Part shown: in pieces, positions 1 to 64,000 of the stretch | Numbering within the stretch: position 1 is the first letter of the stretch | How the letters are laid out: the number at the start of each line of letters is the position of its first letter | Assembly: GCF_030684315.1 (NCBI RefSeq) | Contig: NC_081369.1 | Coordinates: forward strand, 9,648,035-9,712,034 | Direction of reading: 5' to 3' | Origin: Stegostoma tigrinum | Lineage: Eukaryota | Length of the DNA stretch: 64,000 nucleotides | Translations under genes and position numbers: made by a program | The notes under the pieces: generated by a model | Seen by the model: only the letters and a program-made list of their open reading frames with translations | Database searches by the model: none | Told to the model about the DNA's origin: nothing

Positions 1-630
1 AACATTTCATGCCAGATTTAGTTTAGTGATAATCACACAAAGAAAGAATGTTTTTTGATGAATCTAATAATATATGTTATACATAAATTTAATTGGTGTT
101 GATTTTTGTATTTTATACAATGTGACTTAAAAAAGCAATAAGTCAAAGAAATATATCATGAAATTATGAACAGATCAAAGATGATCTGTTTCAGAGTTCA
201 CTATGTTTCAGGGACAATGCGAAGGGGCATACAAATTTTATTGAAATATGATTTCTACAATTTTACTTAATATTGAAACTTTAAAAATTAGAATTAAATG
301 TTGCACCAATGCAGACAAATGATATTTTAAGATCTGAAACTGTGCTGGACTATCTGCTGACCTTTGCAAAAGGACATTAACTAGTAGGCATTGCTGTGCT
401 GCATGAAGCTTCTGAAAGGATTGTTCTGAAGTGGTTCACAAAAATGCAACTTTTTTTTTAATCTGACCTTGCTGTACAAAAATTAACCAATAATCGGTTA
501 ATAGAAAGAGAGAGCCACATGCTCTTATAATAATCTGAACTATTACAAATCCTGATGATTTACATAACTTTATGATATGCGTGATGGAGACTAGCGCACT
601 GGGCAATCATCTTATTCTTATTTGCAATAA

Positions 631-2618
631 CATAGAACATAAAACAGTACAGCACAGAACAGGCCCTTCAGCCCACAATGTTGTGCCGTCAAATTTCTGT
701 GACCGTATGCATGTCCAGCAGTCTCTTAAATGACCCCAATGACCTTGCTTCCACAACTGCTGCTGGTAATGCATTCCATGCTCTCACAACACTCTGTGTA
801 AAGAACCCGCCTCTGACATCCCCTCTATACTTTCCTCCAACCAGCTTAAAACTATGACCCCTCGTGTTAGCCATTTCTGCCCTGGGAAATAGTCTCTGGC
901 TATCAACTCTATCTATGCCTCTCATTATCATGTATACCTCAATTAGGTCCCCTCTCCTCCTCCTTTTCTCCAATGAAAAAAGTCCAAGCTCAGTCAACCT
1001 CTCTTCATAAGATAAGCCCTCCAGTCCAGGCAGCATCCTGGTAAACCTCCTCTGAACCTTCTCCAAAGCATCCACATCTTTCCTATAATAGGGCGACCAG
1101 AACTGGACGCAGTATTCCAAGTGCGGTCTAACCAAAGTTTTATAGAGCTGCAACAAGATCTCACGACTCTTAAACTCAATCCCCCTGTTAATGAAAGCCA
1201 AAACACCATACGCTTTCTTAACAACCCTGTCCACTTGGGTGGCCATTTTAAGGGATCCATGTATCTGCACACCAAGATCCCTCTGTTCCTCCACACTGCC
1301 AAGAATCCTATCATTAATCCTGTACTCAGCTATCAAATTCGACCGTCCAAAATGCATCACCTCGCATTTATCCAGGTTGAACTCCATCTGCCACCTCTCA
1401 GCCCATCTCTGCATCCTGTCAATGTCCCGCTGCAGCCTACAACAGTCCTCTATACTGTCAACGACACCTCCAACCTTTGTGTCATCTGCAAACTTGCTGA
1501 CCCATCCTTCAATCCCCTCATCCAAGTCATTAATAAAAATTACAAACAGTAGAGGCCCAAGGACAGAGCCCTGTGGAACACCACTTACCACTGACTTCCA
1601 GGCAGAATATTTTCCTTCTACTACCACTTGCTGTCTTCTGTTGGCCAGCCAATTCTGTATCCAGGCAGCTAAGTTCCACTGCATCCCATTCCACCTGACC
1701 TTCTGAATGAGCCTACCATGGGGAACCTTATCAAATGCCTTGCTGGAGTCCATATACACCACATCCACAGCTCAACCCTCATCAACTTTTGTAGTCACAT
1801 CCTCAAAGAACTCGATAAGGTTTGTGAGGCATGACCTGCCCCTCACAAAGCCGTGTTGACTGCATTTGATCAAGCCATGCTCTTCCAGATGGTCATAAAT
1901 CCTATCCCTCAGAATCCTTTCTAACACCTTGCAGATGACAGACGTGAGACTTACTGGTCTGTAATTGCCAGGGATTTCTCTATTTCTTTTCTTGAAGAGA
2001 GGAATTACATTTGCCTCTCTCCAGTCCTCATCTACGACTCCAGTGGAGAGCGAGGATGCAAAGATCCTCGCAAGTGGCGAAGCAATTGCATTTCTCGCTT
2101 CCCAAAGCAGCCGAGGACAAATCTGGTCTGGGCCTGGCGACTTGACAATCTTAATGTTTGACAAAGCTTTCAGCACATCAGCTTCCTCTATCTCTATCCA
2201 TTCCAGCATGCACACCTGCTCTTCAAAGGTTTCATTCACTACAAAGTTCGTTTCTTTCGTAAAGACAGAAGCAAAAAACTCATTAATGGCTTCCCCTACC
2301 TCCTCAGACTCCACACACAAGTTCCCTATGCTTTCCCTGATCAGCCCTACTCTTTCTTTGACCATTCTCTTATTTCTCACATAAGTGTAAAATGCCTTTG
2401 TGTTTTCCCTGATTCGTTCTGCAAAGCCTTTCTCGTGCCCCCTCCTGGCTCTCCTCAGACCATTTTTGAGCTCATTCCTTGCCTGCATGTAATCCTCTCT
2501 AGCTGAACTTGACCCTAGCTTCCTCCACCTTATGTAAGCTACCTTCTTCCTTTTCACAAGAAGCTCCACCGCTCTCGTCATCCAAGGTTCCTTTATCTTA
2601 CCCCTTCTTGCCTGTCTC
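631..2618 (-). mobile_element. CR1-clade LINE, 5'-truncated and young; RT ORF2 with one premature stop
   Basis: ORFs 2644..1772 and 1768..689 are in the same frame, separated by one TGA (DEG*AVDV). Motifs include PGPD, NYRPVSLTS, QHGF, GVPQGSVLGP, FADD and RPHLEYC. Short TTCTATG-like 3' tail near 631. Confidence 0.95.
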
Positions 2619-5541
2619 ATATGTTCTATAACGTGGAGAAACATTTTGCAGCCATCTGAATACCCGAAGAGACAGACAGGATGTAATTGTGAGGCTACCT
2701 AAAGAAGAAAAGAAAATGGATAATCTAACCTGTCTTCAATTCCCACATTCTGATTGTGAATAAAGGCATGACTATAACTAGCATAAATTGGTCCTGAAAT
2801 GCAGCATAGATTTAAATTCTATGAACAGGAATTTCATTGTCAGTCACTTTTATTCGGATTTGTGCAAAAACAAAAGAAATGAGTAAATACGACAAATAAC
2901 CTGACATGTAAAAGTTTCAGCAATTAAATTAATTCAAACATTTCGTCAATCAAAGCACCCATACATCAATGTATGTAACAACTTCTAAAAATAATAAAAA
3001 CGACTCAGCTACAGTCATCTTGACCTTCTAATCCTGTTTGAACTTAGAATACTTTGAGTAAATTTGAAAGACGATGACGAACTAACATCCATTTCTGTGC
3101 AGGATGAAATTTGGAAAAATTATACTGCAAAGTGTAATGCAAACTGATTGTAAGCGAATTTTCCACGAAGAATTCATCTGTCTCAACTCAGGCACTTTCG
3201 TCACGTTCATATGTTCAATCTTTGCTTTCTCATCTCTATGGGATCTTAACACGCTGGCTTTTACTTAAAACAGCATTGCCCTCATGTACTTTTGAATTAC
3301 AGGACCTCAGAACATCACATGTCTTTATTTGACTGAGAAAATATATCAGGTATGTTTTTAACTGATATATTTTTTTTGATCTTTAAAATTCTATCTTACG
3401 CCCAGACAAATGTCACATTGATTGATCATCAGAATTATCCTCGAATGGTTTGTGTAGTGGGTGCTGTCTCTGAAGTTTGAAGCTCGCGAATAGACTCCCA
3501 ACTAGGTCAATATCAAGCTAACATTAACTTAGAGAAACTGCCAATATTTCTAACTTTTTTCATTGATATACCAATAGTTATTAAAATGTCATTGAATTTA
3601 GTGGAACTAGGACAGAAGACTTGATCTTAAATAAATATGCTATATTTCCCCACATTACAAAAAATATTAATTTTCTAAATTTACGCTCGCTTCGACTGTT
3701 ATTTCTAGAATACTCTTAGAATCAAGATTATTGTGTGTCTGTGTAACAAACATAAAAGATGATGAAGAAATTCAACAGATCTGGTAGCATATGTGGAGAG
3801 AGATGCAGAGTTTACTTTTCCATCCCTGTATGATGTTTCTTCAGAATTGGCCATATCAGCTCATCTCGTCTGCAGCAATTAAATCGATTAGTCACTCATT
3901 TTATTCTAACTTTCCAGCACCTGGCAACAAGTTTAAACAGTGTAGCGCTACAGGTGCAGATCAACCTTTCAAGATTTTCTACCTCAAGCAGTAAATTGTG
4001 AATGCGAATTCTAGGCCACATGATTCTCTGAGGAAAAAAAAAGGTTTTTCCTCGTGTCCACGCTAGCCCGTCGAACGATCGATCGCCTGAAATCTTTGCC
4101 CCCCCATGTCCAAACTCTTCACAACAGCAACGGATTCCACATCACCCCGCCGGTATTGCAGATATTTATTTTTAAAAAACTAATTTGAAACATCAATGAC
4201 AACAGTTTCAACATTCACTTTTCATTCAACATAGTTTTGCACCGAGATATAAACTCACATTTTTCAGTTTGAATACAATAACATTTTCAGGAATCGCTGA
4301 GATGGCAGTGAGTCATATACAACAGAAAATGCCACGTGACTTTTCTGATTGAAAAAAACATTCTGGGTACCTGGGCTTCCCTCGCAATTACTAACAATCT
4401 CGAATTGTCCTTGACAAATGTGATGCCTACTTAAACCCTTAAACTCCAATTAGTTTCGGTATGCGCATTCTACTGGCAAGAAAGGTATTCCAGGATAATG
4501 ACCTTTCCATAGCGAAGGAAAAGCCTCATAAATTTCCAATGCAGGGTGGTAAGATATGCTGATCTTTCCGAGGTGCCACCAATTCAGCTGCAGAGACAAA
4601 GTTAGAACTGACTCGAGCTATTTAAGAATGGAAGATTGCATTATGTAGCGCAGTCATGCATAGGAAATTAGTATTTTTTCTGCTCTGACCAACATCCAGA
4701 GATCTCCACACCAGTAGCTTTGAAGTCAATTTGATATAAGCTAATATTTACTCTTCTGCCAAAACTTAGCTTTTCACAAGAATGAAAAACATGATAGCAC
4801 CGCACCTAGAATCCATACCTAAAAGGAAAATAAAGAGAATCATATGAAGATAGCACAACAAATAGCTCAGTATTCTCTAACTCCACTCACAATTTTATAT
4901 TGGGTATCCTCATACCGCAACCACTGCAGCTTTTCCTAAAATCAATTCCCTGCCTCCTTCTTCACATAGCCAGTGATGGACGATAATTTCCGATCTAGCC
5001 AGCAAAATCTACCTCTTGAGAAAGACTTACAAAGAAATATACCAGATTAAATGACTCTCCATCATTGTAATTTGCACAGAGATCCATGGAAGAATGTAAA
5101 AGAGCACTCAGAAAATAGCGCATATGTGATGGATTATTCAGCCATGCAGAAAAACTTTAAAAGATAAAAGAAAAAATTTGCTTTGAGAAAATTATTTTCC
5201 TGGTCACGAAGGTGCAAATATTATTATGAAATTATACGGATCACTGTCTAGGGCAAACAATAGGGAAATAAGTAAAGCAGCTTGGTTGAAGTGCATTATC
5301 CACATATCAAGGGTTAATGTTGTGAATAGAACTCTTGTGCTCAATTTTATATTCATTCTACAGAGCAGAGAAGCATTCTTTGAAGAGTTTAGATATTAGA
5401 TGGAACAATAGCATGTCTATCAGTACAACGCTGACATACTGTAAATTTTGTGATCAGGTCTTTTTGAACAAATTAGAACGTAAAATGAGTTGACTTCCAA
5501 TCTTTTATTATCTATCTCGTGATAAAATTTGATCAGTTTTT

Positions 5542-5830
5542 CATAGAATCCCTACAGTGTGGAAACAAAGTCCACACTGATTCTCAGAGCATTGCAACCA
5601 GACATAATCCAAATAATCTACACATTCCTGAATGCTATGGGCAATTTAGCATAGCCAATCACCTAGTCTGCACATTTTTGCACTATTGGAGGAAGCCAGA
5701 GCATCCAGAGAAAACACGCACAGACATGGGAGAATATGCAAACTCCACACAGACTGACACCCAAGAGTGGAATTGAATGCGGGTCTCTGGCACTGTGAGG
5801 CAGCAGTGCTAACCACTGAGCCAGCATGGC
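5542..5830 (-). mobile_element. tRNA-derived V-domain SINE (HE1-like)
   Basis: Reverse complement of the A/B-box head and central V-domain seen in the copy at 10787. Confidence 0.8.
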
Positions 5831-5930
5831 ACCTGTATTGGCTTTAATAAAATCTGAAATGAAAATAAGCTTCCTGCATATAATCAGCGGATTAGTACCA
5901 CCTTTGCAAAGGGAAATAGTTAACATTTCA

Positions 5931-6899
5931 AGATAATAAAGTGTGAAGCTGGATGAACACAGCAGGCCAAGCAGCATCTCAGGAGCACAAAAGCTGACGT
6001 TTCAGGCCTAGACCCTTCATCAGAGAGGGGGATGGAGAGAGGGTTCTGGAATAAATAGGGAGAGAGGGGGAGGCGGACTGAAGATGGAGAGAAAAGAAGA
6101 TAGGTGGAGAGGAGAGTATAGGTGGGGAGGTCGGGAGGGGATGTCAGTCCAGGGAAAACGGACAGGTCAAGGGCGTGGGATGAGGTTAGTAGGTAGGAAA
6201 TGGAGGTGCGGCTTGAGGTGGGAGGAAGGGATGGGTGAGTGGAAGAACGGGTGAAGGAGGCAGAGACAGGCTGGGCTGGTTTTGGGATGCAGTGGGGGGA
6301 GGGGATTAGCTGGGCTGGTTATGTGATGCAGTGGAGGGAGGGGACGAACTGGGGTGGTTTTGAGATGCGGTGGGGGAAGGGGAGATTTTGAAGCTGGTGA
6401 AGTCCACATTGGTACCATTGGGCTGCAGGGTTCCCAAGCGGAATATGAGTTGCTGTTCCTGCAACCTTCGGGTGGCATCATTGTGGCACTGCAGGAGGCC
6501 CATGATGGACATGTCATCTAAAGAATGAGAGGGGGAGTTGAAATGGTTTGCGACTGGGAGATGCAGTTATGTATTGCAAACCGAGAGGATGTGTTCTGCA
6601 AAGCGGTCCCCAAGCCTCCGCTTGGTTTCCCCAATGTAGAGGAAGCCACACTGGGTACCTATCCCCACCCTACCTCCCCACCTATACTCTCCTCCCCACC
6701 TATCTTCTTTCCTCCCCACCTTCGGTCCGCCTCCCCCTCTCTCCCTATTTATTCCAGAACCCTCACCCCATCCCTCTCTCTGGTCCAGGCCTGAAACGTC
6801 AGCTTTTGTGCTCCTGAGATGCTACTTGGCCTGCTGTGTTCATCCAGCTTCACACTTTATTATCTTGGATTCTCCAGCATTTGCAGTTCCCATTATCTC
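5931..6899. mobile_element. Penelope-like element fragment with inverted ends
   Basis: C-terminal GIY-YIG region (EQQLIFRLGTLQPNG) on the - strand, then an inverted 3' end. Perfect 13-bp TSD AGTTAACATTTCA at 5918-5930 and 6900-6912. Confidence 0.88.
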
Positions 6900-7466
6900 A
6901 GTTAACATTTCAGCCTGTGTCTTTTCATCCAAGCTGAATATAATGATTCACATCCTAAATCTTCTATATTTCCATTTGGTAGCAAATGATAAATCGTACA
7001 TCTAAGTTTCTGAAATTTCCTTCTTAAGAAAGCATATTTCTCCATTGCAGCCTACCTATGCTACCCATGCTTTTGCTTTGAATGTGGCTTGCTGAATTAA
7101 AAGTGGTTGTGTTCCTATCCCTGGATTGTGAGGACCGGATTAAAGTCCCACGAGTTCCAGAGGTGGTTTTTAGTGGATGTGGGCGTCGCTGGCTGGCCAG
7201 TATTTCTTGCCATTCATAGTTGCCCTTGAGAAGGTGGTGGTGATCTCCCTCTGAACATCTCTAAACAGTTCCATATGAAAAATAGTTTTCTAAAAAAAAG
7301 TTAGAAAAGTGTTTTCTTACTTTCAATTGAAACTGTTTTTACATGGTCCACAATAATGCCTGTCAGTCCAAGAGTAATGAAGAAGCCCAGAGTAAATCGT
7401 GCAATCACAATATTATGGAAACTGTTCTCTGCAGTTCAGAATTAAAACAAACATATAAAATAGATG

Positions 7467-7707
7467 AGATGACAAGGTGTAGAGCTGGATGAACAAAGCA
7501 GGCTAAGCAGCATCAGGGGAGCAGGAAAGCTGATGTTTCAGGCCTAGACCCTTCTTCAGAAAAAAGATTCAGACTTTTTCTGAAGAAAGACCTAGGCACG
7601 AAACGTCAGCTTTCCTGCTCCTCTGATGCTGCTCAGCCTGCTGTGTTCATCCAGCTCTACACCTTGTTATCTCAGATTCTCCAGCAGCTGCAGTTCCTAC
7701 TATCTCT
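7467..7707. mobile_element. Short non-coding hairpin element derived from Penelope termini
   Basis: About 100-bp inverted arms; degenerate 15-bp TSD (7452-7466 vs 7708-7722, 12/15 identical). Confidence 0.8.
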
Positions 7708-8883
7708 CATACGAAATAGGTGTATGCAAGGATTATCCGTTGGGCACAACTAGGATTCATTCATAGAAGTGAAATAGGTCAACTAACAAGCTAATCTCAA
7801 GGATCTCGATTTTACATTGCTGATACTGCATTTACAAACATTTGCCAACAATATGCTCTGCTAAATAAGCACCATCTCATTATCTGCCATGATGTAATCC
7901 AGTTTACAATATCATTGGTGTTCGGTGTTAGCACAATTTTCTGAGGCTGTTGGCTTTTCTTCAATTTGTAATCGTGGTTCTGTGATGAACCACGACCATG
8001 AACCTGGACACTGTGTACACTCTAGCTCGTGTCATTAGCACAAGAGATGAATGGGTATTGTTGGAACATCATCCAAACTTTTCATTCCGGGTAAGAAAAG
8101 TACAGGTATTCCTCCATAACATGTAAACATAAAATGGTACTTGACAATTCTACTTCTGAAACTTACTGCTTTACAATCGAAACATCTGATAATCTGGCTT
8201 TCTATATACTATGCTGTCGTCGGTACGCTAAATGTATCAGAATGATATTTCCCAATTTTATCCCACGTAGATGTCTCTCATGGCTGATTCACTCTTCCTA
8301 AAACAATTTCTCTAATTTTGACAGGTAATTTCTGCCATTCTATCAGTTCACACTAGCAGTGCTAATAAATTAATCCCGTTTATTAGAATAATGAAGCTAT
8401 AACCTTAATTGCTACTAGAATCGAGTTAGGAGAATGTCTTCAAGTCTGAGTCATTTACAATGACTCAAAAAGAGAACAGGAAACCAATGAATGAAATAAT
8501 TCCAGATAAAAGAAGCTGTTTTCAGGAGGCATGTGTGCAAGAGAAACACATTAATCATGATCACTGGTATGATTCAGGGAGGCAATGCCCTTGAAGGATG
8601 TTGGTTAAAGTTCTACGCAGGATCTGCAAAATTATGATATGATGCTTTTTAAGCATAACAGGTGCATTTGATCAAAAGCTTTCAACTTTTTGCGAGCGTG
8701 AACGTTTCTGATTTATTCCAAAAATATGTTCCATACTTCAACTGCAATTTATCTTCACACTTTTATTAATATTTCATACTTTCATTGAGAGTGAACACAA
8801 CCCATTGTCCTCTGCAGAGCCACATTTTTACGAAATCACACAGGTTGAAGTGGGTGCTCCACTGAAAATATTTCTAATCTTAC

Positions 8884-9179
8884 CATTACTGACAGTGTAG
8901 CTGATACTGACAGGCACCTTAAGACAGACGTGAGATACCTCGCATGTATAAACTACAATGCTATGCACGGGCTGTGCTTCTTCCAAAAAACTGGAAACTT
9001 CATAAAGCCCATCTACAGTCTTATTTTTCACAGTTTCTATTCTGGCCAGAATTTCGACACCATTCCTTAGCCGGGGATTCCCACATTGTTCAGGTAAAAG
9101 TCAATCATTCTACACTCGACTTTTGGAGAAGTCACTGACGACCTTTCAATAAGAATAATTTTCAACTGACTTGGGGGAA
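8884..9179 (-). pseudogene. Gene A C1 exon with a 1-nt deletion
   Basis: VPPSQLKII..VECRMIDFYLNNVGIP[frameshift at W]LRNGVEIL..KTVDGLYEVSSFLEEAQPV..YTCEVSHVCL. Shares GLYEVSS and CxVSHVxL with the gene B C1. Confidence 0.88.
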
Positions 9180-10257
9180 CTATAAAAGAAAAAGAAAAGT
9201 TATAGTTTTCATACGGAGGAGTGTAGTAGCATTTGTATGCCTGAGTGTCCCTTACATCATGACTGTGACAAGGGTAATCCATTATACTGCTCATCTTTCC
9301 TTTTGTTCACATTTTATAATCATTACGAAAATGCAGCAGATTCTTGCACTAGCTAAGATCAGCAGCAATGATTCCAATTGAATTTCTCTCCAAGTATATC
9401 AGACAGATGAGATCATAATGCGTGTGGAGTGGAACTATACTTTTATTTCCCTTTATGGCCCAATTCATATTAGAGATTTTATATATTTATTTAAAAACAA
9501 AGGCCAATTTCAAACACTTCATATAATATAGACCTTACGTTTTTTGCATGATTATTGAGTTGGCCGAGATACTTTCAATGCCTACGAAGACTTCAGAATT
9601 GATTATGAAAAATGCACTGATTATCGTTTGGCCATTATAATTGAGCACAGACATTTCTATGCCTGTGGCGAAGCTTTCACATTGTGGGAGTTTTACCAGC
9701 AAAATATTCCTACAGTCTAGGGAGCAGATACTGATCGAGGGCTGTAACATTTGTCACCTCATGAAGATGTTTTGTTGACAGTTGTGTGCCACTGGATAGA
9801 AGCTTACCAAACTCTGAGAAGCATGGGTTATAGCGATATGTGTGACAGCATCAGGTGGAATTGTTATCTCAGGGAGAGACCATCATGCTGCAACTGGCAC
9901 ATTTGCTCAAGCACCAAAGCAAGATACTCACCTTAGAGCAGCGTGTTCCCAATTCGTGGCTTGTTAACCAGTTTGTTAACAACTCAGCTCCCAAGATTTG
10001 CAATGTTTCTAAATTGCATTCATAATTTAGGTGCCTGGGAAACTCGACATTGTGACCACAGCAACTTCTTGCTGAGTATAACTAGTATTCTGTTTGCAAT
10101 TAACTCAAAGTTGGGCAATTAGCATGAACTTCATTGACATGCACCAAAAGCACCAGCTCAAGGACCCCACGTCTGCAGACAGTGGTGCCCAACCTCCACC
10201 AGTCTCCAGCAATCCTCAGTGACACATCTCTGATCTAATTACAGGATACTCTTGCAC

Positions 10258-11405
10258 TAAAAGCCATACAGAAACAGATCTTCCATCCAACTCGTCCATA
10301 CCAACAAGTTGTTCTAAATAAATCTAGTCCCATTTGCCACCAATTAGCCCGTATGCCTCTAAAGCCTTCCTATTTATACACCCGTCCAGATGCCTTTTAA
10401 ATGTTGTAATTCTTCCCATCGTCACCACTTTGGTTGGCAGGCCATTCTATTCACACACCACCCACTGTGTGAAAAAGTTGTCCCTTAGATCCCTTTTGAT
10501 CTTTCCCCTCTTACCTTCAAGGTAAGGCCTCTACTTTTAGATTCTCTCACTCTGGGGAAAACAACCCAGTTGATTTACCCTATTCATGCCCCTTACGATT
10601 CTGTACACCTTTATAAGGTCACCCTCAGCTACCAATACTACAACGAAAATAGCCCAATTCTATTTGGCCACTCCCAATAACTCAAACCCTCCAACCATGG
10701 CAGCATCTCTGTAAATATTTTCTGAACTCTTTCAAGTTTCACAACGTCATTCCTATAACAGGGAGACCAGAATTGCACATGATATTTGTGGCATGGTGGC
10801 TCAGTGGTTAGCACTGCAGCCTCACAGCACCAGGGACCCGGGTTCAATTCCCGCCTCGGGTGACTGTCTGTGTGGAGTTTGCGCATTCTCCCTGTGTCTG
10901 CATGGGTTTCCTCCGGGTGCTCCGGTTTCCTCCCACAGTCCAAAGATGTGCAGGTTAGGTGGATTGGCCATGCTAAATTGCCCGTAGTGTTCAGGGGTGT
11001 GTGGGTTATAGGGGGATGGGTCTGGGTGGGATGCTCCAAGGGGTGGAGTGGACTTGTTGGGCTGAAGGGCCTGTTTCCACACTGTAGGGAATCTAATCTA
11101 AATATTCCAATAGTGGCTTAACCAATGTTCTGTACTGCCGCAGCATGACCTGCCAACTCCAATAATCAATGCACTGATCAATAAAGGCAAGCATGCCAAA
11201 TGCCTTCTTCATTTTCCTGCCGAACTTTGATTCCAATTTCAAGGAACTATGCACCTGTACTCCAAGGTCTGTTTGTTTAGTAATACACCCCAAGGCTTTG
11301 CCATTAATATCGAAGTCCTGACCTGTTTTGCCTTTCCAAAATGCAACATATCACATTTATCTAAATTAAACTCCATCTGCCACTCCTCCGCCCATTTATG
11401 CAACC
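10258..11405 (-). mobile_element. CR1 3' fragment interrupted by a SINE
   Basis: KWAEEWQMEFNLDKC, LVKPLLEY and VQFWSP..LERVQ remnants flank the SINE. Confidence 0.85.
10787..11100 (+). mobile_element. tRNA-derived V-domain SINE (HE1-like), full length
   Basis: A box TGGCTCAGTGG (10797-10807), B box GGTTCAATTCC (10841-10851), V-domain, AATCT-repeat tail, short ATATT duplication on both sides. Confidence 0.88.
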
Positions 11406-13193
11406 GATAATGGTGCTTCAATGTTGCACCTAAGGCCGCACCAGCGAATAAGAGATATTGATATTGCAAGGACACTTCATGCTTTCCGAGACATACCCAT
11501 TGCTTGTTGTTGGCAATTGCGGACCAGACTCACATGGTCTGATATAATGGCCTCCACTGCTTGTTGTGGAAAAATGATTATCTGGCACTTTCGGCATCTC
11601 ATTAGCAGGATCTGCAGGACCACACGTGCTAAAAGGTGTCAGATTTACTCACACCTGCCATGCCCGTGACAAATATAAAGAGCGGTACAGGGAAGCTTTA
11701 AACTGACAGTACTTGTCCTTTCAAATATGGTGCATGAGATGCTATTGAATTCCAGGGTTTGGGTGAGTGGCCAATCACTCTGGGATTGGCCTCTGTTAGC
11801 GTGAGAAGGAAATAAGGCTGATTCTGGCTGCGAGTGTCCAGTTAGCAATTAAAACAATGAGTTTGGAAAGATATGGTGAAAAAATTTCAATTTGCCTAAA
11901 AAAGATAATCACTCCAAAAAAGTTGACAGTACTCATGCTTAGCCAAACAAAATATGTTTTTGCCTATTATTTAATTGAATGTACTAATAAATAGAAGGAA
12001 TATTGAGTCATAAATTAAAACTTATATTGCATGTCTAGTTTATTTTCAGGATTCTTACATCGTCATTCATTAATTTGACGATTTGTACTTTCATACAATT
12101 ACTTTGCTGGCTTAATCTGCTGTGAAAATTTTAGGTTGCATTGATTCCTTAGTTAATTATTAAATTTCTTAACCATGGGTCTGTTTTAGCCTTCACATAT
12201 AATGCAATTGATTGTCCATGAATGAGCACATTATTTTGAACTCACTTGTGTCATTTGTGTGAGGTTTGGGAATCTGATTGCATATCATGAATTCTAACTA
12301 CCAGAACAATGCCTTCACAGAAATGCTGAGTGAGATCTTATGTTAAAGGAGAAAACATTCGTGAGTGTATGAAAAACAGCCAAAGCATCCTTTGGCAGAG
12401 ATTCACAGAAAGGAGCAATGTTCACATTCAAAATATGACATGTTCTAGGACGTGGGCTGCAAGCCAGCATTACCATCAATATCAACACCTGCCCTCTGTG
12501 TGGTTTGTAGGATTTCTTTTCTTTACTGTCTCAAGCATGTAATCAATGGATACACGTGTACTGTGAAATGCTCAAAGATAAGAGCCAGAATAGTCCATTT
12601 CATCCCTGAAAAATGTACTGACATTCATTTAGATCATTTTTGATTATACCTCAATTCTGGTTGGATGACATAATTTGACACCTTTAACGTTGAGAACGAA
12701 ACAAAAACTTCTCCGGCTCATTTTTCAGTCATTTGGTGTTAAAAGTTATGCATTGGAAACTGCAAACAGTGAATTGAAATGCAAGCTGCTTCATGAAATT
12801 TTCACGGCTGTAGCAGGAGATTTCTACTCTGAGGTCGTATTGTGTCATTGATTGTGGTGCGTTGAAATAAATCAATAGTTCATAGAACATACAGGAGATA
12901 GTATAATAATTCGAATTTTATCATCTTATTAGGAAGGAATCTAGGCATCTTCTCCTATTGCTTAATCTTAAACGTGGGTATACATAGTTGTCCTGTTTGC
13001 CTATCTTGCCTCACTAATGATTGCAATTGCAGCAAAAAAGAGAACCAATGAAGGTTGCAAATCGAAGTCGATCAAAACCCCATCAATGTGAGATGAGTTC
13101 GCTACCATCAGTTTTTTTTTCTAGTGATAAATCTCAAACCTAATTTATTACACACTGTCAAAATGCTCCTTTCCCTGGAACAATGAGACTTAC

Positions 13194-13481
13194 CGCACAC
13201 AGTCAACAACGATCCACTTCCAGCTCCAATGATGGTCTTCTGATGCTTTATTTTACAATAGTACAATCCAAAGTCTGCAGCAGTGACATTGAGAATATGA
13301 AGTGAGCTCCTTTCTTTCTGTACATGAAATACCTGTCTTCTGCTGGGTTTCAGAAACGATTCTGCATCGATTCTCCACCAAAATACTTCAGGAGCATTTT
13401 CAAATATGAGAAATGTACAGAACATGGAAACATTAGCACCTCTGATGGTCTTCAAGTGTTTTGGAACTTTACTCGATGTCA
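13194..13481 (-). CDS. Gene A VJ-type Ig exon (open frame)
   Basis: Canonical B-strand Cys, WW, DxGxYYC and GxGxGSxLxV; phase 1-1 splice sites. Confidence 0.9.
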
Positions 13482-15749
13482 CTTAAGTTGGTGCCAGAAA
13501 AAAAAGTAAAGCAGCGATGAAAGTTGCATACTTCGGAGAAAGTAATGCATGACACGAAAAAAATGCAAAAAAGGCAATGGAGAAGTATGTACATCTAATT
13601 GGAGAGTACAGAACCCTGAATGGAATTAAAAATGAAATTCATATGAAATAAAGATGTTGAATTTAAGCTATTCTGATCAGCAGCAAATAAATTTTAATGC
13701 TACCTGGCCATACTATAATCAGAATAAACTTGAGTTGAACTACAGTTCTCACTGGCTCATTGTAACATTAAATAAAGTTAATTAGCAACTTGCTTAAATC
13801 GACTGTCATGCTCTAAATGGTTGGTTTGAGAAATGAGTTTCGTAGATTAGTATAGGAAGTGTGTCACCAAGGCATGAGAAATCACGTGATGAGCATTATA
13901 TAATCTATCCTGGTATCTTGAGCATTGTGGAAGTTGGTGGCTCCCTTCTGTTGCTCGCTGAGAAGCTTTCAGTCTGAAATGAATTTTTTTTACCAGTTCA
14001 TGTGGCACTTTATTGCAACAATCTTCCCTATTGACACAGAACATTGAATATTGTCTGAATGGTGAAAGTATCATCTCTGTTTGCAGGTATAGGCAGCTGT
14101 TAAAGGGATATTTGGCCCTGGGCACTCCGCTTTCTGTCTGACCCTGATATTGAACAGTGTTCCTGCACAATTTATTTCAGAAATCATAGGATATCAATTA
14201 CATTCAGAATTGTGCTCGTTTTAAGCACCCAATTCACTGTTATAGGCACTATGCAAAAAGTCCTGATGTAAAACAAGCAAATTTTACGGAACTGTTTGTT
14301 GATACCTGCAGACAAAACTGTAGTTGAAAGCTAACGAGTTTAACCTTTATTTAGTTGATTGCAACAGGGAAGCCGATTTCAACAGATCAAAAACATTCAT
14401 TTCGGCTCCATCATGCAGCATGTTTCATTTCTCGAACTTCCTTTGCTGCGTGTAAATTGATCCTTATCAGAATTCTGACATTATTCAGGAGTCTTGCTTC
14501 CAACCACGTCCATGTGAGCTTAGTAAAATTTTGGTAAGAGCAGGGCCAGTGTCAGTAATGCCAAATGTGATAGCAGTTTAGTTAAGTGCAGAGAATAAAA
14601 GTGCACAAATCTTGATTCATATCTGAAGTACGCAAGTGAAACCCAGTCTCCCGTATAAAGCAGTACGCAATACTATCCTTCTCAATTTTTCCCATCGCTT
14701 GAGACGTGGTGACCGACAGGTTGAAACTACCGTCAGTCAACTATCTCTAATAATAAAGCAGCCGTATGGTAAGGCTATGGCAACTTAACCTCTTACCAAA
14801 TATGGCAAGGTTAATTCATGAATGATTTAGGCAGCAGAAGAGTGATTGCAGGCTAGTTTAATGCATGTACAAATGAACAGATTGTAAATTGAGCACTTTC
14901 AGCAAACATATTTTCATCTTTAGTTTGCTGGTGGTTTTTGAGTTAATCGATTTGCCACCAAATCCTTGAAGTTTACTGGCTACAGAATGCATCACTTTTC
15001 GTCTTCACAGTACGTGCCACGTTCAACAATTTTTGGTTAGCACTGGGGCCACGTGTACACCAGAAAGAAGGTGATCCATTTATTTTATTGTTACTTTATT
15101 CTTGAGTAGCTACAACGATTGAAATAATCTGAGTGTTTTAAAATAGCATTTCAACAGCTGCAGTGTCAGGTTAACAGTGAGCAAGTATTTTCATGTCTTG
15201 TCATGTTCACAAAATAGTCATCAGTTTTTGCTAATCACACTTCATGCTTCTTTTTAAAAATGTTTTTGAACTGATTTCAAATTCTGATTTCCACTTCATC
15301 CAATGACAATCTTACTCAAACACTTCTCTGATCATTCTTCGTTCAGATAACAGCAGGTCAATGTTTTGACAATTTCACAGTCTCAGCAGTGAACCTGTGA
15401 GTAAATTATTCTTGTGAAAACGTATATTGGAGGATTCATCATATACGTCATTTTAAGAGTGTCTTAGATTTCATTTTTATGTCAATGTAGATCCATTCAC
15501 CATTGATACTGTGCTGAATGGTGCTTGAAGCAGACAAAACATGTGGAACATCATCATCACCACATCAAGCATGATTGACCAGTGGAATTTGCAGCTCTTG
15601 AATCCTGCAATGTGCAGATAGGAAAGATTTTTAAAAAAATATTCTGTTTTTTTGTGCACATTAAGTCCTGGGACAGGATTCAAACCAAAATGAAAATGCA
15701 GCCATTCACAAGACATCACAAATTCTCCCGGAGGAAGGCAGCAGAGTGG

Positions 15750-18700
15750 TGATGCTGATTACTGACGTGGGGAAGATTTTCTTTGGTGAAGTTGTAGACA
15801 GTAGTTTTAGAGATGTGGTGACTCAAAGGTACAGGCAGATAGTTGAGTGAATGCTAGAAGGGCAGGTAGCCAGTGCAGGAATCCCCTGTGGTAGTCCACC
15901 TCTCCAACAAGCATACCATTTTAGGTACTGTTGAAGGGAGGAGGATGACCTATCAGGGGTTAGCAGCAGCAGCAGCCAGGCAGGTGGCACGGCAGCTGTT
16001 CTTAAGTAGGGAAGGCACTAGAGCAGTAGTTATAGAGGGGTCTATAGTTTGGGGCACAGATAGTTGCTTCTGTGGGCATAAAAGAGACTCCAAGGTGGTA
16101 TATTGTCTTCCTGGTCTCAGGGTTCAGGGTGCCTCTGAATGAGCATAAAGTAGTCTGAAGGGAGAATTTGAACAGGCATATTGCTACATATTGGCACCAA
16201 TGACATAGGTAGGATGAGTGATGAGGTCCTGCAGCAGCAGTTCAGGGAATTAGGTAGAAAGTTAAAAAGCAGGATCTCAAAAGGTTGTAATCTCAGGATT
16301 ATTCCCTGTACCATGTGTCAGTCAGGCTAGAAATATGAAGATAGTTAAGCTTAATACATGGCTAACACATGGTATAAGAAGGATGTTCTCAGATATCTGA
16401 ATCATTGGGATCTCTTCTGGGGCAGGTGGGACCTGTACAAGAAAGATGGGTTGAATCTAAACTGGAAGGGCACAAATGTCTGGCTGGGACCTTTGCTGGT
16501 GTCACTCAGGAGGATTTCAATTAGCTTAGCAGGGAGTGGGAAACAAAGCAAAGATGAATTGACTGGAAGGGAAGAAAATAGCCCAGTAAGACTCAAAGGA
16601 AAAGCATGCAGGGTGTGGTTGCTTATCAAAGCAGGTTTGATGGACTGAAGTGAACCTATTTCAATGCAAGAAGTGTAACAGGCAAGGTAGATGAATTTAG
16701 AGCTCGGGTTAGTACTTGGAATTATGATATTGTTGCCAATACAGAGACTTGGTCAAGAGAGGAACAGGATTGGAAGCTTAATGTTCCAGGATACAAATGT
16801 TTCAGTTGGGTTAGTGGTGGATGTAAAAGGGGTGGGGGAGTTGCATGACTTGTTATGGAGAATATCGCAGCTGTACTGCGGGAGGACACCTTGGACGAAC
16901 CAATATAGGTAGAGCTCAGAAACAGGAAGAGTGCAATCCCAATATTTGCGGTTTAAAATAGGCCTTCCAACAGCCAGTGGGAGATAGAAGAACAGATATG
17001 TCGGCAGATTTTGGCAAGATGTAAAAGTAACAGAGTTTTGTTGTGAATAAAAACTAAAGACCTGCGGATGCTGTAAATCAGGAACAAAAACAAAGTTGCT
17101 GGAGAAGGTCAGTAGGCCTAGCAGAACCTGTGAAGGGAAAAAAAAGAGTTAACGTTTTGGGTGTGGTGACCTTTCTGAAATATTAACTCAGTTTTTTCCC
17201 TTCACAGATGCTGCCAGACCTGCTGAGCTTCTCCAGCAACTTTGTTTTTGTTTCAAGGTTATTGTTGTGGGTGATTTTAACTTGCCATATATTGACTGGG
17301 ACTGCTTTTTAATTTTCTACCTAACTCTCTGAACTGCTACTGCAGGACCTTGTCACTTATCCTACCTATGTCATTGCTTGGGGTGAAGATAAGGAAGAAT
17401 TTGAAAGGCGAATCCAGAAGGGACTTTTGAAACAGTATGTAGATAGTACAAATAGGAAAGTGGCCGTAATGGACATAGTATTGAGGAATGAGCCAGGCTA
17501 GGTGGTTGGCATCTCAGTGGGGGAGCAGCCCAGGAACAGTGATCACAGTTTAGTAAGCTTTAAGACACTGATAGATAAAGATAAGTGTAGTTGTCACATG
17601 AAGATACTAAATTGTACGAAGACCAATTACAACAACATTATGCTGGAACTGGAGAATTTAGGTTGGATGCAGATGCTTGAGGCTAAATCAACATCTGGAA
17701 TGTGGGAGGCATCCAAGTGTATGTTGACAGGAACCCAGGATTGATACCAATTTCTTGTAAGGATGAATGATAAATATGGCAAGCTTAGGGAACCTTGGAT
17801 ATCGAGAAATATTGTGAGTCTAGTCAAAAAGGAAAAGGAAGTATTTGTCAAGGCTAGGAGGCTGGGAACACATGTGAAAAAAATAAAAATCGAAAGAATC
17901 TTAAGAAAGGTGTCAGGAGGGCTAAAGAGGGTCATGAAAAGTCATTGGCCAACAGGATTAAGGAAAGCCCCAAGGCTTTTTATACATATATAACAAGCAA
18001 GCGGGTACATAGGCAGAGGGTTGGCCCTTTCAAGGACAGAGAAGATAATTTATGTGTGGAGACAGAGGAAATGGGCAAGGTATGAAATGAGTAATTTGCA
18101 TCAGCATTCACCAAAGAGAAGTACTTTGTGGATGATGAGTCTGCAGAAGGATGAGTAGATAGTTTCAGTCATGCAAAGTTCTAAACGAAAGAGGCATTAG
18201 GGGTGTTGAAAAACATTTAGTTAGACAAGGCTGCAGGGCCTGATGGGATATGCCCCAGAATACTGAGAGGAGCAAGGGAGGGAATTGCGGTGGCCTTCCA
18301 GGAAATCTTTGTATCCTCACTGGCTATAGGGAAGGTCCCAGAGGATTGGAGAATAGCCAATGTTGTTCCTTTATTTAAGAAGGGTGTCAGGCATAATCCA
18401 GCTAATTACAAGCTGGTGAGCATTATGTCACTGGTAGGGAAATTATTGGTGAGGATTCTTTGAAACACAATTTATTCCCACTTGGAAATATGTGGGTATA
18501 TTAGCAAGCCACAACATGGTTTTGTGAGGGGTCGGTAGTATTTCATTCAACTGATTGAGCTTTTGAGGAAGTGACAAAGATGATAAATGAGGGTAGGACA
18601 GTGGATGTTGTCTACATGGACTTCAGTATGCCTTTGACAAGTTTCTTCATGGCAGACAGATACAGAAGGTAAATTCGCTTGGGGTCAGAGATGAGCTTGC

Positions 18701-18862
18701 AAGGTAGATATTAAAAAAAAACTGGCTCAATCATAGAAGACAGAGGTAAGCAGTGAAAGGGTGCATTTCTGAATGGAGAGCTGTGACTAGTAGCTTTATT
18801 CTGGGATCAGTGTTGGGTCCTTTGCTATTTATAATATATAGAAATGATTTGGAGGAAAATGT
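15750..18862 (+). mobile_element. Long degenerate CR1 LINE: ORF1 esterase remnant plus ORF2 APE and partial RT
   Basis: ORF1 remnants IEGSIVWG (GDSI-like), CLPG, HIGTNDI and DGLNLN. ORF2 remnants GDFN, SDH, EPW, GPDG, QHGF and VYMDFS. Many stops. Confidence 0.85.
17047..17254. mobile_element. Penelope-derived hairpin nested in CR1
   Basis: Inverted arms (aacaaaaacaaagttgctggagaag / cttctccagcaactttgtttttgtt) interrupt the CR1 APE just before VVGDFN. Confidence 0.75.
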
Positions 18863-19225
18863 GAGATAACAAGGTGTAGAGCTAGGTGAACACAGCAGGC
18901 CAGGCAGCATCAGAGGAGCAGGAAAGCTAACATTTCAGGACTAGACCCATCTTTGGAAATGAGAGAGAGGAAGGGGACTCTGAAATAAATAGAGAAAGGG
19001 GGCGAGGCGGCTTGAAGGTGGATAAAGGAGCAAATAAGTGAAGAGGAGACAGACAGGCCAAGGAGGCAGGTAGGGAGCCAGTAAAGGTGAGTGCAGGTGA
19101 AGAGTTAGGTTGGGGATTGGTCAGTCAAGGGAAGACAGGCACATCAAGGAGGTGGGGATGAGGTTGATACATAGGAGTTGGGAGTGAGAGTTGGTCAGTG
19201 AGGTGGGAGGAGGGGATAGGTACAG
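18863..19225 (-). mobile_element. Penelope-like 3' fragment truncating the CR1
   Basis: Same terminus and purine-rich UTR as the copies at 5931 and 60310. Confidence 0.75.
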
Positions 19226-22200
19226 CAGTCTCCAGGTGAGCCAATGAATTGAAAAACATCTATATGACAAAGTCAGCCTATTCATACCGTCACTCATAAG
19301 CATAGGTTTCCACTTAGAGCTGATTACATTCCCCTGCAGGGAATTTAGTCCTCTTGCAGATGTTGGTGGTATTTCCACTTCACTGGCCCCATCATAACAT
19401 TAACCCATACTTTCATGTCTTCCACCTGAAGTGTTCACAACTTATTTAAAGAATCATTGGTGCAGATTATTTGAAGAGTGGCATTGCATTGAGATCATTA
19501 ACCCAATTCTTGACGATTACAATAAAAAAAACTCTACCTCTCTCATAGGACTCCCCACCAGGCTCCTTAACATTCGGTAGTAATTACTATCACACTACTC
19601 ACTGGCTTATGGGACATGAACCCAGGTTTTATGATTCAGAGGAAGGGACTCTAGCACAATGCAACAGGATATTGAATGTGTGCATACATATTGTAAAATG
19701 CTTCTGTAGAAGGGCAGACTTGAAACTGGAGCAATTTACTTAATTCAAGGGATAATGAAACTGCACCACATGGCCAAGGTGGGCCATATTTTCTATTTGA
19801 CAGTTCCCCATAGTGGAGGTTAGACGGGGGAAGATAAACCACGCCATATTTTCACAGTAGTCAGTTGATGTATTTTGCGAATAACTGTCCAGCATTACTG
19901 ACAGCTACTTCAGCAACTCCCATGAAAGTTTAAGTAAATTAGCAAAGTGTGAGATTTGATTGTCAGGAACGTGGGTATCAGGAACATTACCCAGTAGAAA
20001 AGCTGCTGGTTGGGTTGGGTGTGAGGATGTCACGAAGACATGCTGACAAGCAAGTAGGGTGCAACATGTACAGAGTGCGAGTTGGTTATGGTGCCACTTG
20101 TAAAGGAAAGATGTTAATAGTTAAGCAGAGAAAAATGTGATTGGGTGACAAGTCATAGTGTGTCGCATCGGTGCATGGTCAGGATGCAAGCAGGATTCCA
20201 ATGACCTAGGTATATCTGGTGCCAGGTAGGCAGACTTCAAGGTGCCTATGGTCAGATTGCCATATAGGTAAGGCATCTGGTAAATAGGATTTAAGTTGTT
20301 ACAGTGTCAAAGTGGAAGGTCTAAAAAGGACAGTTAATGGAGTGATAATTCGGTGGGAAAGCAATATTGTGTTTGGAATGGTGTGGTTTCAGGTCTCATG
20401 TGAGAGACAATTATTGGTTTCCTCAAGGACAATGGTCTCTGAGCGGATGAGAAACACTCTCAGAATACTGTGTCATAGGGTATCAGGTTCTGGGTGCAGA
20501 AGGATTGGTGAATCCTTGGATTGTAGGTGTTTGATCTTGATAGTAGGGGACTTGAGCTGCGTGTAAAGTCCTAAGTCAAGAACACAATGTTGGCTGGCAG
20601 GGCGCTGGTGTGCCCCAAGACAAAGTTAATTGGTACGGTGCAGAGACGAGGGCATTAGTGTCCCAGCCTCTGGAAATAGTGTGATTTTGCCATGGAAGGA
20701 TAGCAGTGTCATGCAGTGGCAGTGGGTGATTTGCGACCGGAAATAAGGGGTGTTTCAAGCACCAGAGCTTGAAGGGAGAGGTTGTGCTTGGCTCCATGCA
20801 AGCGAGTCAAGTCTGCTCCTATGATAACAGATCTTCATCAGACCTTGTGGTGTCGGGGGTGTTGGAACCAACATAATGAATGAAGTATTTTGGGTTCTGT
20901 TGAGGGTGGGTGCTTTCTGGTCTAGGATTGAGAGCTATTAGATGGCAGGTGAAAAGACTTTGTTCTCTCTGGTGAAGAGTGGAGAGTTTAGAGTTCAATG
21001 GTGGGTAGTATTCAAAGCCAGGAGGGTAGAAAGTTCACAGTTCCCTTCGGGATGGGAGAGGTCAGCTGCTGAGTAGAAAGGAGACGCGCTTGGACAAAGG
21101 CTGAGAATTCTATACTGCTGCATCCTGAATCCTTATACCTTAAATTAACCAGGGATGCGAAGTGGCTTTTCATTGCATTTTTTTCAGATTATATGTTAAT
21201 GTATTTTACAGCACTTTAAGTTGAAAATCATTGTTCCTTGCATTAAATGGTGTGCAGATACACAAGGCCTCATTGACTGTTCTACCTTCTTGTCCATGCC
21301 CAGTGACCCAAATTAAGGATGGTAATATAAGGGGTGTGACTGCCTGTTGAATCATAGCGCCAAGGTAACTCTCGCCCTCTGTGGTGTGTAGTAGGGTTCA
21401 AAGCTCAGACTCCAGCCCATCAACTCAAGCAACTAACACTTGTTACAGATCATGTCCTTCTGAACTGCTACAGAGTCCACTATCTCGAACTCCATTCAAT
21501 TGCAGCACATTTCTGACGCTGAATCTCTGTTTCGTTTTATTGTTATTTAATGTATTTATTATATTTTCGACTCGTATTTAGTTCTACAATTTCTTATATT
21601 AACATTTTAATCTAAATTCAACTTTGAACACGTATTTCAATTCGTTACTTATCAGCGAATATACTTACAATTTTCCTATGATGTGTTATTGTGAGAAAAT
21701 TCCTGCATTCTGGCTTAAATCCTCGAAATGTTTCTTATTTCTACTCCAATCAGTTGCTTCCTGTTTCCGCATGTTACCTCTTGGATCCCAAATCCAACTA
21801 CCGCTGGATTCAGTGATGGCCAGTTCTGCTCCCGCTGCTGTTCCAATTGAACTGGGTCTTGCCTTACCCTTCAGGCTTTTATCTGGAAGCACTTCTGGTG
21901 CCGGCCCACCCCAGACCTGGTTGTGCTCTGGCAGAGCTCCTCAACCACATAATGATTCGCCAGCTGTTCACCACCGATCACCATGCTTGTCGCACTGTCC
22001 TTTGTCGACATGAAGCAAAACTGACTCCAGAAGTATCAGGAAATTCAGCAGAAGAAAAAGAAAATCATTACTTCGTCTTACGCTGCAGTCTCCATTACAA
22101 ATGTAATTCTGCATATCAATTCTTGAGGCGGTTAGAACATTCCACTTAACAAAGCACAATTTGAAAACCCACTCTTGCCGGATGTGAAATGTCATTGTAA

Positions 22201-22291
22201 CGTCACTGATTAAAAAAAAGAAACGCCTACCTATCTTTTCAATCATTGCACATTTGCATTTGCAGCAGAGAATCAACAATTTGAACAAAAA

Positions 22292-22346
22292 ATGGCAACG
22301 AGTATCATGCTTCTTTGCGTAATTTTCCGGGGCATCATTCAGACAG
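22292..22346 (+). CDS. Gene B exon 1, signal peptide MATSIMLLCVIFRGIIQT
   Basis: ATG in the context aaaATGG, hydrophobic core, phase-1 donor ACAG|gtgtca, 172 nt upstream of the V exon. Confidence 0.75.
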
Positions 22347-25300
22347 GTGTCAGTTCTTTTTTGTTATCTTTTGTTCATTTTTCCGATTTCTTTTTATCTA
22401 TACAGCGTACGAAGCACTTGCTGCGTTCACCTAGCTAACTACAATTTATCAATCCAGATACGTTTTCACCTTCATGCCTTGTCTAATGCTGTTAAATGTT
22501 TGATTATATTTCTGATAGCTGCGGAAGACTCTTCATTCACTGTGTCTCAAGCACCTAAAGAAGCGAAGGTATTCATAGGACAGAATGTCACCCTTTACTG
22601 CATTTTTCCGCTGTCTCCAGACCAAACCTGGGTACGGGTATTATGGTGGAAACATGGCGAGAATGAATACTTGCGTACAAGCAGAGACAAGAGAAAGAAG
22701 TTTGGCATGGAAGGTAAGGCAAGCGGCTTCTTTCAGCTGCTGGAAGCAACAATCCAAGACGCTGGAATCTATCACTGCACCGTGATCCGCCAAGGAGAAG
22801 TTAGAGGAAACGGAACCGGATCACATTTAAGGGTGTATGGTTAGTTCGAAATATAGGAGAACAAGACTTGCTACATTATATTAATCAGGGATGTGAAGTG
22901 GTTATTCATTGCATTTTTTTCCAGATAATATATGTTAATGCATTTTACAGAACGTTAGTTGGAAAATCATTGTTCTTTGCATTAAACGGTATATAGACAG
23001 ACAAGACCTCAAGCAGTGACAGTGTGAGGATTTGGATGCGAGTTTTACAGTTGACTTTTGACTCACTCAATAATGGAAATGTTAGCACGCGCTTGGGTGT
23101 CACCTCACTGACGTTCAATTAATATAACACAGACAGGCTGTGTCGCTGAAACCTCCCGATGTTCAATTGAACAAAATGTATTACTCCAGTTGTCATGCTC
23201 TGACAGACAGCCATGCCGGCACAATTAAACCTTTTCATTTTCCACCAAGAACGTGTACATCACTGCACCTGATTAGCTATCCAACTTGTTCACCAAGGCC
23301 TACACCTCGAAATGATGTAAACTAAATGCTTGTTCGGAAGTAATTGCCTCTCATGCGGGGAGGAATTCTAAGCTGAAACTTTACAGATTGATAATGTGCA
23401 TTCATTTCTAATGTGTGATTCGTACAAGGCATGGCAATTAAAAAGGATAGGAATTTAGAGTGAAATCACTCTATAGTGAAAGAGTAAAGCAAATTAAATT
23501 GTAAATTAACTTTTTTTCTCAATAGTGTGCAGTAACTTGACTATGCGTTTGTTTTTATTCTGTGATTTGCAGCCGCCCCAACACCACTAACCATTGTCGC
23601 AGGGCTATATAAAGGGAATTCTTCGACGTCTCTGACTCTAAAGTGTGAAACGGCCGCATTTTATCCAGAAAATTTCACCCTTACTTGGTATAAGAATGGT
23701 ATTGAAACTGCATTTGGAATAAGTACCAGTGAAGTCAAAAACGCCGAGGGACTGTATGAAGTTTCCAGTTCATTGGTTGAGACGCAACCTGTCCTCATTG
23801 ACATGAATTATAGCTGTTCAGTATCTCATGTCTCCCTCCAGACGCCAGCTTTTGCCACCCATACAGTGTCTAAATCTAATCCAGGTATGACAGCAACAAC
23901 TTAAGAAGTTTACACGTGTAGTGTTGAATTCATAGCTACAACACACGCCGAGCTATCATGAAGACAGTCCAGGGAAGCATCGTGAGAAGTATCAAGTGCA
24001 CTAAATCCGTGTTTTTGGCTAGAATTCAGTCTGGGCGTACCAAAACTGATGTGTTTCTAGATACTGAAATAGGCTTAGTTCAACCAGCCCTTCCGTCTAA
24101 ATTCCTTTATGGCAGACGCAGCAATAATAAACAAAGTTTCTACTTCCCATTCTAATATTTCCTCACTCGACTGTGGCTGATTTTTTTATAATCTGGGTTT
24201 TATGCTTATGTTGTGTTACATTTTACCTGTGTCCACCTTTTCCTTCTTGTATGAGGATTAACATCGGTAGCGTCAGACATTTTTTTGCGAAATGATTTTT
24301 TGTAATGCGAGTTGCGATACTGCCCCAAGTTCTACTGCTTCCTGTGCAGAAGTCTGAAATTAATCGTCTGGTGAACTTCAATTACCAAGTTCTCAAAATG
24401 TTTAATGGGGATGTAATTCATGATTTCCATTTAAACTGTGCCTGCAATTCGCTACAGTATGCTCCAGTCAATGCATTGCGTTTTCAATGAGCCTCAGTGA
24501 GGAAATCGATCGGCTTTTTTGTACCCAAGTCTCTCATGGATAACAGACATCGCTGCAAAGACAAGCATTTATCGATTCATTAGTTCATTTATGAGGGTAG
24601 ATAAGAGACGCAATATTTGTGTTATTTCCTGCTTGCCTCCAATGTTGTTTGGAAATCTGGCCAGTAGTGTAAAGGGACCATAACAGTATTGGCTTAATTC
24701 TCATACGACTAAGGTTGCCAATATAGGACTCTTTTCTTTAATCGGTCCCCCTGCCTGAGGCAGGTCACCTTCAGTTTAAACAACCTCCAGAGTGATTTCT
24801 CCCGAGTGATGGAACAGCCTGATAAGACTATCGTGACTTTATTGTCCTTACAGTGTCGTTCTGGTCCTGGTAAATATAGTTAAAATACCAAAAGATGATT
24901 TGTAATCGATTGCTGCATTTCAGAACTTTTGTTTTCAAGGAAGAAATGCTGCTCAAAAATTCTCCAAATTTCTTTCTACGATAAGGAATTCTAAGAGTTT
25001 GCTCTTAGAAGCTGTTTGCTGAAGGAAACTTGATTTACCTCACATTTTAAATCCCCATAAAACTTGAAATCCTTAAACCATAGGCCTATTCCAGGTATGA
25101 AAAGAAATTTCACATTTTCGAGGAAGAATTTATTTCAAGTAGGTTGGCTACGAATAGTATTTCGAATTTATTCATTCTTAATGCAGTTAACTAAAATGCG
25201 GAGTGAAACTGCCAGTGTAAACAATTAATTGCCTAGGAGACAAATTTTGTTTCAGGTTCTCCACTTCTTGCTCATTTGTGGGATTTAGGTGTCACTGAAT

Positions 25301-27177
25301 GGGCCCACATTTATTATCCATCTCTAGTTTCCCTTTCGAAGGTGGTAATGACCTGCCTTCTTGATATACTGCAATCTATTTGCTTTGTGCACCCACTTAG
25401 CCATGAGGAGGGGCGTTTCTAATAATTTTGTTTTCTCCTAATAATCGTGCAGATAATGATCAGAAGCCACGTTATTTTTGGATTCCAATTTTTGCGGTAG
25501 CTGGCAGTGTATTCCTTGTTTTTCTGATTGTCTTTGGAGCGTGGTCTCTGCTGAAGAATAATAGAGGTAAAACCTATTTTAAGTCTTTGATGTTATTATC
25601 AATAATCAGAATGAAAGTCAGCTCTTGGGTAACAAAAATGGAAATGAAGTTTAAGAAGAATTGAAGTTGTTGAGAATGTTTTGTTTTTTACTTGGGGGTG
25701 TGGTTGGAAGGCTGGCAAAGACTGTCCTAAATGTGCTTGTACCATAAAGCCTTTCCAATTTCAATCAAAATGGAAATAATCAGCAAGATTTGTTTTAAAG
25801 AAACAGCTTTGTGATCTAATGAACGTAAGATATCTTGATAAAGCATTTTCAAAATCTCAATTCACAGCTACGATTAGTTTCAATGTGCGATTGTGATGAG
25901 GGTATGAGTGGCAGTGTGTATTTTAGAAACTGATGTAGAGGTAAACCATAAACCCAAAAGCGAAATTATCATGTCTAGTCCTCGATTTAAAATAAAATCC
26001 CCTCTTACACTACGGTGTGCTAGATATCTACAGTTTTTGAAAGGTAACCTTGAAATAAAAAAAAACTGGTTCATCATTATAAGCGGTAGTATATAAAAGT
26101 CCTCACATTGCAGATTTAAAAACCGTGTTCGACATTTTTCTGACTTTGAAATTGCAATCTCTGACATTAAAGCTGTGTAACTGTTTCTTTTTACATCACG
26201 TTTCATTCGTTTCTGGGTAAAGATGACTCTGTAGCAGGAGCGAACCACGATAAGGAGATGGTATGTCAATTCATTGATGTTGAAATACCCTATCAAGAAA
26301 TAATATTGTGGAATATTAATTTCACAATTAAGGCGGTTTAGCTTAGTTTAGTAAAAATGTTGACAAGCCTCACTAAGATAATCAAGTCAGACATGGAAGT
26401 TATTTAAAGTTGAAATTGCTGGAGAAACGTCACAGGTCTGCCTGCATCTGTGCAGAAAGAACATAGTTAACGTTTCGAGTCCAGAGACTTTCTTCAGAGA
26501 ACTTTAAACTTATTTTATGGGCATTTATTTGCTACTTAGTGTGTTGCTGTGGAACTCTGATACGTTATAAGAAATTAAAGTCACTAATTGCACTGAAAAT
26601 ATTCTTATGTGACAATGTTTTTCTATCCTTTATAATTGAAAGGAAATTTCAATTCATGACACTTAGTTTGATGTAAACATTCCCATAGCACTCATGTTGC
26701 ATGAGCGTTGATAGCGTATTTACTTGGTACAGCGCCCCGACTATATCACATATGTTTTCTGGTCAAGGAACTATGATTTGCACAAGGAAGCTGCTAAGTA
26801 CAATGGAGTTGCCGACCAAAAAAAGGCATTTGTTTTTGTCACCAACGCACAAACATGCCACGGTGCAAGCTTGAAGAGGTGAAAATTGTGTCCGCTTAGG
26901 TAGGTTTGAGTAACAGAGCCGAGAAACAAAGTGTAGCATCACCATTCGTGGTAAAGGTCAAGATAAATTCATACAGATTTTCCAGTATATTGCCTCGAAA
27001 GTCATTTGATCATCTGTTGAATGCTTTGAAACAGCATTCCGAAAAATGTGAAAAACGCCTTTTTAACAATATGTTCGAACAATGGTCTTTCAGCATCAAC
27101 AAAGTGTAACTGGTGAAGATGTGACATACGCGATTGTGTCGACAACTTCCTGGGGGAGAACTGGACAATGCATCTAA
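22292..27177 (+). CDS. Gene B: intact 6-exon IgSF inhibitory-type receptor (leader-VJ-C1-TM-ITIM), 307 aa; NKp30-like V plus SIRP/antigen-receptor-like C1
   Basis: join(22292..22346,22519..22839,23573..23884,25453..25566,26223..26260,27094..27177) = 924 nt with no internal stop. All introns are GT..AG with matching phases 1,1,1,1,0, as is typical of IgSF genes. Confidence 0.88.
22519..22839 (+). CDS. Gene B exon 2, VJ-type Ig domain
   Basis: tag| acceptor. Translation includes VSQAP, NVTLYC, LWWK, DAGIYHC and GNGTGSHLRVY. Phase-1 donor G|gttagt. Confidence 0.95.
23573..23884 (+). CDS. Gene B exon 3, C1-set Ig domain (missing from the ORF track)
   Basis: tttgcag| acceptor. Translation includes LTLKCETAAFYPENFTLTWYKNG, NAEGLYEVSSSL and YSCSVSHVSL (CxxxxFYP, W and YxCxVxH motifs). 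Donor CAG|gtatga; 312 nt. Confidence 0.95.
25453..25566 (+). CDS. Gene B exon 4, transmembrane segment
   Basis: DNDQKPRYFWIPIFAVAGSVFLVFLIVFGAWSLLKNNR: uncharged hydrophobic helix, cag| and G|gtaaaa, phase 1-1. Confidence 0.88.
26223..26260 (+). CDS. Gene B exon 5, short cytoplasmic exon DDSVAGANHDKEM
   Basis: Pyrimidine tract plus aag|, donor ATG|gtatgt. Phase 1 to 0 links the TM exon to the ITIM exon in frame. Confidence 0.7.
27094..27177 (+). CDS. Gene B exon 6, cytoplasmic tail with ITIM (HQQSVTGEDVTYAIVSTTSWGRTGQCI*)
   Basis: tctttcag| phase-0 acceptor. VTYAIV (27121-27138) matches [VILS]xYxx[LV] and is preceded by acidic ED. TAA stop. Confidence 0.8.
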   Translation, partial: HQQSVTGEDVTYAIVSTTSWGRTGQCI

Positions 27178-30020
27178 AGAAACAACTCAGTATGCTCAGC
27201 TAAGGACAAAAACGCAAAGTGTTCTATCAGTTTCAAAGCATGTGCACTGTGAATGCACAACGATTGAAGAATGCAGCCCACAGTGTTGATGTGTAATTGT
27301 TTCAATAACGTTTTTTAAAAAGAGAAACATACATTTCCTGACATATTTTAACGTTAAGTAATATTTTACCCAGCCATGTTTCTTTCTTTGACTGCAATAG
27401 ACAGCAAATTTGTTGCACAAGATTATCAGTATGAATGAAGTCAATCCGAAAATATTATGTACTAGTTGGAACAATTTAACGATTGGTGTTTTTTTTGGTT
27501 GAGTGATAATCTCAGTGAATTTATATATTGGCTATTCCTTTGAAGCAACTGTTCCCTTCACCTCCCGAATTTAAACCGATTAACATTTTCCCCAGAGTGT
27601 GACCTTTCCCTTTTCCCTATCAAGGATGCATGAATTTATACTTTGTAATGCAATGCATTTTGTTATTTACAATATCGAGTGTGAGCTTTTTTTTAATTCA
27701 ATGCAAGTGGCGACTGTTTCTTCACCGTCATCTATGTTCTTTGATGTTACTTCTAATATTCCCGTTTGGGAAACAGAATACACTCTGCCTTGTTATTGAA
27801 ATCCTGATAATTGGACTTGTTTAGCTCTGCTAACTACTATAACCTTTATCTCAAAGGAGCAACAAAAATGCGAATAAACGGCTATGCATCAACTGTCAAT
27901 ATGTCGCAGTTTCTTTTGAAACTTTCAAACACGTGAGCACTTCCATCTCAAAGAACAAGGGCTGCTGATACATGGGAATAACACCATCTGCAAGTTCCTG
28001 TCCAAGTCACTCACCATCCTGCCTTGGAAATCTATCATATTTCAAATGTTTTACGTTATAGCGTACTTACAGCAATCTTTAACTTCTAACTTTGTTCTTT
28101 CTTTCTACATTGTTCTTAAAATTTCATACCTAGGCACTTGTATTGAAGATTGCACCCATCTGGTGACATTATGCACTTTTCACTGTACTGTACGTTTGCT
28201 TTTGAGTATACGTGGCAATAAAATCAAAAAATCAACTCACTGGTCCTTCAGTGCTATTGGGAAACGTTTTGGAATTTCCTCCAAAATAGCTTTGTGTGTG
28301 TATTTACAGCACACGGACTACAGCCTTTCAAGAAGGCAGCTCACCACTTCTCAATGGAAACTTAGGGATGAGCTATAAATGCTGGTCCATCCAGTGATTC
28401 CCAAATCGCACGAGAGAATTTTAAATGGAAGGTTTACTTAAAATTTCACGTTTTCACTTCCAAAGACGCAGGTGTTTCAAAATGGAAACAAAATAAATTC
28501 GACAATTTTGGTACGTGATTAATTTAAATAACGACACTTTATTCACGGAAGATAAAACACAATTATGGTAGTTGTCTAGAATTTTACATAGGACTGGGCA
28601 TCAAGAGCTAAGGGCTCATCCCCAACTGCAGTGGAAATGCGTTATTGGACTTTGTAAACCACCGCAGTCGTAAGGCCGCATTAAAAGAGCTGTTAGCGTG
28701 GTACTTCAAGGATTTTGACCCAGCAACATAGAAAGCCTTTGATACGTCATGAACGACCAGATCGTGTTTTGCAGCCTTCTCGTTTTAGCTACAGGTATGC
28801 ACCTGCTAAATATCAGCAAGAGCAATTTGCTTAAACAAATTTACAGTTGAACCGTTTCAATCTTATACAAGTGCTTGCATCTCTGTTCTAAATTTAAATA
28901 TATTGCAAAAGTGTGGGCGCACAGAGCGCCAAATAGCTGCTGTTATTTTGTACGGTGTATCTCAGTATAATTAGAATAGCCGTTAATGATCATCTTACTA
29001 TTACACTTTTGTCAGTTTAACTTTCCAACTGCATTATGCTGCAATTGGGGATAGCAAAATAAACTTTTTTGTCTTACCGCAAACACTCTTCTGTTAATTA
29101 TGCACGGACAAGTACAATTAAGTGTGTAAATTTCCAACTTAAATGCATTTTCTTCAAGAGTTAAAATATTGCAAGATGAATCTAATTAGCCTACAACTTA
29201 CAACGTCTGGATATTTCCAAAACGTGGAGACAGCTAGGGCAGTAAAACAGTTTTGGGCTACTTGACTGTGAAACTAAACATTTTAAGACGAATATTGCTA
29301 AATATGTTTGTTCCTGTCGTCATGTTGCATACTGTGGAAATGTAGTTTCTTGGTGGCGAAGGAGCAGATGTATAAGACCATCTTGCTATCTCATTTCGAA
29401 CGCATCAGAAAATGTTATTTTCTTTTTTGCGTTCATGGGATGTGGATGTAGTTAGTAAGGCTCGCATTTCCCCCCATTTTTATTTGCCCATGAACTAAGT
29501 CAATTACTGGGCTATTTCATGGACCTGGTATCATCAGCCTGTCTGCCCTTTGAATGTAAACAAGCAAGGAAAATTGATGATGTTCACAGTTCAATTAACA
29601 CTGATATTATGCAGCCCACACTGGTGTTTGTGGTGCAGTGGTAGCTTTTCCGCTTCTGATCCAGGCAGCCCGGGTTCAAAGTCCGACCTACTCTGCAGGT
29701 GTGTTAAGATATCTATGTTGCCTGTGCCATTGGGCATCTATGTGTACATCTAGGGTTATCCTCCGGCATGTCACCCACCTTTGCGCAGTCTACCGACTGA
29801 TGCAGGCATCGCATACCTTCTGCCGCATTGCCCGATGCGAAGATCCCTCTCCACTGCAGAGTCCAGAGACACAACTTTCTGTGGAAAACATAGTCTGGTT
29901 CTTCCTGAACCATCCACTACTAAGGGCTGACGGATTTAATAGAGCAGCTAGTAGCATTCAAAGCCCAAACGCATTCTCATGCGTGTGGCAAAAATTCTGT
30001 ATTTAGCCAATGCTTACCAT

Positions 30021-30328
30021 CGTAGAATCCCCGCAGCGTGGAAACAGACCCTTTGGCCCAACAAGTCCACACTGAACGTCAGAGCATCCCACCCAGACTC
30101 ATCCATCTATAACCCGACTAATCTACACCTCCCTGAACACTACGGGCAATTTATCATGGCCAATCCACATAGCCTGCACATCTTTGGACTGTGGGAGGAA
30201 ATCGGAGCAGCCGGAGGGAACCCACGCAGACACTGGGAGAAATGGCAAACTCCACACAGTCAGTCACCCGAGGCTGGAATCAAACGCATGTCCCTGGCGC
30301 TGTGGGGCAGCAGTGTGCCACCATGCCG
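30021..30328 (-). mobile_element. HE1-like SINE
   Basis: Reverse complement of the copy at 10787. Confidence 0.82.
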
Positions 30329-33044
30329 TCCTGTGATCCTACCACAGAAGTCTTACGGCTGTGCGGTGGTGTTCAATGGACGAGCTATTTCCGGTTGATT
30401 TTTCTTGCAGTCTCCTGAGTGGGGGAGGGATGAGTGAGGGAAACGTGTGTCCACCACCTCCTGTAGCCCCATAACATTTTTGTCTCAGATGAGCACTACA
30501 CTCCAAAACAACCTAGGAGTTTGAATTGATAAGTACATCTCTAACGGTGGCTGCAAAACCATCACATCTATCACCACAAACTCCAGATAACAGCGAGAGT
30601 ATAGTCCTGGAATTCGAGTTTAAGAGATACAACGTGTCAGTATATACGATAAAGTGTAACCATTGTCTGTCTAATGAACTTACTTTGTCAGTAAATCTTT
30701 TCAAGACAATAAGAAGGATGTGGAGAGGTATACTAAGCTTTAGGCATTGGGGAATACCTAAAATTGATTTGCAAAGAATTACACTTCTTCAGAAATAAAA
30801 TTCAATATCAAGGTTTCCTTATTGTTGACATAATTTGCTCTTTGAGGCCCAACAGTTCCTGTATTCCCAACATTACCAATTGTTGTCTGCCAGTCTTCAC
30901 AGGAATGGCACAAAAACAGAAGCAAAACTGGGCCTTGGTATCGCCTGATTTCAACCATTGATGAATTCTTCCATTGAATGAAAAACAGATAATGTTGGGA
31001 AAATAAAGCAGAAAGTCCTGAAAAAGAAGTCAGCAGGTGTAGCAGCATCTGTGGAGAGAACAAGAGGAAGAGTTATAGTAATGTAATGGTGGACGCTATT
31101 TCGGTAACATTAGATTCAAAGTATTAACTTTGTTTCTCTCCTGAGATGTTGCCAGATTTCTTGTCGGTTTTATTTCACATAGCCGGTAGCTGCAATACTT
31201 TTATTTAATGTTGATGAAGTATGATCCAGAGGCGACTCGGGAGTGATGGCTAAAAAGCATGGAGCAAAGGCCTCAGGAAGGAGAGAGTGGTGTGCGCCGG
31301 CTAAAGCATTTACAACACATGCATTTTCAGCTTAGGGCAAAGGAGAAAGAGTGTAATATACAACAAAACTTACAGAAAAAAAGGTCAAACAGAATTCGTG
31401 GATGTCATCACGAGTTATGTTCTTAATATTCACCATTCTGTTTTACACAAAGAGGCCTCGCATTCATTGTTATCATCATATCGATGTTCATGACAATGAA
31501 CAAAAATTTGATGGGACCAAAATAGAAATCACTGGAAAAGCTGAGCAGGTCTGTCAGCATCTGTGCAGAGAAACCTGTGTTAAAATTTCACATCGAATGA
31601 CCATTCCTCAGAACTCAAGTTTTGATTTCTCTCCACATCTGCTGATCTTTTCCAGCAATTTCTATTTTCTTTTCATCTCGGATTTTCAGCATTTGGAATT
31701 TTTTCCGTTTTATTTACTGAAACGTGAAGCATGCCTTCGTAATAACCAAGTTGACCCCTCCTTCTACCCTTAATAGTCTGTGGAAATGCAGTGCAAAGCC
31801 CCTTTGTTACTCAATCTAACTCAAAGTCTTTTCATTCATTGTGTTTTTTTTTTGCTTGTGGAATCTCCCAAGAAAATAAAAACACTGCTTCACACTTCTC
31901 TGCATTAAATTGATTTTTTAGGTTTATGCCCAACCTGCCAACTCATCTGTATCAACATGCTATTTCAATATTTCCTCCTTGACAAATACATAACCTATTC
32001 TGCATGGATTGCGAACTTGTTGATCCTGACCACTGTACTTATATTTTAACTCATTAATATAAACCACAAATATCAAGCAACCAAACACTGCTCAGGAGTA
32101 ACAACATTAACACTGCATATGGCAGTACTGCAGACATTCTGATCTAGTGTGGGGACTCTAGTCTCTGTCCATAATACATTGGTTTCCTGGTATACATGTG
32201 ACTTGTTTATAACTTACAAACATTGGTTTCTCAGTTATAAGAACGCCTGGATTGATCTTCTCCTTTCCTCTATCAGCTAGATTCAGCCACTGGCTGCTTG
32301 CCAATGAAAGAGTGAAGGATATGATTGGATCCCACCGATCATGGTGGGATAAAGTCGTGCTTCAGCTGAAAACACAAAGGTCTAATTTTGTGCTAGAATT
32401 CGAATTCTGAACCTATTATGGTTTAGTGATTATATGAAACAACAGGAGATATCATAAATATGAAAATTAAGCTTTGTCTTCATAAATACTGTGCAGTGAC
32501 CACTTCAACCAGCGTATGTTATTAGGGAATTCAGTTAATAGACATACCATTGATATGCTCTTGCTATTGGATATTGAAAGTTCCCATGTAGAATAAGTCT
32601 TCTGCACTTATAACTCTCAATGTTTGTTCGAAGTTATAGTCAAAATCCAAGGTTACAAATGAACTAGGTGAGGGGCTATTAGTTCATCAGATACATCCTT
32701 AACTGTGTCTGACTTGATTTCATTAGACATCATGCTGTGCAATTAAAGAATTGAAGGGCCAGTCACAGTACTGTAAACCACTGTATTGCAATTTCTTGTG
32801 TGTCAATCCTGCCTGTAGGCACCTGAGGTTGGTTATAGTTATTTTGCTCTGAGATATTAGCTGACACAGATGAGCCATAGATGAGTGTGACAATGTTAGA
32901 ATCTTTGTTGACAACTCTGTGGAACCATATTTCAACATCTCTCACAATTCTAGAGATGCTATTGAGAAGACATGTCTTTCCTGTGGACATTTCTGAAGTC
33001 CAAATAGAACATCCGTTTTGAACCTAGCAGTTAGTTGTGCACTG

Positions 33045-33836
33045 CCCCTGCACCTCCCCCCTAATCCCCACCCCAGGCCCAAGGAAGGTCTTCCACATCA
33101 GATGACCATTGCACATCTGCTAACGTGGTATACTGTATCCGCTGTTCCCGTTGTGCCCTCCTCTACATCGGAGAAACAAAGCAGAGGCTTGGGGACCTTT
33201 TCTGGAACAACTACCCTCAGTTCACAACAAACAACTGCACCGCCCAGCCGTGAGTCATTTCAACTCCCCCTCCCACTCCTTGGGCGACATGTCCATCCTG
33301 GGCCTCCTGCATTGCCACAATGATGCCGCACGAGGGTTGCGGGAACAGCAACTCATATTCCACTTGGGAACCCTGCAGACCAATGGTATCAATGTGGACT
33401 TCACAAGCTTCAAAATCTCCCTTCCCTCAACCACATCCCAAAACCAACACAGCTCATACCCACCTCCCTAACCTGTCCTCCCACCTATCCACTCCACCCA
33501 CCTTAAGTCTTGCCCCCACCTCCCACCTACCAGCCTCATCCGGCCTCCTTGACCTGCCCATCCTCCCTGGACTGACCTACCTCCTCCCTAAGTTCCCACT
33601 ACACTCTCCTTTACTGGCTCCGACCCCGCCTCCTTTTCCTTTCTTCACCTTTTATCCACCTCCTCCTCTCTCCCTATTTATTTCAGAATCCCCTTTCCCT
33701 CTCCCATTCCTGAAGCAGGGTCTCGACCCGAAACGTCAGCTTTCCTGCTCCCCTGATGCTGCATGGCCTGCTGTGTTCATCCAGCTCTGCACCTTGTTAT
33801 CTCAGATTCTCCAGTGTCAGCATTTCCTACTATCTT
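33045..33836 (+). mobile_element. Penelope-like 3' fragment (GIY-YIG)
   Basis: LYIGETK, HFNSPSH and EQQLIFHLGTLQTNGIN remnants plus the conserved terminus. Confidence 0.85.
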
Positions 33837-34184
33837 TGAATTGATAAGCTGAAGCTGGCCTATTTTGTTTTTACCACTACTAGTGTGTGTTGCTAAATAT
33901 TGAAACATAGCCTGAATCTATACATCGAGAATTAGACCGCAATGCATCTCTGACACAGCAGGTCTAAATTTAGCCATTAAGCCTAAAACCCCAGGAACTA
34001 GCAGCTTTCTATGACTCCTTGTTCAAGAATTGGCACCCAAAAGGCAGTGTCCCATTGGAGAAGGCTTGGCTTTTTCTTTGTTTGGTTTTCTTTGGTACTA
34101 TCGCTTCAAATCTGCTCCTTGAATGAGGAAAACGTTTGCACTGATGTCAACTTTCTTGATGCCACAAACATGGGGAAAGATGAG

Positions 34185-34810
34185 ATCAAAATGACACAAA
34201 TTGTCTGCAGAGGAATAGAGGCAGATTAAGCAAGTGGGCAAACACTTCCAAATTGCATCTCATGTGAGAAAAATGTCAGTTCACACACTTTAGTAGCAAG
34301 AATAGAGAAGCCAAATGAAAACTACCGCAGAAAGCTACAAAACAGACGGATTTCGTACTCCTCTTACTCGTAGATGGAGCATTTACATTCAGTGGTTATT
34401 AGGAGAGAAACAAACTGAATGATGAAGTTTGATTTGAACAAAATAGAGCTTAAAATTATAAAGCTTTTCCTAAAATTATAAAAGGCATTACATTGTAACA
34501 CAGTGAGCAGCTTTAGGTTCCTTATCTAAGGAAAGACAAACAGACATTGGAGGCAGTCCGAAGAAGGTTGGGTAGGCTATCCAAGTGTTCATGCAGAGAG
34601 ATTGAGCTGGTTGGGCCTATTCTCATTGGCATTTTGAAAAATGGGAAGGGACCTTATTGAACAAAATAGTATTCTTAGGGAATTTGACAGGTTAGAGGCA
34701 GAAAGTTTTTTTCCCTCCTGGTCTATGAACCTGGGATGAGACTGCGTAAGTTCAGAGGAAGGAGTCACTTGCCTCAGACAGAGATGGTCGGGGTTTTCTT
34801 CTCACAGGGA
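34185..34810 (+). mobile_element. Highly decayed CR1 RT 3' fragment
   Basis: Residual similarity to the CR1 RT C-terminal region. Confidence 0.55.
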
Positions 34811-36389
34811 GTCATTATGCATGACCTTACGTTTTTCTTACATTAAATGCAAGCTGCCATGTTTTTGTTCATCTCAGAACTTTGATGAAGACTGTTTGTG
34901 GGTCGCATAACTATTTAGTGTGAGGGAGTCTTGTTTGTTGTTGGAATCGACTGTACAAATTGCGTTACCACCTAAAAACGAAAGTTCATCACCACATATA
35001 GAATTGGGAAAGAACTATTTATCTGTCAATCCTTTCCGTGCCCACTGTGCTGGAGCAGAACTGTGGCTCATTGAGGCGTGGGGCGGGGGTGGGCGGTGTG
35101 GGTATGGGGAGGGGCGGTGCTCTGGTGTCATCCAGAGCAATATTCAGTCCGAGGAACTTGGCGTCAAAATTAACAAGCAACTTCTGCAAAATCATCACAA
35201 CATCAAAATGATCACCCGAGTCACGTGCACAACGCCTTACTGCAAATCAGATTTGAGAGAGAAATTAATGGCATTAGAACTGGCGTGGGTAATGTGAGTT
35301 CTGTTTCTTGGTATGCACTACCAGTCATGGGGACATAAAGGCTCCACTTCCTGTCATCGTTGCAATACATGTGAGACTCTACTGTTTACGCTGTTCAAAT
35401 TTCTCCTGCCACAGTCGGCAAGTGTTGATCCACTTGAATTTGTGAACCTGTTTATTTTTCCAATTCACGTCTCTTCACACTGATAAACCTCAGACTCTTT
35501 GAAAATTACATTCAAGAGTTGAAAGGAGGCCGTTCGCTTTTCAGTGACAAATCATAACCTGTTGTCTGACCGTGGCAGCATAATTCCGTTTATCCCACCT
35601 TCCGACAAAGATTTGGCCAATTACCAATTAAGTTAATCCTTATGAGGCGCATGCTGTGAAATGAAACTTCCGTAGTCATTTCAACAATTAGTACTGGATG
35701 TTTGAAGATAACATGGCAGCCTGCTTACGGTCTGAACTTGTACATAAACCCATATACTATGTCTGAGGCTACTTGCCTGTGGCTGTACTGCCAATGTCGA
35801 GGCGTAACGAGCAAAATAAAGACGCAGGTGTCATACTGGGTAGACCCTCATCATACTATATAGTATTACCTCATTATAACTTCAGATTCAGTCCCTGTTT
35901 AAAACTTATTGCCTGATACTCTGTTCTTGATACAATGTTGCTTGCATCAATTGATCTTTCTAATGCAACTTGATGTATCTTCCAGAAAACTGTGGCAGAC
36001 AGAGGCTAGCAATGCTTTAATGCTTCAAGGTCAATGTCAAATTCACCTTAATTTAAATTCAGAAACGGTACCTTTAGCGTTGGGATGAAAAAATAGGAGG
36101 AAAATATGATAAATCAGGAGGCAGGTAATATTAATGCTAGATATTTAAAATAAAACTTGATCAATGTAATGACGAAGTCTGATGAAGTTCTGAAGAAGTG
36201 TTACTGGCCCAAAAATGTTAACTCAGCTTTCTCCACAAAAACGCTGCCTGGCCTGTTGAGTTTTTCCAGTTTTATTTTATATTGTTTCTGATTTTCAACG
36301 TCTGCAATTTTTTGTTTCTTTTAGCATGTACGTATTATAGTTTCTTGCGTAGGCAGCAACACGATTGAAGTAGAAAATGTTGAAGCATC

Positions 36390-37464
36390 ATGAGACTGGA
36401 AGTGATGTTGCTGTTTGAACTTGGGGTCATTGTCACAGTTAGGTATTGCATTTCTGATTGTCCGAATCAGCACTACATTATATTTATCATATTTTCTGTA
36501 CATGATTTGATATCGATGCCACTGAAACACCACAACAAGGATAACCTCGGGTGCTTTTAAGAGTTGTGTACAGAGCTTTACAGTAAATATTAAAATGGTG
36601 TATAACTTCAAAGATGGCGCAATAGAACATCGGCAACAAAGTCTCCTGAACATTATTGTTTCCTCGTGACTTACCTCATACAGTTAGATTGAATTCAGTT
36701 CCATTCTCACTAACTTTTCCCTAATGGATTTTTACACAATGATAGAGCCCTGAGTCACGACGCTTTGCATTTGGCAGATCCAAGAAACTACTACCTTTGT
36801 TTTTGAGACAAATATTTTTGATGTTATCTGTTCCTGTTTGCATATATTTAATCTGTTTCGTTTCCAACAAGGTAACTCAATTGCTAAAATTATCATTAGA
36901 AAGGGGAATGATACAGCAGAGGATGATGTCGGTACCCCTTTAGATAGTTGCCTCTTTGGGATGTTGAGATATCCTGGTGGGAGTAGCTGTCGTATGTATT
37001 ATAGAATAAAGCTGCATATTAATTAATTGTATTCCACGCAAAACCAGACACTTAAGGGCACAACTGTACATGGAAATATAAAGGAGAGATAAGATGTCAA
37101 AGGAGCAAGCTATATTCAATTCAAGTGATATAGCGATGAGGTAAGATCTCTAGTTCTTAACGAGATGTCTGAGAGCAAGAGTAAGAAGATACCTGTGTAA
37201 ATTTGTTGCAGCAGCAACAAGACCATGAACAGCAAGATTACAGTGACCGATATTCCGAACCAAAGTTTCAACTGAAGTCTGACTGCGCTCATTTTGGTTT
37301 GCTGCCGACAGAGCGTCAAAAGATTGTTTATCCTGAAACTCGCAGTTATGACATTTGGCATCTTATGTTTTGCGTTCCACGACAAAGAAACGGTTTTATT
37401 GTATTTATTCTGCTGTTCAGCTGATCTTGAAATCAAGTGTGACATCATCGACAAAAATAGCCAG
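36390..37464 (+). pseudogene. Gene C: decayed paralog (leader-like exon, V remnant, possible stalk/TM and cytoplasmic remnants)
   Basis: MRLEVMLLFELGVIVTV|gt at 36390-36442. V remnant 36872-37140 reads VTQ, CRYPF*LPLWDVEISWW, LHIN and DT*GHNCTWKYKGEIR (gene B: DAGIYHCTVIRQGEVR) across stops and frameshifts, and ends at AG|gtaag. Confidence 0.55.
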
Positions 37465-38849
37465 GTCATAGGTAATCCCTGAATTACTAGAGGACCATTA
37501 ACAACGTCTGCTTGTCTTCATACAGCGCATTCGATGGAGCAAAACATTGCAAGTGGCTTTTTAAAAACTTACGTTTAACACTGAAACATATAATAATAAA
37601 TCTTCGTCAAATACGTAGATCTGAAGAAGTAACAACGGAAGAAAGGTAAGTTGAGAAGTAGAAAGGTTTTAGGAGGTATTCATGGAGTCTGAAACCTTGT
37701 CAGCTAAAGGCTAGTGCACCAATGAGCTATAGATACTCATCAAATTTGCGAATACTCAGGAGGTTGGGATTAAAAATGTTGGCATTTTTATGATTGCTTT
37801 ATGATTGGATGAAATCTCAGAGATAACAGGGACCTGATCAAGGAGCAAAAATAAGTATTTCAAAATCAAGGCATTGCTTAAATGGAGAGCACGTGGACAG
37901 CAAACATTGAATTGATAGATGAGGCGACTTGTTCAGAGATTGGAAGTGGACCAGCAGATGGTTAATCTACTTGAGTAAACTGCAGAGCAGAAACATATCA
38001 ATAACGTTAGCTGGTAATACTGCATAGCTTAAAGTGGAGTATTAATAATTGTGGAGATAAACCTCAATAACAGTGTTTTCAGACATTTGGAGTAGGAAAC
38101 AGTCTCTTTATAAAGTTAATCATGAGGCAGAAGTTAAATTAAATGGCTTCAGTCTCCAAATTATTAACTGAAGCATGGGTATGTTCATTGCTTGACGTCG
38201 GAATGTTGAATCATGGACAGTTATTAATGGCTGAGATACCAAAAACAGTAAAATACGTATGGTTAGGATATCATTCTCGTGATCCAAACATCAATGACGT
38301 GCTATAATAAGAGCAGGGTTACAATTACTTATATAACATATTTGAAGCACAGTCAATGCTGCATGTGGAGACATTTTAACTTGTGTCTCCTTCACTGTGC
38401 TTCTGTCTATTAGGGTAATGGTGCATGAAGACACTGTAAATTGGGGATTCACAGAGAAGTGCAGATTTCCACCTTAACTGTTCTCAGATTGTTTTGAAAA
38501 TACAGAAAATACCTATGCTGCCAGTTGAGATTAATTTTAGTTCAATCATAAGATGTGAGCATCACTGACAAATTGAAATTTTAAATTGTCTTGCATTTAT
38601 TTAATTAGTTTAGTTCAACGAAAGAACTTCAAAGGTTGTTTCTTTCTGCATGAAAGAGAATGGATAAGAATGTAAATTGATCAAAAATGTAAATGGCAAG
38701 TGCCACTTGACAAATCATGATCTAAGTAGATACAAATACGAGTGTTCCATTGAATATATTTGAAGGTATCTTTGCATCACAGTAAGCTATATAATTTCAG
38801 CATAAAATTTCATATATAAATTTCAGCAAAAAAGAGTCTCGAATTAAGA

Positions 38850-40765
38850 ATCTAATGATCAACATTGCCAAGTGTTGGAAAAACGGATCTGGTTCACTAA
38901 TGTCCTATAGAGGAGGAAATCTTCTGCCCTTACCTAGTCTGGCCTACATGTGACTCCAGACCCACAGCAACGTGGTTGACTCTCAACTACCCTCAGAAAT
39001 GGCCGAGCAAGCCACTCAGATGTACCAATCGCTAAAAAGCCTCAAAGAAATGAAACTGGACAGATCACCTGTCATCGACCTAGGTACTGGAAAAGACAAG
39101 AGCAGAAACAGCCCTGTCGACCACGCAAAGTCCTCCTAGGTGTTTCTGCCAAAATTGGGCGAGCTGTCTCACAGGCTACTCAAGAAACAGCCTGACATGG
39201 CCATACTCAAGGAATCATATCTTACAAACCGAGTCCCAGGCACCACCATCACCATTTCTGTATATGCCATGTCTCACTGACTGGACAGACCTAGTAGAGG
39301 GGGCGGAACAGTGGTTAACAATTGGCAGGGTGTTGTTCTAGGAGACCTCAACATTGACTCTGGACCCCATGAAGTCTCATGGCTTCAGGTTAAATACAGG
39401 AAAGGAAACATCCTGCTGATTACCACATGCCTTCCTCCATTAGCTGATGAATCAATGTTGAATAATACTTAGAGAAAGCACTGAGGATGGCGAGGGCACA
39501 AAATGTACTCTGGGTGGGGGATTTCAATGTCCACTACCGAGAGTGTCCTGGCAGTAATACTACTAATCGAGATGGTCATAGCTAAAGGACATAGCTGCTA
39601 GACTGGGTCTGATGGCAGGTGGTGAGGGAGCCAACAAGAGGGAAAAACACACTTGGCTTCATCCTTACTAATTTTCCAGCTGCAGTTGCAACTCTCCTTG
39701 ATAATATCGGTAACAGTGACCATTGCACAGTCCATGTGGAGACGAAGTCCCACCTTCACTTGGAGAACAACCTCCACAGTGTTGTGTGGGTCTGTCACTG
39801 TGCTGAATAAGACAAACTTCGCACAGCTCTCGCAACTCAAGTCTGGGCATCCATGAGGTGCTGTGGCTATAAACAGCAGCAGAATTTTACTCCAGCACAA
39901 TCTATAGCCTCATGGCCTGGCATATCCCCCACTCATCCATTTCCATCAAGCTAGGGTTCAACTCTGGTTCAACAAAGAGTGCAGGAGGGCATGCCAGGAG
40001 CTGCACCAGGTGTACCTGAAATGAGGTGTCAACCTGGTGAAGCCACCAAACAGGACTACTTGCACACCAAACAATGAAAGCAGCAAGTCATAGACAGAGC
40101 TAAGTGATCCCACAACCAATGGATCCGATCTAAGCTCTGCAGTCTTGCAACACACATTCGTGAATGGCAGTGAACAATTAAACAACTCACTGGAGGAGGA
40201 AGCTCCTCAAATATCCCCAACCTCAATGATGAAAGAGCCCAGCACATCAGTACAAAAGATAAGGCTGAAGCATTTGCAGCCATCTTCAGTCAAAAGTGCT
40301 GAGTGGACGATCCATCTTGGGCTCCTCCAGTGGTTCCCAGCATTACAGATTCCAGTCTTCAGCCAATTTGATTCACTCCACCTGATATAAAGAAACAATT
40401 GGAGACACTGAATACTGCCAAGACTACCGGCCCTGACAACATTCTGGCAACAGTACTGAAGGCTTGTGCTCCAGAACTTGCCGCTCCCCTATCCAGTACA
40501 GTTACAAGGCTGGTATCTACTCAACAATGTGGAAGCTTGCCCAAGTATGTCCTGTACACAAAAAAAGGACAAGTCCGACCTATTCAATTACCACCTGATC
40601 ATCCTACTGTGAATCATCAGTAAAGTAGTGGAAGGTGTCATCAACAGTACTATCAAGCTGCACCTGCTCAGTGATGCCCAGTTTGGATTCCTCCAGAGCC
40701 ACTCAGCTCCTGACCTCATTGCAGACTTGTTTCAAACATGGGCAAAAGAGCTGAATTCCAGAGGA
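38850..40765 (+). mobile_element. Degenerate CR1/L2-group LINE (APE plus N-terminal RT), 3'-truncated; a different family
   Basis: GDFNVH, PTRGKNTL, NSDH, GPDNI, LKACAPELA, QFGF and SAPDL remnants; stops abruptly after KELNSRG. Confidence 0.8.
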
Positions 40766-41452
40766 ATCAGAAATCAGTTAACGCTTCAATTTCCCATGTT
40801 TGACTCCAAAGCTGCAGCTATTAATTTTGGACTCGATTCTCTCTGCTCAGTTCAAGCTGAAGAGTAGCCTCTTCCCCAATGCACTGAATTCACACGCTGC
40901 TCTAAATTCCCAATATCACATTCTTAGTGGCGCCATACCTCAGTCTCCAAGCTGTTTGTTTGAAGCATATTGATTAAATTATTATTGTAAATTTAAAAGA
41001 AAAATTCAATATTATTTTCATTACAAACGTGGTTCAAAATATATTTGGCAGCAGATGCAATGCTGCTGAAGAATTTTTTTATGAAAGAGGAAAGACAATT
41101 ATCTGGTGGCAAATACACCAAGGTAGGAGTTATACATATATTCATTTTATCCTGCTCTTGGCAGCAGTTATCCGAAATGCAAACACTTTGATAACGCCTC
41201 CATAGAGTGGGAAATTATAGCTTTAAATTTATACTTCTGGTAACCACAGATGTCAATATCTATATTTATGAAAGCCCAACAGTTATGCGCTTGATTTCCA
41301 GAATGGGTGAACCTGATCAATGTAAACTCACCAATGTATAAACTGCTGATAAAATCAAGTAGCTGCAGCGTCAGCAGCTTCTTCCTGATCCATTCATTAG
41401 ATATGAAAAGCTCCAGAAAAAACTCAAAGGTGAAAACATGAAGTTCAGAGCA

Positions 41453-41595
41453 GAGATAATGGGAACTACAGATGCTGGAGAATCTGAGATAATAAGGTGT
41501 GGAGCTGGATGAACACAGCAGGCCAAGCAGCATCTTAGGAGCATAAAAGCTGACGTTTCGGACCTAGACCCTTCATCTGAAAAGCTTTTCTGATG
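41453..41595 (-). mobile_element. Penelope terminus fragment
   Basis: gagataatgggaact.cagatgctggagaatc... conserved end. Confidence 0.75.
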
Positions 41596-42256
41596 AAATA
41601 CTAACATAACAGTCTCAACAAGGGACGAGCAGAGATTAATGGATTTAGGCCACTCTGGCACTCACAAACCCAGAGAAAAAGGGGAAAAACGAACAAAAAT
41701 GTAAGAAGAGAGCATGCCCAGCTGTAGAAACAAAAGCAGAGGACTGACAGGCACACTACGTAAAAACGCAAAACATTATTAGCCATTAGTATTCATCTAA
41801 CATATAGCGGGAGTGATGTGTGTACTGTGCAAATTCATTCTTCTGGATTATGACAGAAAGCAGGCTGTAACTATTACATACAGATCAATTATTTGATTAA
41901 TTGCCTTTTAGTTACCTCTGATAAATTGAGTTGCTAATCAACCTTATCTTAAATCTGTTTGATTTAATTAACAAATACATTGCGATGGTTCACTAAAACC
42001 TTGGTCTCCCAAATTATTAATAATTATGAAGTTAAAAAAATCCGATCACTTAGAGAAAGACACTTTGCAATCAGTTATAGCAATTAATAGGGCAAAATAT
42101 GTTTGCTGATTTATGCCTGCGTTATTCGTACTGTTTTCTTCCAACCTAGGCAACCTTGAGAAGTGAAGCAGGAGTAATTGAATTCCACCGACCTTTTGAA
42201 ATATGCAGAAGTTGACTTCTAATTCTGTTACGCCATCCCAACCTTCAACCACTCAG

Positions 42257-42329
42257 GTGACCTGTGAAATCATAGAAACCGGCATCGAAGAAAGCAAATA
42301 TGCAACTCTTATGATTGTGTGGACATTTG
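42257..42329 (+). other. Orphan cytoplasmic-type exon with ITIM-like SKYATL
   Basis: cactcag| then VTCEIIETGIEESKYATLMIVWTF, then G|gtaagt (consensus donor); phase 0 to 1. Confidence 0.45.
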
Positions 42330-42788
42330 GTAAGTGCTTGTTTTATTGTTTCTTTTTTTCTCTGATTCAAATTTTCAAATGGTCACTCTGTTAAAAAAAA
42401 AATGACCAGACCTTCATGTTGCCTGCCACTTCTACACAGACTGCACTCCTGAACCAACTTGCCTGCCTCTGGCCAGCTGAAACAATGACGCCCCATCTTC
42501 GGTCTCGACACACTGCAGCCTTCAGCACTCAGCTTCGATTTCAAGCTCTTCCGATTTGAAAGACCTCCCCCACACCTAAAGGTTCAGCTTTGCATGGGTT
42601 TCTCCCTGGACAGCCAACCCATTTTCAAGTACTGACCCTTCTTGTTAGCTTCCCACCTAATATTCACCTGTTTTGCCACTTACACTCAGCTATCTATTTG
42701 TGTGCCTATCCCTTTCCAGTGCTTGTCGGTTCCGATGATGGGTCTCTTTACTCGAAACGCTCATTCTGTTTTTCTCTTAGCAGATGCT

Positions 42789-44017
42789 GCCTGATTTGCT
42801 CTGTTTCTACAGAACTGTTTGTTTTTGTTTAAGTAACGGATGTGGTTGAATAGCTGGGTTCGAGCCAGCCAAGTACCTGCTCCTAAATTTAATTCTGCTA
42901 ACAGCAAAATAACGAAAGCCTATTCTACTGTTGTACAGCGAAAGTGATTTCATATTTCATGGTGTTCCTAAAACAGCAGCTAATGTTGACATTCAATATA
43001 TACGCATTTCACAATTGTCATTTAAACCTACTTAACCTTGCGAATAGAACACGTGGGAAAGTAATGGCATGTGGGTTATCTTTTCATCTTCATAGTCGTC
43101 TGTAATTTATTTTATTCCTTAAGCACAAGTTTCAGGGCTGTTAACTTGATTAAATGCCCGGGCCGGACTGCATGGTAATAATGACTGGCAATAATGGAAC
43201 ACTTCCACCTCTATTTCACGATTTCTGGTTTTGGAAGTTGTTAAAAACCTCAATAAAGACCATCCCAAACTCTGTTTCTCCCTGATTTATGTAAATAGCC
43301 TTCCATGACCATATTCTTTGTTCCAAGCCTTCCTTGCATAATTTCTTCTTAATTTTCAGGATGAAATTTGGATATGATGTAAGAAAAAAAACATACAAGT
43401 CATTTTCGAGGAGTCCTCAATCAGAGCCCCGCACTGCGGACAGAATCTCCCACTTGTGCCTTCAAAGATTTGGCGCTTTCAATCTTACCAATCGACATTA
43501 GACAATCGGAATACTGTTGTCATATTAGAAGACATGAGCAACATTAACGTTTAGAGAGCATTTCAGGATTCAACATTGAAGGAGTACATAATTCTTAAAT
43601 ATTGAATTCCTGCATTCGTCGCAATGAGTGCACTGTCTATTATACATTCGTTTGGAAAGATAATTTTCACTATTATCTATAAAGGCAAATAAACAAGCTA
43701 ACGTGCATGCAAAGAGGATCGCGGCTGGAGATACATACTGTAAGTGTGTCTAGCTTCTTTTGTAACGGGAGTATATCACAGTGGCAGATTTAATATCACC
43801 CTGCCAACTTATTATAAGGAAAATCATTGCTGTTTTAGTAACACCATGAAATATGAAATCACTTTTGCTGTGCAACACTAGAAGAGACTTTCGTTATTTT
43901 GTTATTAGCAGAGTTAAATTTAGGAGCAGGTGCATGGCCGGCTCGAACACAGCTATTCAATCACATCCGGTACTTAAACAAAAACACATAGTTCTATAGA
44001 AACAGAGCAAATCAGGC
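42789..44017. repeat. About 130-bp inverted repeat (42789-42918 vs 43888-44017)
   Basis: The arms are diverged reverse complements separated by a spacer of about 970 bp. Confidence 0.85.
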
Positions 44018-44891
44018 TGCCAGAAATTGTTGTTGGTTTATATCAAAGTCAAAATATGATTGGCATAAAGATACATATCAAACCAATCATCCACTTAATA
44101 GACTTGATATGTCATAACATTAACAATGAATATTTTCTCAATGGTGCACCTGTCATACAGACAGCGAGCTAAGAATATTATTCTGAAGGTGACCATTTGA
44201 AGCTCCAGAACTTGTAGGCAGAGAAATAATGAGTGACTACCTACCGCTGCAAAAGACTAGACAGGGGAGTGCGCAGGTCCTCTGAGTGCACTTCAAACAA
44301 GCCGATCTCAAAACATATCCATCGCCAATACTGGTGATGATACAGTTGCCAAATCTGTAACGATGGTACTGTTGGAACCAAACTATATAGGGCGGGGAAA
44401 ACTATCAAGAAAACACCAGTTAATAGGAGTGCATAGACATTACAAGAGCCAAAAATGTTTCCGAAATATATGGTACCCAACCTGAACAAGTGTGACTCCT
44501 TAATAACAACTTTCATCAGTGACAACTACTACTATGGTGAACGATGCAAATGAGCAACTGTGGAATGTTATGAAGGGAGAGATAGAGCCGTTGCCCATAT
44601 TACGACCAAGGAGAAACGTGAAAACACCTGACCATAATCTCTGGACAGCTCTCAGTATCAAGTGCTAATGAATTAAATATAGCAAGTGCAGCTCCGTATG
44701 TACTGAAGGTTATAGACTTCAGTCAAATTCTCAGAAAGATGAATTTATAGACATGATAATTCACGCACTTAAACAAAAACACATAGTTGTATAGAAACAG
44801 AGCAAATCAGGCTGCCAGAAATTGTTGTCAGTTTATATCGCAGTCAAAACATGATTTGCATAAAGATACATATCAAACCAATCATCCGCTT
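43972..44891 (+). repeat. About 125-bp direct repeat (43972-44096 and 44767-44891)
   Basis: acttaaacaaaaacacatagtt.tatagaaacagagcaaatcaggctgccagaaattgttgt...catatcaaaccaatcatcc is present in both copies. Confidence 0.9.
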
Positions 44892-45429
44892 CTCAACTGA
44901 ACTGGGACGAATCTCCTCAGTAGACAGAGACGTAGTAGTCTAGTATTTCAGAGATGGATTCAAGCACACAGGTGGACTTTCAACTTTGAGAAAAGTTGTA
45001 CAAAGAGTTAGGAAAGAGAAGAGCAAGAGGCTAAAACGTACTGAGATATTATGTGACATTACATTAAAAGAGAATATGATACGTTCTACATTACATACAA
45101 CGCATGTGTATAAATGCATACAGACTCGCAAACAAGGTCGTTGAATGCTGGCACCAATGCCTATACGGCAATGTGCTGCTGTGACGAAAGTAAAGACCAG
45201 ACACCAAAAATTCAGGGCTTAGTGCGAAGATAAATTGGGATACACAGTGTTTGGGAAAGATAATGAAGGAAATAGAGGTGTGTGCGTGGGGTGGTGGAGG
45301 ATGGTGACTGTTTATGAAAGGGAATAATGCAGTGTCAGAGAGACTGGAAGACTTTGATGTGAGAAGAAAAAAATCGATTGGATGTTAGCTAAGAATTAAC
45401 AGACATTCCATTGCATTAAGGTGCGTATT

Positions 45430-46760
45430 TTATAAGTAACAACTTAGTTGAAAAGGTATACAAAATCAAATTTGCAGCAAAAATCTGCTGTGTACAAATC
45501 TGAACTTACTGGTGTTTAATTACCCTTGCATTGATTAGGATAATAATAGTGCACCAGGTGGAAAGCAGGAACAGGTTTGGATGTGATCACTTCAGAGGAA
45601 AACTCTATGTTTCCATGTTAATAAGAGCATTTCATCTTGTGGAAGGAGATTATTCAAGTGATTCAAATGCAATTGCAGTACATTTCCGAACTGTCATCAA
45701 AGTAACAGTAGGTTTGATTCAAAGTGGAAAAAGACAAGGAGCAAGAGAGAACAGTGGTATTCAACTGAGGTGGGCCAATTTCAATTGCTTATCTGTCATA
45801 AAGTCTTCGTTCAAGGATTGCACCAAGCAGAATAACTGAGAGAATCAAAGCCAAAATGCCCCAGATCCTGAAACAGGTGGAAAGAAAGATGAGGCCGAAA
45901 AGAAAAACCGATTTGGAAGCAAAATTGAGTGGCAGATAGGAATTTGTGGCATGGATGAATTAATAACAGCTTACATCAGTCCCTCGAAAAAAGATTTACA
46001 GTCAAATCCCACATGAGGCAGGATGATCTTGCAGATCAAGAACCAGTGATGAAAAGGCTGGTTATAGTTGAATAAATCGTAGAGCCTGAACTAATCTATC
46101 TCGGGATGATGAAAGAAGTAACGATTCAGGTACTTCCTGCAATCCTCCCATGCAACTTAGTTCTATGACTTAACTGAGAAGCTGAAGCCATGGCACCCAT
46201 CTCTGCATGAAAAACAATCACTTGGGCAATGTGGGCTATTTAAGGAAACCCATCACGTTCTGGTAACCACAGGTTTTTTTTTCTAATTTTATTGACAGTT
46301 TTGGTGATGTTGAAGAATGAGCTGACGTGGATAATGTGATTCATCTGGTTTATGTGGACTTGGAAGAACATTTTTTTTCTTTTAAACTATAGACTTTGAT
46401 CTCATGGATGGTAAATGATACCAGACAGAAAGGTGACTGCTTCTTTTCTTTACGGTTTAATGAAAGAATAAAATTGGATTTCCCAGGGCTGATACAATAT
46501 TCATTGTTTTTCAATGTATTAATGTGTGGTGCTTCAGTGTATGGGTATAGATTCAAAGTTTCCACATGACAAAAATATGAAAGTGTTGTTAAAAAGAAGA
46601 AACTTGAAAGAGTTGGTAGAATAGATGGACAGGTACAAGATTAAATTTCAGAAAACAAAATAAAAACTGCACAGTCTTACATTTTGGCAGGAATTACAAT
46701 CAGAGTAAATATAAAGTACAATTGTAAAGGAGGTGGAAGAAGAGAGAAGCCTGGGGTGTA
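45430..46760 (+). mobile_element. Very old, decayed CR1-like fragments
   Basis: Faint remnants resembling SDH, PGPD and VDVIYLDF. Confidence 0.4.
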
Positions 46761-48894
46761 GTGAAACTACTCTACTAATGACAGATTTTTGTGATAGCTG
46801 AAGTTGCATGAAGAACCTAAAATGGATCGCCCACTGAGCACTTCTAGCAGAGCGAGACTGGAAATACTTTAAGAACTTGTCTTCTGCACTTATTGAATAG
46901 GCTTTATTTTGTCAATGTGGATAAGGATGTGCATGCAGCCTTCTTCTCCTTCCTTTGGATACTTAATTGTCTACACCGATTCACCCCTGGGTGCTGTGCA
47001 TCATTGTCCAAGCCTGTTGGTTGTAGGAGCAAGTTTGCCTCCAGGAAGACGCTATAGTTGTTCACCCTGCCATTAGTTAAATAGTGATATTTGAAAATGT
47101 TGTCTGGTGATGATGATAACAAATTTCCCTTCCCCTTGGTTTCGTTCTTGTAATCTTTGCAGGTCTCGTCTCTCACTTAGAACTATAAATGCTCGAATAG
47201 TGTGATTACTGGTGGTTTACCTAATACGTATTGGCGATGGACATTGACTTCCTCCCACCCAGATTAAATTCTGTGCCCTTTTGGGCGATCCTGAACATGC
47301 ACGATTATTCAAGTTTCAGTTGCAGTTCAAGAACTGCCTCAGAAGCCACAGAACAACAGTTCGAAATGGAAGCAGGTAGAAACTCATAACAACCAGCCTA
47401 TGTTGCCATTGCCCCAATGAAATTCCTGTGCATGTCCAACTACCAGGTGAACAGCAACACATCGATTTAATCTTGAAGGAGAATAGCGTTTTCTTTATCA
47501 TGATCGTAATGATGATATACGATTGCATGGATTTGTACATCAATGTTCAAGTCTGCCTAGGCAGTTCCCTTCTGATTCATGGATTTCCTTCACTCAAAGT
47601 GCTTGTAGGTTGAAACTTAAAAAGAATTGAAGTAATGAAGACCCTAGTTTTGAAGTGTCCTTGATGATAGCCAGTTGAAATGAAGATTTATTATCTTACA
47701 AAATTTCAATGTAGTGATTCCCATTATCTTTTGTAGTAATATTAGCCTTCAATAGATAGTAGTAAAGTCGACAAGAAACAATTCAATTTTAGATAAGATA
47801 TTAATCAATCTGTGTCCCTACTGGAAATAATTTCTATCATCAGTTGCATCCTGGTGGATGTGAAAGATGTGAAAAGTTTAGATATGCATTTTCAACCTGA
47901 CTTGAAGTAGAATAGCTAAGGAGAAATTGTATTCAAATGACAACAGATGTTTATTGCCAGACATCTGACAATGCTCTACAAATTATAGGCTCAAACTTCT
48001 ATGTAAAAAGAACATATGAGAAAATATTGGAGATGGATTACCCCACAACAACTCTTTATGGAGTTAAAGATCAAATATTTTTAAAGAAGACCTTAAGCAG
48101 GGCTGAATGAGCATATCATAAAAAAATACAAAGTAAGTTATTTAAATAAAAAGGATTTATTTATTTATTTGTTCCAATTTGAGTGCATTAAAATGTTTCT
48201 CAGTTATGCTGAACACACAGGTAAAATGCTGTTATCGTTTACAGATAGGCCATGTAGCCAAATACGTGTGTTGCTGAACAGATAGTAAATTCAGATTCTT
48301 ATCAGAAGCTTGAATGCCGAGTGAATTTCGCAACATGCTGAGCTTCTCGACAATATATTGGATAAGAAAACAAAAACAAAAATAGCCTCATAAGGCTACA
48401 AGGTTAATAAAAATAATAAAAGCATGGTCTAGCAGAGAGGCTGGGGGCTGTACATAAGACGAAGAATGCCATACACCCTTCCTCTGAGGAATCTGCTGCA
48501 GAGATATTTTGATTAATCTAATCAGGTCATGTCGGAATTCAAGTAATGCACTGCCTATGTGTTTCTCAACGCAAGCAAGTCTAATGATTTTTCTGTCTGG
48601 TGTCCTGCTTTAAAATCTCTCTGAGGTAGAGCTCTTGCATGGTGATGGAATAACAAATTATCAAATCCCTTATCCTGAGACTCCTGAGATTATTTCATCC
48701 AATAACTTTCAACAGCATTCTGCAAACAAAAAGAGGCAATGTTTGCACAATATACCCAATTTCAGAACTGATTACGGCTACCACACTGAGTCCAACCAAG
48801 ATAGTTCAGAGATTCAGCTGAACTCCATATTCTAAAGGAAAGATAAAAGTGAGCAGATGGATAGAGATGGGGCAGAGAGTGAAAGGGAGAAAGT

Positions 48895-48925
48895 GAGTGA
48901 GAGAAAAAGAGAGAGAGAGAGAGAG
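48895..48925 (+). repeat. (GA)n microsatellite
   Basis: Visible GA run. Confidence 0.8.
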
Positions 48926-49267
48926 ATAAAGATAATAAGAAAGAAAAATGGATGAATGATAGTGTGCCAGAGAGGGACAAATGTTGTTAAGGGAGTCCAT
49001 AAGTATATGACAGCATCAGCGCTGCTTCCATTTTTCATTCAGAATTGGACAAAAGTTATTAATATTGCATTAAATTTTTGCATTGCTCTCATCTTCACCT
49101 GGTCCAAGCATGATTTCTGCCTTGTATTCCTTGGCATTTTTTCATTTCTGGGGATTCTTTCTCCATAGATATCCAATACACATCACTGACTCCCACAGTT
49201 AACTGGACTATTTATCCTCACACCCAGTTTTCTAAGAAGACTCCATTCTATTCACATGGTTCTCCAC

Positions 49268-51680
49268 AGAACACTACAGGCCCTTCAGCCCACGATGCTG
49301 TGCCAAACTTTTACCCGAAACCTAAGGTCTATCTAACCTCCACCCCTACCTTATACTATCATCCATATGCCTATCTAATAGTTGCTTAAATGCCCCTAAT
49401 GAGGCTGACTCTACGAGCCTCTCCAGCAATGCATTCCATGCCACTACCGCTCTCTGAGTAAAGAATGTACTTCTGACATCTCCCTGGTATCTACCTACTT
49501 TCACTTTAAAACTATGCCCCCTCGTAATAACTACTTCCACCCTAGGAAAACATCTCTGGATTTCCACTCTATCTATACTTATGATCATTTTGTACACCCA
49601 TATCAAGTCACCTCTCATCCTTTGTCTTTCTAAAGAGAAAGGCCCTGGCTCTCTCAACCTTTCCTCGTAAGACCTTCCCTTCATTTCAGGCAACATCCTT
49701 TGTTAATCTCCTTTGCAACTTTTCCAATGCTTCCACATCTTTCCTGTAATGAGGCCACCAGAACGGGACATAATACTCCAGATGTGGCCGAACCAGGATT
49801 TTGTATATCTGGAGCATAACTTCATGGCTCTTGAACTCAATCCCTCTATTAATGAGAGCTAACACACCATATGCCTTCCTAACAACTCTATCCACCTTGG
49901 TGGCTGCTTTCGGGGAGCTGCAGACGTGAACCCCAAGACCTGTCTGTTCCTCCACACTGCCAAGAATCTTTCCATTTGCCCTGTATTCATGCTTTCAAGT
50001 TTGTCTTTGCAGAATGAATCACCTGACACTCATCAGAGTTAGATTCCATCTGCCACTTCTCAGAACAGCTCTGCATCCTATCAATGTCTCTTTGTATCGT
50101 CGAACGGCCCTCCGCACTATCCACAACTCAACCCACCTAGTTTTGTCTGCAAACTTACTAATGCACCCTTCTACTCCTACATCCAAATCATTTACAAAAA
50201 TCACAAATAGAAGAGGATCCAGAACAGATCGTTGTGTAATGCCACTCATAACTGAGCATCATGTTGAGTATTTTCTGTCCACCAGCACCCTTTGTCTCTA
50301 AGGGTCAACCAACTCTGAATCAAATCTGCCACATTTCCCCTAACCCATGCCTTCTTATTTTCTGCATGAGCCTACCATGGGGAATCTTATCAAACACCTT
50401 ACCTAAATCCATGTACACTGCACCCCCTGCTCTACCTTCATCCACATGTTTGGTCACCTCTTCAATGAATTCAATAAGGTTTGTGAGACATGATCTACCC
50501 CTCAAAAATCCATACGGACTATCTGGGATCAAACTGTATCCATCTAAGTGATCATCAATCCTATCTCTCAGAGCTCTTTCCAATAATTTGCACACCACTG
50601 AAGTAAGAGTAACTGGCCTGTAATTTCCAGGATGATCCTATTCCCTTTTTGAGCAAGGGAATGACGTTTGCTACTCTCCAATCTTCTTGCACCATACCCA
50701 TCGACAGTGAGGATGAAAAGATCATTGCCAAAGGCCCTGAAATCTCTTCCCTCACTTCCCAAAGAATCCTTGGATTAATCCCAACAGGCCCGGGGGACTT
50801 CAGGTTCTGCAAAATTCCTAGTACAGCATCCTTACTAATGTTGACCTCCTCTAGCCAGCAGCCTGTTTCACATTGCCCTCCCCTACAACTAGATCCCTCT
50901 CAGCTGTGAATACTGAAGAAAAGTATTCATTAAGGACCTCTGCAATCTCTTTAGGCTCCGTGCACGAATTCCCTTTACAATCCTTGATCAGCCCTACCCT
51001 TACTCTTATTCCTCATGCATGTGTAAAAAATGCCTTAGAATTTTCCTTGATTGTATCTATCAAGGTTTTCTCATGCCCTGTTGTAGCTCTCCCAAGTCCT
51101 TTCTTCAGCTCCTTCCTGGATAACTTGTATCCCTCTACAGCATTTTTCGATGCTTGTTTCCTCAACCTTCTATAAGCATCCTTCTTCCTCCTAACTAGTT
51201 CAACTTCTTTCAAGAACCAAGGCTCCCTCACTTGACCACATCTTCCCTGCCTTCTAGGGATAAACATAGTGATCACACGCAGTATGCATTCCTTAAACAA
51301 TCTCCACATTTCTATTATGCTCTTCCCTGACAGCATCTATTCCAATTTTGTTACTCAGTTCTTGCCTAACAGAAGTATAATTACTCTTCCCCTAGTTATA
51401 AACCTTACCCTGCTGTATGTACCTATCCTTTTCCTTTACTATTGTAATCGTACAGAGCTATGATAGCTACTGCCAAAACATTCTACTACCAATAGGTCTA
51501 ACACTTGGCCCAGTACATTGTCAAGCACCAAATCCAAAGTGGCCTCTCCTCATGTTGGTCTATCTATATACTGTGTGAGGAATCCTTCCTGAATGCACTG
51601 GGCAAAATCCGCTCCATCTAAACTATTACAACTAAAAAGTTTTCATTCATTATTTGGAAAGTTGAAGTCAACCATGACTG
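49268..51680 (-). mobile_element. Degenerate CR1 LINE ORF2 (end of APE plus RT), same family as 631-2618
   Basis: Frameshifted fragments EPW, KSPGP, WRVANVIP, SCLTNLIEF, FADK and RPHLEY, with the same 3' tail. Confidence 0.93.
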
Positions 51681-51699
51681 CGACCCTGTGACTTCTGCA

Positions 51700-52865
51700 C
51701 CATCTCTGTTGATGATGCGACCTTCTGCGGGAGTGTCAGAAATATCCAACAATTTTTTCAATTTACAATTCCCTATCAATGTGTTTGACAGGGGCCTTAG
51801 CTGGTACCAACAAATTTTGTGCACTTCTGATCTTAATATTTTCCTTCTGTCCCACAAAACTGATAGAGTCTCCAGACCCTCATAATCCTTTCCACCTACA
51901 TCTGCATTCAAAGGATTTTAGCCTCCATTTCTGCCATCTGCAGCCATCAGACATGCATTCCCAACTGCTCCCAGATCAGTATTTGGCAGAGGCCACTTCT
52001 TGCAAGACAAATTGTGCCACTTCTACTTTAGTACCAACACCTGGCCACACGCCTCTGGCACTTTCACATGCAATTGCAAAAAAAAAGCAAAATCTTGTAA
52101 TTTGTTTCCTCCCTCCTCTCTGTCCAAGCCTTCAGGCACACCTCCAAAGTGAAACAGTCATTAACCTGCACTTTGCTGAATTTAGTCTCCTGTATTCGCT
52201 TCTGACAATGTGGTCTCTCTGATAAGTGATAATGGGAACTGCAGATGATGGAGAATCCAAGATAACAAAGTGTGGAGCTGGATGAACACAGCAGGCCAAG
52301 CAGCATCTCAGGAGCACAAAAGCTGAGGTTTCAGGCCTAGACCCTTCATCAGAGGAGTGAAGAGTCTGATGAATGGTCTAGGCCCGAAATGTCAGCTTTT
52401 GTGCTCCTGAGATGCTGCTTGGCCTGCTGTGTTCATCCAGCTCCACACTTTGTTATGTGGTCTCTCATCCTTTTCCACTTGGAAACACTGCAGCCTTCAG
52501 GACTCAATATCAAGTTTGATAATTTTAGGATCTGAATACTTTATTCAAGGTTTTTTTCTCACTCGACGCCCCAGGCACTGAAATGACACGGGCTGCTTTC
52601 AACATAGCTAATAGATTTTAATGCACTTATGGTCCCCTTATCTCTCTGGGATCTATTTCTGCCTTTTGACACTTTTCACCCACCACCCCTCTCCCCATCC
52701 CCAGGCATCAGTAAATAATCCACCTTTTTCATGGTTAAGGTCACTTCTGAATAAAGGCACTGGACTCAAAACATTCACTCTGGTTTCTCTGCACAGATGC
52801 TGCTGTGTTTCCAGCAATTTCTGCTTTTGTTTCAGATTTCCAGTATCCCCATTTCTTTGCTTCAT
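51700..52865 (+). mobile_element. Old Penelope-like element containing a younger nested hairpin
   Basis: Decayed GIY-YIG-region sequence and terminus; insertion at about 52220-52454. Confidence 0.6.
52220..52454. mobile_element. Penelope-derived hairpin element
   Basis: About 90-bp near-perfect inverted arms; ATGTGGTCTCTC duplicated at 52208-52219 and 52455-52466. Confidence 0.85.
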
Positions 52866-53879
52866 TTTAGGTCTCTGTCGTAACTTTTCTGCTCTTTGTC
52901 AACACTTACCTTCATGCACAACACAATGAACAGAGAATAATAAATCATTTAACCTGAATTAGAAATAACTCATTTACAACATCAGCCTGTTTCAGATCAT
53001 GGCTTTCAGGATCCTCTTATATTCAGGCAGTAAAGTTCACGGAGGAGATTACAAGGAGAGAAAGAAAAATAACAGTGAACATCAAGAGATTGGTAATTGG
53101 AACAAATGTAGCCAGTGATGATTGACCAAATTGCTGAGATTCAAGATTTGTTTTTTGATATGGGAGCTGCTGGCAGCGTTAGAATTGTTTACCTATCTCT
53201 AATTGATCATGAATTGGGAAATTTGGTCAGAAATTTCAAAATCCAGTAAAAAGTTATTGCATCCTTACTGCTTCATTTTTTTTTGTGTTACGTAAATGTC
53301 AGGACAGTTAAACATGGCCGATCTACTTGCCAAAAGCAACGTTGAATAGTGGTGTTGCTGTCGTAATTGATATGATTTCTTTCAATACAGGACATTGTTT
53401 AACCAATTTTTGTTAAAACAAGTAAAAAATGTTTGGTAGTCTTCATTACTGGGACTACATTTCAAATCAATATTTATGAAATGTATTCAGAACTGACTAG
53501 CTGCTATGGAAAGATTTGAATGCATGTCGTAGAAGCATTCGTTTGCACATTTTGATTTCAAATTCATAACATGGCTTGAAATACCACAGAATCATGCAGG
53601 CTTGGAACCAATTAAGTACAGAGGATAATGGTGTCATTCTTGACTCATTATAGAACAAATAATATAGCTCTACTCACCATCTCCTTGAAGTTTTGCACTT
53701 TCTAAAATATTTTTAGATTATTAATTTATTCTCGTCTGAAGATGCCGATTGAATCTGCCCTCACCACAGGTGGAAACAAAAATAAACATTTTCTGAGTAA
53801 AAGCTTCTTTATTTTCGTACTTCCATTGCTTCCTTTGCCTAAAGCAGTACACCAGTGCACCAGCATCTTGATCTTTCCG

Positions 53880-55200
53880 CCAAAGATCGAATATGATAGA
53901 TAGGGTATCCTTCATCATCTAGTACTTGCACTGAGTGGAGAAACTACGACATGTTCTTCACAGCCTTCAACACATCATCGATGACAAATGAGTGCCTCAC
54001 CACGATCTTCCCTATGCCTTCTCTTCTCGCCTCAAATAACCGCCAAAACTTCAAAATGCCATTGTTTGCATCAATCTAACCAGCCGTCAGGCCGCCATCG
54101 ATCACAACACACAACCCTGTCATGCAACCTCTGCAAGGCATGCAAGATCATCTTCGTGGTTACTACCATCACATACCGGAACAGCACCCACGTTGTACAT
54201 GGCAGATACTCATGTGACTCAACCAATGTTCTCTTACACATAAAATGCAGACAAGGATGCCCCAATGCATGATATATTGGCAGGATCATGCAGAAGCTAT
54301 GATAAAGGATGAATGGACACGATGCGTTGATCACGGAACAGGGATGTGCCCTCCCAGTGGGAGAACACTTCAGCAATCAAGGAGATTCAGACTCCAATCA
54401 TCGGTAAGTGCTCTCCAAGGTGGACTTCGAGATGCACAAGGCAAAATACCTGAGCAGAGGCTGATAGCCAAGCTCCATACCCAACAAGATGACCTCAATC
54501 CTGATTGTGAGTTCATTTGGCAATACAGGTGACACCACCACTCTATATACTCCCACTCAGACACGCACACATACAGACAGATAGACACACACACAAACAC
54601 ACACCACACACACTCCCCCCACCCACACACACATACACTCACATACATACGCTCTCTCAAGCACACACATGCGCGCACACTCTCTCCCTCATGTGCATGC
54701 ACGCGCGCAAACACACGCACACGCACACGCACATGCACTGACCTATACACGCACGCACATGCGCAGACGCGGACAAGCGCGTGCATTATTTCATCCACGA
54801 CGTTTGTGCCGTTGCAGATACATTCTTCGCTCCAAAAAAAACTTGACCCCAGTTTAAAGCATAGGCAGGTTCCAAACAAAACCTCACGCGTCAAATGCAT
54901 TTTCTGACCTGAGATGTCACCTCTTTCACACATTGATAAAACCTTCAATTATCTCGGGACAATGACTTGAGAGGGGCCTGGGTTTTGCATTTTAAACAGG
55001 AGTCTCCTTCTTAACTGATTAAAGATGCAACAAGAGGCGGCCAGTTTTAAGGTTGTTATCTTTCTGTTTCTGTGTCTTATATCCTGTCTTTCACACAATA
55101 CCTGAGCAACGAGCTGAGCTTGAAAGCTTGTGTTTCGAACAAACCTGTTGGATTTTGATCTTATCCATCCAAGTGCAACATCGTCACCTCCACATCATAT
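53880..55200 (+). mobile_element. Decayed Penelope-like element of a second subfamily with an internal (CA)n-rich tract
   Basis: CKACK, SCDSTNV..IKCRQGC, YIG and EQRLIAKL remnants of GIY-YIG. Confidence 0.7.
54560..54780 (+). repeat. Compound (CA)n/(CACG)n microsatellite
   Basis: Visible; it accounts for the low-complexity ORFs between 54370 and 54948. Confidence 0.9.
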
Positions 55201-57867
55201 CAAAAGAATGGCTGGGTTCTTCTCTGTTGCGATTGATTCTTTAAAAGACTTTGTATCGCATATATACTTCTATTTGATATTTCAGACTCAGTAATGATCT
55301 AGCGAAAACAGTTACCCAAAGCAGTAGCCAACTATGTACGTCATTTCCTTTGGTTTTTCAAGTAACAGTCAAACTTGAACTGTCACAGAACCTATTCGTT
55401 TAGAGAAAGTTAAAATCAGGACCTAATTATAATTAATTTTTTGACCTGGTTGGTTATAGTTCTCCTCGTACTAGTTGCATAATTCCCAAGTCATATAACT
55501 TAATCAAAATACTCCCAAATAAGACTCAATTTAATATTTTGAACCCTCATATTGCTGACATTGCTGACACCAGACTCACTGCGATAAAAGAAAATAGTCC
55601 ACACCAAAAGTCCGTAGATGTGCTAATTGACAAGATTCTAAAACATTTAAGTAACGACCATGATGTGCTGCATTTTCTACAACTGAGATGTAATTAAGTT
55701 AGCACGTGCTCCCATACCTTAATTTATAATTTCCCGAATAATTTCTCCTTCTTGGTTTCAGAACCCTCCATCCAACTTCACTGTAATTGAGGTTAAAGGC
55801 CTGTTGTAGATTATCGGGGCGACACGTTTATACTTGCATGTGCAAAGATTAATAAAAACATTTCTGAATGCAATTGAAAGACAACCCAGAGCTCAGCTGT
55901 GAATGTGTCATTGGGAAATGAAGCTGACCCATTTTGGATTCAAATGCTTAGTCCTCTTAAACAGAACGATCGCCCTGAATCAAAATCGGAACAAGGGAAA
56001 AAACTTGCGAAATTCAAATGCAAAGTTATGCTCTTTCGATTTCTGAAAGAAAATGTACATTGCAATAAGGTCAATCTGGAACTAGAAGGAAAGAATCTAT
56101 TCAGCGTGCAAGATAATACGGAGATACGCCATGACAGTAAGAATGATTGTACGAGCCTGTAAATATGTTTCAATGCAGATTTGTCTTGAAAACAATTGTA
56201 TTGTAAGTATACATGTAATCGACTAATAATTACCAAATAATTAAAAACTTATATGGTAGCTAACATTCTCTAACTCTCAAATATCTTACATCTTAATGAT
56301 TGGATTTTGCGAACATAGACACGCAAGGGCTCAATTAATGCCTTCATTTTACAAGCGCTAAACTGCCACTGCGAATCGCAGGCTCACTCAAAGTCCGTCA
56401 GATGCAGTTCCATTGCAAATGATATGGAAACAAATCACGACGCAGGAATAACTGTTACATGCATTCAAGACTGTAGCAGTCTTCAGTTACTACTTCTCTG
56501 TAAACGGCCTTTGGATTTTCTGGACATTTTCTGTGGTTCCTTCGGTTTTTTTTTCCCTTTTCGTCTCTCTCTCTGCAGTTTGTTCAGATTTCTGATATCC
56601 AGGGAATTCTAGAGTCTCGAATGTGACATATTCAGGCTGACCTCTGCTTTATTTGTAAAACCGATGTTTGAAAATATTGTTGATTTATCGATCTAACCAT
56701 TTTTGATTCCTGCTTACTGTGGTCGTCACAATTATACGCATACAGCTTTAGAGACAACGCACTGTGAAAGACGCAGAACCTTGAAATTCTCTGCTATAAT
56801 ATTATTATTGGTTCTTCACAGGGCATCAACGTTTCCCTTACGAACTTCTCAGCCTCACCTGAGCGTACAGGTGACGCCTCTTCTTCACCTCTTGGAGTTT
56901 CGTTGACATTTTTCAAAACTACTGCTGTATAAATCACGTTCTTGCTCGCAAGAGACAAGCCGACTATTTATTAGCTCGTTAGTGAATGGATTTCAACATA
57001 TACAGACTGGCGATTAGGCAGTCAACATAAGTGGGCCAGGGGCTTCAAAAGAATGCAGAAGCAACCGTTAATATATATAAAGGTCTTTTGATGATGAAGC
57101 CAATAATACGGTGTCTATTGTAACCGAAATTTCATTCATACAGTTTCACCACAATTGTATCATAGGTGTTTTTAAACAAGAGGCGCGTTCAGTGTTTTAA
57201 TCATTTACCAAACGCTTCAAGATTAGCCACAGGACGGCGGAACATCTGCTTATTGCATAGCTGCGCATTGTTAAAGCGGCTACATTTTCCTCACCAAGCC
57301 TCTATCTCACTGAAGTGTCAAATTGTTTTGAACATCATAACAACTATAAGCAAATATTTGTAGTGAAAGAGCTTGTAATAAAACATTTCCATTTTGACAT
57401 GGTGTACGTAAATAGGAATCCGTTTCTTGGGAAAAAAGCAACGAGCTTACCAGCTCGTCACAAGAATTCACAATTGTTACACTTTTCTATTTAACTGGCG
57501 AAAAGGTCCATCTTAATTCATTTCACTGATTACGCTTTGTGTTTTATACATTATCTCCGAAGAAAGGTGGAAGTTGGTATGATTATACACATGAAATGTA
57601 AGCTGACAACTACAGCCCATATGAAAAAAAGCCGATTCAACGGACTTCATTGAAACAAATACATTTGGAATTCTTGAGACATCTGTCACTTAGTAGACCA
57701 TACCAGATATATGGCCATTCACTACAGAGCAGTAATAGGCGATCTACAAGATTCAAAACTCAAAGGCAGCACAGTACCATATGAAAGATACCAGGGAGCA
57801 ATCAAAACATGGGAAGTTCTAGTTGCTCTGTTCGGACATTGAATATTCTGACCATTTTCAGTCACTG

Positions 57868-59150
57868 ATGATGAAGTGCAAACTTTGGTCCAAACAACAT
57901 CAGACTGGTCTTCCATTGTTAGGTAATGGGCTATATATAAATAAAAATTTTCGCATACGAAATAGAGGTCTATGCCATGTTTAGTGGATTTAAGAAAAAT
58001 AGTAAGCTTTTGAGAGAAAAAAATGCAGATAAAATTATTGTATATTTTATTCTAGAGACACTGGCAGCACTGACAAAGGTGCATACTGTAACTGACATTT
58101 CAGATCTTTTTTGCCCTTATTTAAGCACAGCTGCACCGTTCATGTCATCATTTTGAAAGTCCGTTAATGACAGTTACTTGTGGCTGGAGTTACCCATCAT
58201 TCAGAACATGTTAAAAGGCAGATAATCTGTTGCTTGGCATTTTGTGACAACCCCTCAAATTAATAATCTCTCACTTTTTTCTAATTTTAATTGGATTTAA
58301 AGTCCTCACCATCTGTTATGAATCATAGGTCTGGAACTGTTGATTACTCGTCTAGTAGCATGAATACTACAAAACTGTAAACACCTTGTTCCATATTTAT
58401 AACTAAGTAATTGACATGTTAGCAGCAATGCGGGTATAAAGATGTCGAGAAACTCGCCCTCAGACAAACAGCAAAGCCTTGAATGAATGTTCAACTGAAC
58501 CGGGTGACTTGCAGCTTCCTCAGTTGTTCGAACAAACATCTGGATTTTGTACTTCCGATCACATTTCACAACTCCACATGAGCAAATGGCCATCCCATTG
58601 TAATCCGTTAGGGACCTTACAAATTCATAACTCCATTAGAAATATGAATGCTCGAATCATTGGAAGAACATCACAGAAGAATGACATGTTGGGCACAGGG
58701 CCTCAAACTGAAAGAATATGTCAAACGTAGCTTCTTGCATCGAGAATGTGGAAATTTATGGTGGTAGCATGCAATAACCGGATTTTTCACGTTATGTTTG
58801 TTATGATCCTTCTACTAAGATTTCTAAATTTAGCCCCAAGCTCCAGCAAAAGATTATTCTTTGCATGGCATCCAATCGCCATTCTTATATAATACCCGTA
58901 AGACACTCTTACCACCCCTCTGAAGATCTTTATAACTATCAGAGGATTGAGATCAAGCCTACTATTATTGTTTGAACAGACTTTGACCCCAATAAGGATC
59001 ATCTATAATAGAATTGTCAGTCCACACATCACATATCCAGACATCCAGGTATACTGATATTTACCATCTGCTTTGCAACGCTAAAACGATTAGTGCTGAA
59101 TTTGTTATTTATGTCTGTCATTGCTTAAAAAGAAACCCCGAGATAATTTG
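57868..59150 (+). pseudogene. Gene D: decayed L-V-C1 paralog
   Basis: 55-nt phase-1 ATG exon 57868-57922, the same size as the gene B leader. V remnant about 58442-58720 (LRQTAK..VTCSF, GTLQIHN..NARI, GTG..KLKEY). C1-like remnant from 58834 (APS..KIIL, PNKDHL..RIVS, Y-ICFAT). Confidence 0.45.
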
Positions 59151-60309
59151 CTGGTTAAACTACTGCTCACAGTTGTACAGCTATGCTTTATGTCTGGAGA
59201 ATAGCATTATTAAAAAAAAACTTTATAGATCTGCCGTCAAAATTAACTACATCTCACAAAGGATGGCTGAAGACCAGAATAATACGAGACGGAAAGTTTC
59301 CCTTTGGAATATTGTAATCAGTAGCTTGAGAGGTAATGGCGAGGGGAAGTAGTGATATTGCATTGATAGGTTTTTTGCTATTACTAAGAATTAAAATATG
59401 GATTGCATACATTCGATTGACACACAACCTCAATATATTGGCCGACGCAAGACATTATTCGAATACAAATAAGTATTACCACAATATTGTTTGTTAATTA
59501 TAGGGAAATGGTTCAGAATGAATCAGCTGGTTGCAATTGGGTATACTGTATGTCTGCGTTGCAAGTGAGATTAAAAGCACAAAATGCATTCCAGCTCCAA
59601 AGCTCTGTATCTTGTTGACATAAATCTACACAAAACTGTATGGGATGATTTCCTGGAGTGTGTATTAAATGGTTTCCTGTGGAAGAGTATTGAGAAACAA
59701 ATGGTGATCCCGCTATTTTATATCTGGTGTTACGTCAAAAAAGAGATAATCAGTAACCTTCTTGTAAAACAAACTTGAGAGATGAATGAATGTAGTAATC
59801 TACTATATAATTGTATGTACATAATGTTTGAAACTGAGATATTTGGGGTCAAGTACTAAATTCAAGCAACTGAAATTTGGAGGATGTGGCAGGCCACTTA
59901 GCTGAGAAGAATTGGAAATGTGTCAAGGTATATAGACAGGGTCCTTTGAAGAGGCTTGTAGAAGCTTCATGTATATTCTGATATAAGTACCTTGAAAATA
60001 CAACAAGAAATTAAATTGCCAGCAAAACATTAATGTGTGCTGTGAGAAAGCTGTGAAGCGATTTGCAGCATAGTCGGACAGACTTAGTGAGTGGCAAGAA
60101 AACAGCAGATAGAAGATGATGTGCAAACATGCGTGTCCTTAATAAGAGGAGCAGTTGTTCAGAGTACCACTTCAGTGACAAGATGTCATGCTGTACTGCA
60201 TAGTGTACTGAAGCCTTGAGACGGATCTAATGACTTCAAGCATGAGTTACTTAATGCTAGTATGGATGAACAGTAAGTAATTAGTAAAATGAATGCATGT
60301 TAGTCGTTA

Positions 60310-61281
60310 GAGATAATGGGAACTGCAGATGCTGGAGAATTCCAAGACAATAAAATGTGAGGCTGGATGAACACAGCAGGCCAAGCAGCATCTCAGGAGC
60401 ACAAAAGCTGACGTTTCGGGCCTAGACCCTTCATCAGAGAGGGGGATGGGGAGAGGGAACTGGAATAAATAGGTAGAGAGGGGGAGGCGGACCGAAGATG
60501 GAGAGAAAAGAAGATAGGTGGAGAGAGTATAGGTGGGGAGGTAGGGAGGGGATAGGTCAGTCCAGGGAAGACGGACAGGTCAAGGAGGTGGGATGAGGTT
60601 AGTAGGTAGATGGGGGTGCGACTTGGGGTGGGAGGAAGGGAGAGGTGAGAGGAAGAACCGGTTAGGGAGGCAGAGACAGGCTGGGCTGGTTTTGGGATGC
60701 AGTGGGTGGGGGGGAAGAGCTGGGCTGGTTGTGTGGTGCAGTGGGGTGAGGGGACGAACTGGGCTGGTTTAGGGATGCAGTTAGGGAAGGGGAGATTTTG
60801 AACCTGGTGAAGTCCACATTGATACCATTAGGCTGCAGGGTTCCCAGGTGGAATATGAGTTGCATTTACTGCAACCTTCGGGTGGCATCATTGTGGCACT
60901 GCAGGAGGCCCATGATGGTCATGTCATCTAAAGAATGGGAGGGGGAGTGGAAATGGTTTGCGACTGGGAGGTGCAGTTGTTTGTTGCGAACTGAGCGGAG
61001 GTGCTCTGCAAAGCGATCTCCAAGCCTCCGCTTGGTTTCCCCAATGTAGAGGAAGCCACACCGGGTACAGTGGATACAGTATACCACATTGGCAGATGTG
61101 CAGGTGAACCTCTGCTTAATGTGGAATGCCATCTTGGGGCATGGGATAGGGGTGAGGGAGGAGGTGTGGGGGCAAGTGTAGCATTTCGTGCGGTTGCAGG
61201 GAAAGGTGCTGGGTGTGGTGGGGTTGGAGGGCAGTGTGGAGCGAACAAGGGAGTCACGGAGAGAGTGGTCTCTCCGGAAAA
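60310..61281 (-). mobile_element. Penelope-like element 3' portion (GIY-YIG endonuclease)
   Basis: FTCTSANVVYCIHCTRCGFLYIGETKRRLGDRFAEH. Perfect 14-bp TSD CATGTTAGTCGTTA at 60296-60309 and 61282-61295. Confidence 0.92.
60408..60437 (-). ncRNA. Minimal hammerhead ribozyme motif (identical copy)
   Basis: Reverse complement reads CTGATGAAGGGTCTAGGCCCGAAACGTCAG. Confidence 0.65.
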
Positions 61282-61339
61282 CATGTTAGTCGTTATCAGA
61301 TGAGGATTTGAGTACAGGTTTGCTTTCATAGAACAGAAG

Positions 61340-61635
61340 CGGCATGGTGGCACAATGGTTAACGTTGCTGCCTCACAGCACCAGGGACGGAGGTTCGACT
61401 CTGGGCTTGGGCGTCTGTCTGTGTAGAGTCTGTACATTCTCCCCGTGTCTAAGTGGGTTTCCTCCCACAGTCCAGAGATGTGCAGGTTAGGTGGATTGGC
61501 CGTGCTAAATTGCCCGTAGTGTTCAGGCTGTGTAGCTTAGGTAGGTTATGGGGGGAGGGGTGGTGGATCTCGGTGAAATACACTGAGGTCCTGTGTGGCT
61601 TTGATGGGCCGAAGGGTTCTAATTCTAATTCTAAG
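61340..61635 (+). mobile_element. HE1-like SINE
   Basis: tRNA-like head (B box GGTTCGACTC), V-domain, TTCTAA-repeat tail. Confidence 0.8.
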
Positions 61636-61845
61636 CTCGGTTAGGTTTTACACCCGACAATTTCTCAATTGATTATAGACTTCCCATTTTCAGCGTTTCT
61701 GAGAGGGTCTCCAAAACCTGGTGTGATGTATTATTTATTGTATTTGCTGTGATTCTGTCAGAAGGTAGTCTTGTGGTCAACGTGTAATGAAAACCTTCCA
61801 GGAGAGGAATAAAGGAACACAGGAGAGGGAAAATTAAGATGATTA

Positions 61846-63357
61846 GAGATAATGGGAACCGCAGATGCTGGAGAATCCAAGATAAAAAAAGTGTGAAGCT
61901 GGATGAACACAGCAGGCCAAGCAGCGTCTCAGGAGCACAAGAGCTGACGTTTTGGGCCTAGACCCTTCATCAGAGAGGGGGATGGGGAGAGGGTTCTGGA
62001 ATAAATAGGGAGAGAGGGGGAGGCGGACCGAAGATGGAGAGAAAAGATAGGTGTAGAGGAGAGTACAGGTGGGGAGGTAGAGAGGGGCTAGGTCAGTCCA
62101 GGGAGGACGGACTCTCTGTCCTGCAGACCCGACCAGTCCCCCTCCACCGCCACCCTCATCCGCCTAGCTGAACTCGTCCTCACCCTCAACAACTTCTCTT
62201 TCGATTCCTCCCACTTCCTAAAGACAAAGAGGGTGGCCATGGGCACCCGCATGGGCCCCAGCTATGCCTGCCTCTTTGTAGGTTACATGGAACAGTCCCT
62301 CTTCCGCACCTACACAGGCCCCCAAGACCCACCTCTTCCTCCGTTACATTGATGACTGTATCAGCGCCGCCTCTTGTTCCCCAGAGGAGCTCGAACAGTT
62401 CATCCACTTCACCAACATCTTCCACCGCAACCTCAAGTTCACCTGGGCCATCTCCAACACATCCTTCACCTTCCTGGACCTCTCAGTCCCCATCTCAGGC
62501 AACCAGCTTGTAACTGATGTCCATGTCAAGCCCACCGACTCCCACAGCGACCTAGAACACACCTCCTCCCACCCACCCTCCTGCAGAAATTCCATCCCCT
62601 ATTCCCAATTCCACTGCCTCTGCCGCATCTGCTCCCAGGATGAGGCATTCCACTCCCATACATCCCAGATGCACCTGCACATCTGCCAATGTGGTATACT
62701 GTATCCATTGTACCCAGTGTGGCTCCGTCTACATTGGGGAAACCAAGCGGAGGCTTGGGGACCGCTTTGCAGAACACCTCCGCTCGGTTTGCAATAAACA
62801 ACTGCACCTCCCAGTCGCGAACCATTTCAACTCACCCTCCCATTCCTCAGACGACATGTCCATCATGGGCCTCCCGCAGTGCCACAATGATGCCACCCGA
62901 AGGTTGCAGGAACAGCAACTCATATTCCACTTGGGAACCCTGCATCCCAATGGTATCAATGTGAGCTTCACCAGCTTCAAAATCTCTCCTTCCCCCACTG
63001 CATCCCAAAACCAGCCCAGCCTGTCTCTGCCTCCCTAACCTGTTCTTCCTCTCACCCATCCCTTCCTTCCATCTCAAGCCGCACCTCCATTTCCTACCTG
63101 CTAACTTCATCCCACCCCCTTGACCTGTCTGTCTTCCCTGGACTGACTTATCCCCTCCCTACCTCCCCACCTATACTCTCCTCTCCACCGACCTTCTTTT
63201 CTCTCCATCTTCGGTCCGCCTCTCCCTCTCTCCGTATTTATTCCAGAACCCTCACCCCATCCCCCTCTCTGATGAAGGGTCTAGGCCCGAAACGTCAGCT
63301 TTTGTGCTCCTGACATGCTGTTTGGCCTGCTGTGTTCATCCAGCTTCATACTTTGTT
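61846..63357 (+). mobile_element. Penelope-like element with inverted 5' end, internally deleted RT and GIY-YIG
   Basis: GVAMGTRMGPSYACLF and FLRYIDD (RT), then VVYCIHCTQCGSVYIGETK. Perfect 13-bp TSD ATTAAGATGATTA at 61833-61845 and 63358-63370. Confidence 0.93.
63269..63298 (+). ncRNA. Minimal type I hammerhead ribozyme motif in the Penelope terminus
   Basis: CTGATGA-a-GGGTCTAGGCCC (stem II)-GAAA-CGTC-AG, with palindromic ACGT helix III and a GUC cleavage triplet. Confidence 0.65.
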
Positions 63358-63598
63358 ATTAAGATGATTAATGCCGCTCCGTCATTACGATCGTGGCTGA
63401 TCATCCATGACAGTGTGTGAGCCTTTGATCCGCTGATCTTTTGAAGGATATTACTGCCATGGATTCAGCGCAACAAAAGTTCACTGGACTTGTTCTTGGG
63501 ATGGTAGAATTCTTCAGTGGAGTGATAGGCAAAACTGAGCCTGCATCCTCCAAAGTTTCACAAAATGACGACGATCTCATTGGAACGCACAAGCACTC

Positions 63599-63905
63599 TG
63601 GAACAGTGGTTAACACTGCTGCCTCAGAGCGCCAGAGGCCCGGGTTAAATTCCATCTTTGGGCGACTGTCTGTGTGGAGTTCGCACATTCTCCCTGTCTC
63701 TAAGTGGGTTTCCTCCGGGTGCTCCGGTTTCCTCCCTTAGTTAAACGATTTGCAGACTAGGTGGATTGGCCATGCCAAACTGCCCGTAGTGTACAGGGAT
63801 TCGAACATGAGGTGGTTTACAGGGGGATGAGTTTGGGTGGGTGCTCTGAGGGTCGGTGTGGACTTGTTGAGCCGAAGGGCCTGTTTCCACGCTGTAGAGA
63901 TTCTA
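63599..63905 (+). mobile_element. HE1-like SINE
   Basis: Degenerate tRNA head, V-domain and the same 3' tail as the copy at 10787. Confidence 0.8.
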
Positions 63906-64000
63906 CGAAATGACTTAATAGAAAGAAAATGGTCCATCACTGAATATATTTCCCATAGTTGGAGGCTCGAGTACCACGGGACGTTATGAAGCCACTTCGC

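What the first reader, a model, noticed from the sequence alone, without database searches (positions are those of the whole stretch)
8884..59150. Birth-and-death cluster: up to four VJ(-C1) paralogs in 50 kb at different stages of decay
Seen in sequence: one intact gene (B), one with few lesions in the exons found (A, opposite strand) and two heavily decayed candidates (C, D). They share subsets of the same hallmarks (WW in strand C, LHI/LQI, DxGxYxC-like, GxG J-like end, leader exons of about 50-55 nt). A and B are clearly divergent in V yet share GLYEVSS and CxVSHVxL in C1. Inference: a rapidly turning-over, NK-receptor-like complex comparable in behaviour to KIR/LILR or NITR clusters, probably extending beyond the window.
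Basis: partly seen in the sequence, partly recalled or inferred. Interest (0 to 1): 0.75.

Follow-up and report, generated by a model that had tools for sequence, protein, structure and literature searches.

The report
Decaying shark paired immune-receptor cluster
This shark DNA holds one mostly intact gene and broken remnants of at least four relatives, all from a large cartilaginous-fish family of antibody-like surface proteins that likely work as paired 'on' and 'off' immune receptors.

Summary
The window has four V exons (A, B, two decayed ones at 35.4-37.0 kb) and two C1 exons. There is no V at about 59 kb; a decayed transmembrane exon of the family lies there on the minus strand. A further tail remnant lies at 41.7 kb. 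A is a pseudogene with an arginine-bearing (activating-type) transmembrane exon. B has intact leader, V, C1 and transmembrane exons but a damaged ITIM tail. Relatives were named in 20 shark, ray and chimaera species, mostly on one chromosome per species. They fall into ITIM and arginine types, including within-species pairs 92-94% identical in C1 and one likely transmembrane-exon swap. The window's V exons are only 26-38% identical and sit in separate old lineages, so the window shows mainly death of old copies; recent births show in other species. Ligand, cell type and signalling are untested. It works like SIRP/NITR but lacks their defining second-domain layouts. Ten literature searches found no description of the family; two key papers could not be read.

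The parts
13704..13760 (-). Gene A leader exon, 57 nt, frameshifted after the ATG
   Evidence: weak match to the horn shark P0156 leader (E 0.11)
13194..13481 (-). Gene A VJ exon; stop and lost acceptor at its 5' end, 9-nt in-frame deletion
   Evidence: 56/94 identical to P0156
8884..9179 (-). Gene A C1 exon, 296 nt, one frameshift near 9095
   Evidence: 60/99 identical to P0156
7313..7428 (-).
   Evidence: E 3e-11 against P0085; HMM 32.6 bits, null 4.3
21136..21272 (+). Second copy (117/137 identical) of the start of B's V-C1 intron; likely trace of a deleted tandem duplicate; also present in organism B
   Evidence: joint 23011 to 22200
22292..22346 (+). Gene B leader exon, 55 nt, intact
22519..22839 (+). 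Gene B single VJ exon, intact, no RSS-like signal behind it
23573..23884 (+). Gene B C1 exon, intact
   Evidence: C1-set 37.7 bits
25453..25566 (+). Gene B uncharged transmembrane exon, intact
26217..26260 (+). Gene B tail exon 1; the expected acceptor reads GG, an in-frame AG lies 6 nt downstream
26830..26899 (+). Gene B tail exon 2 remnant: frameshift, Tyr lost, stop before the donor; organism B has 50 more bases at its 5' end
   Evidence: (11/22 to P0169; weak alone), (joint 26823-26849)
27094..27253 (+). Gene B tail exon 3: ITIM VTYAIV, then a +1 frameshift that puts the distal TQYAQL motif out of frame
35420..35596 (-). Remnant C2: 3' half of a VJ exon with two stops
36675..36986 (-). Remnant C1: whole VJ exon with stops and compensating frameshifts; no C1 exon found behind it
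37193..37253 (-). Leader-like exon of C1, hydrophobic, no start codon, GT donor
   Evidence: (weak)
41613..41759 (+). Remnant E: last ITIM tail exon of a B-like gene, three stops, cut at its 5' side by a repeat
   Evidence: score 70, null maximum 56; 24/48 to P0175
55962..56081 (-). Remnant D: 3' segment matching the end of the P0042 model
   Evidence: E 4e-8
56490..56945 (-). Remnant D: tail exons 2 and 3 with a decayed ITIM (VIYTAV); borderline alone, supported by order and a GT donor
57450..57495 (-). Remnant D: tail exon 1 with a stop
   Evidence: 8/13 to P0042; donor seen
58963..59067 (-). Remnant D: uncharged transmembrane exon with an in-frame stop; same lineage as C1 but 5' of it, so likely a separate copy whose V and C1 lie beyond the window or are lost

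Best explanation
The window is a mostly dead segment of a cartilaginous-fish cluster of non-rearranging VJ-C1-transmembrane genes that likely encode paired immune receptors. Shown: exon layout, lesions, two transmembrane classes, and family breadth. Inferred mechanism: the V domain binds a cell-surface or microbial ligand. ITIM forms (B's lineage, D, E) would recruit SHP-1/2 and restrain the cell. Arginine forms (A) would pair with an ITAM adaptor of the FcR-gamma/CD3-zeta type and activate it. Activating copies likely arise again and again by duplication and by joining an inhibitory receptor's ectodomain to the conserved arginine TM exon, and are often lost. Here old lineages have died. B likely survives as a surface receptor with a cut-down tail (one ITIM or none), a weak inhibitor or decoy in the manner of SIRP-gamma.
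For: Layout and lesions. Family: 54 of the 100 fetched proteins under 520 aa carry a B-like C1; named members come from 20 chondrichthyan species and share one contig length within most species. Two TM classes. The strict Arg...Asp/Glu-His class is 9 genes in 6 species including the chimaera, after I dropped 5 false pattern hits and 4 isoform rows from 18 rows. Pairs: Heptranchias P0195 (Arg) and P0175 (ITIM) are 92/100 identical in C1; catshark P0224 (Arg) and P0223 (other TM class) 94/100. Swap: P0195's C1 is 55% identical to P0225 and P0233 but its TM is 85-91% identical to theirs. On an 81-row V+C1 tree the loosely defined Arg and ITIM labels need 14 changes, as many as shuffled labels (mean 14.0); starred branches force at least 10. 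B: four lesions in about 320 nt of tail and none in 802 nt of leader-to-TM (chance 0.007, or 0.023 for three; post hoc). The adaptor rule for TM arginine is from passages of PMC6514059; the ITIM definition from 10.1101/2021.06.11.448072.
Against: No expression, ligand or signalling data. Many relatives are automatic gene models, some plainly faulty (read-through introns, one V-V fusion). The loose Arg label includes Cys-to-Arg variants of the inhibitory TM, which inflates the count of switches. A's TM lacks the NxxR motif that PMC4536121 ties to FcR-gamma binding. V is not generally more diverged than C1 among close paralogues (V lower in 11 of 33 pairs, isoform pairs included), although a few pairs keep C1 at 81-91% with V at 41-51%. 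The predicted fold is a generic V-C pair, with B7-H6 on top. B may simply be a young pseudogene. B's tail exon 2 and D's tail exons score weakly alone.
Confidence: 0.72

Rival explanations
1. Rapid, recent turnover produced the copies in this window.
For: Only one of at least five genes keeps an intact ectodomain. A B-like paralogue at 83-86% DNA identity and an 85% intron duplicate exist. Other species show 83-94% identical paralogue sets.
Against: Window V exons are 26-38% identical and lie in four places in the tree, three with strong support. The B-like duplicates are also in organism B, whose orthologue is about 93% identical, so they predate that split.
Confidence: 0.15
2. These are the chondrichthyan orthologues of SIRP (SIRP-alpha/beta/gamma) that lost or never gained the second C1 domain, and they bind CD47.
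For: Many RefSeq names are SHPS-1-like or SIRP-beta-like. SIRP-alpha and SIRP-gamma rank 4th and 8th among solved sequences for the family profile. SIRP clusters score 0.95 in the Atlas. Same paired logic.
Against: One C1, not two. The charged residue is Arg at the TM start. Antibody chains and UrIg2 score as well or better, and the names are automatic and inconsistent (tapasin-like, B7-H6-like, MHC II beta-like). Synteny and CD47 binding untested.
Confidence: 0.3
3. B is a young pseudogene too, so the whole segment is dead.
For: All three tail exons are damaged, and same-sample contigs carry the same letters (0 differences over 22200-27400).
Against: No lesion in 802 nt from leader to TM. All 7 gap bases of the organism B contig over 22200-22921 fall outside the leader and V exons.
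Confidence: 0.3
4. They are B7-family ligands (B7-H6-like) or tapasin-like chaperones rather than signalling receptors.
For: Best fold match is B7-H6 (Z 16.8, rmsd 4.6, 193 aligned). PD-L1 dominates weak hits to B's V. Some RefSeq names agree.
Against: The top Z scores are close (16.8 to 14.7) across unrelated two-domain Ig proteins. GxG end in 55 of 71 V domains, repeated ITIM tails and Arg TMs fit receptors.
Confidence: 0.07
5. They are germline-joined immunoglobulin light-chain or TCR genes.
For: VJ-C1 layout; Foldseek's listed matches are antibody light chains.
Against: Only 18-23% identity to those chains; F/W-GxG in 3 of 71 V domains; no RSS pattern in the window; TM plus ITIM tails.
Confidence: 0.02

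Closest known systems
SIRP family (SIRP-alpha, -beta, -gamma)
   Same: V plus C1 ectodomain; ITIM, charged-TM and tail-less forms (PMC12975943, passages); among the top sequence matches
   Different: One C1 rather than two; Arg at the TM start, which points to FcR-gamma/CD3-zeta rather than DAP12; more genes per species; orthology and CD47 binding untested
NITR (teleost and holostean novel immune-type receptors)
   Same: Single-exon VJ; clustered; inhibitory, activating and ambiguous forms; birth and death (10.1101/2021.06.11.448072, passages)
   Different: Second domain is C1-set, not an I domain with a J-like end; that paper cites a lack of evidence for NITRs in cartilaginous fish
NKp30 (NCR3)
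   Same: Non-rearranging VJ; TM arginine pairing with CD3-zeta/FcR-gamma (PMC6514059)
   Different: NKp30 has one V domain and no C1; no ITIM sisters are described there; MHC linkage untested here
UrIg / UrIg2 and other non-rearranging VJ-C1 genes (PRARP, VJC1)
   Same: Unsplit VJ exon plus C1 in sharks (PMC12227049, PMC10751288); UrIg2 ranks 2nd by summed score
   Different: UrIg2 has V-C1-C2-C3 and forms antibody-like dimers; this family has one C1, a TM and signalling tails. PRARP architecture is recalled, not checked
KIR/LILR, hagfish APAR, skate MDIR
   Same: Paired activating and inhibitory logic; activating forms rebuilt from inhibitory ectodomains (recalled)
   Different: Different domain types (recalled: C2 in KIR/LILR, single V in APAR); no sequence test run

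Membership tests
Chondrichthyan V-C1 'SHPS-1-like' family (automatic RefSeq names) | V, C1 and TM similarity with shared exon layout | tested here: met
   B 67-69% in V, 70% over V+C1 to horn shark P0171
Paired immune receptors | Near-identical ectodomains with ITIM versus charged-TM forms in one species | tested here: met
   P0195/P0175 92% in C1; P0224/P0223 94% in C1, 93% in V; from gene models
Paired immune receptors | SHP recruitment and ITAM-adaptor coupling | not testable with these tools
   needs cell assays
SIRP | One V plus two C1 domains | tested here: not met
   one C1 exon in A and in B; one C1 in nearly all relatives read (P0034 has a duplicated C1)
SIRP | CD47 binding; conserved synteny | not testable with these tools
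   no genome held
NITR | Single-exon VJ | tested here: met
   (GxG end, canonical Phe absent)
NITR | Membrane-proximal I domain with J-like end | tested here: not met
   C1-set 37.7 bits, above cut-off; no I-set match listed for B's second domain
NKp30 | Single V ectodomain with TM arginine | tested here: not met
   A has the arginine but also a C1 exon
LRC-type FcR-gamma-coupled receptors | NxxR motif at the TM start | tested here: not met
   Asn and Arg are five residues apart in A and P0085
Rearranging Ig/TCR | Split V and J with RSS | tested here: not met
   no RSS pattern in the window
UrIg/UrIg2 | Several C domains, antibody-like dimer | tested here: not met
   one C1, then TM
B7 family / B7-H6 | V-C fold | tested here: inconclusive
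   top fold match but close to unrelated proteins

The most novel reading that the evidence does not exclude
Sharks, rays and chimaeras share an undescribed complex, older than the shark-chimaera split, of non-rearranging VJ-C1 paired receptors. It would be their counterpart of SIRP/NITR/KIR, built on the same two domains as an antibody light chain, with activating members regenerated by transmembrane-exon swapping. It would be a new living relative of the pre-RAG antigen receptor.
Probability: 0.45. Interest if true: 0.75.

Novelty: new variant of a known kind. Interest (0 to 1): 0.55.

Why it matters
How shark leukocytes balance activation and inhibition is poorly known, and a preprint I read cites a lack of evidence for NITRs in cartilaginous fish. 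A clustered family with ITIM and arginine forms in all three chondrichthyan lineages gives named candidates to test. Unsplit VJ-C1 genes are also sought as relatives of the gene invaded by RAG (PMC12227049). The window itself is mostly pseudogenes; the value lies in the family it exposes.

Tried and rejected
No whole genome was held, so synteny and copy number beyond the window are open. A V or C1 exon at 58-59.5 kb: not found by HMM, frameshift-aware profile or per-homologue scans. One 17-residue hit there, which first looked like chance (E 0.007), was the intron before D's TM exon. Alternative activating and inhibitory TM exons within one gene: candidates at 24.2, 31.4 and 59.6 kb did not appear among the TM-HMM hits above null; rejected. 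A C1 or TM exon for C1/C2, and an ITIM tail for A: none above null. Sequencing runs: no RNA holder listed. The bisulfite run X12 gave about 1x depth and was uninformative; 413 substitution rows and 27 indel rows were not shown, so I cannot say whether organism B shares B's last tail frameshift or the GG acceptor. dN/dS was not computable. Fold searches did not separate families; SIRP was not among the 50 VIA rows, which excludes nothing. Literature searches showed no paper describing this family. Ohta 2019 and Flajnik 2012 were not held and may mention it. The one supplement file held for PMC3964593 had no SIRP, ITIM, NKp30, B7H6 or MDIR; the paper's immune note may not be in that file. Earlier scan findings: none. 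Scripts had bugs and were rerun.
Full report
Setting. The window is shark genomic DNA; no whole genome was held. About 19% of it is repeated within the window. Reverse-transcriptase frames lie at 689-2698. None of 13 other long frames without an RT or GIY-YIG match had a Pfam family (18 tested). Similarity to a bamboo shark model extends into introns, so a carpet-shark-like lineage is my inference.

Gene B. Leader (55 nt), V (321), C1 (312) and TM (114) exons have GT-AG sites and one open frame. Pfam calls the domains V-set and C1-set. The V exon ends in a GxG G strand, with no RSS pattern behind it or anywhere in the window. The closest proteins were from two catsharks and a smooth-hound, 67-69% identical in V (3 hits among 31 candidates). 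Comparison with their relatives located three tail exons, all damaged. Exon 1's expected acceptor reads GG, with an in-frame AG 6 nt further on. Exon 2 has a frameshift, has lost its Tyr and ends in a stop. Exon 3 keeps one ITIM and then shifts frame before the distal tyrosine motif. Splicing exon 1 to exon 3 would give 307 residues with a single ITIM. Contigs of run X1 match the window with no difference over 22200-27400, so these are not slips of the window's assembly; X1 may be its source, so this is not independent. Organism B has an orthologue about 93% identical, with no gap in leader or V and 50 more bases at tail exon 2. Four lesions in the tail and none in 802 nt upstream has a chance of 0.007 under even decay, a post hoc figure.

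The TM starts with Arg and is followed by Asp-His and a short tail. The leader is 57 nt with the ATG out of frame, the V exon begins with a stop and a lost acceptor, and C1 has a frameshift. It is a pseudogene of an activating-type receptor. The 31 hits to its horn shark relative included several horn shark and catshark paralogues and no carpet shark protein.

Other remnants. Profiles from 71 V and 56 C1 domains found four V loci and two C1 loci. A frameshift-aware scan agreed, with the next best scores at null level. C1 (36675-36986) is a whole V with a leader-like exon. C2 (35420-35596) is half a V from another lineage. They may be two genes or one V-V gene; catshark model P0001 is V-V-C1 but may be a fusion. 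At 58-59.5 kb there is no V. On the minus strand there is a TM exon with a stop, then tail exons at 57.5, 56.9 and 56.6 kb in the family's order. The tail pieces are borderline alone (mean 33.2 and 31.9 against a null maximum of 32.5). D matches the same bamboo shark protein as C1 but lies 5' of it, so it is likely a second copy. A last tail exon of a B-like gene lies at 41613-41759 (score 70, null maximum 56). A 137-nt copy of B's intron sits at 21136-21272. Total: B plus at least four dead genes.

The family. A search of 1.84 billion representatives gave 179 hits at E 0.001 or less, 150 listed. A profile search gave 53 hits at E 1e-30 or less among 8000 scored candidates. All above 230 bits were chondrichthyan; weaker ones included multi-V turtle and lizard proteins. 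Named members come from 20 species of shark, ray and chimaera. After collapsing isoforms at 98.5% C1 identity I count 16 in elephant shark, 12 in horn shark, 8 in sharpnose sevengill and 7 in a devil ray. Sampling is incomplete, and some isoforms remain. Members of one species mostly share a contig length, so one chromosome is inferred. TMs fall into an uncharged class with ITIM tails and an Arg class with short tails. The strict Arg class holds 9 genes in 6 species, after dropping 5 false pattern hits and 4 isoform rows from 18. Within-species pairs share 92-94% of C1 across classes, and sevengill P0195 combines a C1 like an ITIM receptor's with a TM 85-91% identical to those of distant Arg receptors. 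On the V+C1 tree the labels are no more clustered than shuffled ones; the Arg label there was loose.

Tempo. The window's V exons are 26-38% identical and lie in four places on a 75-row tree; C2's place is weak. A, B and C1 each sit in strongly supported sets with shark and ray proteins. The duplications that made them are therefore old. Younger births exist: a B-like V outside the window at 83-86% DNA identity in both organisms, and paralogue sets at 83-94% in horn shark, sevengill, catshark and elephant shark. V was less conserved than C1 in only 11 of 33 close pairs, but a few pairs kept C1 at 81-91% with V at 41-51%, which suggests V-exon exchange.

Mechanism. Shown: architecture, lesions, two TM classes, pairs. 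Inferred from established rules: ITIMs recruit SHP phosphatases (PMC12975943, passages), and a TM arginine pairs with CD3-zeta or FcR-gamma (PMC6514059, passages). A lacks the NxxR motif (PMC4536121, passages). Ligand and cell type are unknown. I put 0.72 on the paired-receptor reading.

Comparison. The AlphaFold model of the smooth-hound orthologue (P0003, mean pLDDT 76) is a V-C pair matched about equally by B7-H6, nectin-like proteins and butyrophilins and by antibody light chains. By sequence profile, an IgA construct, UrIg2 and SIRP-alpha lead. The family lacks SIRP's second C1, NITR's I domain and UrIg's extra C domains. I read abstracts or passages of PMC12227049, PMC10751288 (passages and section 13), PMC11599192, PMC3964593 (70, plus one supplement file), PMC6795676, 10.1101/2021.06.11.448072 (supplements not seen) and PMC7916673. 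The passages seen do not describe this family. Ten searches listed no such paper. Most subscription papers are not held, and two relevant ones were unavailable. APAR, MDIR, PRARP and KIR details are recalled.

Verdict. Observation partly confirmed; interpretation partly supported. It is a new variant of a known kind: a paired Ig-superfamily receptor cluster with a VJ-C1 layout. Interest 0.55.

Noticed in passing
window 689-2698 (-) and 49363-51336 (-): Long reverse-transcriptase frames of a LINE (RVT_1; CR1-like by recall) and a second decayed copy, 68% identical.
   Followed up: partly
window 60866-63038, 5925-6658, 33043-33835: Repeats with weak GIY-YIG matches below cut-off, Penelope-like by recall; copies up to 91-93% identical.
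   Followed up: partly
P0195, P0225, P0233, P0175 (Heptranchias): Activating TM exon shared at 85-91% between receptors whose C1 domains are 55% identical; likely exon swap.
   Followed up: partly
P0085 vs P0224; P0172 vs P0219-P0222: Same-species paralogues with C1 at 81-91% but V at 41-51%; possible V-exon exchange.
   Followed up: no
P0011, P0042 (Chiloscyllium): The bamboo shark models closest to remnants C1 and D look faulty themselves (no TM, partial V, intron read in frame), so this lineage may be decaying in carpet sharks generally.
   Followed up: no
P0074, P0194, P0196-P0205: Turtle and lizard multi-V proteins are the best non-chondrichthyan matches to the family profile.
   Followed up: no
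window 42786-42978, 43828-44096, 44767-44891: A 193-nt inverted repeat (90%) and a 125-nt direct repeat (94%) between remnants E and D.
   Followed up: no

Follow-up and report, generated by a model that had tools for sequence, protein, structure and literature searches.

A clustered family of non-rearranging VJ-C1 genes, likely encoding paired immune receptors, in cartilaginous fish, and a zebra shark copy with an eroded tail

Results

A six-exon VJ-C1 gene in the window

The window analyzed here is a 64,000-nt stretch of the Stegostoma tigrinum genome on contig NC_081369.1 (hereafter C19), where the gene family lies beside AMFR and BBS2. On the forward strand of the window, six GT-AG, phase-compatible exons predict a protein of 307 aa, reproducing exactly the model proposed by an earlier sequence-only reading of this DNA. 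Exon 1 (22292–22346) encodes a leader peptide similar to those of relatives, exon 2 (22519–22839) a V domain ending in a partial J-like G strand, and exon 3 (23573–23884) a C1-set domain. The Pfam search confirmed both domains above its cut-offs (V-set, E=1e-7; C1-set, E=3e-9), and the hallmarks of C1 domains listed in PMC2785349 were read in exon 3, namely FYP, a Cys-Trp gap of 13 residues and xVxH. Exon 4 (25453–25566) was read as an uncharged transmembrane (TM) segment and exon 5 (26223–26260) as a short cytoplasmic exon, while the last exon (27094–27177), translated in frame, carries the ITIM VTYAIV (Tyr codon at 27127) followed by frameshifted sequence up to a TAA. The uncharged TM, the single ITIM and the five NxS/T sites of the earlier description were all present when the sequence was read again.

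The J-like motif was recovered in part, as N-G-T-G-S-H-L-R-V: the GxG is kept, but the F/W is replaced by a sequon Asn. The V domain is short, with 59 residues between the cysteines and strands C' and C'' predicted to be absent (model pLDDT 92). Compared with other sharks, exon 2 reached 65–67%, and exon 3 reached 73% against Heterodontus P0003. No RSS-like site was detected on either strand of 22200–23600, in agreement with the proposal that the gene does not rearrange. Logan contigs from run X1, which may come from the assembly's own sample, showed zero differences from the window over 22200–27700. In run X15, consulted for expression, coverage was confined to a repeat.

The cytoplasmic tail carries several lesions

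The gene had also been called intact, and the tail contradicted this description at three places. In the last exon, two Tyr codons lie 64 nt apart in the window gene and 69 nt apart in three paralogs, indicating a net 5-nt deletion that puts a second, ITSM-like motif, TQYAQL (27185–27202, forward strand, Tyr at 27191; located by tblastn and alignment), out of frame. Consistently, tblastn with P0006 matched the window tail as two pieces in different frames. Upstream, a forward-strand pseudoexon at about 26768–26899, with its donor conserved at 26900, is what is left of the first of the family's tail exons, which carries two tyrosines, and stops were met from both acceptors tried. Of four paralog exons compared with it, the best scored above 300 of 300 shuffles, two others scored above 298–299, and one was not significant. 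In this region, organism B has 75 letters where the window has 25. Finally, the usual exon 5 acceptor position (26215–26216) reads GG in the window versus AG in five paralogs, whose exon 5 is 41–44 nt long, and the exon 5 modelled here starts from another AG, 6 nt downstream. If exon 5 were skipped into 27094, the ITIM frame would be lost.

An assembly error was considered as the source of the frameshift and rejected, given the X1 contigs and the gaps of organism B at the same stretch. Within the piece 26849–27670, the 19 gap letters recorded for organism B in two studies all fall at 27188 or beyond, and one gap is a 9-nt loss that removes the QYA codons. As far as such contigs, from which rare alleles are dropped, can tell, the X1 identity and these gap positions suggested that the frameshift is older than the split from organism B. 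The end branches of the window gene (0.15, 0.17) were comparable to those of its nearest relatives, indicating that its ectodomain is not visibly decaying. Over exons 1–2, nine of the 13 differences listed against organism B alter a residue, so purifying selection is not shown by this comparison.

With its signaling tail damaged, the window copy is likely a weakened member of the family and not a holdover from the antibody ancestor. At somewhat less than even odds, it is expressed with the single-ITIM tail as a weak inhibitor; expression with another tail or none, as a decoy, and decay as a pseudogene are each somewhat less probable.

The window gene belongs to a large clustered family

Searching the genome with the V exon gave 49 matches, every one on C19, and 47 of the 49 C1-exon matches were on the same contig. 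The V matches comprised 22 at 2.1–3.0 Mb, 26 at 9.18–10.26 Mb and a single one at 13.7 Mb. Stops were absent from 38 of the V matches and 37 of the C1 matches. Several dozen family genes lie in two main clusters on C19, and no flanking genes were identified within 50 kb of the 2–3 Mb cluster. Two Arg-TM exons and about ten genes with tyrosine tails were observed on C19. The window itself holds an activating-type paralog in divergent orientation (7313–13482, reverse strand), with its V exon at 13198–13482, a frameshifted C1 at about 8870–9175, and a TM exon with Arg and a short tail at 7313–7429; this paralog is likely a pseudogene. Two further reverse-strand remnants of other paralogs are a V exon broken by three stops (36679–36975) and a broken TM exon (58967–59071). 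That the gene belongs to a large paired family had been overlooked in the sequence-only reading.

Relatives were found in sharks, rays and chimaera. Chondrichthyan species supplied 32 of 33 P0003 matches (the species name of the remaining one is incomplete), and the 20 family-type representatives looked up were all shark, ray or chimaera, placing the origin of the family before the shark-chimaera split. Among 105 related proteins, with isoforms and partial models counted, 73 have a TM after the C1. Their tails, as given by automated gene models and our own reading of exons, contain at least one ITIM/ITSM-type motif in 43 of 73, at least two in 29, and a spaced YxxL...TxYA pair in 24; many relatives carry two to five motifs per protein. 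Five of the 73 combine an Arg-TM with a short tail, and 30 lack any motif, some of them surely truncated gene models. The view of the window gene as an intact single-ITIM gene was not supported: the family usually has more tyrosine motifs, and the tail here is eroded. Two zeta-type adaptor TM exons were present in the genome. Multi-motif tails together with Arg-TM, short-tailed members suggested that the family consists of paired receptors, and the usual features of paired IgSF receptors were found here, i.e., related ectodomains, ITIM tails or a charged TM with a short tail, and clustering.

The family forms its own V and C1 branches

The V and C1 phylogenies, which the earlier reading had proposed as a check, each placed the family on one side of a branch (V, 29 rows, support 100/98; C1, 34 rows, 100/99), not nested in the SIRP-, NCR3-, UrIg- or Ig/TCR-labelled sets. 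Both trees draw on about 100 alignment columns, with some of the reference labels given by eye, and were built without human SIRP/NKp30, NITR or PRARP sequences; eight V rows were removed to lighten the V tree. Together with the genomic searches, the separate branches supported the claim that neither NKp30 nor SIRP is a clean orthologue of the gene. The earlier view of it as a non-rearranging VJ-C1-TM receptor with an ITIM was likewise supported. B7H6-like V rows formed another branch (100/98). Fold searches tied VNAR, NCAM, TCR V, NKp30 and CD79b, all at Z 13–14, without discrimination; SIRP was not among the fold matches listed, which excludes nothing.

The family could still be the chondrichthyan branch of SIRP, with V-C1 instead of V-C1-C1 and on another chromosome. 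Most automatic names of relatives are SIRP-like, SIRP-alpha ranked 4th in a PDB search with the family profile, and SIRP-alpha clusters were nearest in ESM features (0.96). The paired tyrosine spacing also resembles that of SIRP-alpha, and sisterhood with SIRP was not rejected for C1 (p-AU 0.38). For V, however, it was borderline rejected (p-AU 0.048), and mean C1 identity to SIRP-labelled domains was 22%, no higher than the 23–24% to Ig, MHC or UrIg. Activating SIRP-beta carries a TM Lys, whereas activating-type members of the family have Arg. SIRP is linked to the NSFL1C/SNPH region of human 20p13, and the SEP and syntaphilin markers of this region were found on contigs C23 and C5 only, none on C19. 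A lungfish SIRP-like V gave four matches in the genome, zero of them on C19, although no better SIRP candidate was seen. A CD47 family search gave no match and had no working control. Overall, we consider a SIRP branch unlikely.

That the family is PRARP/VJC1 expanded in sharks, or an already named sister group of NKp30 with a C1 domain, appears less likely still. PMC10751288 cites PRARP and the VJ-C1 genes of tetrapods as examples of non-rearranging VJ(-C1) genes, NKp30 was among the tied structural matches, and neither the grouping of the family with NCR3 for V (p-AU 0.075) nor that with the VJ-C1 genes of contig C14 for C1 (0.42) was rejected. The NCR3-like V exons, however, lie apart, with 13 of 14 matches on C44, the contig that also holds all 36 of 36 MHC-I matches, and the separate C14 gene set is a more TCR-like candidate.

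The sequence-only reading had regarded the architecture as that proposed for the pre-RAG antigen-receptor ancestor, an idea already in print for SIRP, NKp30, PRARP, NITR and UrIg. In favor of special closeness to this ancestor are the single-exon V with GxG, the genuine C1, the missing RSS, the age of the family, and UrIg2 as the top PDB match of the family profile, a score summed over several C domains. Against it, the short family V falls outside the branch (97/93) that unites NCR3-like, SIRP-like, UrIg and Ig/TCR V domains. Similarity to TCR was weak, with 51 PDB sequences matched (best contactin/PD-L1) versus 324 (best TCR-alpha) for the single-exon VJ-C1 gene on C14, and the tail of the window gene is eroded. 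A synteny check that the same reading had suggested placed the locus on neither the MHC contig nor any other PBX-marked contig; C19 is also distinct from the likely SIRP-region contig and from those carrying Ig/TCR/UrIg C1 exons. These results left the ancestor proposal unsupported, and we regard it as very improbable.

Discussion

Taken together, we favor, with a probability of roughly 70%, the reading that the window gene belongs to a family of clustered, non-rearranging genes that encode VJ-C1 membrane proteins in cartilaginous fish, likely paired immune receptors, and that the window copy has an eroded tail which would hold at most one ITIM. The family is ancient, SIRP-like and likely paired, and apparently undescribed: no description was found in titles and abstract openings of the literature, where an earlier one may have escaped this level of search. 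In the proposed mechanism, the V domain would bind a cell-surface or microbial ligand, with the C1 domain as a stalk. Tail tyrosines would be phosphorylated by Src-family kinases, and SHP-1/SHP-2 might then dock on ITIM plus ITSM-like pairs and damp leukocyte activation, by analogy with SIRP-alpha and PD-1. In short-tailed members, the TM arginine could pair with an FcR-gamma/CD3-zeta-type adaptor and lead to activation, and the family would turn over by birth and death. More tentatively, it may represent a separate, undescribed VJ-C1 lineage more than 400 million years old, with about 40–50 paired receptors outside the MHC/PBX-marked paralogons, serving as the main chondrichthyan multigene NK/myeloid system of self/non-self recognition and as a counterpart of KIR/LILR, SIRP and NITR.

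If true, the family would provide candidates for both the inhibitory and the activating receptors of leukocytes in the oldest jawed vertebrates that have MHC and antibodies. Its members would also be direct targets for ligand screens. It would extend by one lineage the small set of proteins that bear C1 domains, with VJ-C1 genes expanded outside MHC regions, and correct the scattered automatic names of relatives (SIRP-like, tapasin-like, B7H6-like, MHC class II beta-like, CD276, NCR3LG1-like, Ig lambda-like). The window copy itself matters less, since its tail is eroded.

VJ-C1 and ITIM layouts have already been discussed for SIRP, PRARP and UrIg. Like SIRP-alpha/beta, the family has a joined VJ-type V, a true C1, clustered paired receptors and tails with spaced ITIM/ITSM-type tyrosines, but it differs in its one C1, shorter V, separate V branch, chromosome neighborhood and activating TM residue. 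PRARP and tetrapod VJC1, reportedly presented by Fu and by Ohta in 2019, are said to have a non-rearranging VJ-C1-TM layout with an inhibitory motif; the layout would be common to both, whereas the present family has dozens of genes with activating members. With NKp30/NCR3 it shares a VJ encoded by one exon, the NGT in its G strand, and an Arg-TM in activating members, but it has a C1 domain and ITIM tails and is not on the MHC contig; the window gene has a C1 exon and an uncharged TM, unlike the V-only layout with a charged TM.

NITR of ray-finned fish, according to the excerpted text of bioRxiv 2021.06.11.448072, are a large clustered family of predicted NK receptors with a single-exon VJ, for which a link to the antigen-receptor ancestor was proposed. 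On that account the two families are alike in clustering, size and single-exon VJ, while the second domain of the window gene is C1-set rather than an I domain with a J-like end. UrIg (three C1, secreted) and UrIg2 (nine or more C1), both linked to the MHC/AgR complex (PMC12227049), are likewise shark non-rearranging VJ plus C1 proteins, but the present family has one C1, ITIM-bearing members, and separate V and C1 branches. From Ig/TCR the window gene differs by the missing RSS, its TM and ITIM tail, and its position outside the IgL branch, and from B7H6/tapasin-related proteins by its GxG, in contrast to a B7-type V without J motif.

Exon structure and V domain of the window gene

The six-exon model of the window gene (22292-22346, 22519-22839, 23573-23884, 25453-25566, 26223-26260 and 27094-27177, plus strand) was reproduced exactly, with all exons GT-AG and 307 residues, and the gene is real. 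The proposed V-set (exon 2) and C1-set (exon 3) both scored above the Pfam cut-offs, and the C1-set hallmarks given in the accessible part of PMC2785349 were present in the C1 domain. The five predicted NxS/T sequons were found, and the single ITIM, VTYAIV, agrees with the consensus quoted in the accessible text of PMC12151841. No RSS-like site was found around the V exon. The J-like strand proposed from sequence held only in part, with GxG kept and F/W absent. The V domain is short, with 59 residues between the cysteines versus 65-74 in the Ig, UrIg and C60 contig rows. Its predicted structure (pLDDT 92) lacks C' and C'' strands, and the matches of this model tied among VNAR, NCAM, TCR V and NKp30. 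LINE-type reverse transcriptase fragments (e.g. 692-2698, minus strand) and short interspersed repeats occupy much of the window.

The cytoplasmic tail is eroded

The sequence-only reading called the gene intact, which does not apply to its tail. Compared with three paralogs, the last exon carries a net 5-nt deletion that puts TQYAQL out of frame; the two-tyrosine exon upstream is a pseudoexon near 26768-26899, and the site corresponding to the exon-5 acceptor of five paralogs reads GG. Unlike the window gene, the Mustelus model P0007, which also lacks the middle tail exon, retains both last-exon tyrosines. Reads of run X1 (possibly the assembly's own sample) were concordant with the assembly over the gene, and a second organism (organism B, two studies) had no indel between the two last-exon tyrosines and had lost the codons of the second motif; therefore, the frameshift is probably genuine and old. 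The exons of the ectodomain have open frames, organism B shows no indel in the V, and the branch lengths are unremarkable. Given open ectodomain exons and tail lesions, a single-ITIM protein is possible, requiring a shifted acceptor and pseudoexon skipping.

The window gene belongs to a family seen in chondrichthyans

Judged by sequence, the gene belongs to a family, a wider story than was reported earlier. The window corresponds to positions 9648035-9712034 of contig C19. In the genome search, 49/49 V-exon and 47/49 C1-exon matches lay on contig C19, mainly at 2.1-3.0 Mb and 9.18-10.26 Mb; 38 V and 37 C1 matches were stop-free, these counts being lower bounds for exon matches, not genes. Almost identical V/C1 copies are spaced at intervals of about 78 kb in the region 9.22-9.61 Mb (9.30, 9.38, 9.45, 9.53 and 9.61 Mb), reflecting either recent segmental duplication or an assembly repeat. 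An isolated member at 13.678-13.689 Mb (L179, L180) has a divergent C1 without the FYP motif and a tail with a tyrosine. Broken paralog pieces lie in the window at 36679-36975 and 58967-59071.

Scyliorhinus and Heterodontus relatives showed 65-67% V identity, and 32 of the 33 relatives from a wider protein search were visibly chondrichthyan. Among the best 150 matches of a profile search covering 1.84 billion representative sequences, all 20 family-type matches looked up were from shark, ray or chimaera; the ten multi-domain matches looked up (scallop, white shark, manta, turtles, lungfish, lizards) were rejected as other proteins. Bony-vertebrate members may lie beyond these 150 matches. Models with V-V-C1, C1-V-C1 or V-C1-C1 layouts (P0001, P0035, P0036) may be genuine variants or fused annotations.

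A TM followed C1 in 73 of 105 related proteins, of which 43 had at least one ITIM/ITSM-type motif, 29 at least two, and five an Arg near the TM start with a short tail; this mixture suggests a family of paired inhibitory and activating receptors. Family tails on C19 are assembled from a short exon, a two-tyrosine exon and a last exon with two further tyrosines. Two Arg-TM exons with an open frame were seen, one on the minus strand of the window in a paralog whose C1 is frameshifted.

The family is separate in both V and C1 trees

Separate V and C1 trees, from alignments of about 100 columns, separated the family from the remaining sequences by a single branch (V, support 99/99 with 35 rows and 100/98 with 29; C1, 100/99 with 34). 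In the V tree with 29 rows, NCR3-like, SIRP-like, UrIg and Ig/TCR rows were united (97/93) with the family outside, which weakens the claim that the gene stands particularly near the antigen-receptor ancestor. Sisterhood with SIRP was borderline rejected for V (AU p 0.048) and not for C1 (p 0.38); sisterhood with NCR3 was not rejected for V (p 0.075). SIRP-like labels came from source names (P0157, P0189) or by eye (P0165, P0187); NCR3-like (P0164, C44 exons) and B7H6-like labels (P0155, P0147, C20 exons) were by eye. Sisterhood with turtle multi-V proteins was not rejected (p 0.41). Turtle P0087, P0116 and P0122 are multi-V proteins with short V domains, the Arg-TM of P0087 resembling activating family members, and they are possible tetrapod relatives.

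The family lies apart from the MHC

No linkage to the MHC was seen: all 36 MHC class I matches and 13/14 NCR3-like V-exon matches were on C44, and PBX genes on C10, C37, C44 and C45, with the window gene on C19. At least 13 NCR3-like V exons occur at 11.26-11.94 and 20.24-20.32 Mb of C44. SEP and syntaphilin markers were on C5 and C23, and Ig/TCR/UrIg-type C1 exons on contigs other than C19; the minor paralogons (human 12, 14) were checked through Ig/TCR positions. The main C19 cluster lies after KIAA0895L-like and EEPD1-like exons (identified by eye) and before AMFR and BBS2 (Pfam G2BR, BBS2_hp); except for EEPD1, these neighbours map to human 16q.

Other loci were observed. C14 (31.99-32.14 Mb; L146, L165, L166) carries a further single-exon VJ, C1 and TM gene set, whose V resembles TCR-alpha (E 5e-8), with a zeta-type adaptor exon about 2.2 Mb away; by sequence, this set is more TCR-like than the window gene, and it is a candidate PRARP/VJC1 relative. 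On C60 (8.48 Mb; L129:997-1896, minus strand), a single open frame of 300 codons encodes both a C1-like domain and a V whose J motif, FGNG, is canonical; this contig also carries Ig light-chain-like C exons. C20 (34.19-34.48 Mb) holds a multi-C1 cluster, B7H6-like by eye.

Comparison with known receptors

Proposed kin of the antigen-receptor ancestor include the non-rearranging VJ/VJ-C1 genes UrIg/UrIg2 (PMC12227049) and, in the accessible parts of their sources, the non-rearranging NKp30, PRARP and tetrapod VJ-C1 genes (PMC10751288), SIRP (PMC2785349), NITR (bioRxiv 2021.06.11.448072) and further non-rearranging VJ/VJ-C1 candidates (PMC11599192). Literature searches, with several key papers outside their reach, found no published account of the present family. 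The accessible part of PMC13262535 places SIRP origin at Tetrapoda, whereas lungfish SIRP-like proteins turned up here; term searches found no mention of SIRP in the elephant shark paper and one supplement file, nor in the main text of the whale shark paper.

If the family works as SIRP-alpha and PD-1 do, the V domain would bind a ligand, and phosphorylated tail tyrosines would recruit SHP-1/2. Activating members would associate with adaptors of the zeta type, and the genome contains TM exons for two of these. Because tandem motifs act jointly in PD-1 (PMC12151841, accessible text), the one remaining ITIM of the window gene predicts weak inhibition.
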